NCBI RefSeq assembly: GCF_009914755.1
Contig: NC_060925.1
Reading direction: 5' to 3' (one strand)
From: the human T2T-CHM13v2.0 reference genome, Homo sapiens
Length of the DNA stretch: 64,000 bases
The translations under genes were made by a program, and so were the position numbers. This document shows, in pieces, positions 1 through 64,000 of this stretch (position 1 is the first letter of the stretch; the number at the start of each line of letters is the position of its first letter). The notes under the pieces were generated by a model that saw nothing but the letters and a program-made list of their open reading frames with translations, ran no database searches and was not told where the DNA came from.

Positions 1-532
1 AGACTAAACTGTCATAAAACTGTAAAAGAAAAATCTACATAGACTTACACCAAGATTTAGAAAATCCAAATATCTCTTCTTTGAGTAACCACTGAAAACA
101 CTCCTCCTTTATCTACATTTGGAGCTAAAAAAAAAATGAATCATGTGTTTTGTAGAAATGCCAAGACTAAATCTTTATGGGGGAGGGAGTCTGTAACGTT
201 AGTTTTTTAATATGGTAACTAACTGTTACATTGGAAGACACAGCAAAAGGTAGTTGAGAAAGAAATGCCCTATTAACTAGCGTTTCTGTAATCACTTTAC
301 AGCTTCTTCTCCAATTCACTAGCATTTTTAAACTTTTGGGATCCCTGTGCAGATGTTAGTGTTGTTGGAGCTATTTCTACCAACTTTTCTCTTTTAAAAA
401 AGTAGTAGACAGCATCATATTTTTCCTTCTCTATAGCACTGGCTTTTGCATTGGATAGCATTGCAAAGTGGGAAGGAAATACACAGCTTTTCATGTGAAA
501 ATTAGAACTGGAAACCCTTGTAAATGACTTAG

Positions 533-1253
533 TGTCATGAGCGGTGCAAAGTTAGAAATAACCAGGACCACAAATGCTTGTGTCTTTCCACAATGTCAGG
601 ATTTTATTGATGCTGTTTCAATCACAAAAGCCACCATGAGCTACATAGAGTTCCCAAGGGGGCAACTCTCCTTAGTACTTTTCATTCACTTGGTAGTCAG
701 CGCTGTGGGCACACAGACTCAAGCCACTCCACAAGTCAGTCAATATTGCAAACCATACATAATAGTATACTTAATCAATATGTAAATGTTATAGGTTTAA
801 CATTTCACAACAAACAAACTAACATTCAACACAAGAAGGAAAAGGGATAGGAGAAAGGATCACAAACCAGTCCAAGGGGAGAGAAGAAGAGAAAAGCGGT
901 CCTGGTCCAGGCCGGGTGGTCCATTGGTCTTGCAAGAAAGAGTCTCTGAGGTGGCAGAGACTTCAGCAGCAGATGCCAAGTTTTCATCACCAGTGACTGC
1001 AAGATGGCATCAGTTAACATGGCTATTTCGAGCTGCTGAAGGCCTGCTCTTTTACGGTTACAGAGTCCTCCCATGAGAACTGATCATGGAAGAGTGTGCT
1101 TGTTTGAGTCCTTATCTGGTTGGATACAGTCTTTTATTTTTTAATTTGTTTAGTAGACAACACATCTTATCCTTGTTGGAAAAGTGCTCTATGAAATATA
1201 AAATAAAGTCTTTTTCTAAGATGGAGTTGGCTACGTCAAGGGTGTTCTATACA
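533..1253 (-). mobile_element. Solo ERV1-class LTR (PABL-like)
   Basis: TG...CA termini, flanked by an exact 5-bp target-site duplication CTTAG (528-532 and 1254-1258). Minus-strand start TGTATAGAACACCCTTGACGTAGCCAACTCCATCTTAGAAAAAGAC resembles the PABL consensus as I remember it. Confidence 0.6.
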
Positions 1254-2069
1254 CTTAGTATGATTTCTTTTTAAGTGGCTAAGAACTGGAGAAAAAATGT
1301 TTGGCCTAAACTGTAGACACAGTAGTAAAAACCAGGACCACATCCCAAACCCCTCAGGCCACCTCTACAAGCTGCTGTGCCAGGCTTTGTACTGTCATTG
1401 GTTTAACAAAATCCAAGCCGGGTTCAGTGACGTTCTGCAGCGACTGAAGATGGTGGGTGAATGAAAGATAGCCACACCTCCTTTTGTACTGAAAAAAGCT
1501 GCTGGGTATTTGACAAAATATTTAGCCAAATAGAACAGCTCAACTTGGCATTGGGCTGAGCACTTAATCAAGAAAATAGACCTGGTCTTGCCTAACAGAG
1601 CAGGGTTTTCAGTTGAAATCCAGGAACAGCTTTTCCGAGGCTCTTCAGCTGGAGGCTCAACATCTCCTCAATCTTGTCAGACTGTCTTGGACAACAGTAT
1701 GTGCCAGATAATATGAGGGAGCATTTCCAACCAAGAAGATGTTGAGGTACAAAAAACACAACAAATCAGAAGAGAAGGAGAGGGCTGGCCCATAAGAACT
1801 GATCATCAGTTTCAGCTCCACGTAAACACCATGTGAATTTCTGTCAATCATACAATGCTTCTGAGGACCAACTTTCTTTTTTATAAAATTTGACTTAATA
1901 CATACTTTTTTTCTTGTAAGATTTTAAAATCAAGTAAAATGATGAATGTAATAAAACCTTATAAATGCTAGTCATTATTTCAGCTATTCTTTGAAAAGAT
2001 GATTGACTTCTATATTCAGTTTTTACAATTTCTTTCATTTCTATCGATCCGTTACAGACAAAAGCACAC

Positions 2070-2805
2070 TCTCTTGTACAGCCACTTTGGAATACAGTTT
2101 GACAGTTTCTTACAATATTGAACATAATCTTATCATATGATCTGGCAATTGTGTTTCTTGGTGTTAACTCTACTGATTTGGAAACTTATGTTCACAGTAG
2201 ATTTTTCATACATTCCAAAACATAGACTTAATCAGAAAGTCCTTCAGAAATTAAATGGATAAAGTGTGGCACATGCATACAGTGGAATATTATTTAGTGT
2301 TAAAAATAAATGATTTATCAAGCCATTGGAAGACATGGAGGAAATTTAAATGTATATTGTGAAGTGAAAGAAGCCAATCTGAAAAGGCTGCATACTGTGT
2401 GATTCCAGCTGCATGACATCCTGGAAAAAACAAAACTGTGGATACAGGAAAAAGATAAGTGTTGCAAGGGGTCTGGGGGAAGTATGGATGGATGGACAGA
2501 GCACAGAGGACTTTTAGAGCAGTGAAACTATTGTATATGACACAGTAATTAATGTTACATAAGATTATGCTACATGGTACTATGTATTTGTGGAAAAAAA
2601 CATACAACTCTGGAACAGAAAGACTCATCCTTATGTAAAATATGAACTATTAATAATAATGTATCAAAATTGATTCATCTATTGTAACAAATGTACTACA
2701 CTAATGCCAGATGTTAACAATAGGGAAAAGAGAGGGGATATATAAAAACTTTCTGAACTATCCATTCAATTTTTTGGTAAACCTCATTGTTCTAAAATAT
2801 AAAAT
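2070..2805 (+). mobile_element. Old L1M (L1MC/MD-like) 3' fragment
   Basis: Degenerate L1 3' motifs: CAGCCACTTTGGAA..CAGTTTGACAGTTTCTT, GTGAAAGAAGCCAATCTGAAAAGGCTGCATACTG, TTGTAACAAATGTACTACACTAATG. Boundaries approximate. Confidence 0.6.
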
Positions 2806-4324
2806 TTCATTTTAACACAGTTTTCTAACAATTATATAACTCTCTGATACTATATTTCTTGATTGGATTTTAGTCAATAAATCATTAGGAGTTCTGATCA
2901 AAGAATTGTGGTGTTTGTAGAAGTTAGGATGGGGGATGGGGATGAAATAATAAAAGTTTGTTAATCTAATTGGTCTTGTTTTGGGAGTTTGGTTATATGT
3001 TGTTTTGAAGACGCGGGAGCAGTGAGGCTAATATTTCCTGGAAAGTTAGAAGAACATGGGCCAAATATTAATTAGCTTTATGCTTGGGGCATATGGTAGG
3101 AGCCCCTCATTCCAAGTTAGCATTCCTTCCCTGTTCTGCATATATAAGAAAATACTGGAAATGCATCATCTGTATATGGAAGAGGGGGAAAAATGTCTAT
3201 ATTACCTCACACCAGAAAACCAAAACCTATTAAAAGAGGGATGCTGCTTCAGGAGAAGGCCTTTTTAGAGTGAGTGAATTTTTTTTAAAGAATTTGATTA
3301 TTCATGACCCATCATTGGGAATTTCATCTCGAGTTCAGATATTCAGCCTTTGGTGGAATGTGAAGCCACTTGTGGGCCATTTGGCCATCCCTGCAGGAAA
3401 ATCAGTTCAAAACTCAGCCTGACTCTGCGGGAAACCTCTTAGAAACGTGTGCTTCCCCTGGTTGGAACCAGCTAGCAAAATGCATAATTTGTGCTCAAAG
3501 AAGAATTAGTAATGGCTAGAAGAGAGATTAATTTTTCTTTTAGCTCTCCTAGTAACTCAGTCTACCATTTGGATGACTCTGTTGCCTTAGCCTGAGTTTC
3601 TACTTAAGTGAATAGGGAATACTCTCCTAGATATGGTTGTTGATTCCCTCAGAACAAAATTAACACGGCAACTATCAAGTCATGCACAACCCTTTTGGAA
3701 ACTTGAGGAAGAACGTGAGCAACATTTCTAAAGGTTTTTGTCACTATTCTGAAATTCATAATGTCATAAATATATGTCATTTTATTACTAGACTTTAGAA
3801 ATATGTAGGTGTTGTGTAGCACAGAGTGATTTTTGATATGAATTGATGTTCTCAAGAAGTCAATGGTTTTACATTAAAAAATGCAGGACTGTGCATGGGA
3901 AGGAGTGTAGGTGGAATGATTGGGGACCATAGAGCAACAGGAGTCTGGTGCCTTCTAGGACCTATCCAGAGATATTCAGCCTGACAAGCATCAGGCATTC
4001 ACAATGATGCTCAAATGAAATGTGAAGAATTATTAATGCAGGAGAAGAATTCAAGGTAGTTTTGTCAAACTGATGAGTTTTTGGTACATGCTAGTTGCAA
4101 AGATCACTGCTAGGTTTTTGGATTGCTGTGCTGAGGATTTTTCTGAGGTCACATGTAGGCCCTGTGGGAAGAGTGATGTAAACTAATTAGCCAGGATGGA
4201 CACAGGTGGGTGCCTCGGGATGAGTTCTAGGGCGTGGGGTGCCACATTGGCTGTAGTCAGCTCTTACCCACAAGTGCCATCTAATGGTTTATAGCATAGC
4301 AGTTGCACAGCAAGAAGAAATAAA

Positions 4325-5374
4325 AAGCATCTAAATAAGGAAAAGAAGAAGGCAAACTATGTCTGTTTGCTGATAATATGATTCAATACCCCTCAAAAAC
4401 CAAAAGACTTTGCCAAAAGATTCCTGGAACTGAGAAACAACTTCAAGTAAAGACTCAGGATACAAAATTAATATACAAAATTCAGTGACATTTCTAAACA
4501 CCAAAAACATTCAAGCTGAGATCCAAATCAAGAACTCAATTCAATTTACAACAGCCACAAAAATAAAAAATCTAGGAATGCAGTTAGCCACAGAGGTGAA
4601 AGATCTCTGCTAGGAGAACCACAAAACACTGCTGAAAGAAAGTAAATAAGACTCAAACAAACAGATAAACATTCCATGCTCACTGGTTGGAAGAATTAAT
4701 CTCATTAAAGTGGCCCAAGGAAATCTACAGATTTAATGTTATTCAGAAAAAACTACAGACTTTATTTTTCACAGAATTAGAGGCAACTATTATAAAATTA
4801 AGATGAAACAAAAAAAGAGACCAAAAAGCCAAAGTAACCCTAAGCAAAAAGAATAATGCTAAAGATATCACAATACCTGGCTTCAAACTATACTATAATG
4901 TTCCAGTAACCAAAGCAGATGGTACTGGTATAAAAACAGACACATAGACCAAATTGAATCAAATAGAGAACAAAGAAATAAAGCCACAGACCTCCACCCT
5001 GTTTATCTTTGACAAAGTTGACAAAAGCAAGCAATGGGGAAAGGACTCCCTACCTAATAAATGGTGCTGTAATAGCTGGATAGCCATATGCAGAAGAATG
5101 AAAGTGGACCCCTGCCTTTCACTATATACAAAAATTAAATCACGATGAAATAAAGATTTAAATGTAATAACTCAAACTAAGAAGCCTAGAAGGAAGCCTA
5201 CAAAACCCCATTCTGAACATTGGCCATGGGAAATAATGTATGACTAAATCCTCAAAAGCAATTGCAAGCAAAACAAAAATTGACAAGAGGGACCTAATTA
5301 AACTAAAGAGCTTTTGCACAGCAAAAGAAACTATCAACTGGGTAAGCAAACAACCTATAGAAAGGGATAAAATA
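4325..5374 (+). mobile_element. Older L1 (L1PA15-17/L1PB-like) ORF2 remnant, left half of host element
   Basis: ORF 4954-5148 translates to L1 ORF2-like [23 protein letters not shown], with many stops and frameshifts nearby. Ends at TSD copy 1 (AGAAAGGGATAAAATA, 5359-5374). Confidence 0.8.
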
Positions 5375-6433
5375 GATTTTCTAGTTTATTGGCATAGAGA
5401 TGTTTATAGTATTCTCTGATGGTAGTTTGTACTTCTGTGAGATCAGTGGTGATATCCCCTTTATCATATTTTACTGTGTCTATTTGATTCTTCTCTCTTT
5501 TCTTCTTTATTAGTCTGCCTAGCATTCTATCTGTTTTGTTAATCTTTTCAAAAAACCAGCTCCTGGATTCACTGAATTTTTGAAGGGATTTTTTGTGTCT
5601 CTATCTCCTTCAATTCTGCTCTGATCTTAGTTATTTCTTGTCTTCTGCTAGCTTTTGAATTTGTTTGCTCCTGCTTCTCTAGTTCTTTTAATTGTGATGT
5701 TAGGGTGTCAATTTTATATCTTTCCCACTTTCTCCTGTGGGCATTTAGTGCTATAAATTTACCTCTAAACACTGCTTTAGCTGTGTTCCAGAGATTCTGG
5801 TACATTGTGTCTTTGTTCGCATTGGTTTCAAATAACTTACTTATTTCTGCCTTTATTTCATTAATTACCCAGTGGTCATTCAGAAGCAGGTTGTTCAGTT
5901 TCCATGTGGTTGTGTGGTTTTGAGTGAGTTTTGTAATCCTGAGTTCTAATCTGATTGCACTGTGGTCTGAGAGACTGTTACGATTTTCATTCTTTTGCAT
6001 TTGCTGAGGAGTGTTTTACTTCCAATTATGTGGTTGATTTTAGAATAAGTGTTATGTGGTGCTGAGAAGAATGTATATTCTGTTGATTTGGGGTGGAGAG
6101 TTCTGTAAATGTCTATTAGGTCTGCTTGGTCCAGAGCTAAGTGCAAGTCCTGAATATCCTTGTTAATTTTCTATCTCATTGATCTGTCTAATATTGACAG
6201 TGGGGTGTTAAAGTCTCCCACTATTATTGTGTGGGAGTTTAAGTCTCTTTGTAGGTCTCTAAGAACTTGCTTTATGAATCAGAGTGCTCCTGTATTGGGT
6301 GCATATATATTTAGGATAGTTAGCTCTGCTTATTGCATTGATCCCTTTACCATTATGTAATGTCCTTCTTTGTCTTTTTTGATCTTTGTTGGTTTGAAGT
6401 CTGTTTAATCAGAGACTAGGATTGTAAACCCTG

Positions 6434-6469
<36 letters not shown>

Positions 6470-7117
6470 TTCCATTTGCTTGGTAAATCTTCCTCCATCC
6501 ATTTATTTTGAGCCTATGTATGTCTTTGCACATGAGATGGGTCTCCTGAATACAGCACACTGATGGGTCTTTACTCTATCCAATTTGCCAGTCTGGGCCT
6601 TTTAATTGGGGCATTTAGCCCATTTACATTTAAGGTTAATATTGTTATGTGTGAATTTGATCCTGTCATTATGATGTTAGCTGGTTTTTTTGCCCATTAG
6701 TTAATGCAGTTTCTTCATAGTGTCAATGGCCTTTACATTTTTGTTTGTTTGGGCAGTGGCTGGTACAGGTTTTTCTTTTTCATATTTAGTGCTTCCTTCA
6801 GGAGCTCTTGTAAGGCCGGCCTGGTAGTGACAAAATCTCTCAGCATTTGCTTGTCTGTAAAGGATTTTATTTCTCCTTCACATATGAAGCTTAGTTTGGC
6901 TGGATATGAAATTCTGGGTTGAAAATTTTTTGATTTAAGAATGTTGAATATTGACCCACACTCTCTTCCGGTTTGTAGGGTTTCTGCAGAGAGATCCACT
7001 CCTACTCTGATGGGCTTCCTTTTGTGGGTAACCCGATCTTTCTCTCTGGCTGCCCTTAACATTTTTTCCTTCATTTCAACCTTGGAGACTCTGACAATTA
7101 CATGTCTTGGGGTTGCT
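5375..7117 (-). mobile_element. Inverted 5' segment of a younger L1PA (about PA7-8): ORF1 C-terminal half, inter-ORF spacer and ORF2 endonuclease region
   Basis: Minus-strand ORF 6733-7074 (KEKMLRAAREK...FQPRISYPAKLSF) is ORF1p. Minus-strand ORFs 5946-6146 and 5569-6000 ([37 protein letters not shown]) are the ORF2 EN domain. Confidence 0.9.
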
Positions 7118-8439
7118 CAATCATCTAATCTTTGACAAATCTGACAAAAACAAGCAATAGAGAAAGGATTCCCTATTTAATAAATGGTGTTAGGAAAACT
7201 AGCTAGCCATATGCAGAAAATTGAAACTGGATCCCTTCCTTACACCTTATACAAAAATTAACTCAAGATGAATTACAGATTTAAATGTAAGACCTAAAAC
7301 CATAAAAACCTTAGAAGAAAACCTAGGCAATACCGTTTAGGACATAGGCATGAGCAAACACTTCATGACTAAAACACCAAAACCAATTGCAACAAAAGCA
7401 AAAATTGACAAATGGGATCTAATTAAATTAAAGAGCTTCTGCACAGCAAAAGAAACTATCCTGAGAGTGAACAGGCAACCAATAGAATGGGAGAAAATTT
7501 TTGCAATCTATCCATCTGACAAAGGGCTAATATCCAGAATCTACAAGGAACTTAAACAAATGTACAAGAGAAAAACAAACAACCCCATCAGAAAGTGGGC
7601 AAAGGATATGAACGGACACTTTTCAAAAGAAGACATTTATATGGCCAACAAACATATAATAAAATGCTCATCATCACTGGTCATTAGAGAAATGCAAATC
7701 AAAACCACTGTGAGATACCATCTCACACCAGTTAGAATGGTAATCATCAAAAAGTCAGGACACAACAGATGCTGGAGAGGATATGGAGAAATAGGAACAC
7801 TTTTACACTGTTGGTGGGAATGTAAATTAGTTCAACCATTGTGGAAGACAGTGTGGCAATTCCTCAAGGATCTAGGACTAGAAATACCATTTGACCCAGC
7901 AATCTCATTACTGGGTATATACCCAAAGGATTATAAATCATTCTACTATAAGGACACATGCACACGTATGTTTATTGCAGTACTATTCACAATAGCAAAG
8001 ACTTGGAACCAACACAAATGCCTGTCAATGTCAGACTAGATAAAGAAAATGTGGCAGATATATGCCATGGAATACTATGTAGCCATTTAAAAAAATGAGT
8101 CAATGTCCTTTGCAGGGACATGGATGAAGTTGGAAACCATCATTCTCAGCACACTAACACAGGAACAGAAAACCAAATGCCACATGTTCCCACTCATAAG
8201 TGGAAGTTGAACAATGAGAACATATGGGCACAGGGAGTGGAACATCACACACTGGGGCCTGTTGAAGTGTGGGGGGCAAGGGGAGGGAGAGCATCAGGAG
8301 AAATACTTAATGTAGATGATGGGTTGATGGGTGCAGCAAACCACCATGGCATATGTATACTTATGTAACAAACCTGCACATTCTGCACATGTACCCCAGA
8401 ACTTAAAGTATAATTTTAAAAATTCGTTTAATCCAAAAA
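7118..8439 (+). mobile_element. Non-inverted 3' segment of the same L1PA (ORF2 C-terminus, 3' UTR, A-rich tail)
   Basis: ORF 7350-8039 is the ORF2 C-terminus ([25 protein letters not shown]). The 3' UTR ends ACTTAAAGTATAAT and is followed by TSD copy 2 at 8440-8455. Confidence 0.9.
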
Positions 8440-8455
8440 AGAAAGGGATAAAATA

Positions 8456-9400
8456 TTCACAAACTATGTATGCCAAAATGGTCTAAGATCTGCAGTATAT
8501 AAGGAACTTAAATAATTCAACAAGCAAAAACAAACACCGCCATTAAAAAGTGGCCAATACCATGAATAAACACTTCTCAAAATAACACATATAATTGGCC
8601 ACAAACATGACAAAATGTTCAACATCACTAATCATCATAGAAATGCAAATCAAATCACAATGAGATACCATCTCATACCAGTCAAAATGGTCATTATTAA
8701 AAAGCCAAAAACAACAGATGCTGCTGAGGTTGTGGAGAAAAGGTAATGTTTATACACTGTTGGTGGGAATGTAAATCAATTCAGCCAATGTAGAAAACAG
8801 TTTGTAGGTTTTTCAAAGAACTTAAAACAGAGCTACCATTTGACCCAGTAATCCCATTACTTGGTATATACCCAAAGAAAAATAGATCATTATGCCAAAA
8901 AGACCCATGTACTTATATATTCAACACCATGCTATTCACAATAGCAAGACATGGAATCAACCTAGTTGCCCATCAATGGTAGATTGGATAAAGAAAATGT
9001 GGCAAAAAAAAAAAAAAAAAAAGAAAATGTGGCACATATACACCACGAAATACTATGAAGCCATTAAAAAAGTATGAAAACCTGTCCTTTGCAGCAATAT
9101 GGATAGAGCCAGAAGCCATCATCCCACGTGAATTACCACAGGAACAGAAAGCCAAATACTGGATGTTCCTACTCACAGATGGGAGCTAAACATTGAACAC
9201 CTGGCCACAAAGATGGCAACCATTACATCCTAGAGGTGGGAGGAAGGGAGGGGGTAGGTGTTGAAAAACTGCTGGGTACCATGCTCACTACTTGAGTGAT
9301 GGGATCATTTATAATCCAAACTTCAGCATCACACAATATACTCAGGCACATGTACGCCATGAATCTCAAATAAAGTGGAATGAATAAATAAATAAATAAA
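8456..9400 (+). mobile_element. Older host L1, right half (ORF2 end and 3' UTR)
   Basis: L1 ORF2 sequence resumes where 5374 left off (GGGATAAAATATTCACAAACTATG). Older-type 3' UTR with an (AATA)n tail at about 9384-9400. Confidence 0.8.
9005..9019 (+). mobile_element. Solo poly(A) insertion with 15-bp TSD
   Basis: AAAGAAAATGTGGCA at 8990-9004 and 9020-9034 flanks a pure A tract. Confidence 0.7.
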
Positions 9401-9451
9401 ATGATTTTTTCAAAAGAAGTTAAATAAATGAATAGTAAAAATATAAAAGTT

Positions 9452-9773
<322 letters not shown>

Positions 9774-10811
9774 TTAACCTTTCTAGGAAAAACAACAGAA
9801 AACATTAAATCTAGTCCTTTTACATCAGAATTTCCAGATCTGTGTGTTTGTGTTTATTTATTTATAGATAGATGAAATGATTGATATATAGATGTGAATT
9901 GATAATATAAAAAATGATAATATTTTTGAGGTGCAACTTAACAAAATCAAAACTTTAAAAATATTCACACAAATGAATTAAATAATATTGACTGAGGAAA
10001 AGTTGATGAAGAAAACTTCCAAAATCTATACTCAAATTAGACATAAGGATTTAATCAGCACATTATTTTTTAGTCCCCTGAATTAAAACTGTATGTATGT
10101 TATAAAAATGGAGCATTAATTAAATAATATTGAGCATATCCATAAAGTATAGTACTTTGTGGATAGTGCATGCTACGTTTGGGAGAATATTTCACATCGG
10201 GGCACTTTTTATGTTGTATTTTGTGAACAATGCAAATTGTGGAATTACATGTTAACCCACAGACACTCATCACACACACATATATGTTGTTGTGTAAATG
10301 CCATATCTATTTATAGTGTTTAAGTTTCTGCATGTGTCTCTCTGTTGGTTCTCTACCTCTTGTTTAGTTACATAAAGCTCTTGTAGTTTACTGGTACATA
10401 CACACACATACCCACAAACATACACAGAAACAAACACATACAGTATAAATGCAATTTTGTAAGGATAATCATCTCTATGATGTGTTTTCGATAACCCTAT
10501 CTGGTATTATGTTTTTCCCGATGGGTATGCGTTACCTTTATGCTCAAATAAAATAATAATTATTAAACTACCAACAAACATAACAGATGTTATGTTATTA
10601 AAATATAATAGAAATAAAGCTACTTTTTATCTTTTTAATGGCTTTCCACATTTGTTCCCACATTTCTCTGTGAGGAAGAGCTGCTGGCAGAACTTTCTGA
10701 TGAAACACTCAGGAAATCAGTTTTACACTTTGAAGCACAGGAGTTGAAACACGTTCTCAAAGCCCATGTCACTTAAATGTTCACTGTTTTCCACCCTGCA
10801 TCAATACACTT

Positions 10812-10968
10812 CTCATTAGCTGTAATAAGTCCGTCTCATTAAAGTCTCCTGAGATCCAAAAGGAAGAAACTTGCTCTTTCCCAGAGCACTTCATTCCATG
10901 TCCCTCAAAGAAAACTATTTAAACTCATGCCTCTTTTCAATCTGGGCGCTCCCTTGTCGCTCCAGGGA
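10812..10968. promoter_or_regulatory. Candidate olfactory-receptor promoter/enhancer motif cluster (homeodomain plus O/E sites)
   Basis: Two CTCATTA sites (reverse complement TAATGAG) at 10812-10818 and 10835-10841. O/E-like YYYCARRRR sites at 10845-10854 (minus strand), about 10903-10911 and 10960-10968. Lies in non-repetitive DNA about 7 kb upstream of the OR CDS. Confidence 0.35.
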
Positions 10969-13900
10969 TCTCAAAAGCAGAACACCCAGAATAATTCGGC
11001 ACTCTTTACTGGTCTGCTGCTTTCTTCCTGCATTTTTAGTTTTTCAGACCTGTTTAGTTGCTAAATATTTCCCTGTAAAGATAAGAAATAGACATTATTA
11101 CATGTTTCTAGAAGGCTGGAGAATTTATGCAATTTGTCCTGGCAATGCAAATTGTTTCAAGGATTTCTAAGGTGGCATTTATTTGTTTGGCTTAATAATA
11201 CTTCCTTCTGCAGAGTTATATTACAAAAATAGCTCCTAATAAACTTGTTGCATGTCTCTCTTTGTCCTAACTCCATCATCAGTTGCTAAGGATACCTTCA
11301 GTCATGCCAAGTTCATAAATCCAAATTAGAAATCTATGCATACTGGATCTTCAGGGTAACATGCTGACAGCACTTTGGCATCCAGATGGCCTAGATGTTG
11401 AAGGATTTCCTGTTGTGGGTACCAATGACTATGAATTGCTTTGTGTGTTTTCTTCTTGGTATAAGTTAGATGAGAATTTAAGTCTACTAAATCTAATCAT
11501 TTTTCCTTCTAGCAAAATATCACCTTCAACCTTCTAAAAAGTCTTAGTTCTTCATCGCTTGTTTAGTTACATAAAGTTGTTGTAGTTTGCCAGTAAGTTT
11601 TTGATTTACTAAATTATACATAACCTTCTCTATCTACTACTCTGAATGGCTATCCTGACAGATTCAGCTCTCTGTAAGTGACAGATAATCATCTTTTGTT
11701 GGAATACAGTTTGGAATAAAATTAGATATTTGGATAATTTTTATGAAAATTATGTATATTGTATTCCTTGATGTCTACTTAGTGATGTGTGTCACATGCT
11801 GTTTTGAGTGGGTGGCATTCAGATTGCATGGATGAGAGGAGATATGAGAAATGTGAGAACATATAGAACACATGAATACATTACTTTATGAAGCTCTTTG
11901 AAAATTAAATAATTGGATTTAATAGTTAAGGTTTTGTCTAAATGATGCAACATCCCTCAGTAAAATTAGGCAATTAAAATGGATCATCTAGGAGCTTCTG
12001 CTGTACTTAGACTCACTTTGTTTGTTCCACTCTTCCTATTCCCTTAATGAAAATCCAGGTCTTTTGGAATTATGCAGGAATTTCACAGGTAAGAAGTCAA
12101 ATGCTGATGAGCACCTAGACTGACTCCTCCTCATAGTAGCACTTTAAATATTTGGTGCATATGCAAATGACCGGGTTTCCAGAACATTTCATTGTGGTCT
12201 GACTGAATTTACGTTCTTTATATGACATAAACAAGATTTACGTAAACTGGATCTAAGAAAGTTGAGGCAGAGTTGTCTGCAACTCCTGGGCTGGAAATCT
12301 CAGGCACAAGTATAATGAGGAATGACTGTCCCATTCCCTCCATGCCAAATGCAAGTGCATTGAGAAAAAGAGTGCCTGTCTGATTATCTGTGGGAATTAC
12401 ATGGAGTGAGTGTTGTAAATCTCAGGTAGAAGGATGCCATTGAGTGTAACAGTGCAAAGAATCTTTTCTTAAATGTTTGCTGCTTTTCTTAAAAAAATAA
12501 TTTAAGCAAACCTTAGTCTTACGAATTAGATAGGATAAGGACAATACTGTTCGAAAGGCACAAAAGATCTAAAGGAAAAACCTGTACTTACTCCTAGTTT
12601 CTAAAGTACAGACTATGAACCAGGCTTCCTGAATCTCTGCACAGTGCATTGTCTTTATCTCCTTCCCCTCGTTTTACAGATAAGAACATTGATGATTGGA
12701 GAGTTGAAGATGCTTGCATTAAAGACACAGAGCTGACGTAAGGCAGACTCCTACAGGCATTCTAATTTCCAACATAGACTCGTTGCCTGACTGTCAAACG
12801 TGCAAGCATTTTAAAAATCCTTTTTTCCACAATGATTTCAAAGAATGTGCAGACACCTGGATTTCTCAGATCCACTTTGCCAGTGATTCACAGGCATTTT
12901 TTTAGTGTCCATCACACCAAGCATAAAATAAACTCTCATCAGAAATAACAGGTCTCTCTAGTAGAGGGGTTTATTCTAGTGTGTAGTCTCTTTATGGGTC
13001 TTGTAGGAGGTGTGTGTGGGTTGAAGAATGTGGTTCTAAGTTACTCTAAAATTGTCAGAGTACATTAGTGCTTTATTATCTAATAATTGTATGATTATTA
13101 TTTCAATATGAGTTCATTCTTAATGATTCCAACTTTTTGAAATACTAAACAGAATTTAGGAACACGGAGAAAAACTAGGAACATATATTTTTGTATTTAG
13201 TCTCAAAATTGCACAGCACTGTATTGACCTGTCTTGAGAACTTCTCATGTGAAAAGGTAACTGTAAGTTTGAATGTGTATGTAATGACTCAATGTGTCTG
13301 GGACAACAACAGAAAAGTAATATTGCCAGTGTATTCTGTACAGGAAAAACCACACCTACAGTAATCTGTTGAAATTGAGGTATTATATTCTAAAATAGAC
13401 ATTGCAAAAGCTATCCCCGGTAAATACCTGGAAGTTGAGCACTTTGGAAAAAAATTCATACATGAATGCATAAAATAACTGGAGAAGTGTGACCGGTATA
13501 GAGAAGGAGGACAGAAAACCTTGTAGTCATATTCACATTGTGAAATGTTGAATGTTGCAAAGAGAGAAAACTGGTTCCAAGCAGATTCAGAAGGCAAGGA
13601 AGAATCCTGCATGAAGCAGCTTTAATTTAAGCTAATGCAGAGCTTCCTAACAAGGCTGCTGCATTGAAGGAGCATGGAGCTTGCTCTTTTCTTTGGCGGA
13701 AACTTCACCAGTGGTCATAGGGAAGCAAGCAAAGGCTGCAACTTACAAGTTAGGAATTATCTTGTCACTTGATTTAAAGGATGGGCTTGGAGATCATCAC
13801 AGTCCTGGGCAAGCATTGTGTCCTACCTTCAAACTGTAGTGATGTGGGAGGAAAATATTTGCGGCCATCCCTACTCAACCAACATGCACGCCTTATAAAA

Positions 13901-15202
13901 TAGTACAGAATATTTACAAATGTCAGGATAACATAAATGCATTGATTTATCTCTTGGTGTACGGTATTATGCAATAAAAAATAGTTTAGGTAGGCCTAAA
14001 AGACAATTTTATCCAATAAAATTATGTCTATTTTATCCACTAACTTTTTAAAAATAATTTTCTCAAAATTTGCAGGCCAAGCATACTTCTGCTCTTCAAA
14101 GGCATTTAGATGTTCTGCAAGCTTAACTGAAATGCACAGTTTTTTCTGAGAATTTCTACTAAGTAACAATCCTTTCAAGTCAAAGGATACTTGGGGGAAA
14201 AGATAGACTTTAACTGCTGATGTAACTTCACTGGGAGCACCTGGGTTTACAGACCTTTTCTGAAGATCAGGAGGTATTTGCAATTTAAATTCATAGATTT
14301 TAGTTGAATATGTAGATTGCTTAAATGAGAGATTGAGAATTTGCACCCATTTACCAATAGTTTTGAAATAATTTGCAGATATCTTACATTTTACTTGGTA
14401 TTGTATAAAATATTTGCACCTGTAACTATAAATTTCTTATTTGATTCTTAAAGTAACCCTGAATGTTTATTATATCAATTAATATAAGCAGATACTGAGG
14501 CTCAGGGTGTTTAGGAAGATAATCCAAGGTCACAGAATTAATTAATGTCGTGACCAGAGGAAGAACTCAATTCATTTAATTCTAAATTTTGTTTTACTGT
14601 ATGTTGCCTTCATCATTTCAGAAACAAATTCCTATATAAAGTCACAGAATCATTCCAAACATTTTCTGATTATTTTTATGTGTACTAAACCGTAGCAAAG
14701 CTGTATGATCTATGCCCAGGAGATATTCAACAAGTATAGTTACTTATTGTGCTCACTCTAGTGAGAGAGCAGATAATAAATTTAACAAAACATTTTACTT
14801 AAAATCATAATTTACTTTGAGGAGGGCTTGTTCTCTGATAAATTAGATCTTTTGTATGCAGATAGGAAAAGTAAGGCCACTTGGCTGCAAAATGGAGTAG
14901 ACTTTAGAATTTCCCTTTGCATTGCTAGGTTTGCAGGGCTAGCTGGCCATAGAAAAAGCTAGAACCACAGAAGAGTTACATATATACATATATAAATCTA
15001 TGGGAGGAAATTATGAATGTATATACTTATATATATATAATGGATAAAAGATCATCCTTTATATTCTTGAAGTTTGTTGTGGATTTTATTGTAACCTGAA
15101 ATTGTATAAAACAGTCCCTCAGTTTTTCTTAATTGCCAGAGCTACGGAAAAATTCCAATTTCCAAAAATCATCGGTGAGTTATACCTCAATATGTATGTC
15201 CC

Positions 15203-15785
15203 TGTGCTATTACATATACGTGTGTGTGCGTGTGTATAAAATGGGAGTAACCGTGAACAGACAGCAGAGGCTGCTATTACATATACGTGTGTGTGTATAA
15301 AATGGGAGTAAGCGTGAACAGACAGCAGAGGGCCCTATTACATATACGTGTGTGTGTATAAAATGGGAGTAAGCGTGAACAGAGAGCAGAGGGCGCTATT
15401 ACATATACGTGTGTGTGTATAAAATGGGAGTAAGCGTGAACAGACAGCAGAGGCCGCTATTACATATATGTGTGTGTATAAAATGGGAGTAAGCGTGAAC
15501 AGACAGCAGAGGGCGCTATTACATATATATGTTTGTGTGTGTTTGTGTGTGTGTGTCTGTGTGTGTATAAAATGGGAGTAAGGGTGAACAGACAGCAGAG
15601 GCTATTACATATATGTGTGTGTATAAAATGGGAGTAAGTGTGAACAGACAGCAGAGGCTGCTATTACATACGTGTGTGTGTATAAAATGGGAGTAAGCGT
15701 GAACAGAGAGCAGAGGGCGCTATTACACATACGTGTGTGTATAAAATGGGAGTAACCGTGAACAGACAGCAGAGGCCGCTATTAC

Positions 15786-15822
<37 letters not shown>

Positions 15823-15850
15823 AAATGGGAGTAAGGGTGAACAGACAGCG
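15203..15850. repeat. Minisatellite, about 10 copies of a ~60-bp unit with an embedded variable (TG)n tract
   Basis: Unit GCTATTACATATAC(GT)nATAAAATGGGAGTAAGCGTGAACAGACAGCAGAGG. I count ten AAAATGGGAGTAA cores. Confidence 0.95.
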
Positions 15851-16152
15851 CAGACCACTGTTTGACTTTGTGAAGCAGCACATGATTTTCCCTCTGTTTC
15901 TGGTGTCTTATCGCATGATAAAAGTCAAACCCAAAATGTAGGAAGTGTGGAAGTAGCTGAAATACTGCTAATATTTAGGCTGCGACATAAACTGGAGAGG
16001 AGTTTCCCTTTAGAAATATATTTTTATAGGTTCCATTAATGAAACCTAAAAAAAGTAAAATGAGGGAGGTTGTAAGTAATGATGACATTGTACATAGTAT
16101 CATAAAAATGTATAAAACCTGACACCAAATATTCTGAATTGGCAAAATATAC

Positions 16153-16154
<2 letters not shown>

Positions 16155-16201
<47 letters not shown>
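16155..16201. repeat. (TA)n microsatellite
   Basis: Perfect TA run of about 23 units. Confidence 0.95.
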
Positions 16202-16209
<8 letters not shown>

Positions 16210-17636
16210 CATATGATGTATCTATGTGTACATTTTTATATATGTGTGTATATCTGTACACATAGTTTATATCCATAAAACAGCAATCCTGATTATAATA
16301 ATTTATGTGATCTACTCTCAAGTATGACTAATTTTCATTAGTCACATTAGTTATTACATTGTTAACAATTTAGCAGGTTCACATGCTTGGTACATTTTAT
16401 TTGCTAATTACAGTAAATGTGTAGCTGCTATTCCCTTATAAAGCTTCCTATATACACAATGCCATGTGTATGAATATATAATGAATTGAGACTATCTAGT
16501 CCAAACACTCCTGGCACTAACAGACCCCGTGACCACCAACACATTACCCTCAATGCTGTCATTGGTGAGAGGGGCTTTTATAGCTCCTCACTTCTTAGTT
16601 TTATTGTGAAGATCAGGGAGTCAATAGTTACAAAGTACTTCTTAGCATGACACTTTGCAAAATAAACTCCACGATGTCATCATCATTATTCTCAATAGCA
16701 ACTTCTTTTTCTGGGCAATTGACTCAAATGCTAATATTTTTAGAATATTTAGAGGAGCACTAGACTAGTTTGATCAATTTTACTCCCAAATATGTTGGTA
16801 AAATGTCTTTCTTGGGACACTTTTAGCCTTAAACAATGTGAAAAATCATCCTTTACTTCCATGAAGTTTGTTGTGGATATTTGTTTCTTTATTGTAACCT
16901 GAAATTGTATAAAACACACTCAGTTTTTCTTAATTATGAAGAACTATGAAAAATTCTAATTTCCAAAAATAATCAGTGAATTATAGCTCAATGTTTACGT
17001 CCCTGTGGTATTTCCTCTGAATATTAATTGCTAATACTGATTTCTAATGGTCATGCTAATCATAATCCTAATGCTAATTCCTCATCATCTTAAAATTGAA
17101 AATAAATAAAATTCTACAACACTGAATGCCTCTTGTATTGAGAATAATTTTTATGTCTAAATTTGCAAGAGTAGTTTCCGTTGAGTTTCTGTTGCCCTTT
17201 TTATTTCATCCCTTATAATTTGTCTGGGACATGGATAAACTAACACCAAGTATACTCTCATGATGTAGACAGTGACTTGTGACCCAAATGGTAGATAACC
17301 CATACTTGTAGCTAAATGGAAGACATGAGCTACTCACAGCCAGCACCAAAGATGTTTTGAAAGTAGTGGTGATGCCAACCATACAAAGACGCATTAAATA
17401 ATAATACAAATTTAAATGCATCTAAGGTAATACACACACGCATACACCGGACCATGGTATGCGTAACTGCTGTGTAGCATGGTATGCAACCTTAGGCATT
17501 GTTATGCACATCATCGTAATACAGTATCATCTGCTGACCTCATCTTCTCCAATGTATTTAAGCAATTATTGATTAATAATGACCAATTTTATTTAAAAAC
17601 CTTCTGGAATAGAGTAAATGCTAGATATCAGTCTCA

Positions 17637-18746
17637 ATGTGGCAAGAATACTATTTTTTAAATGTTTTCTTCCCACTTTTAAAAGTTTGCTGCCTAACAA
17701 TTAATTCACATGTTGTTATTTTACTGCCCTGGGAATGCTATCATCTTATTTGGAAGATATTACCTTATATCGGCACAACTGTAGGATCAATGGAAGAGTA
17801 CAACACATCCTCTACAGACTTCACTTTCATGGGGCTGTTCAACAGAAAGGAAACCTCAGGTCTTATTTTTGCCATCATCTCTATCATCTTCTTCACCGCA
17901 CTGATGGCCAATGGGGTTATGATCTTCCTGATCCAAACAGATTTGCGCCTTCATACACCCATGTACTTCCTCCTCAGCCACCTTTCCTTAATTGACATGA
18001 TGTATATTTCCACTATTGTGCCTAAGATGCTGGTTAATTACCTGCTGGATCAAAGGACCATTTCCTTTGTGGGGTGCACAGCTCAACACTTCCTCTACCT
18101 TACCCTTGTGGGAGCTGAATTCTTCCTGCTGGGCCTCATGGCCTATGACCGCTATGTGGCCATTTGCAACCCTCTGAGATACCCTGTCCTCATGAGCCGC
18201 CGGGTCTGTTGGATGATTATAGCAGGTTCCTGGTTTGGGGGCTCTTTGGATGGCTTCCTCCTAACCCCCATCACCATGAGCTTTCCCTTCTGCAATTCCC
18301 GGGAGATTAACCACTTCTTCTGTGAGGCACCAGCAGTCCTGAAGTTGGCATGTGCAGACACAGCCCTCTACGAGACAGTGATGTATGTGTGCTGTGTTTT
18401 GATGCTGCTGATTCCTTTCTCTGTAGTCCTTGCTTCCTATGCCCGAATCCTGACTACAGTTCAGTGCATGAGCTCAGTGGAGGGCAGGAAGAAGGCATTT
18501 GCCACTTGCTCATCCCACATGACTGTGGTGTCCTTGTTCTACGGGGCTGCCATGTACACCTACATGCTGCCACATTCTTACCACAAGCCAGCCCAGGACA
18601 AAGTCCTCTCTGTGTTTTACACCATTCTCACACCCATGCTGAACCCCCTCATCTACAGCCTTAGAAACAAGGATGTGACTGGAGCTCTGAAGAGGGCCTT
18701 GGGGAGGTTCAAGGGTCCTCAAAGGGTGTCAGGAGGTGTCTTTTGA
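17637..18746 (+). CDS. OR2T1: Olfactory receptor family 2 subfamily T member 1 (class II OR, 7TM GPCR). 369-aa ORF; the 318-aa form from ATG 17790 is the more typical OR start
   Basis: Intact ORF with all OR motifs: [55 protein letters not shown], and N-terminal sequon NTS. The [12 protein letters not shown]... N-terminus and ...RVSGGVF C-terminus match my recollection of human OR2T1. Confidence 0.93.
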
Positions 18747-18905
18747 CAGTCGACTCCTTCCCATGCATATGGTAAATGGGAGACTCTGTGGTCACTGTGG
18801 CTGTGCTTTCATCAAAAGATGAAGCAAAAAGGGAGGGAGTCATATGATTACAATATTGGTTTTTTGGCTAGGGTTTCTGGTTCATAACTCCATAGTTATG
18901 ATGTT

Positions 18906-19679
18906 GTGGTTTTTTAGGCCTCAGAAAACTGAATCTCTCTCTGTGATCTTCGCCTTCCCTCTTTTCACCTGCTTCTTTTTCTCCCCAAAGAAAGCCTTAG
19001 AAACTAAAAATATAATCCAATCTTTCCCCGCTTTTGGTCACAAAGAAATTATCTGACTACCTTGTCTGACTGTATGTCATAAGACCTCTGTTTCAAAAGA
19101 GGTCTTCTCTCATACCCTGGGGGAGGGAATGCTATACAGAGAGGCCAAGAAAAATCCGATCAGACAGGCCTTCGTGGGTGTCCCCACTCACTCTATCAAC
19201 ATTAGGTCATACTCTTTGTTCAATCATATTTCTGTGCAATTGTCCATGCTTCAATCATGACTATTCAATAAAGTCTCCATATAAGGGCCAAAAGGAGAGG
19301 ACAGAAAACTTCTGGACAGCTAAACTCATGAAGCTGAACAGGAGGGTGATAAGAACCCATCCATGTGCCTGGAGGGTGGCATGTCCCAACTCCACAGAGG
19401 CAGAAGCTCTTATGCTCTTCCAGACCTCACCCTCTGTGTCTTTTCATCTGACTGTTTCTGTGTATCCTTTGTAATATCATTTATAATAAGTGGTAAACAT
19501 AGGTAAGTGTTTCCTTTATAGTAAACTAACTGAACCCAAGGAAGGGCCGTGGGATCCCCAATTTACAATCACTTGGTCAAAAGTACAGGACAACTTGGGG
19601 CTTTTAATTGGCACTGGAAATGGAAGGCAGTGTTATGGGACTGAGCCCTCACCCTGTGGGATCTGACACTATCTCCAGA
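18906..19679 (+). mobile_element. MER21-family LTR (MER21A-like), 5' part, interrupted by the array
   Basis: MER21-like motifs CCTGGAGGGTGGCATGTCCCAACTCCACAGAGGCAGAAGCTC and GGGACTGAGCCCTCACCCTGTGGGATCTGACACTATCTCCAG. AATAAA at 19267-19272. The 5' boundary is approximate. Confidence 0.7.
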
Positions 19680-22600
19680 TAGATAGTGGCAGATGGTCAT
19701 GGGAGTTTAGCTTGGGCTAGAGCATTTGACTGTAGATAGCGGCAGATGGTCACGGGAGTTTAGCTCGGGCTAGAGCATTTGACTGTAGATAGCGGCAGAT
19801 GGTCACGGGAGTTTAGCTCGGGCTAGAGCATTTGACTGTAGATAGCGGCAGATGGTCACGGGAGTTTAGCTCGGGCTAGAGCATTTGACTGTAGATAGCG
19901 GCAGATGGTCACGGGAGTTTAGCTCGGGCTAGCGCATTTGACTGTAGATAGCGGCAGATGGTCACGGGAGTTTAGCTCGGGCTAGCGCATTTGACTGTAG
20001 ATAGCGGCAGATGGTCACGGGAGTTTAGCTCGGGCTAGCGCATTTGACTGTAGATAGCGGCAGATGGTCACGGGAGTTTAGCTCGGGCTAGAGCATTTGA
20101 CTGTAGATAGCGGCAGATGGTCACGGGAGTTTAGCTCGGGCTAGAGCATTTGACTGTAGATAGCGGCAGATGGTCACGGGAGTTTAGCTCGGGCTAGAGC
20201 ATTTGACTGTAGATAGCGGCAGATGGTCACGGGAGTTTAGCTCGGGCTAGAGCATTTCACTGCAGATAGCGGCAGATGGTCACGGGAGTTTAGCTCGGGC
20301 TAGCGCATTTGACTGTAGATAGCGGCAGATGGTCACGGGAGTTTAGCTCGGGCTAGAGCATTTGACTGTAGATAGCGGCAGATGGTCACGGGAGTTTAGC
20401 TCGGGCTAGAGCATTTGACTGTAGATAGCGGCAGATGGTCACGGGAGTTTAGCTCGGGCTAGAGCATTTGACTGTAGATAGCGGCAGATGGTCACGGGAG
20501 TTTAGCTCGGGCTAGAGCATTTGACTGTAGATAGCGGCAGATGGTCACGGGAGTTTAGCTCGGGCTAGCGCATTTGACTGTAGATAGCGGCAGATGGTCA
20601 CGGGAGTTTAGCTCGGGCTAGAGCATTTGACTGTAGATAGCGGCAGATGGTCCCGGGAGTTTAGCTCGGGCTAGGGCATTTGACTGCAGATAGCGGCAGA
20701 TGGTCACGGGAGTTTAGCTCGGGCTAGCGCATTTGACTGTAGATAGCGGCAGATGGTCACGGGAGTTTAGCTCGGGCTAGAGCATTTGACTGTAGATAGC
20801 GGCAGATGGTCACGGGAGTTTAGCTCGGGCTAGAGCATTTGACTGTAGATAGCGGCAGATGGTCACGGGAGTTTAGCTCGGGCTAGAGCATTTGACTGTA
20901 GATAGCGGCAGATGGTCACGGGAGTTTAGCTCGGGCTAGAGCATTTGACTGTAGATAGCGGCAGATGGTCACGGGAGTTTAGCTCGGGCTAGAGCATTTG
21001 ACTGTAGATAGCGGCAGATGGTCACGGGAGTTTAGCTCGGGCTAGAGCATTTGACTGTAGATAGCGGCAGATGGTCACGGGAGTTTAGCTCGGGCTAGAG
21101 CATTTGACTGCAGATAGCGGCAGATGGTCACGGGAGTTTAGCTCGGGCTAGAGCATTTGACTGTAGATAGCGGCAGATGGTCACGGGAGTTTAGCTCGGG
21201 CTAGAGCATTTGACTGTAGATAGCGGCAGATGGTCACGGGAGTTTAGCTCGGGCTAGAGCATTTGACTGTAGATAGCGGCAGATGGTCACGGGAGTTTAG
21301 CTCGGGCTAGCGCATTTGACTGTAGATAGCGGCAGATGGTCACGGGAGTTTAGCTCGGGCTAGATCATTTGACTGTAGATAGCGGCAGATGGTCACGGGA
21401 GTTTAGCTCGGGCTAGAGCATTTGAATGTAGATAGCGGCAGATGGTCACGGGAGTTTAGCTCGGGCTAGAGCATTTGACTGTAGATAGCGGCAGATGGTC
21501 ACGGGAGTTTAGCTCGGGCTAGCGCATTTGACTGTAGATAGCGGCAGATGGTCACGGGAGTTTAGCTCGGGCTAGCGCATTTGACTGTAGATAGCGGCAG
21601 ATGGTCACGGGAGTTTAGCTCGGGCTAGCGCATTTGACTGTAGATAGCGGCAGATGGTCACGGGAGTTTAGCTCGGGCTAGAGCATTTGACTGTAGATAG
21701 CGGCAGATGGTCACGGGAGTTTAGCTCGGGCTAGCGCATTTGACTGTAGATAGCGGCAGATGGTCACGGGAGTTTAGCTCGGGCTAGCGCATTTGACTGT
21801 AGATAGCGGCAGATGGTCACGGGAGTTTAGCTCGGGCTAGCGCATTTGACTGTAGATAGCGGCAGATGGTCACGGGAGTTTAGCTCGGGCTAGAGCATTT
21901 GACTGTAGATAGCGGCAGATGGTCACGGGAGTTTAGCTCGGGCTAGAGCATTTGACTGTAGATAGCGGCAGATGGTCACGGGAGTTTAGCTCGGGCTAGC
22001 GCATTTGACTGTAGATAGCGGCAGATGGTCACGGGAGTTTAGCTCGGGCTAGAGCATTTGACTGTAGATAGCGGCAGATGGTCCCGGGAGTTTAGCTCGG
22101 GCTAGAGCATTTGACTGTAGATAGCGGCAGATGGTCACGGGAGTTTAGCTCGGGCTAGAGCATTTGACTGTAGATAGCGGCAGATGGTCACGGGAGTTTA
22201 GCTCGGGCTAGAGCATTTGACTGTAGATAGCGGCAGATGGTCACGGGAGTTTAGCTCGGGCTAGCGCATTTGACTGTAGATAGCGGCAGATGGTCACGGG
22301 AGTTTAGCTCGGGCTAGCGCATTTGACTGTAGATAGCGGCAGATGGTCACGGGAGTTTAGCTCGGGCTAGAGCATTTGACTGCAGATAGCGGCAGATGGT
22401 CCCGGGAGTTTAGCTCGGGCTAGAGCATTTGACTGTAGATAGCGGCAGATGGTCACGGGAGTTTAGCTCGGGCTAGCGCATTTGACTGTAGATAGCGGCA
22501 GATGGTCACGGGAGTTTAGCTCGGGCTAGAGCATTTGACTGTAGATAGCGGCAGATGGTCACGGGAGTTTAGCTCGGGCTAGAGCATTTGACTGTAGATA

Positions 22601-25600
22601 GCGGCAGATGGTCACGGGAGTTTAGCTCGGGCTAGCGCATTTGACTGTAGATAGCGGCAGATGGTCACGGGAGTTTAGCTCGGGCTAGAGCATTTGACTG
22701 TAGATAGCGGCAGATGGTCCCGGGAGTTTAGCTCGGGCTAGAGCATTTGACTGTAGATAGCGGCAGATGGTCCCGGGAGTTTAGCTCGGGCTAGAGCATT
22801 TGACTGCAGATAGCGGCAGATGGTCACGGGAGTTTAGCTCGGGCTAGAGCATTTGACTGTAGATAGCGGCAGATGGTCACGGGAGTTTAGCTCGGGCTAG
22901 AGCATTTGACTGTAGATAGCGGCAGATGGTCCCGGGAGTTTAGCTCGGGCTAGAGCATTTGACTGTAGATAGCGGCAGATGGTCACGGGAGTTTAGCTCG
23001 GGCTAGCGCATTTGACTGTAGATAGCGGCAGATGGTCACGGGAGTTTAGCTCGGGCTAGAGCATTTGACTGTAGATAGCGGCAGATGGTCACGGGAGTTT
23101 AGCTCGGGCTAGAGCATTTGACTGCAGATAGCGGCAGATGGTCACGGGAGTTTAGCTCGGGCTAGCGCATTTGACTGTAGATAGCGGCAGATGGTCACGG
23201 GAGTTTAGCTCGGGCTAGAGCATTTGACTGTAGATAGCGGCAGATGGTCACGGGAGTTTAGCTCGGGCTAGCGCATTTGACTGTAGATAGCGGCAGATGG
23301 TCACGGGAGTTTAGCTCGGGCTAGAGCATTTGACTGTAGATAGCGGCAGATGGTCACGGGAGTTTAGCTCGGGCTAGAGCACTTGACTGTAGATAGCGGC
23401 AGATGGTCACGGGAGTTTAGCTCGGGCTAGCGCATTTGACTGTAGATAGCGGCAGATGGTCACGGGAGTTTAGCTCGGGCTAGAGCATTTGACTGTAGAT
23501 AGCGGCAGATGGTCCCGGGAGTTTAGCTCGGGCTAGAGCATTTGACTGTAGATAGCGGCAGATGGTCCCGGGAGTTTAGCTCGGGCTAGAGCATTTGACT
23601 GTAGATAGCGGCAGATGGTCACGGGAGTTTAGCTCGGGCTAGAGCATTTGACTGTAGATAGCGGCAGATGGTCACGGGAGTTTAGCTCGGGCTAGAGCAT
23701 TTGACTGTAGATAGCGGCAGATGGTCACGGGAGTTTAGCTCGGGCTAGAGCATTTGACTGTAGATAGCGGCAGATGGTCACGGGAGTTTAGCTCGGGCTA
23801 GAGCATTTGACTGTAGATAGCGGCAGATGGTCACGGGAGATTAGCTCGGGCTAGAGCATTTGACTGTAGATAGCGGCAGATGGTCACGGGAGTTTAGCTC
23901 GGGCTAGCGCATTTGACTGTAGATAGCGGCAGATGGTCACGGGAGTTTAGCTCGGGCTAGAGCATTTGACTGCAGATAGCGGCAGATGGTCACGGGAGTT
24001 TAGCTCGGGCTAGAGCATTTGACTGTAGATAGCGGCAGATGGTCACGGGAGTTTAGCTCGGGCTAGAGCATTTGACTGTAGATAGCGGCAGATGGTCACG
24101 GGAGTTTAGCTCGGGCTAGAGCATTTGACTGTAGATAGCGGCAGATGGTCACGGGAGTTTAGCTCGGGCTAGCGCATTTGACTGTAGATAGCGGCAGATG
24201 GTCACGGGAGTTTAGCTCGGGCTAGAGCATTTGACTGTAGATAGCGGCAGATGGTCACGGGAGTTTAGCTCGGGCTAGAGCATTTGACTGTAGATAGCGG
24301 CAGATGGTCACGGGAGTTTAGCTCGGGCTAGAGCATTTGACTGTAGATAGCGGCAGATGGTCACGGGAGTTTAGCTCGGGCTAGAGCATTTGACTGTAGA
24401 TAGCGGCAGATGGTCACGGGAGTTTAGCTCGGGCTAGCGCATTTGACTGTAGATAGCGGCAGATGGTCACGGGAGTTTAGCTCGGGCTAGCGCATTTGAC
24501 TGTAGATAGCGGCAGATGGTCACGGGAGTTTAGCTCGGGCTAGAGCATTTGACTGTAGATAGCGGCAGATGGTCACGGGAGTTTAGCTCGGGCTAGCGCA
24601 TTTGACTGTAGATAGCGGCAGATGGTCACGGGAGTTTAGCTCGGGCTAGCGCATTTGACTGTAGATAGCGGCAGATGGTCACGGGAGTTTAGCTCGGGCT
24701 AGCGCATTTGACTGTAGATAGCGGCAGATGGTCACGGGAGTTTAGCTCGGGCTAGAGCATTTGACTGTAGATAGCGGCAGATGGTCACGGGAGTTTAGCT
24801 CGGGCTAGCGCATTTGACTGTAGATAGCGGCAGATGGTCACGGGAGTTTAGGTCGGGCTAGCGCATTTGACTGTAGATAGCGGCAGATGGTCACGGGAGT
24901 TTAGCTCGGGCTAGAGCATTTGACTGTAGATAGCGGCAGATGGTCACGGGAGTTTAGCTCGGGCTAGCGCATTTGACTGTAGATAGCGGCATATGGTCAC
25001 GGGAGTTTAGCTCGGGCTAGCGCATTTGACTGTAGATAGCGGCAGATGGTCACGGGAGTTTAGCTCGGGCTAGAGCATTTGACTGTAGATAGCGGCAGAT
25101 GGTCACGGGAGTTTAGCTCGGGCTAGCGCATTTGACTGTAGATAGCGGCAGATGGTCACGGGAGTTTAGCTCGGGCTAGCGCATTTGACTGTAGATAGCG
25201 GCAGATGGTCACGGGAGTTTAGCTCGGGCTAGCGCATTTGACTGTAGATAGCGGCAGATGGTCACGGGAGTTTAGCTCGGGCTAGAGCATTTGACTGTAG
25301 ATAGCGGCAGATGGTCACGGGAGTTTAGCTCGGGCTAGCGCATTTGACTGTAGATAGCGGCAGATGGTCACGGGAGTTTAGCTCGGGCTAGCGCATTTGA
25401 CTGTAGATAGCGGCAGATGGTCACGGGAGTTTAGCTCGGGCTAGAGCATTTGACTGTAGATAGCGGCAGATGGTCACGGGAGTTTAGCTCGCGCTAGCGC
25501 ATTTGACTGTAGATAGCGGCAGATGGTCACGGGAGTTTAGCTCGGGCTAGCGCATTTGACTGTAGATAGCGGCAGATGGTCACGGGAGTTTAGCTCGGGC

Positions 25601-28600
25601 TAGAGCATTTGACTGTAGATAGCGGCAGATGGTCACGGGAGTTTAGCTCGGGCTAGCGCATTTGACTGCAGATAGCGGCAGATGATCACGGGAGTTTAGC
25701 TCGGGCTAGCGCATTTGACTGTAGATAGCGGCAGATGGTCACGGGAGTTTAGCTCGGGCTAGCGCATTTGACTGTAGATAGCGGCAGATGGTCACGGGAG
25801 TTTAGCTCGGGCTAGAGCATTTGACTGTAGATAGCGGCAGATGGTCACGGGAGTTTAGCTCGGGCTAGCGCATTTGACTGTAGATAGCGGCAGATGGTCA
25901 CGGGAGTTTAGCTCGGGCTAGCGCATTTGACTGTAGATAGCGGCAGATGGTCACGGGAGTTTAGCTCGGGCTAGAGCATTTGACTGCAGATAGCGGCAGA
26001 TGGTCCCGGGAGTTTAGCTCGGGCTAGAGCATTTGACTGTAGATAGCGGCAGATGGTCACGGGAGTTTAGCTCGGGCTAGCGCATTTGACTGTAGATAGC
26101 GGCAGATGGTCACGGGAGTTTAGCTCGGGCTAGAGCATTTGACTGTAGATAGCGGCAGATGGTCACGGGAGTTTAGCTCGGGCTAGCGCATTTGACTGTA
26201 GATAGCGGCAGATGGTCACGGGAGTTTAGCTCGGGCTAGCGCATTTCACTGTAGATAGCGGCAGATGGTCACGGGAGTTTAGCTCGGGCTAGAGCATTTG
26301 ACTGTAGATAGCGGCAGATGGTCACGGGAGTTTAGCTCGGGCTAGCGCATTTGACTGTAGATAGCGGCAGATGGTCACGGGAGTTTAGCTCGGGCTAGCG
26401 CATTTGACTGTAGATAGCGGCAGATGGTCACGGGAGTTTAGCTCGGGCTAGAGCATTTGACTGTAGATAGCGGCAGATGGTCACGGGAGTTTAGCTCGGG
26501 CTAGAGCATTTGACTGTAGATAGCGGCAGATGGTCACGGGAGTTTAGCTCGGGCTAGCGCATTTGACTGTAGATAGCGGCAGATGGTCACGGGAGTTTAG
26601 CTCGGGCTAGAGCATTTGACTGTAGATAGCGGCAGATGGTCACGGGAGTTTAGCTCGGGCTAGAGCATTTGACTGTAGATAGCGGCAGATGGTCACGGGA
26701 GTTTAGCTCGGGCTAGAGCATTTGACTGTAGATAGCGGCAGATGGTCACGGGAGTTTAGCTCGGGCTAGAGCATTTGACTGTAGATAGCGGCAGATGGTC
26801 ACGGGAGTTTAGCTCGGGCTAGAGCATTTGACTGTAGATAGCGGCAGATGGTCACGGGAGTTTAGCTCGGGCTAGAGCATTTGACTGTAGATAGCGGCAG
26901 ATGGTCACGGGAGTTTAGCTCGGGCTAGAGCATTTGACTGTAGATAGCGGCAGATGGTCACGGGAGTTTAGCTCGGGCTAGAGCATTTGACTGTAGATAG
27001 CGGCAGATGGTCACGGGAGTTTAGCTCGGGCTAGCGCATTTGACTGTAGATAGCGGCAGATGGTCACGGGAGTTTAGCTCGGGCTAGCGCATTTGACTGC
27101 AGATAGCGGCAGATGGTCACGGGAGTTTAGCTCGGGCTAGCGCATTTGACTGCAGATAGCGGCAGATGGTCACGGGAGTTTAGCTCGGGCTAGCGCATTT
27201 GACTGTAGATAGCGGCAGATGGTCACGGGAGTTTAGCTCGGGCTAGCGCATTTGACTGTAGATAGCGGCAGATGGTCACGGGAGTTTAGCTCGGGCTAGC
27301 GCATTTGACTGTAGATAGCGGCAGATGGTCACGGGAGTTTAGCTCGGGCTAGAGCATTTGACTGTAGATAGCGGCAGATGGTCACGGGAGTTTAGCTCGG
27401 GCTAGAGCATTTGACTGTAGATAGCGGCAGATGGTCACGGGAGTTTAGCTCGGGCTAGCGCATTTGACTGTAGATAGCGGCAGATGGTCACGGGAGTTTA
27501 GCTCGGGCTAGAGCATTTGACTGTAGATAGCGGCAGATGGTCCCGGGAGTTTAGCTCGGGCTAGAGCATTTGACTGTAGATAGCGGCAGATGGTCCCGGG
27601 AGTTTAGCTCGGGCTAGAGCATTTGACTGCAGATAGCGGCAGATGGTCACGGGAGTTTAGCTCGGGCTAGCGCATTTGACTGTAGATAGCGGCAGATGGT
27701 CACGGGAGTTTAGCTCGGGCTAGAGCATTTGACTGTAGATAGCGGCAGATGGTCACGGGAGTTTAGCTCGGGCTAGAGCATTTGACTGTAGATAGCGGCA
27801 GATGGTCACGGGAGTTTAGCTCGGGCTAGCGCATTTGACTGTAGATAGCGGCAGATGGTCACGGGAGTTTAGCTCGGGCTAGAGCATTTGACTGTAGATA
27901 GCGGCAGATGGTCCCGGGAGTTTAGCTCGGGCTATAGCATTTGACTGTAGATAGCGGCAGATGGTCCCGGGAGTTTAGCTCGGGCTAGAGCATTTGACTG
28001 CAGATAGCGGCAGATGGTCACGGGAGTTTAGCTCGGGCTAGAGCATTTGACTGTAGATAGCGGCAGATGGTCACGGGAGTTTAGCTCGGGCTAGAGCATT
28101 TGACTGTAGATAGCGGCAGATGGTCCCGGGAGTTTAGCTCGGGCTAGAGCATTTGACTGTAGATAGCGGCAGATGGTCCCGGGAGTTTAGCTCGGGCTAG
28201 AGCATTTGACTGTAGATAGCGGCAGATGGTCACGGGAGTTTAGCTCGGGCTAGAGCATTTGACTGTAGATAGCGGCAGATGGTCACGGGAGTTTAGCTCG
28301 GGCTAGCGCATTTGACTGTAGATAGCGGCAGATGGTCACGGGAGTTTAGCTCGGGCTAGCGCATTTGACTGTAGATAGCGGCAGATGGTCACGGGAGTTT
28401 AGCTCGGGCTAGAGCATTTGACTGTAGATAGCGGCAGATGGTCACGGGAGTTTAGCTCGGGCTAGCGCATTTGACTGTAGATAGCGGCAGATGGTCACGG
28501 GAGTTTAGCTCGGGCTAGCGCATTTGACTGTAGATAGCGGCAGATGGTCACGGGAGTTTAGCTCGGGCTAGAGCATTTGACTGTAGATAGCGGCAGATGG

Positions 28601-31600
28601 TCACGGGAGTTTAGCTCGGGCTAGAGCATTTGACTGTAGATAGCGGCAGATGGTCACGGGAGTTTAGCTCGGGCTAGCGCATTTGACTGTAGATAGCGGC
28701 AGATGGTCACGGGAGTTTAGCTCGGGCTAGAGCATTTGACTGTAGATAGCGGCAGATGGTCACGGGAGTTTAGCTCGGGCTAGAGCATTTGACTGTAGAT
28801 AGCGGCAGATGGTCACGGGAGTTTAGCTCGGGCTAGAGCATTTGACTGTAGATAGCGGCAGATGGTCACGGGAGTTTAGCTCGGGCTAGAGCATTTGACT
28901 GTAGATAGCGGCAGATGGTCACGGGAGTTTAGCTCGGGCTAGAGCATTTGACTGTAGATAGCGGCAGATGGTCACGGGAGTTTAGCTCGGGCTAGAGCAT
29001 TTGACTGTAGATAGCGGCAGATGGTCACGGGAGTTTAGCTCGGGCTAGAGCATTTGACTGTAGATAGCGGCAGATGGTCACGGGAGTTTAGCTCGGGCTA
29101 GAGCATTTGACTGTAGATAGCGGCAGATGGTCACGGGAGTTTAGCTCGGGCTAGAGCATTTGACTGTAGATAGCGGCAGATGGTCACGGGAGTTTAGCTC
29201 GGGCTAGAGCATTTGACTGTAGATAGCGGCAGATGGTCACGGGAGTTTAGCTCGGGCTAGCGCATTTGACTGTAGATAGCGGCAGATGGTCACGGGAGTT
29301 TAGCTCGGGCTAGCGCATTTGACTGGAGATAGCGGCAGATGGTCACGGGAGTTTAGCTCGGGCTAGCGCATTTGACTGCAGATAGCGGCAGATGGTCACG
29401 GGAGTTTAGCTCGGGCTAGCGCATTTGACTGTAGATAGCGGCAGATGGTCACGGGAGTTTAGCTCGGGCTAGCGCATTTGACTGTAGATAGCGGCAGATG
29501 GTCACGGGAGTTTAGCTCGGGCTAGAGCATTTGACTGTAGATAGCGGCAGATGGTCACGGGAGTTTAGCTCGGGCTAGCGCATTTGACTGTAGATAGCGG
29601 CAGATGGTCACGGGAGTTTAGCTCGGGCTAGCGCATTTCACTGTAGATAGCGGCAGATGGTCACGGGAGTTTAGCTCGGGCTAGAGCATTTGACTGTAGA
29701 TAGCGGCAGATGGTCACGGGAGTTTAGCTCGGGCTAGCGCATTTGACTGTAGATAGCGGCAGATGGTCACGGGAGTTTAGCTCGGGCTAGAGCATTTGAC
29801 TGTAGATAGCGGCAGATGGTCACGGGAGTTTAGCTCGGGCTAGAGCATTTGACTGTAGATAGCGGCAGATGGTCACGGGAGTTTAGCTCGGGCTAGAGCA
29901 TTTGACTGTAGATAGCGGCAGATGGTCACGGGAGTTTAGCTCGGGCTAGAGCATTTGACTGTAGATAGCGGCAGATGGTCACGGGAGTTTAGCTCGGGCT
30001 AGCGCATTTGACTGTAGATAGCGGCAGATGGTCACGGGAGTTTAGCTCGGGCTAGCGCATTTGACTGTAGATAGCGGCAGATGGTCACGGGAGTTTAGCT
30101 CGGGCTAGCGCATTTGACTGTAGATAGCGGCAGATGGTCACGGGAGTTTAGCTCGGGCTAGCGCATTTCACTGTAGATAGCGGCAGATGGTCACGGGAGT
30201 TTAGCTCGGGCTAGCGCATTTGACTGTAGATAGCGGCAGATGGTCACGGGAGTTTAGCTCGGGCTAGCGCATTTGACTGTAGATAGCGGCAGATGGTCAC
30301 GGGAGTTTAGCTCGGGCTAGCGCATTTGACTGTAGATAGCGGCAGATGGTCACGGGAGTTTAGCTCGGGCTAGAGCATTTGACTGTAGATAGCGGCAGAT
30401 GGTCACGGGAGTTTAGCTCGGGCTAGAGCATTTGACTGTAGATAGCGGCAGATGGTCACGGGAGTTTAGCTCGGGCTAGCGCATTTGACTGTAGATAGCG
30501 GCAGATGGTCACGGGAGTTTAGCTCGGGCTAGAGCATTTGACTGTAGATAGCGGCAGATGGTCCCGGGAGTTTAGCTCGGGATAGAGCATTTGACTGTAG
30601 ATAGCGACAGATGGTCACGGGAGTTTAGCTCGGGCTAGAGCATTTGACTGTAGATAGCGGCAGATGGTCACGGGAGTTTAGCTCGGGCTAGAGCATTTGA
30701 CTGTAGATAGCGGCAGATGGTCACGGGAGTTTAGCTCGGGCTAGAGCATTTGACTGTAGATAGCGGCAGATGGTCACGGGAGTTTAGCTCGGGCTAGAGC
30801 ATTTGACTGTAGATAGCGGCAGATGGTCACGGGAGTTTAGCTCGGGCTAGAGCATTTGACTGTAGATAGCGGCAGATGGTCACGGGAGTTTAGCTCGGGC
30901 TAGAGCATTTGACTGTAGATAGCGGCAGATGGTCACGGGAGTTTAGCTCGGGCTAGAGCATTTGACTGTAGATAGCGGCAGATGGTCACGGGAGTTTAGC
31001 TCGGGCTAGCGCATTTGACTGTAGATAGCGGCAGATGGTCACGGGAGTTTAGCACGGGCTAGAGCATTTGACTGTAGATAGCGGCAGATGGTCACGGGAG
31101 TTTAGCTCGGGCTAGAGCATTTGACTGCAGATAGCGGCAGATGGTCACGGGAGTTTAGCTCGGGCTAGCGCATTTGACTGTAGATAGCGGCAGATGTTCA
31201 CGGGAGTTTAGCTCGGGCTAGAGCATTTGACTGTAGATAGCGGCAGATGGTCACGGGAGTTTAGCTCGGGCTAGCGCATTTGACTGTAGATAGCGGCAGA
31301 TGGTCACGGGAGTTTAGCTCGGGCTAGAGCATTTGACTGTAGATAGCGGCAGATGGTCACGGGAGTTTAGCTCGGGCTAGAGCATTTGACTGTAGATACC
31401 GGCAGATGGTCACGGGAGTTTAGCTCGGGCTAGCGCATTTGACTGTAGATAGCGGCAGATGGTCACGGGAGTTTAGCTCGCCCTAGAGCATTTGACTGTA
31501 GATAGCGGCAGATGGTCCCGGGAGTTTAGCTCGGGCTAGAGCATTTGACTGTAGATAGCGGCAGATGGTCACGGGAGTTTAGCTCGGGCTAGAGCATTTG

Positions 31601-34600
31601 ACTGCAGATAGCGGCAGATGGTCACGGGAGTTTAGCTCGGGCTAGAGCATTTGACTGTAGATAGCGGCAGATGGTCACGGGAGTTTAGCTCGGGCTAGAG
31701 CATTTGACTGTAGATAGCGGCAGATGGTCACGGGAGTTTAGCTCGGGCTAGAGCATTTGACTGTAGATAGCGGCAGATGGTCACGGGAGTTTAGCTCGGG
31801 CTAGCGCATTTGACTGTAGATAGCGGCAGATGGTCACGGGAGTTTAGCTCGGGCTAGCGCATTTGACTGTAGATAGCGGCAGATGGTCACGGGAGTTTAG
31901 CTCGGGCTAGAGCATTTGACTGCAGATAGCGGCAGATGGTCACGGGAGTTTAGCTCGGGCTAGCGCATTTGACTGTAGATAGCGGCAGATGGTCACGGGA
32001 GTTTAGCTCGGGCTAGAGCATTTGACTGTAGATAGCGGCAGATGGTCACGGGAGTTTAGCTCGGGCTAGCGCATTTGACTGTAGATAGCGGCAGATGGTC
32101 ACGGGAGTTTAGCTCGGGCTAGAGCATTTGACTGTAGATAGCGGCAGATGGTCACGGGAGTTTAGCTCGGGCTAGCGCATTTGACTGTATATAGCGGCAG
32201 ATGGTCACGGGAGTTTAGCTCGGGCTAGCGCATTTGACTGTAGATAGCGGCAGATGGTCCCGGGAGTTTAGCTCGGGCTAGAGCATTTGACTGTAGATAG
32301 CGGCAGATGGTCCCGGGAGTTTAGCTCGGGCTAGAGCATTTGACTGTAGATAGCGGCAGATGGTCACGGGAGTTTAGCTCGGGCTAGAGCATTTGACTGT
32401 AGATAGCGGCAGATGGTCACGGGAGTTTAGCTCGGGCTAGAGCATTTGACTGTAGATAGCGGCAGATGGTCACGGGAGTTTAGCTCGGGCTAGAGCATTT
32501 GACTGTAGATAGCGGCAGATGGTCACGGGAGTTTAGCTCGGGCTAGAGCATTTGACTGTAGATAGCGGCAGATGGTCACGGGAGTTTAGCTCGGGCTAGA
32601 GCATTTGACTGTAGATAGCGGCAGATGGTCACGGGAGTTTAGCTCGGGCTAGAGCATTTGACTGTAGATAGCGGCAGATGGTCACGGGAGTTTAGCTCGG
32701 GCTAGAGCATTTGACTGTAGATAGCGGCAGATGGTCACGGGAGTTTAGCTCGGGCTAGCGCATTTGACTGTAGATAGCGGCAGATGGTCACGGGAGTTTA
32801 GCTCGGGCTAGAGCATTTGACTGCAGATAGCGGCAGATGGTCACGGGAGTTTAGCTCGGGCTAGCGCATTTGACTGTAGATAGCGGCAGATGGTCACGGG
32901 AGTTTAGCTCGGGCTAGAGCATTTGACTGTAGATAGCGGCAGTTGGTCACGGGAGTTTAGCTCGGGCTAGAGCATTTGACTGTAGATAGCGGCAGATGGT
33001 CACGGGAGTTTAGCTCGGGCTAGCGCATTTGACTGTAGATAGCGGCAGATGGTCACGGGAGTTTAGCTCGGGCTAGAGCATTTGACTGTAGATAGCGGCA
33101 GATGGTCACGGGAGTTTAGCTCGGGCTAGAGCATTTGACTGTAGATAGCGGCAGATGGTCACGGGAGTTTAGCTCGGGCTAGCGCATTTGACTGTAGATA
33201 GCGGCAGATGGTCACGGGAGTTTAGGTCGGGCTAGAGCATTTGACTGTAGATAGCGGCAGATGGTCACGGGAGTTTAGCTCGGGCTAGCGCATTTGACTG
33301 TAGATAGCGGCAGATGGTCACGGGAGTTTAGCTCGGGCTAGCGCATTTGACTGTAGATAGCGGCAGATGGTCACGGGAGTTTAGCTCGGGCTAGAGCATT
33401 TGACTGTAGATAGCGGCAGATGGTCACGGGAGTTTAGCTCGGGCTAGCGCATTTGACTGTAGATAGCGGCAGATGGTCACGGGAGTTTACCTCGGGCTAG
33501 CGCATTTGACTGTAGATAGCGACAGATGGTCACGGGAGTTTAGCTCGGGCTAGCGCATTTGACTTTAGATAGCGGCAGATGGTCACGGGAGTTTAGCTCG
33601 GGCTAGAGCATTTGACTGTAGATAGCGGCAGATGGTCACGGGAGTTTAGCTCGGGCTAGCGCATTTGACTGGAGATAGCGGCAGATGGTCACGGGAGTTT
33701 AGCTCGGGCTAGAGCATTTGACTGCAGATAGCGGCAGATGGTCACGGGAGTTTAGCTCGGGCTAGCGCATTTGACTGTAGATAGCGGCAGATGGTCACGG
33801 GAGTTTAGCTCGTGCTAGCGCATTTGACTGTAGATAGCGGCAGATGGTCACGGGAGTTTAGCTCGGGCTAGAGCATTTGACTGTAGATAGCGGCAGATGG
33901 TCACGGGAGTTTAGCTCGGGCTAGAGCATTTGACTGTAGATAGCGGCAGATGGTCACGGGAGTTTAGCTCGGGCTAGAGCATTTGACTGTAGATAGCGGC
34001 AGATGGTCACGGGAGTTTAGCTCGGGCTAGAGCATTTGACTGTAGATAGCGGCAGATGGTCACGGGAGTTTAGCTCGGGCTAGCGCATTTGACTGTAGAT
34101 AGCGGCAGATGGTCACGGGAGTTTAGCTCGGGCTAGAGCATTTGACTGTAGATAGCGGCAGATGGTCACGGGAGTTTAGCTCGGGCTAGCGCATTTGACT
34201 GTAGATAGCGGCAGATGGTCACGGGAGTTTAGCTCGGGCTAGAGCATTTGACTGTAGATAGCGGCAGATGGTCACGGGAGTTTAGCTCGGGCTAGAGCAT
34301 TTGACTGTAGATAGCGGCAGATGGTCACGGGAGTTTAGCTCGGGCTAGCGCATTTGACTGTAGATAGCGGCAGATGGTCACGGGAGTTTAGCTCGGGCTA
34401 GCGCATTTGACTGTAGATAGCGGCAGATGGTCACGGGAGTTTAGCTCGGGCTAGCGCATTTGACTGTAGATAGCGGCAGATGGTCACGGGAGTTTAGCTC
34501 GGGCTAGAGCATTTGACTGTAGATAGCGGCAGATGGTCACGGGAGTTTAGCTCGGGCTAGCGCATTTGACTGTAGATAGCGGCAGATGGTCACGGGAGTT

Positions 34601-37600
34601 TAGCTCGGGCTAGCGCATTTGACTGTAGATAGCGGCAGATGGTCACGGGAGTTTAGCTCGGGCTAGCGCATTTGACTGTAGATAGCGGCAGATGGTCACG
34701 GGAGTTTAGCTCGGGCTAGAGCATTTGACTGTAGATAGCGGCAGATGGTCACGGGAGTTTAGCTCGGGCTAGAGCATTTGACTGTAGATAGCGGCAGATG
34801 GTCACGGGAGTTTAGCTCGGGCTAGCGCATTTGACTGTAGATAGCGGCAGATGGTCACGGGAGTTTAGCTCGGGCTAGAGCATTTGACTGTAGATAGCGG
34901 CAGATGGTCCCGGGAGTTTAGCTCGGGATAGAGCATTTGACTGTAGATAGCGACAGATGGTCACGGGAGTTTAGCTCGGGCTAGAGCATTTGACTGTAGA
35001 TAGCGGCAGATGGTCACGGGAGTTTAGCTCGGGGTAGAGCATTTGACTGTAGATAGCGGCAGATGGTCACGGGAGTTTAGCTCGGGCTAGAGCATTTGAC
35101 TGTAGATAGCGGCAGATGGTCACGGGAGTTTAGCTCGGGCTAGAGCATTTGACTGTAGATAGCGGCAGATGGTCACGGGAGTTTAGCTCGGGCTAGAGCA
35201 TTTGACTGTAGATAGCGGCAGATGGTCACGGGAGTTTAGCTCGGGCTAGAGCATTTGATTGTAGATAGCGGCAGATGGTCACGGGAGTTTAGCTCGGGCT
35301 AGCGCATTTGACTGTAGATAGCGGCAGATGGTCACGGGAGTTTAGCTCGGGCTAGAGCATTTGACTGTAGATAGCGGCAGATGGTCACGGGAGTTTAGCT
35401 CGGGCTAGAGCATTTGACTGCAGATAGCGGCAGATGGTCACGGGAGTTTAGCTCGGGCTAGCGCATTTGACTGTAGATAGCGGCAGATGTTCACGGGAGT
35501 TTAGCTCGGGCTAGAGCATTTGACTGTAGATAGCGGCAGATGGTCACGGGAGTTTAGCTCGGGCTAGCGCATTTGACTGTAGATAGCGGCAGATGGTCAC
35601 GGGAGTTTAGCTCGGGCTAGAGCATTTGACTGTAGATAGCGGCAGATGGTCACGGGAGTTTAGCTCGGGCTAGAGCATTTGACTGTAGATAGCGGCAGAT
35701 GGTCACGGGAGTTTAGCTCGGGCTAGCGCATTTGACTGTAGATAGCGGCAGATGGTCACGGGAGTTTAGCTCGCCCTAGAGCATTTGACTGTAGATAGCG
35801 GCAGATCGTCCCGGGAGTTTAGCTCGGGCTAGAGCATTTGACTGTAGATAGCGGCAGATGGTCCCGGGAGTTTAGCTCGGGCTAGAGCATTTGACTGCAG
35901 ATAGCGGCAGATGGTCACGGGAGTTTAGCTCGGGCTAGAGCATTTGACTGTAGATAGCGGCAGATGGTCACGGGAGTTTAGCTCGGGCTAGAGCATTTGA
36001 CTGTAGATAGCGGCAGATGGTCACGGGAGTTTAGCTCGGGCTAGAGCATTTGACTGTAGATAGCGGCAGATGGTCACGGGAGTTTAGCTCGGGCTAGCGC
36101 ATTTGACTGTAGATAGCGGCAGATGGTCACGGGAGTTTAGCTCGGGCTAGAGCATTTGACTGTAGATAGCGGCAGATGGTCACGGGAGTTTAGCTCGGGC
36201 TAGAGCATTTGACTGCAGATAGCGGCAGATGGTCACGGGAGTTTAGCTCGGGCTAGCGCATTTGACTGTAGATAGCGGCAGATGGTCACGGGAGTTTAGC
36301 TCGGGCTAGAGCATTTGACTGTAGATAGCGGCAGATGGTCACGGGAGTTTAGCTCGGGCTAGCGCATTTGACTGTAGATAGCGGCAGATGGTCACGGGAG
36401 TTTAGCTCGGGCTAGCGCATTTGACTGTAGATAGCGGCAGATGGTCACGGGAGTTTAGCTCGGGCTAGAGCATTTGACTGTAGATAGCGGCAGATGGTCC
36501 CGGGAGTTTAGCTCGGGCTAGAGCATTTGACTGTAGATAGCGGCAGATGGTCACGGGAGTTTAGCTCGGGCTAGAGCATTTGACTGTAGATAGCGGCAGA
36601 TGGTCACGGGAGTTTAGCTCGGGCTAGCGCATTTGACTGTAGATAGCGGCAGATGGTCACGGGAGTTTAGCTCGGGCTAGAGCATTTGACTGTAGATAGC
36701 GGCAGATGGTCCCGGGAGTTTAGCTCGGGCTAGAGCATTTGACTGTAGATAGCGGCAGATGGTCACGGGAGTTTAGCTCGGGCTAGAGCATTTGACTGTA
36801 GATAGCGGCAGATGGTCACGGGAGTTTAGCTCGGGCTAGAGCATTTGACTGTAGATAGCGGCAGATGGTCACGGGAGTTTAGCTCGGGCTAGAGCATTTG
36901 ACTGTAGATAGCGGCAGATGGTCACGGGAGTTTAGCTCGGGCTAGAGCATTTGACTGTAGATAGCGGCAGATGGTCACGGGAGTTTAGCTCGGGCTAGAG
37001 CATTTGACTGTAGATAGCGGCAGATGGTCACGGGAGTTTAGCTCGGGCTAGCGCATTTGACTGTAGATAGCGGCAGATGGTCACGGGAGTTTAGCTCGGG
37101 CTAGAGCATTTGACTGCAGATAGCGGCAGATGGTCACGGGAGTTTAGCTCGGGCTAGCGCATTTGACTGTAGATAGCGGCAGATGGTCACGGGAGTTTAG
37201 CTCGGGCTAGAGCATTTGACTGTAGATAGCGGCAGATGGTCACGGGAGTTTAGCTCGGGCTAGAGCATTTGACTGTAGATAGCGGCAGATGGTCACGGGA
37301 GTTTAGCTCGGGCTAGCGCATTTGACTGTAGATAGCGGCAGATGGTCACGGGAGTTTAGCTCGGGCTAGAGCATTTGACTGTAGATAGCGGCAGATGGTC
37401 ACGGGAGTTTAGCTCGGGCTAGAGCATTTGACTGTAGATAGCGGCAGATGGTCACGGGAGTTTAGCTCGGGCTAGCGCATTTGACTGTAGATAGCGGCAG
37501 ATGGTCACGGGAGTTTAGCTCGGGCTAGAGCATTTGACTGTAGATAGCGGCAGATGGTCACGGGAGTTTAGCTCGGGCTAGCGCATTTGACTGTAGATAG

Positions 37601-39777
37601 CGGCAGATGGTCACGGGAGTTTAGCTCGGGCTAGCGCATTTGACTGTAGATAGCGGCAGATGGTCACGGGAGTTTAGCTCGGGCTAGCGCATTTGACTGT
37701 AGATAGCGGCAGATGGTCACGGGAGTTTAGCTCGGGCTAGCGCATTTGACTGTAGATAGCGGCAGATGGTCACGGGAGTTTACCTCGGGCTAGCGCATTT
37801 GACTGTAGATAGCGACAGATGGTCACGGGAGTTTAGCTCGGGCTAGCGCATTTGACTTTAGATAGCGGCAGATGGTCACGGGAGTTTAGCTCGGGCTAGA
37901 GCATTTGACTGTAGATAGCGGCAGATGGTCACGGGAGTTTAGCTCGGGCTAGAGCATTTGACTGTAGATAGCGGCATATGGTCACGGGAGTTTAGCTCGG
38001 GCTAGCGCATTTGACTGTAGATAGCGGCAGATGGTCACGGGAGTTTAGCTCGGGCTAGAGCATTTGACTGTAGATAGCGGCAGATGGTCCCGGGAGTTTA
38101 GCTCGGGCTAGATCATTTGACTGTAGATAGCGGCAGATGGTCACGGGAGTTTAGCTCGGGCTAGAGCATTTGACTGTAGATAGCGGCAGATGGTCCCGGG
38201 AGTTTAGCTCGGGCTAGAGCATTTGACTGTAGATAGCGGCAGATGGTCACGGGAGTTTAGCTCGGGCTAGAGCATTTGACTGTAGATAGCGGCAGATGGT
38301 CACGGGAGTTTAGCTCGGGCTAGAGCATTTGACTGTAGATAGCGGCAGATGGTCACGGGAGTTTAGCTCGGGCTAGCGCATTTGACTGTAGATAGCGGCA
38401 GATGGTCACGGGAGTTTAGCTCGGGCTAGAGCATTTGACTGTAGATAGCGGCAGATGGTCACGGGAGTTTAGCTCGGGCTAGAGCATTTGACTGTAGATA
38501 GCGGCAGATGGTCACGGGAGTTTAGCTCGGGCTAGAGCATTTGACTGTAGATAGCGGCAGATGGTCACGGGAGTTTAGCTCGGGGTAGAGCATTTGACTG
38601 TAGATAGCGGCAGATGGTCACGGGAGTTTAGCTCGGGCTAGCGCATTTGACTGTAGATAGCGGCAGATGGTCACGGGAGTTTAGCTCGGGCTAGCGCATT
38701 TGACTGTAGATAGCGGCAGATGGTCACGGGAGTTTAGCTCGGGCTAGAGCATTTGACTGTAGATAGCGGCAGATGGTCACGGGAGTTTAGCTCGGGCTAG
38801 CGCATTTGACTGTAGATAGCGGCAGATGGTCACGGGAGTTTAGCTCGGGCTAGCGCATTTGACTGTAGATAGCGGCAGATGGTCACGGGAGTTTAGCTCG
38901 GGCTAGCGCATTTGACTGTAGATAGCGGCAGATGGTCACGGGAGTTTAGCTCGGGCTAGAGCATTTGACTGTAGATAGCGGCAGATGGTCCCGGGAGTTT
39001 AGCTCGGGCTAGAGCATTTGACTGTAGATAGCGGCAGATGGTCACGGGAGTTTAGCTCGGGCTAGAGCATTTGACTGTAGATAGCGGCAGATGGTCACGG
39101 GAGTTTAGCTCGGGCTAGAGCATTTGACTGTAGATAGCGGCAGATGGTCACGGGAGTTTAGCTCGGGCTAGAGCATTTGACTGTAGATAGCGGCAGATGG
39201 TCACGGGAGTTTAGCTCGGGCTAGCGCATTTGACTGTAGATAGCGGCAGATGGTCACGGGAGTTTAGCTCGGGCTAGCGCATTTGACTGTAGATAGCGGC
39301 AGATGGTCACGGGAGTTTAGCTCGGGCTAGAGCATTTGACTGTAGATAGCGGCAGATGGTCACGGGAGTTTAGCTCGGGCTAGCGCATTTGACTGTAGAT
39401 AGCGGCAGATGGTCACGGGAGTTTAGCTCGGGCTAGCGCATTTGACTGTAGATAGCGGCAGATGGTCACGGGAGTTTAGCTCGGGCTAGCGCATTTGACT
39501 GTAGATAGCGGCAGATGGTCACGGGAGTTTAGCTCGGGCTAGCGCATTTGACTGTAGATAGCGGCAGATGGTCACGGGAGTTTAGCTCGGGCTAGAGCAT
39601 TTGACTGTAGATAGTGGCAGATGGTCACGGGAGTTTAGCTCGGGCTAGAGCATTTGACTGTAGATAGTGGCAGATGGTCACGGGAGTTTAGCTCGGGCTA
39701 GCGCATTTGACTGTAGATAGTGGCAGATGGTCATGGGAGTTTAGCTTGGGCTAGCGCATTTGACTGTAGATAGTGGC
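19680..39777. repeat. Giant 53-bp tandem array (VNTR/satellite), 379 full units, about 20.1 kb, CpG-rich
   Basis: Unit GTAGATAGCGGCAGATGGTCACGGGAGTTTAGCTCGGGCTAG[A/C]GCATTTGACT. AGATAG at 19681 and 39768 are 20087 bp apart (379 x 53), so there is no net indel. The ORF track lists no ORF within the array body. Confidence 0.99.
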
Positions 39778-39947
39778 CGAATGGAATTGATTTGGAGGAC
39801 ACCAAGTGGTGTCCACTGCAGAAATGATTGTTTACTTGGTGTGTATCAAAAATCCCCCACTCACTTGGTCCCATACATCTTATATGTTGGTTGTTGTGTG
39901 GTGTGGAAGCAGAGGAAAACTGTTTCATGTGTTTTTTTCCTCAAAGA
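39778..39947 (+). mobile_element. MER21-family LTR, 3' part resuming after the array
   Basis: GAATGGAATTGATTTGGAGGACACC..TGGTGTCC..AAAATCCCCCAC..CTTGGTC..GAGGAAAAC..TTTTTTCC is the expected continuation of the LTR interrupted at 19680. Confidence 0.7.
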
Positions 39948-41116
39948 GCATTCAACTTGGTGGAAAAAAAAAACTAATGTAAAAAAACCTCCTCTTGATC
40001 TCTTTTCCTTCTCTTTTCTTTTTTTCTTATACCTTCCCTTTCTCCTGCCATGTTCACATGTATTCTAAATAAATACAACAGGGCTCCATAAACACAAAAA
40101 TGTGTTTCCATCTGCAAGCTGGTAGAAAGAGTCATTGAACATAGTCTTCTTAAACAGGTATTGTACTCACTACAATCAGGTGCTTATTACTTTCAGTAAA
40201 AGTACGGTATTTATCTTTTTTTATTTTGCAACACATTAGTGAAAACTATTTGTCAGATAACTTAAAATAAATGGATGAAAGCAAAGGACATTGCCCAGAA
40301 AAGACATCATGAGAACACTGCATATCTGAGGGGTAACGGGGTTTCTAAAACACTGGAGAAACATACAGGGTGATGGGTTAGGAAGGCAGTAAAATGCTTT
40401 TCAAATATCTCATGAGATCATCAAGATTAAGCATATATCAGCCATGTAATAGTATTAGGGCATAGTTAATATTCATGTTCCATATGGATCCAGGAATTGA
40501 GGAAAGAAAGCATGTGCCAATACATGGTTAGTATCCCAATTATATAAAGAGTTCACTCATCATCAAAAGGGTGACTTTCTCAAAATTATAATTCACCATG
40601 TGGGGTTATCATTATACAAACATCATCATGGTCATAATCATAATCATATTCATCAATCTCTATCTAAAACTTAAAAATTTATGTGCCTTGCCAGGTTCAT
40701 CATCCTTTAACAACTTCATAACAAAGGAAGCAGAACTTGTTATGAGTCATAGTTTACATGTAAGAACAGTAAGTTTCAGGGAAGCAAGAAAATTCTGTAG
40801 GATAATAATTCTAATTAATAGACTAGATGGCAGAATTTCAAGAAATGTGATTGATAGAACACTATATTCTTCAGATACAGCTTCCTCATTCATTCATTCA
40901 TGCTTTATAGCTGTGACCAAGACAAACAAAGCAATTGCACTTGAGAAATTTGCATTCCAGTGTGGAAAAGACAATGAACAAAAATAAATACAACAAGTGA
41001 GCAAGCAAAAAAACACATATATCCACCATGTTGTGTGTGGTAGCTGTGACTAAAGCTAAACATATCCATATCCTGCACCCCTGCAGGTCCATTCTTGAGT
41101 GAATTCTTAATAGATA

Positions 41117-43670
41117 TATTATAGTTTGAATTTGGTTTATTTTGCCCCCACCAAAGCTTATGTTGAAATTTGATCCCCAATATGGTGGTGTTGGGAGGTC
41201 AGGCCTAGTGGGAGATGTTTGGGTCATGGAGGCAGACCCTTCATGAATGGCTTGGTGCTATTCTTGTGTTAGTGAGCGAGTCCTCACCCTGGCAAGTCTG
41301 AACTACCTCTTGGAGGAATTAATTCATTTCTGGGAGAGTGGGTTGTTATAAAGCCAGTACATCCTTCAGGTTTTGCTCCACCTTTGACCTTCTCCACCAT
41401 GTTTTGAGCTAGCATTTGTCCCTCACCAGAAGTCAAACAGATGCTGGCCCCATGTTTCTCATACTTCTCAGCCTTCAGAACGATAGTCAAAATCAGCTTC
41501 TTTTTTTTTAATAAATTACTCAGTCTCAGGTATTCTTCAATAGCAACATAAAATGGACTAAGACAGAAAATTGGTACCAGGGAGTGGGGTGTTGCTATAA
41601 AGATACATGAAAATATAGAAGTGGCTTGGAATTGGGTAATGGGCAGAATTTGGAAGAGTTTGGAGGAGGGGGCTAAAAAAAAACCGCATTACCATGAAGG
41701 GTGCATTAAGGACAATTATTGTGAGGGCTTAGGAAAAGAGAAGGCTCAGGAGAAAATAAAAAGACAAGAGAAAATTTGCAACTTTTTAGAAATCGTTTTA
41801 GTGGTTCTGGCCAAAATGCTGTTAGAAATGTAGACAAGTAAAGGCCATTGTGATGAGTTCTCAGAAGGAAATGAGGAGTATTTATCTGCAAACTGGAGGA
41901 AAGGTCAACCTGGTTCTACAGTTGCAAAGAACTTGGGTCCATGATGTCCATGGCCTAGGACTTTATGGGAGACTGAATTTAAGAGTAATGAACTAGAATA
42001 TCTGGTGGAAGAAATTTCTAAGCATAAAAGCTCTCATGCTGCTATGTAGCTACTTCTAACTGCATAAGGTTAACTGTCAGGAAAAGGGGAAGCAGAGTGT
42101 ACATTTTTGGAAAATTTGCAGCCCAGCTATGTGGTAAAGAATTCGTGTTTTCAAGAGAGGAAACCAGAGGTACAGCCAAGAGACCCTTTGCTAAAGAGAT
42201 TAGTGTGGATGAAAAGGAGCCAGGTGCTAATAGTCCAAACAAAGGGAACAAAATCCCAAAGGCATTTCAAAGCTCTTCCATGCTATCCTTCCCTTTGCAG
42301 TCCCACGGCCTGAGAAAGCAGAGTTATTTTGAAAGACTATCCTAAGCCTGGTGCCCTGCATTGCATCAGGACCCTGCTTCGTACATCTAGCAGTGGCTCA
42401 AAAAGCCCCATATGTGTCTCTGGCTACTCCAGAGAGCCCAAATGGTAAGCCATAGCCTCCACATGGTAAGTCTGCAAGTGCCAAAATTAAAAGAGCCATG
42501 GAGATATTACATGTGCTACCTAGATTTCACAGGACAGCTTGGAAATCCTGAAAGTCCAGTCAGAAAACTGCCACAGGGGTGGAGCCACTGCCAAGAGCCT
42601 CTACTAAGGCAATTCCCACTGGAAATGTGAGCCCAGAGCTGCCACAGAGAGTCCCTACTGGGGCAATGGTTAACAGAACCATGGGGGCAGCATGGGAGTG
42701 GGGCCCCAGAATGTTGCAGCCACCAGCAGCATGCAATCTCAGCCTGGAGAAGTGGCAGGCATAGAACTCCAATTTGTGAGAGCAGATATGTGACTATGCC
42801 CAGCAATTCCATAAGGGCGGAGGTGCCTGAGGCCTTGGGAGCCCATCCCTTACACCAGTGTGCCCAGGATCATGGAGTCCAGTAAGATTTTTCTGGAACT
42901 TTAAGATTTAATGTGTGCCCTGCTGGGTTTCAGACTTACATGGGGTCTGTCATTTCTTTCTTTTGGTCAAATTCTCCTTTTTGGAATGAGAATGTTTACC
43001 AAATGTCTGTCCCACCATTGTAAAGTGGAGGTAAATAACTTGCTTTGCTTTCACAGGCTCATAGTTGGAAGGAGCTTGCCTTCAGTCTCAAATGAGACTT
43101 TGTACTTTAAACTTTTGAGTTGGTGCTGGGACAAGTCAAGACTCTAGGGACTACTGGGATGGAATGATTGTATTTTTGTATGTAAGAAAGCCTTTGGTTT
43201 TTGGAGTCAGAGGCAGAATGCTATGGTTTGGATATGGTTTGTCTCTACCAACATACATGTCGAAATTTGATTCCCGATGTGGTGGTGTTGAGAGGTGGGG
43301 CCTAGTGGAAGATATTTGGGTCATGGGGTCATATCCCTCATGAATGGCTTCATGCCATTCTTGTGATAGTGAGTGGGTTCTCACTCTGGCAAGACTGGAT
43401 TAGTTCTTATAAAAATAGATTAGTTCCTAGGAGAGTGGGTGGCTATAAAGCCAGATGTTCCTCTGGTTTTTGCCTCTCTCTTCACACATATCTGCTTTAC
43501 TCTGTGACCTTTACCATGTTTTGACCAAGCACATGGCCCTTACCAGAAACTGAGCAGATACTGGCACCATTTTTCTTGTATATCCTGCAGAAATGTGAGC
43601 TAAACAAATCTCTTTTATTTAAATTACTCAGCTTCAGATATGCTGTTACAATGACAAAAAACAGATAACA
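41117..43670 (+). mobile_element. Two-LTR MaLR element (MSTB-like LTR, internal region, LTR)
   Basis: Similar LTRs at 41117-41565 (ends GGACTAAGACA) and 43219 to about 43670. The internal region starts GAAAATTGGTACCAGGGAGTGGGG and ends with purine-rich GGAGTCAGAGGCAGAA. Confidence 0.85.
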
Positions 43671-44854
43671 TGTATGCATAATGTTACCAAAAGACATATG
43701 GTAACATAAAATATGGAAGCAATCAAAAGCCCACTGATGGTGAAATGGATAAATTGTGACATGTTCATAAAATAAGAATAGATGTTCTAATACTACTTAC
43801 AAACATGCTGTTGAACTAATGAAGCAAGCTACAAAAGAGTACCTTCATATGAAGTACAGATCCAGCAAAACTATCCTATACTGTTGGAGGGACGGTGGCT
43901 GGAAGGATGCATGAGCATGTTCTTGAATTTCTGTTTATTGATGTCAATGCTGATTGTATACCCAATGTTCAGTTTAAGAAAATCAATCAAGTCTAAATTT
44001 TTTGTATATTGAATACCTTTTTGTGTGTACATTATGCTCTGATACAAATTTAAAATATAACTCATAATAATGTGGTAAATACAATAGTATAATGGGATAG
44101 TGGAGGTAGGTGGAGGGTTACCCTAGATATGGTGTTCAAGAAGTTTTCTGAGGCTGTATTTGAGGAAAAAAAAAGAGACAGGAATAGAAAGATCCAGGTG
44201 TAGAGCCTTCCAGGTAGGAAGAATAACACGGGCCAATGTTCTGAAATGGCAATGATGTGTTCAGAAGGCTTGACAGTGATGCAGATCCCGAATGAGTAAT
44301 GGGTGGAGAAGACAAGTCTGAAAACATGGGTAGTGACCAGATCAGAAAAGGCCTTTCATGCTGTGGTACAGAAGTTGGAACTTGACTTAATTTGCAAAGA
44401 AAAACCATTGAGAGGTTTCAAACAAAGAAAAGACAGATTATAAATAACATTCTGAGAATGGTACTCTAGCTGCTTTATAAAGAATGAACTAAAAACACCT
44501 GTTAGGAGGCTTTTCCTGCGTTCTAAAGAGAGACACTTTCAGCACGGGTTAGAGTTTTAGGAGTAGAGGTGACAGGAAGTAGTATCACTGGGATGCACTT
44601 GAAGGTGTGAATAACAGGTGATGATTAATAAAGTATGAGGTCTGAAGGAAATAGAATCCAGAAGAGTGCCCAGGTTTTAAGCTTGAGCAACAAAATTGAT
44701 AGTGGATCTATTTGTTGAAATGGAGTGGAGACATTTCTATACTTTTAATTTATTTTTTATGTTTTTGAGGAATATTGTGCTTTGATTGTATCAAGTTAAG
44801 CAAGAAATTATAACAGCATGATGAGTTTTGCCTTTCAGAAAGCAGTAGCATTTA

Positions 44855-44958
44855 TCGAGCCCGAGAAGTTGAGTCTGTAGTGAGCCATGATCGTGCCCTG
44901 CACTCCAGCCTGGATGACAGAGTGGGACCTTGTCTCAGAAAAGAAAAAAAAAAAGCAA
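44855..44958 (+). mobile_element. 5'-truncated Alu (AluJ-like right-arm end)
   Basis: GTGAGCCATGATCGTGCC..CACTCCAGCCTGG..GTCTC plus A tail. 16-bp TSD AAAGCAGTAGCATTTA at 44839-44854 and 44959-44974. Confidence 0.85.
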
Positions 44959-45197
44959 AAAGCAGTAGCATTTAGAAAGCAGTTATTACTATATTTGACT
45001 CTCAATGACGGAAGATATCATAAGTCAACACCTAGAAAAGGCTAGTGATAGATACTTTTATTGATTTAAAGTACTTTTTAATGGCTAGTGATGGATACAT
45101 CTTATGAACTTTCCTTTTGGGTTATGCATCTTGGCATTTCAAAAATAATCTTTGGGTAATGTTTTCAAAACTTTAACATTTTCAAAAAGCTCTGTTT

Positions 45198-45760
45198 GAA
45201 ATACCATTTGACCCAGCAATCCCATTACTGGGTATATACCCAAAGGATTATAAATCATGCTGCTATAAAGACACATGCACACGTATGTTTATTGGGGCAC
45301 TATTCACAATAGCAAAGACTTGGAACCAACCCAAGTGTCCAACAATGATAGACTGGATTAAGAAAATGTGGCACATATACACCATGGAATACTATGCAGC
45401 CATAAAAAATGATGAGTTCATGTCCTTTGTAGGGACATGGATGAAGCTGGAAACCATCATTCTCAGCAAACTATTTCAAGGACAAAAAACCAAACGCCGC
45501 ATGTTCTCACTCATAGGTGGGAATTGAACAATGAGAACACATGGACACAGGAAGGGGAACATCACACACCAGGGCCTGTTGTGGGGTCGGGGGGAGAGGG
45601 ATAGCATTTGGAGATATACCTAATATTAAATGAAGAGTTACTGGGTGCAGCACACCAACATGGCACATGTATACATATGTAACTAACCTGCACATTGTGC
45701 ACATGTACCCTAAAACTTAAAGTATAATAATAAAAATAAAGAAAACACAGAAAAAAACCC
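45198..45760 (+). mobile_element. 5'-truncated young L1PA (about PA3-4), 3' end
   Basis: ORF 45285-45527 is the ORF2 C-terminus ending MFSLIGGN, followed by the 3' UTR. 15-bp TSD CAAAAAGCTCTGTTT at 45183-45197 and 45761-45775. Confidence 0.92.
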
Positions 45761-46414
45761 CAAAAAGCTCTGTTTTTACCTCAATCCAATGATTTTATGC
45801 ATCAATATTCTTTCTTATGAGCACGGTCATCTGCAGGGGAATGTGGGGTGTGTGTATAAGATTAAGAGCTTTATTATGAGTATGTTAAGTTTGAAATGTC
45901 TATTGAATATCTAAATAAAAATGTCAAGCAGCTAGATATTTTAGTCTAGATATCATTTTAGGTGGTAGATGTGAAGATAGGTTTCAGAATTATTGATACG
46001 CAGATTGTGTGTTAAGAGAATTAAAGAATAGGACAAGAGAATTTCAATATTTAAATACCAGACCACAAAAAAAGTGACAAGAAAGGGATAAAAAAGATGT
46101 GGAGCACCCAGAGGAGTGTGGTGTGGTAGAAACTTAGAAAAGACAGTCTTTTTAATAGAAGGGAGGGGTCTACATGTGAGTTTTTGGGTAAAGTTTAAGT
46201 AATGTGAAACAGAAAGTTGATTGCCTGAGAGTGCAAGATAACAGTCGTTCCTATCCTTCACAGAGGGGCTTCGATGGAGTGATTGGACAGAATATCTTGT
46301 GAAGTAGACTAAGGAGAAAGGAGGCTCAAAAATTGAAGAAAATCACAAAAGTTTGCTCTGAATAATGGAACAAATATAAAGTTATACATGGATAGTGACA
46401 TGGGGTTAAGGGAA

Positions 46415-46524
46415 TATTTTTTATATATGTATATGTACATATACATATATGTGTATGTATTTTTTATATTTATTATGTATATTACATATAATATATATGT
46501 ATGTTATATATATTTTTATATATG

Positions 46525-46565
<41 letters not shown>
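46415..46565. repeat. Low-complexity TA-rich tract with (TG)n microsatellite
   Basis: Imperfect TA repeats followed by about 12 TG units. Confidence 0.85.
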
Positions 46566-46567
<2 letters not shown>

Positions 46568-47458
46568 TGTTGACAAAAGCCAAACTCTCTAAAATATTTG
46601 AAGAGGTTTATTTTGAGCCAGATATGAGTGATCATGGCCTGTAACACAGCCTCAAGAAATCCCAAGAATAATCTTACCAAAATTGGTCAGGTGACAGCTT
46701 GGTTTTATACATTTTAAGATGACAGAAATTACAGGCAATATACATTTTAAGGAGAAGACAGAAATTAGAGGCAAAGACATAAATCAATGCATGTAAGATG
46801 TATGTTGGTTTGGCACGGAAAGGCGGGACTTCTTGAAGTGACAACTTATAGGTCATAGGTGGATTCAAAGATTTTATTATCAGCAGTTCGTTGAAAGAGT
46901 CAATCCTTGTCTAAAGACTTAAGAAATCAGTAGAAAGAAATGCTTCAGTTAGGGTAAGATGGTTTTCAAAACCACAGTTCTTGTTATATAGACGAAGCCT
47001 CTAAGTAGCAGGCTGCAGAGGGAATAGATTGTAAAATGTGTAAGACTCTTAGTTAAGTATCTTCTGGGTCCATAAAAGACCCAGAAACGGAAGGAGATTC
47101 TCTAGAGAATGCAAATTTCCCCCACAGGAAATGGCTTTGCAGGACCATTCTAAAATGTGTCAAAAATATATTTTGGGGTAAAAGATCTTGATTTTCTTCA
47201 GGACCTGCTATCTGTCATATGATACTATGCCAGAGTGAGGTTAGAATTTGGTATCTTGTTGCTGCAGAGAGTCTGTTTTGTCAGCCTCAGGACCTCTATT
47301 TTAACATTACTGTTGCTCAGTTGTGCCTAAACTCCAAAGAGAGGGGGTAGAAAGAGTCATGTCTGAACTCTCTTCTAGTTGTTTGGTTTCTTTGCGATCT
47401 CCTTAACCAGGAGAGTGTCAGTTGGGGTGGGGGCTTAGACTTTTATTTTTGGTTTACA
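46568..47458 (-). mobile_element. MER4-group ERV1 LTR (3' LTR of a minus-strand provirus)
   Basis: On the minus strand it reads TGTAAACC...AATAAACCTCTTCAAATATTTTAGAG...CAACA and is preceded by purine-rich GAGGGAGAATAA. Confidence 0.75.
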
Positions 47459-48711
47459 TTATTCTCCCTCAGGTCAAGATTTTCCAGAGGCAACATTGAT
47501 GGCCAAAGTTTTATTTGTCCTCTATTGTTGCCAGAGTGTGTGGCTATGGCTATCTGCCCCAGGTGCATCATGTTCTTTGGTGGGATCCGTATGGCCAAGG
47601 GGCTTAGAGCCAAAAGACTTATAGCAAATTTAAATGTTGTAGGGCTGGATGAGAATGGAGATGGGCAGGCATTTATCAGCCGTTAAGATCTTTAAGCAAT
47701 ATAAGAGCCCAAAACCAAAAGATAAGGTTACAAAATTGACTTATCAATACATTCTGTGCATTGAGCAATACAATAATCTTGATTTTTGTTACAGACTTCT
47801 AGCAATTAGCTGTAAATAACAAAAGCATTTTGTTGAAACCATTTAAGCTAAAGAACACAGAGGCTTGTTTTGTGCTGCAGTGCTTTTTCGTGGTCTTTTT
47901 CATCATTTGTCCTGAGGTGGCTGATTTAAAAAGTTACATATATCTGCATAAATCTCACAGCTAGGAGCAGTATATCCAGGAGGCTTTGTGACGAGGTTTC
48001 TTGTTATGCTCTTGGTAATTTTCTTTTAATCCTGGGACAAGCATAAAATTCTTTATAGTTGGGATGGATGGAAAGCAGCCATGTAATAGCCCAGGAGGAA
48101 AAGGCCCCTACCTTGCCAGCTGTTTAGGCATCTGGATGTCTGTCCTTGATTTGGAGGCTCTGAAATAATTCTGTCTCTGAAATTAATCCCTTACAAGCTC
48201 ACCTGCCCACCTCTTCCACAGTAGCCCCTGGGTCTAGAGGGAAGGTGCCTATGTAGCCTTAGTAGCAAGGTGTTAGCAATGAAGACAGATCAGGCCCAGT
48301 GAGAGTCTAAGCAGGTTTTACATTTGGCAGATATTAGGTAGAGAGACAAAGGTAATCTATCTGTGTTTTACCAATTTTGTAAGCTACATATAGCTCAAAA
48401 GGAAAAGGCATTTCTTTTTTTACTCTGGAAAACAAAATGTAAGGAATCAGCAACATTTTAAAGAAAAAGAGCTTAATTCCTGCCTTGCTCTGACAGAAGA
48501 CGGAAACTCACAGGTAGCTAGCATTTATTATCTAACATTAAGGCATAGAACAAATTATATTAATTTAGATAGAGAAAAAATTATTAAATGAGTATTCATG
48601 CCTTTGTATACAAGCCTGGTTTAGTGTCATACAAAAGCAGTTTTTTTCACTCTCATCTTCTCCCAGCTCTGAAGATGAGGCTTTGGTTAACTTACATTTG
48701 ATGTCAGATAC

Positions 48712-49484
48712 TGATAGCGACAGGAAGCAGAAAAATTCTGGGCCGAAGAGGGTGGGTGAGGGCCCCACCCTCAAACCTGGAACTGTGGCCCAGAGTGAGA
48801 ACATACATTCCTGTTTCCCACTCTAATGTTGCCTTTTCTAAAACTACCAATGGCCTGTCCCCACCATCATCCTGTGCCCATAAAATCCCAGGCTCAGCTG
48901 GCAAAGAAGAGAAGCAGCAGGACATCAGTGACTATGCCTGGATGTTGGAGCAAATTGGCTTCATTTCAGAGAGACAGCTTGATGGTATAGCTTCAGAGCT
49001 TTAGGGGAAGCTTACCTTCCCAATCCATTCCCTTTTCTGCTCCCCTTCCCACTGAGACCCACTTTCATCAGCAATGAAATCCCCGCATTTACCATCTCCA
49101 ATTTGTTCCTGCAACCTCATTCCTCTTGGATGTCAGACAAGAACTTGGGTGCAGGTGCAAAAGGCTGTCACATTTACCCTCCACTAAGCTGTTAACACTT
49201 AAGCCATCTGTGGATGTCAAAGCTAAAAGGGCACTGACTGTAACACTCCTTCTGGGGCTTTGGGGGTCACAGGCACTCCCCTAGACGCTGCCATGGGGCC
49301 AGAATGAAGTTCGTTCCTGCCGGCACCCAAAAGTGCTAGCCCCAGCTCCTGCACCTGCTCAGCTGCATGCTCCCTCCCGTGATGGGTTGATCACAGCAGG
49401 TTTGAGTGAACAGAGTTTGCACCTGCTGGCACCGTGCACTCCAGTTCCTGCCCACAAAGGACTCAGGGAAAATTTCTCGCTTCA
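48712..49484 (+). mobile_element. Solo LTR, MER50-like
   Basis: TGATAGCGACAGGAAGCAG...GGGAAAATTTCTCGCTTCA, with TG..CA ends and GC content above the surroundings. Confidence 0.65.
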
Positions 49485-50282
49485 ATGTCAGCATTGACAT
49501 TTAAGATTCAGTAGGAGTCAGTGCTCCTTTTTAAATGAGATATGTGTACCCAGAAGTCAAATACCTGAAACTTAAGAGCAAAAAGGTTAGTAACAATATT
49601 TGATAAAGACCCTTTTCAATGAGGCTGGAGGGAGTTTTTTAGGTGAGATCTAATCATCAGGCTGGAGGTGGTGATAGTGGAGTTTATGACTTAATTGAAA
49701 ACTGTAAAAAGATGGTATAGCACTGGGTAATTAATTTGTATAGTTTTGATGAACCCCCGGCAATAAGTCTAAGTCAGAGACTTAACTTAGAATTTGATTT
49801 TTGAGGATGTTTGTCAAAAGATATTGAAAGGCTCAAAACATTTGATTAAAATGAATCAAAAGTCATTGTAAAATAATAGTTATTCATTTAACCAGAATGG
49901 TAATCAAAAGACTTCAAAAGCAATATAGAAAGTTACATGAATATAAAACCCTACCTGGTTTTAAACCTATACTTTTAGGTTTTAAAATGGTTAAGGGTTT
50001 TATAACAACACAGTAATTATCTTAAAATCTGTATTTCCTAGGCTAGCTGTCAAAAAGTAAAGAAAAACCTTATGCAGAGTGATTGTTTTGAGTCATTGGA
50101 AGCCCATTTGGATAACCTGAAAGTCAAGCCTCATGAAAAGATAATGTGAATTAATCAGACACAGGAAGAGTGTGTTCCATGTCATGAGTGAACACTGTTA
50201 TAGAGACCTTGAGCAGGGGAATATGTGACTCTTAGCAACAGCATGGGATGTTGCCTGGGTATACTGAGCACTTTTAAACCTA

Positions 50283-50887
50283 TGTTAGAGCTCAGAAAAC
50301 AATATCCCAAAATGAAGGATTTAGAGGCAGCTGCAGAAGTAAAAGTTTTTCTTTGGCCTTCTTCTGGCTTCCTGTTTGCAAGTCCCATGCTCCCTCAAGG
50401 CGGGTCATAGCAACTAGAATCTCGCTTTCCCAAGATGAGTCCTCAAAACTGAAACTCCTTTTTCTCAAAGCCAGCCATAAAACCTAAAAATATTACTCCA
50501 ATATTTTCTCTGCCTTTCTGTGAAAGAACATAAGGATATTATCTGATCTTCCTTTTGAACTGTAGAGTGCAAGACCCCCACACAGAGAAGGAAGAAAATG
50601 AATGTTCAAGGAGGTTAAGAAGAATCTACACAGGCAGGTCTTGCTGGGGTTTCCCCACACAGTCCACTAACATTGAATTATACCCTTTTTCCATCATATT
50701 TTTAGATGAATGTCCCTAATTTTTTGAACCTAAGCATAAAAATGCACAATTTCCCCCATTTATTGGATCTTTGTTCTGAGCACACCCATGTATACATGCC
50801 CAAAAAACTGCATATCTGCTTCTCAATGAATCTGTCTTTTTTGAGTTGATTTTTCAGTGAACCTTCAAAGGGACCCTGGCCCCTACA
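50283..50887 (+). mobile_element. Solo LTR, MER39-like
   Basis: TGTTAGAGCTCAGAAAACAATATCCCAAAATGAAGG...GAACCTTCAAAGGGACCCTGGCCCCTACA. Confidence 0.6.
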
Positions 50888-51116
50888 CATTTTAAGAAAA
50901 GTCAAGAGTAACAAATTAAGTTACAACAGAGGAAGACATCACTTTTTTAAATCTTCAAAAGAAAACATTTTAGTATCAGGCTATAACACAGTTAGAATTG
51001 AAGAAAAAAATAGTTATAGGAGACAACAAAAGTTAAAAGAGGGAGTTACCATTCCAGGCCTTCTCAAAGGGAGAAAAGCTGAAAACAGTGGGGTATATCA
51101 GGAGTTAAGCTTCTGA

Positions 51117-51442
<326 letters not shown>

Positions 51443-54407
51443 TCAGAGAAATTTCAAAAAGAGATTATAGAATTAAAAATGTAAAGCTTTTTGTAATTTC
51501 ATCAAAAGTAAATCAATACTTTAAGAAAATATATTTGTTCTAACCAATTCGTCAGTTTTATATTCATGTATTTTATGAACTTTTATTTTAGGTTCAGGGG
51601 GGTACTTGGGTAGGTGTCATATAGGTAAATTGCATGTAACAAGGGATTGGTGTACAGATTATTTCATCACCCAAGTAATAAGCATAGTACCCAATAGGTG
51701 GTTTTTCTATTTGTGTATTTTTAATATTAAATCCCAATCTCTAAAAACACTAATACGAATAATTCTTTTTAAATTATCACCAGCTTAATCACATACAAAA
51801 TTGTTTTGCAGTGAGCAGGTCTATACAAACCTATCCAAAGTTGGAGGAAGCTGAGATGCTGAAGAAAGAGGCTGATAAATACAGTTTCTTAGGCAGAAAC
51901 AATTAATAGGGACTTATGAACAGAAGCCATGTCTGTGTCTCAGGCAGCAGTGAGATAAGATGGTAAATTCCTGTGCCATTAACCCCAGAACCCAGGGCTT
52001 ATATGCCATAGAGAAGGAATGATTCAGAAGGCATATGTGGGACAACTGAAGTATGATAATGTAAAAGTTGTTTGTCCTAAGGGCAGGATTTATAATAAGT
52101 ACCTGTTCTTACACAAGGAGCAATAAATAAACTGGAAATCTTAAAGGTCTTCCCACCTGGAGTTAATCAGAAGCCAACAGGGCAGATCACCATTCAAGAT
52201 GGAGTTACTTGAGCCTCCCATCTAAGAAAGAGTAGCTTTAGCCTCCAAAACATTTCTTTCATAAATTCTCTTTATAAACTTTATCATATCTTACACAGAC
52301 TATTTATGACATACTTGGACTTTCTGTTTTGTCCAAAATTTCCCTCTTTCTTAAATAACGAGTTTTTTTTTTTTTTTAGGACTAAATTTACTATACAAGA
52401 CTCTTTCTCATACAAAATTATTCTTTTTACCCATTTTTTAAAATAAATACATCTTTGGATTTGTATAATAGCCTTTGAATTTGACAAAGATTATTTTCCT
52501 TTTAATAAGAACATATTTTTATGTCTTTATTATAATTTCTTTTTCATAAAAAAACTTACTTTGGCACTCTTTGAATACAGAATTATATATTAACAAGAAT
52601 TTTTATTCTTAGTAACCTTAAATTTTTGTGAAAACCTAGGAAGTAGTAAATCTTGAATTGTCTGTCATATATCAGTATTTTATAGATGAGAACCGTTTTA
52701 TATTATTTTAGAAATATGTTTTTCTGTTTTTTAAATTAGAAGTGATCCAGACACTAAATGAGTATTATTTAATTTAACTTTAAGATTTTAAATTATATGA
52801 CAAGTTCATTTATAAGCACTTATCCCATTAAAGTTAACTAACTTATTTTTTAAAATAGTTTTCCTAGGTTACTTATAAAAACTGACATATTAGACAAAGC
52901 TAGTCATCATTAGTTATTTTCAGCTAACCATTCTTATAGGCTGTGTTTATTTCAGGTGTTTACCTACATAAGAACCTAAATGTTAAATATATGTTTATTT
53001 GATTTTTTTTTTTTGCCAGCTAAGGTTTTACCTATTTTCAATAAATCAACAATATTAAATGTCTTATTTATAAAAAATTATGCAAAGATCATTAAGGGAT
53101 GGGTTTTATAGTTTTATAACCTTCATGACAAAGTTTGGTACTTTATAATATCAACACAGCTAAATACAAAACTATTTTACCAATAAATCCAGACAAAAAT
53201 GTACGCTGACAATTCTGAAGGCATTTCAAATTTTATTTTACTAATAATTATAAAACCAGATTACTTATTGAAGATTTACTTGTCATGTGAACTTGAAGAG
53301 CATTTGGACTTTATTAGTTTATGAGTAATCCTTTATTTTTAAGCCCATTTGATACCTTGCAGTTACAACATATAAGAAAATACATGTACATGTAACATAA
53401 ACACAACTCAACATAGATACACGGATACAAAGATCCCATAGATTTTATTTCAGAATTCTAGTCACAAGACAGCAATACAGATTCACCAGCTTGCAAAAGA
53501 TGGTTTAATTTAAACAATGGGTTTTATCTCAATACCAGTAGAAAAGCAACAATACATTTAAAACAGAAAAAGAAAAGAGAGAAATCAAGAACTAAGCAGA
53601 TGCCATATTTAATTCTATAGTTGCAGGTCAACTTTGAGCTCTGAATTTACCCATCAGTTTACAAATGTGCCAGAACAGACTATAATACATAACCAGCCAG
53701 AGTACTAGAAAACCAAGCATGCTCTCAAAACTTCACATTTACACAAACAATTGCGAGTGCCATAAAACCCCCAGGGGTGCCCCAAAGGAGGTCATCTCCT
53801 TGTCTTTTCTCAATCTTAGAGGATTTGCTTCCCAGGTTTTCTTTTTTTTAATGGAGGAGCCAGACTGTAGTGTGGGTTTCAGTGCAGTGGGGCTCAGAAG
53901 CTGTCTCTCATTCATTTACACAAAGTCAGGTTTTTCAAGCAAATGCACAGATGAACCAATTGAGACTAATTTTTGGAGAAAAAAGCAATGAGAAGACTCT
54001 AGAATGAACCTGTGAATCCAAAATTAGAATCTGAAACAACAAGTTCCCAGGAAAAGACCAGCTCAGAATAAACCAAAGTACTATTAACCACGTAAGGGTT
54101 CTGTGGCTCAGGAAGACTTACTTACCAGTTCCACCTATGAAGAAGCTCAAAGTCAGGAGGCTTTCAATGAGCCTGCAGCAGGAGAATATGATCTGGAGAC
54201 CTGGAGACAGGGAACTTAAGGCCAATTTATGCTAACTTCCTAAAAGAGAAAACACCAAGGTCTGGAAGCAGGACCTGGACAACTTGTAGTCAAGACCCTC
54301 CACTGGTAACAAGCCCATATTGGTACCTTATTTCCAAGTTCACACAACTTCTTTTGGGGAGGAGAGTCCTTAGTCTTCTCTGAGGTCCTGCATTGGGCAC
54401 CAAATAA

Positions 54408-55750
54408 TGTTGATGAAGAAAAGTGAAACTCTAAAATATTTGAAGAGGTTTATTCTGAGCCATGAGTGACCATGGCCCAGGACACAACCCCAGATGTTCC
54501 TGAGAATATGTGCCCATTGTGGTTGGGTTATAGCTTGGTTTGATACATTTTAGGGAGACAAAGTTATAATCAAAGAGATAAATCAATACATGAAGGGTAT
54601 ATATTGGTTCCAGAAAATTTAGACATGTTAAAGTCAAGGCTCCCAGGTCAGAAATAGATTCACCAATTTTCTGATTGGCAATTGGTTGAGTTAAGCTTTG
54701 TCTAAAGACTTAAAACGTCAGTAGAAAGGAATGCATAAGATTACATAGTTGTGGAAGCCAAGGTTTTTGTTATAGAAAGAAACGCTTGAGTTAAGATAAT
54801 GGGGTTGCGGAAGCCAACGTTCTTGTCATGTAGAGGAAGCTTCCATGTATCAGGCTTTAGAAAGAATAGTTGGCAAATGTCTCTCTTTCACCTTAAAAGG
54901 TGTCAGGTTCTTAGTTACTCTCTCCTGGATCTGGAAAAGGCTTAGCGGCATTAATAAAGTTTCTCTACAGATGCAAAATTTCCCCCACAAAAGATAGCTT
55001 TGCAGGGCCATTTCAAAATTTGTCGAATAAATATATTTCAGGGTAAAGTATTTTTATTTACTTCATGGTTTGCTATCTGTCATGTGGTGCTATATGAGAG
55101 TCAGGTTGAAATTTAGTATCTTATTACCACCTATAATCTGTTTTGTCAGTCTCATGATCTCTGTTTTAATGTTAATGCTGGTCAGTCATTTAGCACTCAA
55201 TGGAAATGCTAGAGACCACAAGTATTTAGCTTAACTCTTTCAACAAATTGCCAGTCAAAAAACTTTTTAATCCACCTATGAAAGCTTCTCAGTAGCAGGC
55301 TTCAGAGAGGATAGATGGTAAAAGGTGTCAGACTCTTAGTTAAATGTTTTCTGGATCCTTATGAGACATAGAAAGGGAAGCAGATTCTATACAGAATTCA
55401 GATTTCCCCCAGAAGAGTTGGCTTTGCAGGGCCATTCCAAAACATGTCAAAGAAATACATTCTGCGGTAAAATACTTTTATTTCCTTCAGGGCCTGTTAT
55501 CTGTCATGTGATTCTATATCAGAGTCAGGTTGGAATTTGCTATTGTTGCCACAGTCTGTTTTGTCCGTCTTATAATCACTGTGTTAATGTTAATGCTGGT
55601 CAGTTGTACCTAAACTCCAAACAAACGGAGTACAAGGAGTCATGTCTGACCTCCCTTCCTGTCATGGCCTGAACTAGTTTTTCAGATTTCTTTGAGATCT
55701 CCCTGGGCAAGAGAGTTCCCATTCAGTCAACTACAGGGCTTGGGATTTAT
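54408..55750 (-). mobile_element. MER4-group LTR (5' LTR of the provirus), with a partial second copy of the U3 region
   Basis: TGTTGATGAAG..CTCTAAAATATTTGAAGAGGTTTATTCTGAGCC matches the sequence from 46568. The block at about 54830-55185 recurs in diverged form at about 55285-55605. Confidence 0.7.
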
Positions 55751-56175
55751 TTTATTATTATTATTATTACTATTTTCTGAGGTTGCAACACAGAGCCCAA
55801 GTAGGAGGTCTAATTTTGGATAGAGGCAGAAACACTGTCTCATGGAATGCAAGAGTAAATACAATAAAATCAGAGAGATGGAAAATAGAGTACACTCAAG
55901 TATGTTGCTTATTTTCAGTCTTCTGATGCCTAATCCCTCATTGTTTTGTAGTCACATGGTTATTTCTTGGTTCTTTTATAACATTTTTCACAACTGGATT
56001 GCTATGATTGTGCAGACACTGTCTACTAGAGTCAAATTTTGTTTTGAAATAGTTCATTATTTTATTTAACTGTGTAAACTAGTTTAGTCTATGATGAATT
56101 AATAGACAGATGTGAAAAATTTTAAACTCCTCTGTCAGGGCTCAGAACATGATCCTTCCAAATATGGCTTCTTGA

Positions 56176-57010
56176 TGAAATCTAAAAGTAAAACCCTAAG
56201 CCCCCCAATCAACTGAATGGATTCCCCTTCTTGGCCAGTGGAGCTGAGAGCAATCTGAAAAAGTAAATTTCAGGCCATGAGGGAAGGGGGATTGGGCACA
56301 CCTTGTTGCACTCCCTCCATTGTGGAATTAACATTAAAATAGAGATCACAGGACTGACAAAACAATAAGATACCAAATTCCAACCTGACTCCCATATAGC
56401 ATCACATGACAGATAGTAGACACTGAAAGAAATAAAAATATTTTACCACAAAATATATTTATATGACAGATTTCGAAATGGCCCTGCAAAGCTATCTTTT
56501 GTGGGGGAAATTTTGCATCTGCCATTAGTGCAGCTAGGCCTTTTCCAGATCCAGGAAAGATAGACTGTGAGGCTCACACCTTTTAAGGTCCAAAAAGAGA
56601 CATTTACCATCTATTCTTTCTGAAGCCAGCTACATGGAGGCTTCATATATGTAACAAGAATCTTAGCTTCCACAAACTCCCTTACCTTAACTCAAACATT
56701 TTTTTCTACTGACTTCAAGTCTTTAGTTTAACTCTTTCAACCAATTGCCAATCAGAAAAATCTTTGCATCCACCTATGACTCATAAGCCTTCCACTTCAT
56801 GTCCTGCTTTTTCAGGCTGAAACAATGTATATTTTACATGTATTGATTTATGACTTTGCCTGCAAGTTCTTTCCCTAAGTTTTAGGGAGACAGAAGTTAC
56901 CCTGGGCACACTTTCTCAGGATCTTCTGAGGCTTTTCCCCGGCCATCGTCACTCATATTGGCTCAGAATAAACCTCTTTAAATATTTTACAGTGTTCAGC
57001 TTTTTCATCA
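56176..57010 (+). mobile_element. MER4-group solo LTR inserted in a MER34/39-like LTR (about 56132-57440)
   Basis: Reverse-complement similarity to the LTRs at 46568 and 54408. Ends GGCTCAGAATAAACCTCTTTAAATATTTTACAG..CATCA. Confidence 0.65.
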
Positions 57011-57625
57011 GATGCAAACTTGACATACTAAATAAGCTGAAGAAAACTGAGAAAACCGAAGAGGTAGAAAGGTCACTTTCTGATTTTTTCTGCCCTTCTC
57101 CCCTGAGAGCTGTCCACAAAAGAATTCTCAGACCTACCTGTTCTGAGAGAAGGTAATAAGCCCTTTATTCCAGAGGGGCCCTGACCAATGCCCAGAGGGA
57201 AAAAAATGTCACATGGGGAGGCCACTAAGAATCTGAACAAACCTCGCTAAGTCCTCCTCCTAAGTTTATTTCCATTATATCATATTTTTAAATGTTCTAA
57301 TCATACTTTTAAGGCTCGCATGCCTCATGAAACTTCTACTAAGTAAATTTGCTATACTTTTCTGTTGCTAATCTGTCTTTTGTTAGAAGTTACCAACCAC
57401 GAACCTTTTGATGAGCAAGGAAAAAATGTCTTACTTCCCCCCCACCCCCGCCCCCTGTACCACTAATTATAAACTTTGCAAAGTTTTGATACTATCATCT
57501 TATGGTGTGACCCATCTCATTCACAGGGAAGTCACAACACAGCTCATGTGGTCCATGCAGTCCATTTATACGGGATTTTGCTAAAGTTTCTATACTCCTA
57601 GATTCTTAGGCTTAGCATCACTAAG

Positions 57626-58120
57626 AGGGATAGAATGTGTGTCTGAACTGTATCCGTTCATTATATCAGGGACAGAATGTGTGTCTGAACTGTATGCATT
57701 CATTATATCAGGGATAGAATGTGTGTCTGAACTGTATGCATTCATTATAACAGGGATAGAATGTGTCTCTGAACTGTATCAGTTCATTATATCAGGGATA
57801 GAATGTGTGTCGGAACTGTATCCGTTCATTATATCACGGATATGAGGTGTGTCTGAACTGTATGCATTCATTATATCAGGGATAGAATGTGTCTCTGAAC
57901 TGTATCAGTTCATTATATCAGGGATTCAATGTGTGTCTGTGAACTGTATCCGTTTATTATATCAGGGATATGAGTTGTGTCTGAACTGTATCAGTTCATT
58001 ATATCAGGGATACAATGTGTGTCTGTGAACTGTATCAGTTCATTATATCAGGGATATGAGGTGTGTCTGAACTGTATCAGTTCATTATATCAGGGATACA
58101 ATGTGTGTCTGAACTGTATC
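57626..58120. repeat. Minisatellite, about 12 copies of a 42-bp (some 44-bp) unit
   Basis: Unit GGGATAGAATGTGTGTCTGAACTGTATC[C/A]GTTCATTATATCA. Confidence 0.95.
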
Positions 58121-58139
58121 AATACACATAACCTACTTC

Positions 58140-58709
58140 TGAGACACAGTAAGGACAGGGCTTGGCCCCCACTCCTACTATCACATTTTTTTTCCCGTAC
58201 CTGCCAACTTCCAGACCTTGCACCACCACCTCCACTGGCACGATACCCACTGCATGGATAACTTGAAGAAACTAAGATAAGCAGCATTCCACCATAAATC
58301 TTATTCAAGGGAGTTAACCTTATCACTCACATGTGCATAAGACCGGAAGAATGACTGATCTTTACCCCTTGCTTCATTATAATACTAAAATCTCCACCCA
58401 GGGAAGGGCTTACCCACCATTTTTTGATCATGCAATGTATGTGTTCACATAATTTCTCACTGTGCCTGCATATCCTGTGCTCCACTCCACATGTATAAAG
58501 AGCCTCCCATACCTCATGATTATCCATGTCACTCATCTTAAAACACAGCAAAGGCCTAGCCATGGGGAACCAGCCAGAGAACTGTCATTCCAGTGCTGTC
58601 TCCCTTGTGTTCGAGCACAAGCCCTTAATAAAGCCTTGTCTGGAAAACTTGCTTGGTCTCATGTCCATTTCTATTGCACAGGAGCCCAAGAACCTGTGGT
58701 TAGTAATAC
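58140..58709 (+). mobile_element. ERV LTR, family not determined
   Basis: TGAGACACAG start, AATAAA at about 58627, U5-like end GAGCCCAAGAACCTGTGGTTAGTAATA. Confidence 0.45.
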
Positions 58710-58804
58710 TTTCACATTTTGGCCTGAATGAATCAGGTACTGTCTGTTTAGCTGATAGGTGACTAGTTTCCTTTATTATTTTCATAGTTTTACATCTTAT
58801 GTAT

Positions 58805-59188
58805 CAATATGGTTTGGCTCTGTGTCCCCACCTAAATCTCATGTTGAATTGTAATTCCCAGTGTTCAGGGAGGTAGCTGGTAGGAGGTGATTGGATCCTG
58901 GGGTGGATTTCCCCCTTGCTGTACTCATGATTCTGAGTGAGTTCTCCTGAGATCTAGTTGCTTGAAAGTGTGAAGCACTTCCCCTTTCACTCTCTCTCTC
59001 CTGCTCAGCCTTGTAAAGATTGTACCTGCTTCCCCTCCACCTTCCCCCATGATTGTGTGTTTCCCGGGGCCTCCCCAGCCATGCTTTCTGTAAAGCCTAA
59101 GCAACTGTGAGTCAATTAAACCTCTTTTCTCCATAAATTACCCAGTCCCAGGTATGTCTTTATGGCAGCATGAGGATGGACTAATACG
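58805..59188 (+). mobile_element. MSTA-like MaLR solo LTR
   Basis: ATATGGTTTGGCTCTGTGTCCCCACC.AAATCTCATGTTGAATTGTAAT...GAGTCAATTAAACCTCTTTTC...GGACTAATAC. Confidence 0.85.
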
Positions 59189-60299
59189 GTATCTATCTGT
59201 AAACAACAGAGTTTACTCTTGCCTAATTTTGAACTTTAAAAATGAAGTTACTTTGAATATATTATTTTGACTTTTTTGCTAAATATAATTTTTGTGATAT
59301 TCAGCTCATTATCTTGTATAGTTTGCTCATTTTCCTTAGCATATGCAATGTCATTGAATATCTTAATTGATATATTTATTCTATAGTTATTTGGTATGTA
59401 TGTTATTTTCAGCTTGGGGCTATTATGAATGTTTTTGCTATTGACATTTATGTCCTTATGTTTTCATATATAAATGCAAAAAACATAGTGCATATACCTA
59501 TGGGTAGAATTGATGGGTATATATTTTTCTGACTTATAATGAGGTTGAGTAACTTTTCTTTGATTTATCAGCCATTTAGAGTTTCTCTTTTGTAAAGTAC
59601 CTATTCAAGTATTTTTCCCATTTGCTATCAAATTTTGGCCTTTTGTTATAGACACATAAGAATTTTTTTATACATGTGCTGGATATTTTGTTTTCAGTTT
59701 TGTTACACATCTGCTAGTTTGTGACCTATCCAAGTGTTTAAATTTTATTTATTTGTAAATTGAATTACCAACATTTTACTTTATATTAGTTCTTTTTGTG
59801 TCTTAACTAATCTGTTCACAAGCTGAAGTCAAGAAAATATTATCCTATCTTATCTTCTAAAAGCTCATAGTTTTTTTGTTTGTTTGTTTCTTCACCTTTT
59901 AGTTTTTAACCCGCCTAAAACATATCTGTGGTATGTGACTTTAGGCAAATTTTCCATTCCCCATATGAACAAACAATTTTCCCAATACAACTTGATAAAT
60001 TTATTTTTCCCAGATCTGCAGTGACATCTCTGTCTCCTTTATAGTCACATTCCACAAAAGCTTTGCCTGCTCTTGGTCTCCCTAATTCCTCCACTGTCCT
60101 CTCTATTCAGGATATTTACCTCTCATTTCAATGATCTTTATGTGGATAAATCAAATCTTTCAGGGCCATCAGCACAGTTTTTGTTTGTCTGTTTTTTTCC
60201 TTGTTTTGATATAACTGTCTATTCCCTCGATTGAAGATGTGTGTTTTGTTTTGTTTTGTTGCATTTTCATCTGTCTTCAAGTACACCATACTGATGGCT

Positions 60300-61435
60300 T
60301 TTCCTAACTCATTGTTTTGTTTTTCCTTTTAATTTTTTTTCTCCTTGTGTCATTTCTCCAGGCCCACTTCTTAATACTGGAGGGCTCCTAGCTCAGTTAT
60401 GGGTCCTCTTCTTTTTTTTCCTGTACCTTTTCTCTGTTAAGCTCATTGGGGTTCTTAGCTATAAACATGTATCTATATAATAATATCTATGTATTAATGA
60501 CTGCAGTTCAAAGCAAACTTGGCATTCACCAAACTGATCTGTGCCTCTGTCTTCCCACCCTAAACTTCCTGCAACTGCGTCTTTCCTTAGGCCCACTGGT
60601 AGGAGGTCCATAATTTCAGTTGCTCAATCCAAGCCCTTAGAGTTGCCCCTGGTGCTTCTCTTTCCCTTGAAACTGACATCCAACTAGTAAAGGAATCCTG
60701 TTGGCTCTACCTTCAGAAGACACCTAGGTTCCAACCATTTCTACAATATGTTCCTGCTTTACCTAAATCCTCTAAGGGTTATTTCTAAAGCAGCAGTTGA
60801 AGAAACGTCAGATCATGCCACTTTGGTGATTAAAACCCCACTGCAGCTCACTGTTTATTGGGAGTAAAATCTAAAATTCTTACAGGAAGCTCTACAGGGC
60901 CCTTTTACATGCTCCTCTGCCCCATTGCCTCTTAGATGTCTGCTTGTGCCACTGTTTCCCTCACTGCTCTAGCCATCCTGGCCTTCTTGTCATTCTTTGA
61001 ATAAGCCATGTACACTCTCACCTCAGGCCTGTCCTACCAGTTTTGTTTTGTTTTTTTTTCTCCACTTGGGATCCCTCCCACCCCAACACTCTCTTCAGGG
61101 CTAAATTCTTTATGTCCTCAAGACTGCATGAATGTTATCCTTCCAAAGAGATCTGTACTATCGATGACATTGTAAAAAGCAACAAACATTACCACAGCTT
61201 CAGCAATTCTTTCTCTCTCTTAATCTACTTTTTCCCTTTCTCTATACCATTTGACATTGACAGACTATATAGTTAACTTCTTTCTTCTGTTTGTTATTGT
61301 TCACTGCCTCTGGGCTACATGGGCAGCTTCATGAGGACAGGCACCTATTTTGCAAACAAATATATCCCAAGGGTCTTAATAGTTCAACAGATGGCTGTAC
61401 ATAGTATAAATTCGACAAACATTTGTCAGATGAAA
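60300..61435 (+). mobile_element. Ancient L2 LINE fragment
   Basis: Pyrimidine-rich sequence with L2-like motifs (AATCCTGTTGGCTCTACCTTCAGAA, TCAGATCATGCCAC, GCTTCATGAGGACAGG, AAACATTTGTCAGATGAA). Boundaries approximate. Confidence 0.5.
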
Positions 61436-62338
61436 TAAGGTTTCATAAAATTTCTGTAGATACATGGACCTATTTCTGAACTCTTTATTCTTTTTTTTTT
61501 TTTTTTGGTTTATTTGTCTTGTGATGTGTGAGTTGTATACTGTTTAACAGTTTAACTTTGAAAGTAAATCTGAATTTCTGGTATGACAATTTATCTGCAT
61601 TGTTCTTATTTAACATTATCTTGGCTGCTATTCTTGGCTCTTTGATCATCATTTTAAGAATCAGCTTGCCAGATTGTATTCATATCCTCCGGCTATCTAT
61701 CTAGCTATCTGTCTATCTTGGGAGAGAGAGAACATTGAATCTATATCTCTAACTGTAGTTCTGGCTCTAAGTATCTATCTTCATTAATCTCTGAATCTAT
61801 TTCTATTTCTTCAGTATCTCAAACAATCAGTTCCTTTTTAAACTCCCTTTATTATTATGTTAAAGTATTTCAAGGTAAATAGCCAGTGTTTTGTCATTCT
61901 AGCCCCAACCATATTCCTATGCATCCATGAAAAGGGAGAACAGTGCACCAGTCTGCTCACACTGAGTCCTTCATAGGACTTACCTACAACACCCCAAAAT
62001 CTCAGTGACTTACACAACAAATGTGTATGTCTCAACTTATAGAAGATACCATTCAAAAGAATTTCAAAATTATTTTTGAAATTCAAAAGAATTAAAATCA
62101 CGAACTCAGAAAATTGTACAACAGTGTTCATAGCTCCATTATTTACGATAGCCAAAAGGTTGTGTCCATCAATAGACAAATAAATGAGCAAAATGTGATA
62201 TATACAAACAATGTGATACTATTCTGCCTTCAAAAGGAATGAAACTCTGATATTTTCTGCCACATGGATGAACCCTGAAAATGAAGTGAAGTAAGTATAA
62301 AGGCAAATATTGTATGATTCTACTCATTTGAGGTACCC

Positions 62339-62802
62339 TGTTGGAGGCCAAAAGAGTGAGGGTCGTGATCAACTGAGTACCCCACTGGAGGCTGGGTGAG
62401 TAAGCAGCAAAACTGCTTCTCATAAATGCAGAATGTTGGCAAACTGACAAACTGCGTTTGCCACACAGAGGTTATGCTGAGGGCGGTCACGCCCCAGGCA
62501 CAAGTGTTTGTTATTATTAGGTACGTCTGAAAGTCTGATAGCAATGATGTGAACCTGTAATCAATCAAGTAGCTGACCAATCGTGACGTCCTCCTCCCTG
62601 CTCTTTCTACCCAATAAATACGGAGGGCTGAGAAGCTCGGGCGGCTGCCTTTACTGACTAGAAGCTGGGATCTCTCTTCTTCCCCTAAGCGAGCCTTTCC
62701 TTAAAACCATTTTCTTCTGTCTTTTGTTACTATTTCTACGTCCATTTCTTCATTCAGTCCTGTAATGATGGTCTCAAGTAGTAATTGTACAAGTCTGTCA
62801 CA
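62339..62802 (+). mobile_element. LTR3, 5' LTR of a HERV-K(HML-6) provirus
   Basis: TGTTGGAGGCC.AAAGAGTGAGGGTCGTGATCAACT...CCAATAAATACG...CA, 464 bp, inserted in an old L1M fragment (about 62100-62338). Confidence 0.8.
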
Positions 62803-62804
62803 AG

Positions 62805-62822
62805 TGGTGCCTGAACAGGGGC
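62805..62822 (+). other. Primer-binding site, tRNA-Lys3 type
   Basis: TGGTGCCTGAACAGGGGC versus canonical TGGCGCCCGAACAGGGAC (two CpG transitions plus one other change), 2 bp after the LTR end. Confidence 0.85.
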
Positions 62823-63338
62823 ATCTAGGAACAAGTATAGACCTGAAGAGGCCTGGAGGGATAAATAGATTAGCAGGGATAGAGAGAAAGAGTATAGGTA
62901 GGGAAAGACAGGAACTTGCAGGAACTAACAGGGACCATGGGGACAGATAGGGATAGATAAAGACTAGCAGAGACCAGCAGAAACTTGCAGGGACAGACAG
63001 GGTCCTATAGAGACTTGAACGAGGAAGGTCTGCTGGAACAGAAGCTAAAACTAGCCAGACAAACGAGAAGCCCCATTACAAGTCTGCCAGCAGCAACATA
63101 AGGCTAGTGCTCTAAAAAGGTACTTGTCAGTGCCCCAGAGGTTTGAAGAACGGGAAGTTTTTGAATCAGGGTAGCATGGGGAAGAATTTGGTTATTTTTT
63201 TCTTTCATTTGGAGTTTGGTACATACCTTTTCTGTTATTTCAGGGCCGGAGAGACTATTTTGCCCCACTTAGAGCACCTATCAAAAGTGGTAAACGAGGG
63301 AGAATGAAAACTGGCTGGCAGCATCTTTTGTGGCTACA

Positions 63339-64000
63339 GAAATGCTCACTTTGACTATGGCTTATGAGGCTACAAATGTGGATTGGGAACGTGCAGTGGC
63401 ACCTTTGAGGTGTGCAGAAAGTTCAGGAGGTTTTCTTAGTTTTTCAAGATGTGGGAACTGAGCTTCACTACTTTATAATTTTGATTCAGGCAACGGATAA
63501 TTTTGGTAGTTGACGGATCTAAAAGGAGCCAAGGGTTGAGCCCTAGAGTGGAAAAGCTGTAAGTGTAGAGAATTGGACGTTGCAAAAGAGAATGCAGTCA
63601 GACCTCTGGGCAGAAGGGGTCTTAAAACAGTTCTCTTCTCAACAGAAAAAGTGCCAGGACTTTGCCCTCGTTGAAATAAGGGAAATCACTAGGCTAATCA
63701 ATGCTACTCTATATTTGACCAGAACGGCACTCCCCGTGGGGAAACCAGAAGCGGGCCTGGACCTGGGCACCTCGAACAAGGGGGCTTCCCCAGTCCAGGC
63801 CACAACTCCGTTTCAGGGGGGTTTCTGGAGGTGCTTTGACTCCCCCTCCTCACGCAGTAGGAAGCACAGGATTAGATCTCCCAAACGAACGGGTTTAGGG
63901 GAAAGCAACCGGCCTTGGGGGGGAAAGCAACCTGACGCACACTGGCGTTTGGGGACCTTTGCCAACAGGATAGGTGGGATTAATTTTAGGCAAAAGTCAT
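63339..64000 (+). pseudogene. Decayed betaretroviral gag C-terminus and start of pro (dUTPase domain), running off the window
   Basis: Hand translation: EMLTLTMAYEATNVDWERAVAPLR from 63339 (capsid C-terminal-like); PGLCPR*NKGNH*ANQCYSIFDQNGTP from 63654 (second zinc knuckle); GSTGLDL from 63860 and TGVWGPLPTG*VGLILGKS from 63941 (dUTPase motifs). Confidence 0.8.

What the first reader, a model, noticed from the sequence alone, without database searches (positions are those of the whole stretch)
19680..39777. Array appears to have gained CpGs: terminal units are TpG, internal units CpG, and common variants go A/T to C
Seen: the first unit (19680-19732) and the last full unit (about 39714-39766) read AGTGGC/CATGGG/CTTGGG. 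The units near 39608 and 39661 are intermediate (only AGTGGC). Every internal unit I read keeps CpG at all three sites. The three recurrent internal variants are also changes to C (GAGC/GCGC, TGTAG/TGCAG, TCACG/TCCCG). I saw no internal CpG-to-TpG/CpA decay. The host LTR flank has GATAGTG, so TpG looks ancestral at that site. This is opposite to normal methyl-CpG decay. Inference: GC-biased gene conversion during homogenisation in a subtelomeric region, combined with very recent expansion or germline hypomethylation.
Basis: partly seen in the sequence, partly recalled or inferred. Interest (0 to 1): 0.75.

Follow-up and report, generated by a model that had tools for sequence, protein, structure and literature searches.

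The report
Minisatellite that gained CpGs near OR2T1
A 20-kb human tandem repeat next to an olfactory receptor gene keeps its original CpG-free version only at its two ends, while every inner copy carries three new CpG sites, a clean but not unprecedented example of repeats evolving together with a bias toward G and C.

Summary
Window 19680-39777 is 379 indel-free 53-bp units plus an 11-nt partial unit. T at positions 8, 21 and 34 occurs only in units 1 and 379 (all three sites) and in units 377, 378 and the partial unit (position 8). Units 2-376 hold 1271 CpGs with no variant at any CpG base.

The direction is a gain at site 1. In 30 dispersed paralogues of the host repeat the site reads TG in 23, CG in 1 and CA in 0. 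In 16 of 16 paralogues both array edges map to one and the same base. Sites 2 and 3 have no outgroup in this genome. Independent edge decay still fits poorly: all nine edge changes are TpG, none CpA, and there is no other edge substitution.

GC-biased conversion is consistent but not shown. All six fixed or common changes are weak-to-strong. Rare variants are 3 weak-to-strong against 12 strong-to-weak (Fisher p 0.0015, up to 0.07 under stricter counting). Rare variants are also transition-poor (5 of 26), which resembles the spectrum published for human segmental duplications. Youth alone cannot explain the missing CpG decay.

Methylation, hotspot maps and ape orthologues could not be tested. 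This is a new member of known kinds and of moderate interest.

The parts
19680..39777 (+). 53-bp minisatellite: 379 full units plus an 11-nt partial unit, no indels. GC 0.537, CpG observed/expected 0.99, GC skew +0.33.
19680..19732 (+). Unit 1, the relic type: T at positions 8, 21 and 34, no CpG, no other difference from the commonest unit.
19733..39607 (+). Units 2-376: CpG at all three sites in every unit. 1271 CpGs with no variant at a CpG base. 26 rare variant types, 5 of them transitions.
39608..39713 (+). Units 377 and 378, the intermediate type: T at position 8, C at positions 21 and 34.
39714..39766 (+). Unit 379, the relic type: T at positions 8, 21 and 34. It carries C at position 42.
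39767..39777 (+). Terminal partial unit (11 nt, T at position 8). It is contiguous with the right flank in the paralogues.
19380..19679 (+). Left part of the old dispersed host repeat. Paralogues are 69-79% identical. The annotated OR2T1 3' end at 19646 lies inside it.
   Evidence: hub annotation for 19646
39778..39960 (+). Right part of the same dispersed repeat. Paralogues are 70-87% identical and colinear with the left part across a single 11-mer.
29644..34731 (+). Units 189-284, the first copy of an internal block duplication with a period of about 82 units.
   Evidence: 74 identical of 91 aligned units, 8 unit gaps; rare variants recur at a lag of 81-82 units
33990..38971 (+). Units 271-364, the second, overlapping copy of the block duplication.

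Best explanation
The array is a young minisatellite kept homogeneous by exchange between its own units. It arose at one 11-nt site inside an old dispersed LTR-like repeat, 34 nt past the annotated OR2T1 3' end and about 534 kb from the 1q telomere.

The founding 53-bp unit had no CpG. The outermost units cannot be replaced by unequal exchange, so they still show that founder: type T-T-T at positions 8, 21 and 34 in units 1 and 379, and type T-C-C in units 377 and 378.

The interior descends from unit variants that changed TGG to CGG at positions 8, 21 and 34. These variants took over the array. The A-to-C change at position 42 adds a fourth CpG to 146 units; its direction is uncertain. The result is a 20-kb stretch that meets the CpG-island sequence criteria, inside DNA with 38% GC.

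Inferred mechanism, not shown:
- During break repair between misaligned units, heteroduplex mismatches are repaired toward G:C.
- This bias is strongest for T:G mismatches at CpG, through TDG/MBD4-type short-patch repair.
- CpG-creating and other weak-to-strong variants therefore rise in frequency. Strong-to-weak transitions, including methyl-CpG decay, are erased.
- What remains as rare variation is mostly G-targeted transversions from error-prone repair synthesis.
- Germline hypomethylation may add to this.

Shown: the anatomy, the tallies and the polarity at site 1 and position 1. Inferred: the polarity at sites 2 and 3, the repair bias and the methylation state.
For: Anatomy:
- 379 in-register units, 0% indels.
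- An internal block duplication: units 189-284 against 271-364, 74 identical of 91 aligned.
- Rare variants recur at a lag of 81-82 units.

Relic edges:
- T at the three sites occurs only in units 1, 377-379 and the partial unit.
- Unit 1 differs from the commonest unit at those three sites only.
- Unit 379 differs at those three sites plus the common C at position 42.

Polarity:
- 30 of the 58 fetched paralogue loci cover unit positions 1-11. Site 1 reads TG in 23, T in 27, CG in 1, CA in 0. Position 1 is T in 29.
- In 16 of 16 loci aligned from both edges, the site-1 base is the same base. The founder therefore had one 11-mer with TG.

Decay fits badly:
- All nine edge T's are TpG and none is CpA.
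- There are 0 changes at the other 2 x 47 edge positions.
- The best likelihood of independent decay is 1.3e-3, or 2e-5 with the strand term. This uses a recalled 12-fold CpG rate.

Bias:
- 6 of 6 fixed or common changes are weak-to-strong, against 3 weak-to-strong and 12 strong-to-weak among the 26 rare types.
- Fisher p = 0.0015, or 0.0036 without position 42.
- A random substitution in unit 1 creates a CpG with P = 0.16; for three in a row P = 0.004.

No decay: 0 events at 1271 CpGs, P = 0.022 at an equal rate and 3e-17 at a 10-fold rate.

Local contrast: a roughly 10-unit minisatellite 4 kb upstream shows an ordinary CpG/TpG mix among its inner units.

Rare-variant spectrum:
- 5 transitions against 21 transversions (binomial p = 1.7e-5 against 0.61).
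- Among the 13 types present in two or more units the split is 1 to 12, so these are not read errors.
- 20 of 26 types fall at G or C (p = 0.017).

Precedents in print:
- Human segmental duplications show +27% C>G, -7.6% CpG transitions and a lower Ti/Tv. The authors ascribe this to gBGC and break repair (PMC10172114, passages).
- CpG transitions are the class most affected by gBGC (10.1101/2020.09.25.313411, abstract).
- Meiotic break repair is mutagenic, with REV1-type C>G changes and minisatellite instability near telomeres (PMC7615360, passages).
Against: - Sites 2 and 3 and positions 20 and 42 have no outgroup. The unit body occurs nowhere else and shows no significant similarity to the flanks.
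- The three CpG changes may have swept as one haplotype, so there are fewer independent events. With only positions 1 and 20 counted as common, Fisher p = 0.07.
- The two edges disagree at position 42, so that variant's polarity is open.
- C at position 20 never occurs with C at position 42 (0 of 27 units). Variants therefore spread mainly as whole units or blocks, not through short conversion tracts.
- A transition share of 5 of 26 is also compatible with a flat error-like spectrum (p = 0.09 against 1/3).
- No PRDM9 13-mer is present in the window.
- Methylation, recombination maps and other haplotypes were not available.
- Only one haplotype (CHM13) was read.
Confidence: 0.5

Rival explanations
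1. Gain without bias. The T-to-C changes arose by ordinary mutation in one inner unit, or as one clustered event on one strand. That unit type took over by neutral unequal exchange and block duplication. CpGs have not decayed because the array is unmethylated in the germline, which is expected for a region with CpG-island composition.
For: - Variants spread as whole units and blocks.
- The array meets the CpG-island sequence criteria: GC 0.537, observed/expected 0.99.
- The three sites are 13 nt apart and all lie in TGG. The unit has lag-13 self-similarity: 24 of 53 matches, reached by 4 of 2000 shuffles at that lag. This fits a single context-specific or clustered event.
- With strict counting the frequency contrast is only p = 0.07.
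Against: - Three of three fixed changes creating CpG has P about 0.004 under random substitution.
- 6 of 6 common changes are weak-to-strong.
- Hypomethylation does not explain why rare variants are transition-poor at non-CpG sites (5 of 26).
- The T-C-C units 377 and 378 argue for at least two steps or a recombinant.
- The lag-13 signal is marginal after correcting for 26 lags: 124 of 2000 shuffles reach it.
Confidence: 0.27
2. Edge decay. The founder unit had CpG at the three sites. The outermost units lie in methylated 'shore' DNA outside the homogenised core and lost their CpGs by deamination.
For: - CpG-to-TpG is the fastest substitution (established knowledge).
- The edge units differ from inner units only at CpG sites.
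- The flanks are CpG-depleted, with observed/expected 0.09-0.26.
Against: - Site 1 was TG in the host repeat: TG in 23 of 30 paralogues, CA in 0. The C there is derived in any case.
- Both edges trace to one ancestral base (16 of 16).
- Nine of nine edge changes are TpG and none is CpA.
- Loss of 6 of 6 CpGs with no other change at 94 edge positions has a best likelihood of 1.3e-3, or 2e-5 with the strand term.
- In units 377 and 378 the T lies at the site farther from the edge, while the two nearer sites keep C. This is not a spatial gradient.
Confidence: 0.08
3. Assembly or polishing artefact in a near-identical 20-kb array.
For: The array is as long as a typical HiFi read, and the rare-variant spectrum is close to flat (p = 0.09 against 1/3).
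Against: - 13 of 26 rare types occur in two or more units, and several recur at the 81-82-unit lag of a block duplication.
- The T-type 29-mer occurs exactly twice in the genome, once at each edge beside unique flank sequence.
- There are no indels, which are the usual long-read error type.
Confidence: 0.03

Closest known systems
Concerted evolution of tandem arrays with relic edge units (unequal-exchange models; layered expansion of satellites).
   Same: The interior is homogeneous and recently duplicated in blocks. The oldest variants sit at both ends.
   Different: The edge and inner units differ only by CpG-creating changes. The host-repeat paralogues allow the direction to be read at one site.
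GC-biased gene conversion and the altered mutation spectrum in human segmental duplications (Vollger et al. 2023, PMC10172114, passages read). X-chromosome palindromes are a related case (PMC8981503, search listing only).
   Same: Fewer CpG transitions, more C<->G transversions, lower Ti/Tv and maintenance of GC in sequence that recombines with its own copies.
   Different: The effect here is far more extreme: 0 of 1271 CpGs varied and the ratio of transition to transversion variant types is 5:21, against a 7.6% reduction and Ti/Tv of 1.78. It sits in one 53-bp-unit array rather than in kilobase-scale paralogues. It rests on 26 variant types in one haplotype.
Subtelomeric GC-rich hypervariable minisatellites driven by meiotic breaks (general knowledge; mentioned in PMC7615360, passages).
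   Same: Subtelomeric position, 534 kb from the chromosome end. A GC-rich, strand-skewed unit. Signs of repeated duplication.
   Different: No hotspot or instability data for this locus. No PRDM9 13-mer in the window. The founder unit was CpG-free and not especially GC-rich.
CpG islands
   Same: The sequence criteria are met over 20 kb: GC 0.537, observed/expected 0.99. GC skew is +0.33 on the OR2T1 sense strand.
   Different: It was built by amplifying three or four point changes, not by long-term protection of ancestral CpGs. The methylation state is unknown.

Membership tests
Minisatellite/VNTR under concerted evolution | Head-to-tail units of 10-100 bp in register | tested here: met
   379 units of 53 bp, 0% indels
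Minisatellite/VNTR under concerted evolution | Interior more homogeneous than the ends; higher-order block duplications | tested here: met
   T-type units only at the ends. Units 189-284 against 271-364, 74 identical of 91 aligned.
Minisatellite/VNTR under concerted evolution | Copy-number polymorphism among people | not testable with these tools
   Only a hint: optical-map haplotypes differ in a subregion that overlaps OR2T1 (PMC6615982, passages). That paper does not name the array.
GC-biased gene conversion tract | Weak-to-strong changes at high frequency or fixed, strong-to-weak changes held rare | tested here: met
   6 to 0 among common changes against 3 to 12 among rare ones. Fisher p = 0.0015, 0.0036 without position 42, 0.07 with only positions 1 and 20. 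Small n; frequency is measured within one array.
GC-biased gene conversion tract | Direction of change fixed by an outgroup | tested here: inconclusive
   Met for site 1 and position 1 (TG 23 of 30, T 29 of 30). No outgroup exists in this genome for positions 20, 21, 34 and 42.
GC-biased gene conversion tract | Lies in a recombination hotspot or high-recombination region | not testable with these tools
   Only the position is known: 533,551 bp from the contig end. The PRDM9 13-mer, recalled from memory, has 0 matches in the window against 1.57 expected.
GC-biased gene conversion tract | Transmission bias seen directly in meioses | not testable with these tools
   Needs sperm or pedigree long reads.
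CpG island | Length over 200 bp, GC above 0.5, CpG observed/expected above 0.6 (criteria recalled) | tested here: met
   20,098 bp, GC 0.537, observed/expected 0.99. The rest of the window has GC 0.378 and observed/expected 0.17.
CpG island | Unmethylated in the germline | not testable with these tools
   No methylation data held.
Methyl-CpG decay of edge units | Loss to TpG and CpA in similar numbers, along with other substitutions | tested here: not met
   Nine TpG, zero CpA, and 0 other changes at 94 edge positions. Site 1 is TG in the paralogues.

The most novel reading that the evidence does not exclude
A repair drive specific to CpG acted inside the array. T:G mismatches in heteroduplex between misaligned units are corrected to C:G. 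This drive turned a CpG-free 53-mer into a 20-kb CpG island within a few million years. It still purges transitions, so the surviving rare variants are an almost pure record of break-repair synthesis errors: G-targeted transversions and a GG-to-CC double change. If so, arrays of this kind are single-locus natural reporters of both conversion bias and recombination-linked mutagenesis in the human germline. Tandem amplification together with this bias would be a route by which CpG islands arise de novo.
Probability: 0.3. Interest if true: 0.65.

Novelty: new member of a known kind. Interest (0 to 1): 0.45.

Why it matters
The locus polarises itself. The relic edge units and the paralogues of the host repeat give the ancestral state without another species. 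One haplotype therefore already shows both what spread (weak-to-strong, CpG-creating changes) and what stayed rare (strong-to-weak changes and transversions).

With the hundreds of assembled human and ape haplotypes now public, the same tally at this and similar arrays could measure conversion bias and break-repair mutagenesis per mutation type. It could also test whether tandem amplification creates CpG islands in AT-rich gene clusters.

It does not reveal a new process. Concerted evolution, gBGC and the spectrum shift in duplicated DNA are all in print.

Tried and rejected
- **Whole-genome DNA search with 265 nt of the array.** Not scored, 'too many letters'. I searched with the flanks and with patterns instead.
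- **Origin of unit positions 12-53.** By eye they resemble the 65 nt left of the array, but local alignments are no better than shuffles: 86 of 500 and 194 of 500; 440, 441, 638 and 368 of 1000. Rejected as evidence, so sites 2 and 3 stay unpolarised.
- **Other loci carrying the unit.**
  - The T-type 29-mer with up to 1 mismatch has 2 matches, both at the array edges.
  - A 32-nt pattern with up to 3 mismatches has 379 forward and 0 reverse matches. That equals the number of units. The 100 rows listed all lie in the array; 279 rows were not listed.
- **APOBEC-type context for the G/C changes.** By eye on the contexts, only position 49 (G followed by A) fits. Not pursued.
- **PRDM9 13-mer.** 0 matches in the window.
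- **13-nt subrepeat structure.** Marginal after correction for 26 lags: 124 of 2000 shuffles. Kept only as a note.
- **Literature on this array.**
  - 'OR2T1' + 'tandem repeat' gave 7 papers. Two were opened. One is on optical-map haplotypes and one matched OR2T11 only.
  - VNTR / 1q44 / olfactory receptor / T2T-CHM13 gave 8 papers by listing.
  - VNTR + GC-biased gene conversion + subtelomeric + CpG gave 3 papers holding all terms, 2 listed. One was opened.
  - The hg18 table of arrays over 10 kb has no 53-bp array at 1q44 (PMC2588610, passages).
  - None describes this array. No supplements were opened, so VNTR catalogues may list it.
  - A search for edge effects in arrays gave nothing specific, and none of its papers was opened.
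Full report
**What is there**

Tandem Repeats Finder reports one array at 19680-39777 with period 53, 379.2 copies, 98% matches and 0% indels. Cutting it every 53 bases stays in register throughout. This gives 379 full units in 40 types plus an 11-nt partial unit. The two commonest types occur 180 and 114 times.

The array has GC 0.537 and CpG observed/expected 0.99. The rest of the window has GC 0.378 and observed/expected 0.17. G outnumbers C two to one on the + strand, a skew of +0.33. The array ends 533,551 bp from the end of the contig. It begins 34 nt after the annotated OR2T1 3' end (hub annotation).

**Check of the observation**

- Position 8 is T only in units 1, 377, 378 and 379 and in the partial unit.
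- Positions 21 and 34 are T only in units 1 and 379.
- All 375 units from 2 to 376 read C-C-C. Their 1271 CpGs carry no variant at any CpG base.
- The three recurrent variants are as described: position 42 is A 232 / C 146 / G 1; position 1 is T 354 / C 23 / G 2; position 20 is A 352 / C 27.

There are 26 rare variant types at the non-CpG bases. Given that, zero events at CpG bases has P = 0.022 at an equal per-base rate and 3e-17 at a ten-fold CpG rate. A small 59-61-bp minisatellite 4 kb upstream (15226-15849) shows an ordinary CpG/TpG mix among its inner units. The neighbourhood is therefore not generally exempt from this variation.

**Where the array was born, and the direction of change**

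Both flanks belong to one old dispersed repeat. The left 300 nt has 1224 first-look candidates genome-wide, and the 39 scored paralogues are 69-79% identical. The right 283 nt has 131 candidates, with scored paralogues 70-87% identical.

Against the 58 fetched paralogue loci:
- Alignments from the left run at most 14-15 nt into unit 1.
- Alignments from the right start at the last base before the terminal 11-nt partial unit.
- In 16 of 16 loci aligned from both sides, the base matching unit position 8 is the same base.

The ancestor therefore had left flank, one 11-mer and right flank. It had no counterpart of unit positions 12-53.

In the 30 loci that cover the 11-mer, site 1 reads TG in 23, has T in 27, CG in 1 and CA in 0. 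Position 1 is T in 29. A decayed ancestral CpG would leave both TG and CA. TG was therefore ancestral, and the C at site 1 and the C at position 1 are derived.

The unit body has no significant similarity to the flanks and occurs nowhere else in the genome. Sites 2 and 3 and positions 20 and 42 therefore cannot be polarised in this genome.

**Relic edges or decayed edges**

Several points argue against independent decay of the edges:
- Unit 1 differs from the commonest unit only at the three sites. Unit 379 differs there and at the common C at position 42.
- All nine edge T's are TpG and none is CpA.
- None of the other 94 edge positions has changed.
- With a recalled 12-fold CpG rate, independent decay of 6 of 6 CpGs with nothing else changed has a best likelihood of 1.3e-3, or 2e-5 once the strand coincidence is counted.
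- In units 377 and 378 the T is at the site farther from the edge, while the two nearer sites keep C. That is a unit type, not a spatial gradient.

The outermost units of an array cannot be replaced by unequal exchange (general knowledge, recalled). Together with the site-1 outgroup, the better reading is that the edges preserve the founder (T-T-T, no CpG at all) and that the interior descends from CpG-gaining variants. The T-C-C units may be an intermediate step or a recombinant.

**Is a bias needed**

- A random substitution in unit 1 creates a CpG with P = 0.16, so three in a row has P about 0.004.
- All six fixed or common changes are weak-to-strong.
- The 26 rare types split into 3 weak-to-strong, 12 strong-to-weak, 8 strong-to-strong and 3 weak-to-weak.
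- Fisher's test on weak-to-strong against strong-to-weak gives p = 0.0015. It gives 0.0036 without the ambiguous position 42, and 0.07 if only positions 1 and 20 count as common.

This is the classical frequency-class signature of GC-biased conversion. It rests on small numbers and on one haplotype. The three CpG changes may also have spread as a single haplotype.

Variants spread largely as whole units and blocks. C at position 20 never occurs with C at position 42 (0 of 27 units). A block of about 95 units is duplicated: units 189-284 against 271-364, with 74 identical of 91 aligned.

**An unexpected spectrum**

- Rare types are 5 transitions to 21 transversions (p = 1.7e-5 against a recalled non-CpG expectation of 0.61).
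- Among the 13 types present in two or more units the split is 1 to 12. Several of these recur at the 81-82-unit lag of the block duplication, so they are not read errors.
- Twenty of 26 types hit G or C (p = 0.017).
- Eight types are G<->C changes, and one is a GG-to-CC double change (units 223 and 304).

This matches, in extreme form, what is published for human segmental duplications: more C>G, fewer CpG transitions and a lower Ti/Tv, ascribed to gBGC and break repair (PMC10172114, passages). It also fits REV1-type C>G mutagenesis at meiotic breaks (PMC7615360, passages). CpG transitions are reported as the class most affected by gBGC (10.1101/2020.09.25.313411, abstract).

My inference is that repair of T:G and A:C mismatches toward G:C both promotes weak-to-strong transitions and erases strong-to-weak ones. 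This would leave transversions as the rare class. The role of TDG/MBD4 is recalled knowledge and was not tested.

**Age**

Twenty-six events over 17,333 non-CpG bases is 1.5e-3 per base. With a recalled rate of about 0.5e-9 per base per year, that bounds the last homogenisation at roughly 3 million years, and less if repair is mutagenic. Over the same span about 38 CpG events would be expected at a ten-fold rate. Youth alone does not explain their absence. Either hypomethylation or a repair drive is needed, and the tools here cannot tell these apart.

**Verdict**

- CpG gain is shown at one site and is the better reading at the other two.
- GC-biased conversion is consistent and has precedents, but is not demonstrated.

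The rivals are neutral takeover in a hypomethylated array (0.27), edge decay (0.08) and an assembly artefact (0.03).

I found no paper on this array in four searches and the papers opened. No supplements were opened.

The array is a new, unusually clean member of known kinds: concerted evolution with relic edges, and gBGC in duplicated DNA. Its value lies in being self-polarising and directly testable with public pangenome and ape assemblies.

Noticed in passing
window 19680-19732 (any unit): The 53-bp unit shows lag-13 self-similarity: 24 of 53 matches against 14.2 +/- 3.1 in shuffles. This is reached by 4 of 2000 shuffles at lag 13, and by 124 of 2000 after taking the best of 26 lags. The three CpG sites (positions 8, 21, 34) are exactly 13 nt apart and all lie in TGG. 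Three of the four TGG in unit 1 were converted, and neither of the two other TG was. The unit may itself be four decayed 13-nt subrepeats.
   Followed up: partly
window 19691-19732 (unit positions 12-53): The 42-nt unit body has no counterpart in 16 of 16 colinear paralogues of the host repeat. It has no significant match to the flanks and no other copy in the genome. Its origin is unexplained. It sits between two copies of an 11-mer, like an insertion with a duplicated target.
   Followed up: partly
window 19646-19680: The annotated OR2T1 3' end (19646) lies inside the host repeat, 34 nt before the array. The array is G-rich on the OR2T1 sense strand (skew +0.33). I did not examine whether read-through transcription or R-loops bear on its methylation.
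   Followed up: no
window 15226-15849: A second minisatellite of about 10 units of 59-61 bp lies in the OR2T1 intron. It has GT-rich spacers and an ordinary CpG/TpG/GpG mix among its units.
   Followed up: partly
window 31446-31498 and 35739-35791 (units 223 and 304): A tandem double substitution, GG to CC at positions 36-37, is present in two units 81 units apart. This is one event copied by the block duplication.
   Followed up: partly
window 19680-39777: There is not one indel in 20,098 bases, despite 26 substitution types. C at position 20 is never combined with C at position 42 (0 of 27 units).
   Followed up: partly
window 57626-58121: A further tandem repeat: 42-bp unit, 11.7 copies, 87% matches. 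Not examined.
   Followed up: no

What the first reader, a model, noticed from the sequence alone, without database searches (positions are those of the whole stretch)
19680..39777. 20-kb, 379 x 53-bp array forming a giant CpG island about 930 bp downstream of OR2T1
Seen: exact 53-bp periodicity with no net indel. The consensus unit has 28/53 G+C (53%) and 3 CpG (4 in the GCGC variant), giving CpG obs/exp of about 0.9-1.1 and over 1,100 CpGs, in AT-rich, CpG-poor flanks. Established: OR clusters are AT-rich, CpG-island-poor and heterochromatic, and large CpG-rich arrays such as D4Z4 and DXZ4 act as length- and methylation-dependent chromatin elements. Inference: this may be a length-polymorphic epigenetic element (boundary or silencing nucleator) for the OR2T cluster. 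I cannot tell whether it has already been catalogued as a VNTR.
Basis: partly seen in the sequence, partly recalled or inferred. Interest (0 to 1): 0.8.

Follow-up and report, generated by a model that had tools for sequence, protein, structure and literature searches.

The report
tRNA-seeded giant minisatellite beside OR2T1
A 20-kb run of 379 near-identical 53-base units next to an odorant-receptor gene is a real, CpG-rich minisatellite that grew from a tiny retro-copied piece of a cysteine tRNA plus its insertion scar, and nothing in its sequence yet shows that it controls the neighbouring genes.

Summary
Window 19680-39777 is 379 in-register 53-bp units plus an 11-nt end piece, with no indels. 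It has 1277 CpGs, GC 0.537 and CpG o/e 0.99, in flanks with o/e 0.13-0.23.

New here is the origin of the unit. Positions 22-53, plus 5 nt of the next unit, match nucleotides 1-38 of tRNA-Cys(GCA) at 33 of 38 columns (0 of 2000 shuffles reach the score). Positions 1-14 are a target-site duplication of an old dispersed repeat. The founder fits a "tailless" tRNA retropseudogene. The array is (duplication + insert) x 379, closed by the second duplication copy. It occurs nowhere else in this genome and lies 533,551 bp from the chromosome end.

Interior variants are odd: 23 transversion types to 6 transition types, none at a CpG. CpG>TpG decay occurs only in units 1 and 377-379. The commonest variants are all AT>GC.

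No CTCF, tRNA B-box, G-quadruplex, Lhx2/Ebf or PRDM9 motif, no ORF and no RNA family was found. The chromatin-element idea stays untested. Length polymorphism is hinted at only by optical maps (PMC6615982). No paper naming the array was found.

The parts
18895..19679 (+). 5' part of an old dispersed interspersed repeat (family not named); it lies inside the OR2T1 3' UTR
   Evidence: Whole-genome searches with the left flank gave 40-42 scored matches on many chromosomes at 68-81% identity, out of 999-1647 first-look candidates. Many matches start at window ~18895-18916.
19680..19693 (+). 5' copy of the 14-nt target-site duplication (first 14 nt of unit 1)
   Evidence: It is 13/14 identical to 39767-39780. 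Other copies of the dispersed repeat carry this stretch once, with the left and right flanks contiguous.
19680..39766 (+). 379 full 53-bp units. Each unit has 14 nt of duplication-derived sequence, 7 nt of unknown origin (TGGTCAY) and 32 nt of tRNA-Cys 5' half.
19754..19790 (+). Example of the tRNA-Cys(GCA)-derived segment: unit 2 positions 22-53 plus the first 5 nt of unit 3. It corresponds to tRNA nucleotides 1-38 (acceptor 5' strand, D arm, anticodon stem and loop).
   Evidence: 33 of 38 alignment columns are identical to the majority sequence of 27 tRNA-Cys genes. Local score 49; 2000 unit shuffles gave mean 12.6 and maximum 29.
19680..19732 (+). Edge unit 1, with all three CpGs read as TpG
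39608..39766 (+). Edge units 377-379, with CpG>TpG at position 8 in all three and at positions 21 and 34 in unit 379
31075..33618 (+). Units 216-263, the first copy of an old internal multi-unit duplication
   Evidence: 35 of 48 units are identical to units 297-344 at a lag of 81 units. The next best lag gives 46% and the mean over lags is 29%.
35368..37911 (+). Units 297-344, the second copy of the internal duplication
39767..39780 (+). 3' copy of the target-site duplication. Its first 11 nt are the 'partial unit' that ends the array.
39781..39937 (+). 3' part of the same dispersed repeat, followed by A runs at 39964-39973 and 39981-39987
   Evidence: The right-flank search gave 40 matches at 72-84% identity. 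The furthest alignment reaches ~39937.
17757..19646 (+). OR2T1 last exon (annotation supplied with the finding), ending 34 bp before the array
   Evidence: Hub annotation. The only canonical AATAAA between the stop codon and the array is at 19267.

Best explanation
This is a single-locus, GC-rich subtelomeric minisatellite (VNTR), and its birth can be read from the sequence.

Step 1 (shown). A 3'-truncated copy of tRNA-Cys(GCA), covering nucleotides 1 to about 38 and ending in the anticodon loop, sits in an old dispersed repeat just 3' of OR2T1. It has 7 extra 5' nucleotides, no A tail and a 14-nt target-site duplication. This is the architecture of a 'tailless retropseudogene'.

Step 2 (inferred, following the Haber-Louis model). 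The two duplication copies served as the short flanking direct repeats for a first slippage or unequal-exchange duplication. That made the 53-bp unit: one duplication copy plus the insert.

Step 3 (partly shown). The array then grew to 379 units by multi-unit unequal exchange and conversion. This keeps the interior homogeneous and leaves old, decayed units at both ends.

Step 4 (inferred). Its CpG-island character comes partly from the G-rich tRNA half and partly from repair biased towards G/C. With the tRNA as outgroup, the A42C change is derived; it has reached 146 of 379 units and created 146 extra CpGs.

I think a dedicated regulatory function is unlikely. The array is most likely a fast-evolving, length-variable by-product of recombination near the 1q telomere. 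Because it starts 34 bp past the OR2T1 transcript end, passive local effects on that gene are possible.
For: Anatomy:
- 379 in-register units with no indels.
- The array ends with an 11-nt partial unit that is the start of the second duplication copy.
- In 12 other copies of the dispersed repeat the two flanks are contiguous and share this stretch once.
- The two duplication copies are 13/14 identical.

tRNA origin:
- A 20-mer spanning 17 unit junctions occurs exactly 48 times in the genome: 17 in the array and 31 elsewhere.
- 27 of those 31 lie in ARAGORN tRNA-Cys(gca) genes.
- 3 of the other 4 are truncated tRNA-Cys pieces flanked by 15-18-nt direct repeats (0 of 500 shuffles reach the score).
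- Unit against majority tRNA: 33/38 columns, and 0 of 2000 shuffles reach the score.
- The defining features of tailless retropseudogenes were read in Noll et al. 2015, PMC5322556.
- The Haber-Louis model was read as a passage in PMC6947457.

Single locus: two 32-mers of the unit, at <=2 and <=3 mismatches, each give 379 forward hits, 0 reverse hits and 0 control hits in 3.1 Gb.

Subtelomeric: 533,551 bp from the contig end.

Growth by blocks: units 216-263 against 297-344 are 35/48 identical.

Edge decay and interior gain:
- All 8 CpG>TpG changes are in units 1 and 377-379.
- C34 equals tRNA C13, so T34 at the edges is derived.
- A42 equals the tRNA base, so C42 is derived.
- The three commonest variants (A42C 146 units, A20C 27, T1C 23) are all AT>GC. 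The chance of this is 0.0055, though I noticed the pattern before testing it.

Nothing suggests a coded product or a known binding site.
Against: - The tRNA-like part differs from present tRNA-Cys genes at 4 bases and 1 gap in 38. ARAGORN and Rfam do not call it.
- The 7 nt between the duplication and tRNA nucleotide 1 have no identified source. No examined gene has that leader (by eye).
- The target site matches the published consensus TT/WAAAAWW at only about 4 of 9 places, by eye.
- The first duplication and the GC-biased conversion are inferred, not observed. Without an ape outgroup the polarity at unit positions 1, 8, 20 and 21 is open.
- The absence of CpG variants in the interior (0 of 29 types; P=0.03 even under uniform rates) could mean the island is kept unmethylated or is under constraint. 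That would speak for more than a passive by-product.
- Copy-number polymorphism is not shown here.
Confidence: 0.75

Rival explanations
1. One reading: the array is a length- and methylation-dependent chromatin element (boundary, silencing nucleator or R-loop terminator) acting on OR2T1 and the OR2T cluster. It would work like the ATRX-bound G-rich psi-zeta VNTR at alpha-globin, or like D4Z4/DXZ4.
For: - It is the only CpG-island-like stretch in 64 kb apart from one 200-bp window.
- GC skew is +0.33, with the G-rich strand being the sense strand of OR2T1. The array starts 34 bp past the transcript end, with no canonical poly(A) signal within 370 bp upstream.
- Interior CpGs show no decay.
- A subtelomeric G-rich VNTR can disturb neighbouring genes through ATRX and R-loops (PMC13018553, abstract read).
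- VNTR copy number is widely associated with local methylation and expression (Garg et al. preprint, listing and passages).
Against: - No CTCF core match at <=2 mismatches, no canonical or long-loop G-quadruplex pattern, and no Sp1, EBF-like or homeobox site in the unit.
- No tRNA B box, so TFIIIC-type insulation is unlikely.
- G content is only 36%.
- No locus-specific report in 9 locus-directed paper searches.
- Non-decay of CpGs can also come from homogenisation with G/C-biased mismatch repair.
Confidence: 0.12
2. Assembly artefact: the true array is much shorter or differently arranged, and 379 units reflects over-expansion or false duplication in the assembly.
For: A 20-kb array about 98% self-identical (mean pairwise unit identity 98.1%) is hard to assemble. 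The internal 81-unit-lag similarity could in principle be a false duplication.
Against: - The two blocks are not identical: 13 of 48 units differ.
- 16 of the 29 interior variant types recur in ordered patterns.
- Register is kept through all 379 units and both edges are clean.
- Optical maps independently show size variation at OR2T1 (PMC6615982).
- Reads could not be examined here.
Confidence: 0.04
3. The array makes a functional RNA. This could be sense transcripts carrying 379 tRNA-Cys 5'-half-like modules, or antisense transcripts complementary to tRNA-Cys, acting as a tRNA-fragment mimic or sponge.
For: Each unit keeps a 15-nt perfect match to the tRNA-Cys D/anticodon arm, and 17 junctions keep a 20-nt match. 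The + strand is the sense strand downstream of OR2T1.
Against: - No Pol III promoter: best A-box match has 3 mismatches and best B-box match 3-4.
- No Rfam family above E=0.078, and no tRNA among the hits.
- The 5' oligo-G of the tRNA is interrupted.
- No expression data.
Confidence: 0.03
4. The tRNA resemblance is coincidental or secondary, and the 42-nt non-repeat part comes from some other, lost source.
For: That part has no significant similarity to the host repeat, to 18 other copies of it, or to the rest of the window. The best case was 9 of 200 shuffles, among 21 tests. The source is therefore not local.
Against: - 0 of 2000 shuffles reach the tRNA alignment score.
- The alignment starts exactly at tRNA nucleotide 1 and stops in the anticodon loop.
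- Three independent genomic tRNA-Cys fragments show the same truncated, duplication-flanked build.
Confidence: 0.03

Closest known systems
GC-rich hypervariable minisatellites of chromosome ends (classical examples such as MS32/D1S8 and CEB1; names recalled)
   Same: - Tens-of-bp unit in a head-to-tail array.
- GC-rich with a G-rich strand.
- Interspersed variant units.
- Position near a telomere.
- Older, degenerate units at the ends.
   Different: - Very large (379 units, 20.1 kb), and no unit differs in length.
- No Jeffreys-core match at <=2 mismatches or chi match at <=1.
- The origin of the unit is traceable.
- Polymorphism not shown here.
Tailless tRNA retropseudogenes (Schmitz et al. 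2004, cited in Noll et al. 2015, PMC5322556)
   Same: - 5'-complete tRNA copy, 3'-truncated in a loop.
- No A tail.
- 14-nt target-site duplication whose start resembles the RNA end.
- 7 nt of possible precursor leader.
   Different: - Here the insert plus one duplication copy has been amplified 379 times in tandem.
- The target site fits the published L1-type consensus poorly.
- No tandem form is mentioned in that paper: the term 'tandem' occurs 0 times in its main text.
Minisatellites born between short flanking direct repeats, many from Alu and other mobile elements (Haber and Louis 1998, as summarised in PMC6947457)
   Same: The unit equals the segment between two short direct repeats plus one of the repeats. 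The array ends with a repeat copy.
   Different: The flanking repeats are an insertion's own 14-nt target-site duplication, not chance 5-10-bp repeats inside an element.
Macrosatellites D4Z4 and DXZ4
   Same: Large CpG-rich tandem arrays. Array size and methylation matter for their chromatin state (established knowledge; reviews seen in the listing).
   Different: - Their units are about 3 kb, against 53 bp here.
- They carry CTCF sites and, for D4Z4, an ORF.
- Here there is no CTCF-like motif and no ORF of 40 aa or more.
ATRX-bound G-rich psi-zeta VNTR of the alpha-globin cluster (PMC13018553, abstract read)
   Same: Subtelomeric, G-skewed, CpG-containing VNTR beside a gene cluster. It works as a cis-acting hazard through R-loops when transcribed.
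   Different: No G-quadruplex-forming pattern here. ATRX binding, transcription and R-loops are untested.
tRNA gene VNTR at 1q23.3 proposed as a boundary element (PMC4041453; only the search-listing abstract seen)
   Same: A tRNA-related tandem array on chromosome 1 with copy-number variation.
   Different: That array has 7.3-kb units with whole tRNA genes and CTCF binding. Here the units are 53 bp, hold only a decayed 5' tRNA half and have no B box.

Membership tests
Minisatellite / VNTR (GC-rich, chromosome-end class) | Head-to-tail array of units of roughly 10-100 bp | tested here: met
   Period 53, 379.2 copies, 0% indels. Register is kept over all units.
Minisatellite / VNTR (GC-rich, chromosome-end class) | GC-rich with strand asymmetry | tested here: met
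   GC 0.537 against 0.37-0.39 in the flanks. GC skew is +0.32 to +0.34 across the array.
Minisatellite / VNTR (GC-rich, chromosome-end class) | Interspersed variant units within the array | tested here: met
   40 full-length unit types. Types A (180), B (114), C (19) and D (14) are interspersed.
Minisatellite / VNTR (GC-rich, chromosome-end class) | Location near a chromosome end | tested here: met
   The array end is 533,551 bp from the end of contig C1, which is 248,387,328 bp long.
Minisatellite / VNTR (GC-rich, chromosome-end class) | Copy number varies between individuals | not testable with these tools
   Only one haploid assembly is held. Indirect hint: optical maps show 3 major and further indel haplotypes overlapping OR2T1 (PMC6615982), and the array fills the Nt.BspQI label-free interval 19414-42272.
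Tailless tRNA retropseudogene (founder insertion) | 5'-(almost) complete copy of the RNA, with at most 20 nt between the 5' duplication and the element start | tested here: met
   The alignment starts at tRNA nucleotide 1. 7 nt lie between the duplication and that base. Criterion read in PMC5322556 section 6.
Tailless tRNA retropseudogene (founder insertion) | 3' truncation of at least 10 nt at a loop or single-stranded region, and no oligo(A) tail | tested here: met
   Homology ends at nucleotides 33-38 of 72, in the anticodon loop. The duplication follows directly, with no A run.
Tailless tRNA retropseudogene (founder insertion) | Flanking target-site duplication of 8-35 nt with at least 70% identity | tested here: met
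   14 nt, 13/14 identical. The stretch is present once in 12 other copies of the host repeat.
Tailless tRNA retropseudogene (founder insertion) | Length at least 30 nt and more than 69% identity to the source RNA | tested here: met
   33 of 38 columns (87%). 0 of 2000 shuffles reach the score.
Tailless tRNA retropseudogene (founder insertion) | Target site resembles the last 2-18 nt of the copied RNA, and fits the consensus TT/WAAAAWW | tested here: inconclusive
   The duplication starts TAGAT against tRNA CAGAT (4 of 5). The fit to TT/WAAAAWW is only about 4 of 9, judged by eye from the sequence. Consensus read.
Macrosatellite (D4Z4 / DXZ4 type) | Unit of a kilobase or more | tested here: not met
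   The unit is 53 bp.
Macrosatellite (D4Z4 / DXZ4 type) | CTCF site and/or ORF in each unit | tested here: not met
   No match to the recalled CTCF core consensus at <=2 mismatches. No ORF of 40 aa or more in the array. There are 3-5 stops per 53 codons in all six frames.
CpG island | Length over 200 bp, GC over 50%, CpG o/e over 0.6 | tested here: met
   20,098 bp, GC 0.537, o/e 0.99. 398 of the window's 399 passing 200-bp windows overlap the array.
CpG island | Stricter criterion of GC at least 55% (threshold recalled) | tested here: not met
   GC is 0.537 for the array, 0.528 for type A units and 0.547 for type B units.
CpG island | Unmethylated in the germline | not testable with these tools
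   Indirect only. 0 of 29 interior variant types fall on a CpG, and decay is confined to units 1 and 377-379. Biased repair during homogenisation could give the same picture.
tRNA gene / TFIIIC-type insulator | Internal A box and B box, and a foldable tRNA | tested here: not met
   Best A-box match has 3 mismatches and best B-box match 3-4, while the real tRNA has 1 each. ARAGORN finds 0 genes in the window. Rfam gives no tRNA match at E<=1.
Olfactory-receptor cluster enhancer ('Greek island'; motif recalled) | Composite Lhx2 homeobox plus Ebf site | tested here: not met
   No TAATTA or YTAATTR (<=1 mismatch) and no TCCCNNGGGA (<=1 mismatch) in the unit on either strand.
ATRX-target G-rich VNTR | G-quadruplex-forming repeat | tested here: not met
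   0 matches in the array to four G3+ runs with loops of up to 7 or up to 12 nt. G fraction is 0.36. ATRX binding itself is not testable here.
Multi-locus satellite family | The same unit at several loci | tested here: not met
   Each of two 32-mers gives 379 forward hits and 0 reverse hits in the whole genome, equal to the number of units. All 100 listed places lie in the array.

The most novel reading that the evidence does not exclude
The array is a 20-kb, non-promoter CpG island built from tRNA-half units. Its CpGs are actively kept, either unmethylated in the germline or restored by CpG-directed repair, and new ones are still being added (A42C). Its allele length sets the chromatin state, R-loop load or transcription termination at the 3' end of OR2T1, and so insulates or biases choice among neighbouring OR2T genes.
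Probability: 0.1. Interest if true: 0.7.

Novelty: new member of a known kind. Interest (0 to 1): 0.35.

Why it matters
It gives an unusually clean, base-by-base record of how a very large human minisatellite was born. A 38-nt retro-copied tRNA fragment and its own 14-nt insertion scar supplied both the unit and the flanking repeats needed for the first duplication.

It also offers a natural test bed of 1277 CpGs in one homogeneous array. That allows germline hypomethylation to be separated from G/C-biased repair as the cause of CpG persistence and gain.

It flags a strongly transversion-biased variant spectrum (23 transversion types to 6 transition types) that may be a signature of repair-associated mutagenesis in such arrays.

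For olfactory-receptor biology it matters only if allele length proves to influence OR2T1 or its neighbours, and that is untested.

Tried and rejected
Sequence tests that came back negative:
- Protein coding: no ORF of 40 aa or more in the array, and 3-5 stops per 53 codons in every frame.
- Known RNA: Rfam at E<=1 gave only two weak matches in the flanks (mir-3117 at E=0.078, snoR100 at E=0.39) and no tRNA. ARAGORN found 0 genes.
- Motifs with no match in the unit: PRDM9 13-mer (<=1 mismatch), CTCF core (<=2), Sp1, EBF-like (<=1), homeobox, poly(A) signals and G-quadruplex patterns; Jeffreys core (<=2) and chi (<=1). All motif strings were recalled from memory. The only hits were two E-boxes per unit (CAGATG, CATTTG), which I do not read as evidence of function.
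- Recent paralogue of the OR2T1 3' flank: none. The best non-self identity is 81% or less, and those hits are copies of the dispersed repeat.
- Local origin of the 42-nt non-repeat part: no significant similarity to the host repeat, to 18 other copies of it, or to the rest of the window.
- Single-strand folding: the G-rich strand of two units folds at -14.7 kcal/mol (z = -2.57; 3 of 200 shuffles do as well). The C-rich strand does not (z = +0.97). This is a modest slipped-strand potential and not decisive.

Steps that failed or were closed:
- A whole-genome DNA search with four units was not scored because there were too many candidates. Pattern searches replaced it.

Literature:
The nine other than the ATRX/G-rich-VNTR search looked for this array or for tRNA-derived tandem repeats, and none found a paper that names or describes the array. 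Three strings of the unit were found in 0 papers.
- The search word 'or2t1' also matches OR2T10, OR2T11 and OR2T12, which explained several false leads.
- Supplements of Course et al. 2021 (3 of 4 files searched) hold no OR2T entry.
- Sulovari 2019, Audano 2019 and Garg 2021 (journal version) are not held. Their supplementary VNTR tables, and those of bioRxiv preprints, could list this locus and I could not see them.

I did not name the host dispersed repeat, because no repeat library is available here.

Full report
OBSERVATION

Tandem Repeats Finder finds one array at 19680-39777: period 53, 379.2 copies, 98% matches, 0% indels, score 38453. Cutting the stretch every 53 bases never loses register. 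This gives 379 full units and an 11-nt end piece. Of the 379 units, 180 equal the consensus, 156 differ at one base, 38 at two, 4 at three and 1 at four. There are 40 full-length unit types.

The array has 1277 CpGs, GC 0.537 and CpG o/e 0.99. The two 10-kb flanks have GC 0.369 / o/e 0.23 and GC 0.394 / o/e 0.13, and the whole non-array window has o/e 0.17. GC skew is +0.32 to +0.34 throughout. Of the 399 sliding 200-bp windows in the 64 kb that pass GC>0.5 and o/e>0.6, 398 overlap the array.

Two refinements apply. The array begins 934 bp after the OR2T1 stop codon but only 34 bp after the annotated transcript end. Its GC is below the stricter 55% island threshold, which I recall rather than checked.

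SINGLE LOCUS NEAR THE TELOMERE

The window's assembly is held: 3.1 Gb in 24 contigs, with the window at C1:247,814,001-247,878,000. Two different 32-mers of the unit, at up to 2 and up to 3 mismatches, each give 379 forward hits and 0 reverse hits. The reversed-pattern control gives 0. The count equals the number of units, and all 100 listed places lie in the array.

The contig is 248,387,328 bp long, so the array ends 533,551 bp from its end.

WHAT THE ARRAY SITS IN

Both flanks belong to one old dispersed repeat.
- The left flank finds 42 scored matches, from 1647 first-look candidates, at 68-79% identity on many chromosomes.
- The stretch further left finds 40 matches at 69-81%, many starting at window ~18895-18916.
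- The right flank finds 40 matches at 72-84%.

In other copies, the parts matching the left and right flanks abut and overlap by about 14 nt. An alignment of 12 copies shows that they carry the stretch TAGATAGTG(T/G)C... once.

In the window this stretch opens unit 1 (19680-19693) and recurs right after the last full unit (39767-39780), 13 of 14 bases identical. The array therefore looks like an insertion flanked by a 14-nt duplication of its target. The '0.2 copy' at the end is the start of the second duplication copy.

The remaining 42 nt of the unit show no significant similarity to the host repeat, to 18 other copies of it, or to the rest of the window. The best case was 9 of 200 shuffles, among 21 comparisons.

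WHERE THE UNIT COMES FROM

Part of the unit reminded me of tRNA-Cys. I tested that with sequences taken from the genome, not from memory.
- A 20-mer that spans 17 unit junctions occurs exactly 48 times in the genome: 17 in the array and 31 elsewhere.
- ARAGORN calls a tRNA-Cys(gca) gene at 27 of those 31 places.
- The majority sequence of the 27 genes, nucleotides 1-38, aligns to unit positions 22-53 plus the first 5 nt of the next unit. 33 of 38 columns are identical (4 mismatches, 1 gap). At junctions where the next unit starts with C, 34 of 38 are identical.
- The local score is 49. In 2000 shuffles of the unit the mean is 12.6 and the maximum 29.
- The homology starts at tRNA nucleotide 1 and stops in the anticodon loop.

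Of the four non-gene places, three (L038, L055, L056) are truncated tRNA-Cys pieces. Each ends in the anticodon stem-loop and is flanked by 15-18-nt direct repeats (0 of 500 shuffles reach the score). The fourth has only a 9-nt repeat (50 of 500).

This build is that of 'tailless retropseudogenes', as defined in Noll et al. 2015 (PMC5322556; abstract, passages and sections 6 and 15 read):
- 5'-complete, and 3'-truncated by at least 10 nt at a loop;
- no oligo(A) tail;
- a duplication of 8-35 nt at 70% identity or more;
- up to 20 nt of precursor leader allowed for tRNAs;
- a target site resembling the end of the copied RNA.

The founder here meets all of these. The leader is 7 nt, and the duplication starts TAGAT against tRNA CAGAT. 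The exception is a poor fit to the published target consensus TT/WAAAAWW, about 4 of 9 by eye.

HOW IT BECAME AN ARRAY (INFERRED)

A segment bracketed by short direct repeats is the starting point of the Haber-Louis model of minisatellite birth. I read this model as a passage in PMC6947457. Slippage or unequal exchange between the two 14-mers would give two units of 'duplication + insert' closed by a duplication copy. This is exactly the observed frame.

Later growth was at least partly by blocks. Units 216-263 and 297-344 are identical at 35 of 48 positions at a lag of 81 units. The next best lag gives 46% and the mean is 29%. Rare unit types recur in the same order. Because 13 of the 48 units differ, this is an old real duplication and not a duplicated assembly block.

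VARIANT SPECTRUM

All 8 CpG>TpG changes lie in unit 1 and units 377-379. In units 2-375, which hold 1268 CpGs, there are 29 variant types: 23 transversions and 6 transitions. None falls on a CpG.

With the tRNA as outgroup, two polarities are fixed.
- C at unit position 34 is ancestral, so the T at both edges is decay.
- A at position 42 is ancestral, so the GCGC variant is a gain. It has reached 146 of 379 units.

The three commonest variants (A42C, A20C, T1C) are all AT>GC. The chance of that is 0.0055, given that 6 of the 29 types are AT>GC, though I noticed the pattern before testing it.

How unlikely is the absence of CpG variants?
- If CpGs mutated ten times faster than other bases (a recalled figure for methylated CpGs), zero CpG types among 29 has P about 4e-12.
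- At three times faster, P is 2.6e-5.
- Even under uniform rates, zero types on the six CpG positions has P = 0.03.

Six or fewer transitions among 29 has P = 5e-7 under a 2:1 transition bias (recalled genome average). Among the 16 variant types seen in more than one unit the count is still 14 transversions to 2 transitions, so singleton assembly errors do not explain it.

I read this as follows. The edge units are outside the homogenised core and decay like methylated DNA. The core is either unmethylated in the germline or is kept CpG-rich by G/C-biased repair during frequent exchange. The excess of transversions, including 8 G:C>C:G types, is unexplained. Repair-associated mutagenesis is a guess.

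FUNCTION

No coded product is apparent.
- No ORF of 40 aa or more lies in the array, and every frame has 3-5 stops per 53 codons.
- Rfam gives no family above E=0.078 and no tRNA. ARAGORN finds nothing in the window.

Known boundary or regulatory signatures are also absent from the unit.
- CTCF core at <=2 mismatches, PRDM9 13-mer at <=1, Sp1, EBF-like and homeobox sites, and G-quadruplex patterns all give no match.
- Jeffreys core and chi give no match.
- The best A-box match has 3 mismatches and the best B-box match 3-4.

Only two E-boxes per unit are present. The G-rich strand has a modest hairpin potential across unit borders (z = -2.57).

The closest working analogy for a cis effect is the ATRX-bound G-rich VNTR of the alpha-globin cluster (PMC13018553, abstract). 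This unit lacks that repeat's quadruplex potential.

The array does lie downstream of OR2T1 with its G-rich strand as the sense strand. The annotated transcript end has no canonical poly(A) signal nearby; the only AATAAA is at 19267. Read-through into the array is therefore conceivable, but I could not test it.

POLYMORPHISM AND LITERATURE

I could not compare haplotypes. Optical maps of many people show three major and further indel haplotypes 'overlapping OR2T1' (PMC6615982, passages). The array fills the label-free interval between Nt.BspQI sites at 19414 and 42272. That fits length variation but does not prove it.

The nine other than the ATRX/G-rich-VNTR search looked for this array or for tRNA-derived tandem repeats, and none found a paper that names or describes the array. 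Strings of the unit occur in 0 papers. Genome-wide VNTR tables in supplements that I could not open may well list it, since any TRF-based catalogue would detect it.

VERDICT

The array is real and single-locus, and it is an ordinary kind of object: a large GC-rich subtelomeric minisatellite. What is not ordinary is its legible origin, a tailless tRNA-Cys retropseudogene plus its target-site duplication, and its odd variant spectrum. The proposed epigenetic role is neither supported nor excluded.

My confidence is about 0.9 in the origin. It is about 0.75 in the whole account, including 'no dedicated function'.

Noticed in passing
window 19680-39766 (units 2-375): The interior variant types are 23 transversions to 6 transitions. 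Eight of them are G:C>C:G types, and 14 of the 16 multi-copy types are transversions. This is far from the usual transition excess and is unexplained.
   Followed up: partly
window 19267-19680: The annotated OR2T1 transcript end (19646) has no canonical poly(A) signal within about 370 bp upstream. The only AATAAA after the stop codon is at 19267. The next ones on the + strand come after the array, at 40068, 40266 and 40983. The annotated end may reflect the start of unmappable repeat rather than a true cleavage site.
   Followed up: partly
L038 (C5:132,700,521-132,700,840), L055 (C10:96,371,550-96,371,869), L056 (C11:20,320,722-20,321,041), L039 (C6:36,977,832-36,978,151): These are four single-copy truncated tRNA-Cys fragments outside tRNA genes. 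Three have clear 15-18-nt flanking direct repeats that begin inside the anticodon stem-loop. In L038 the repeat is an A-run.
   Followed up: partly
window 15226-15849: A complex tandem repeat of 59-61-bp units (about 10 copies, 89-94% matches) lies in the OR2T1 intron, interleaved with (TG)n runs.
   Followed up: no
window 57626-58121: A 42-bp tandem repeat with 11.7 copies and 87% matches.
   Followed up: no
window 62451-62650: This is the only 200-bp window outside the array that passes GC>0.5 and CpG o/e>0.6.
   Followed up: no
window 19733-19838, + strand: The G-rich strand of two adjacent units folds into a hairpin spanning the unit border (-14.7 kcal/mol, z = -2.57, 3 of 200 shuffles as good). 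The C-rich strand does not fold.
   Followed up: no
G000 C7:150.49-150.89 Mb and C17:39.70-40.02 Mb: The exact 20-mer marks clusters of tRNA-Cys(gca) genes: 16 places on C7 and 6 on C17.
   Followed up: no
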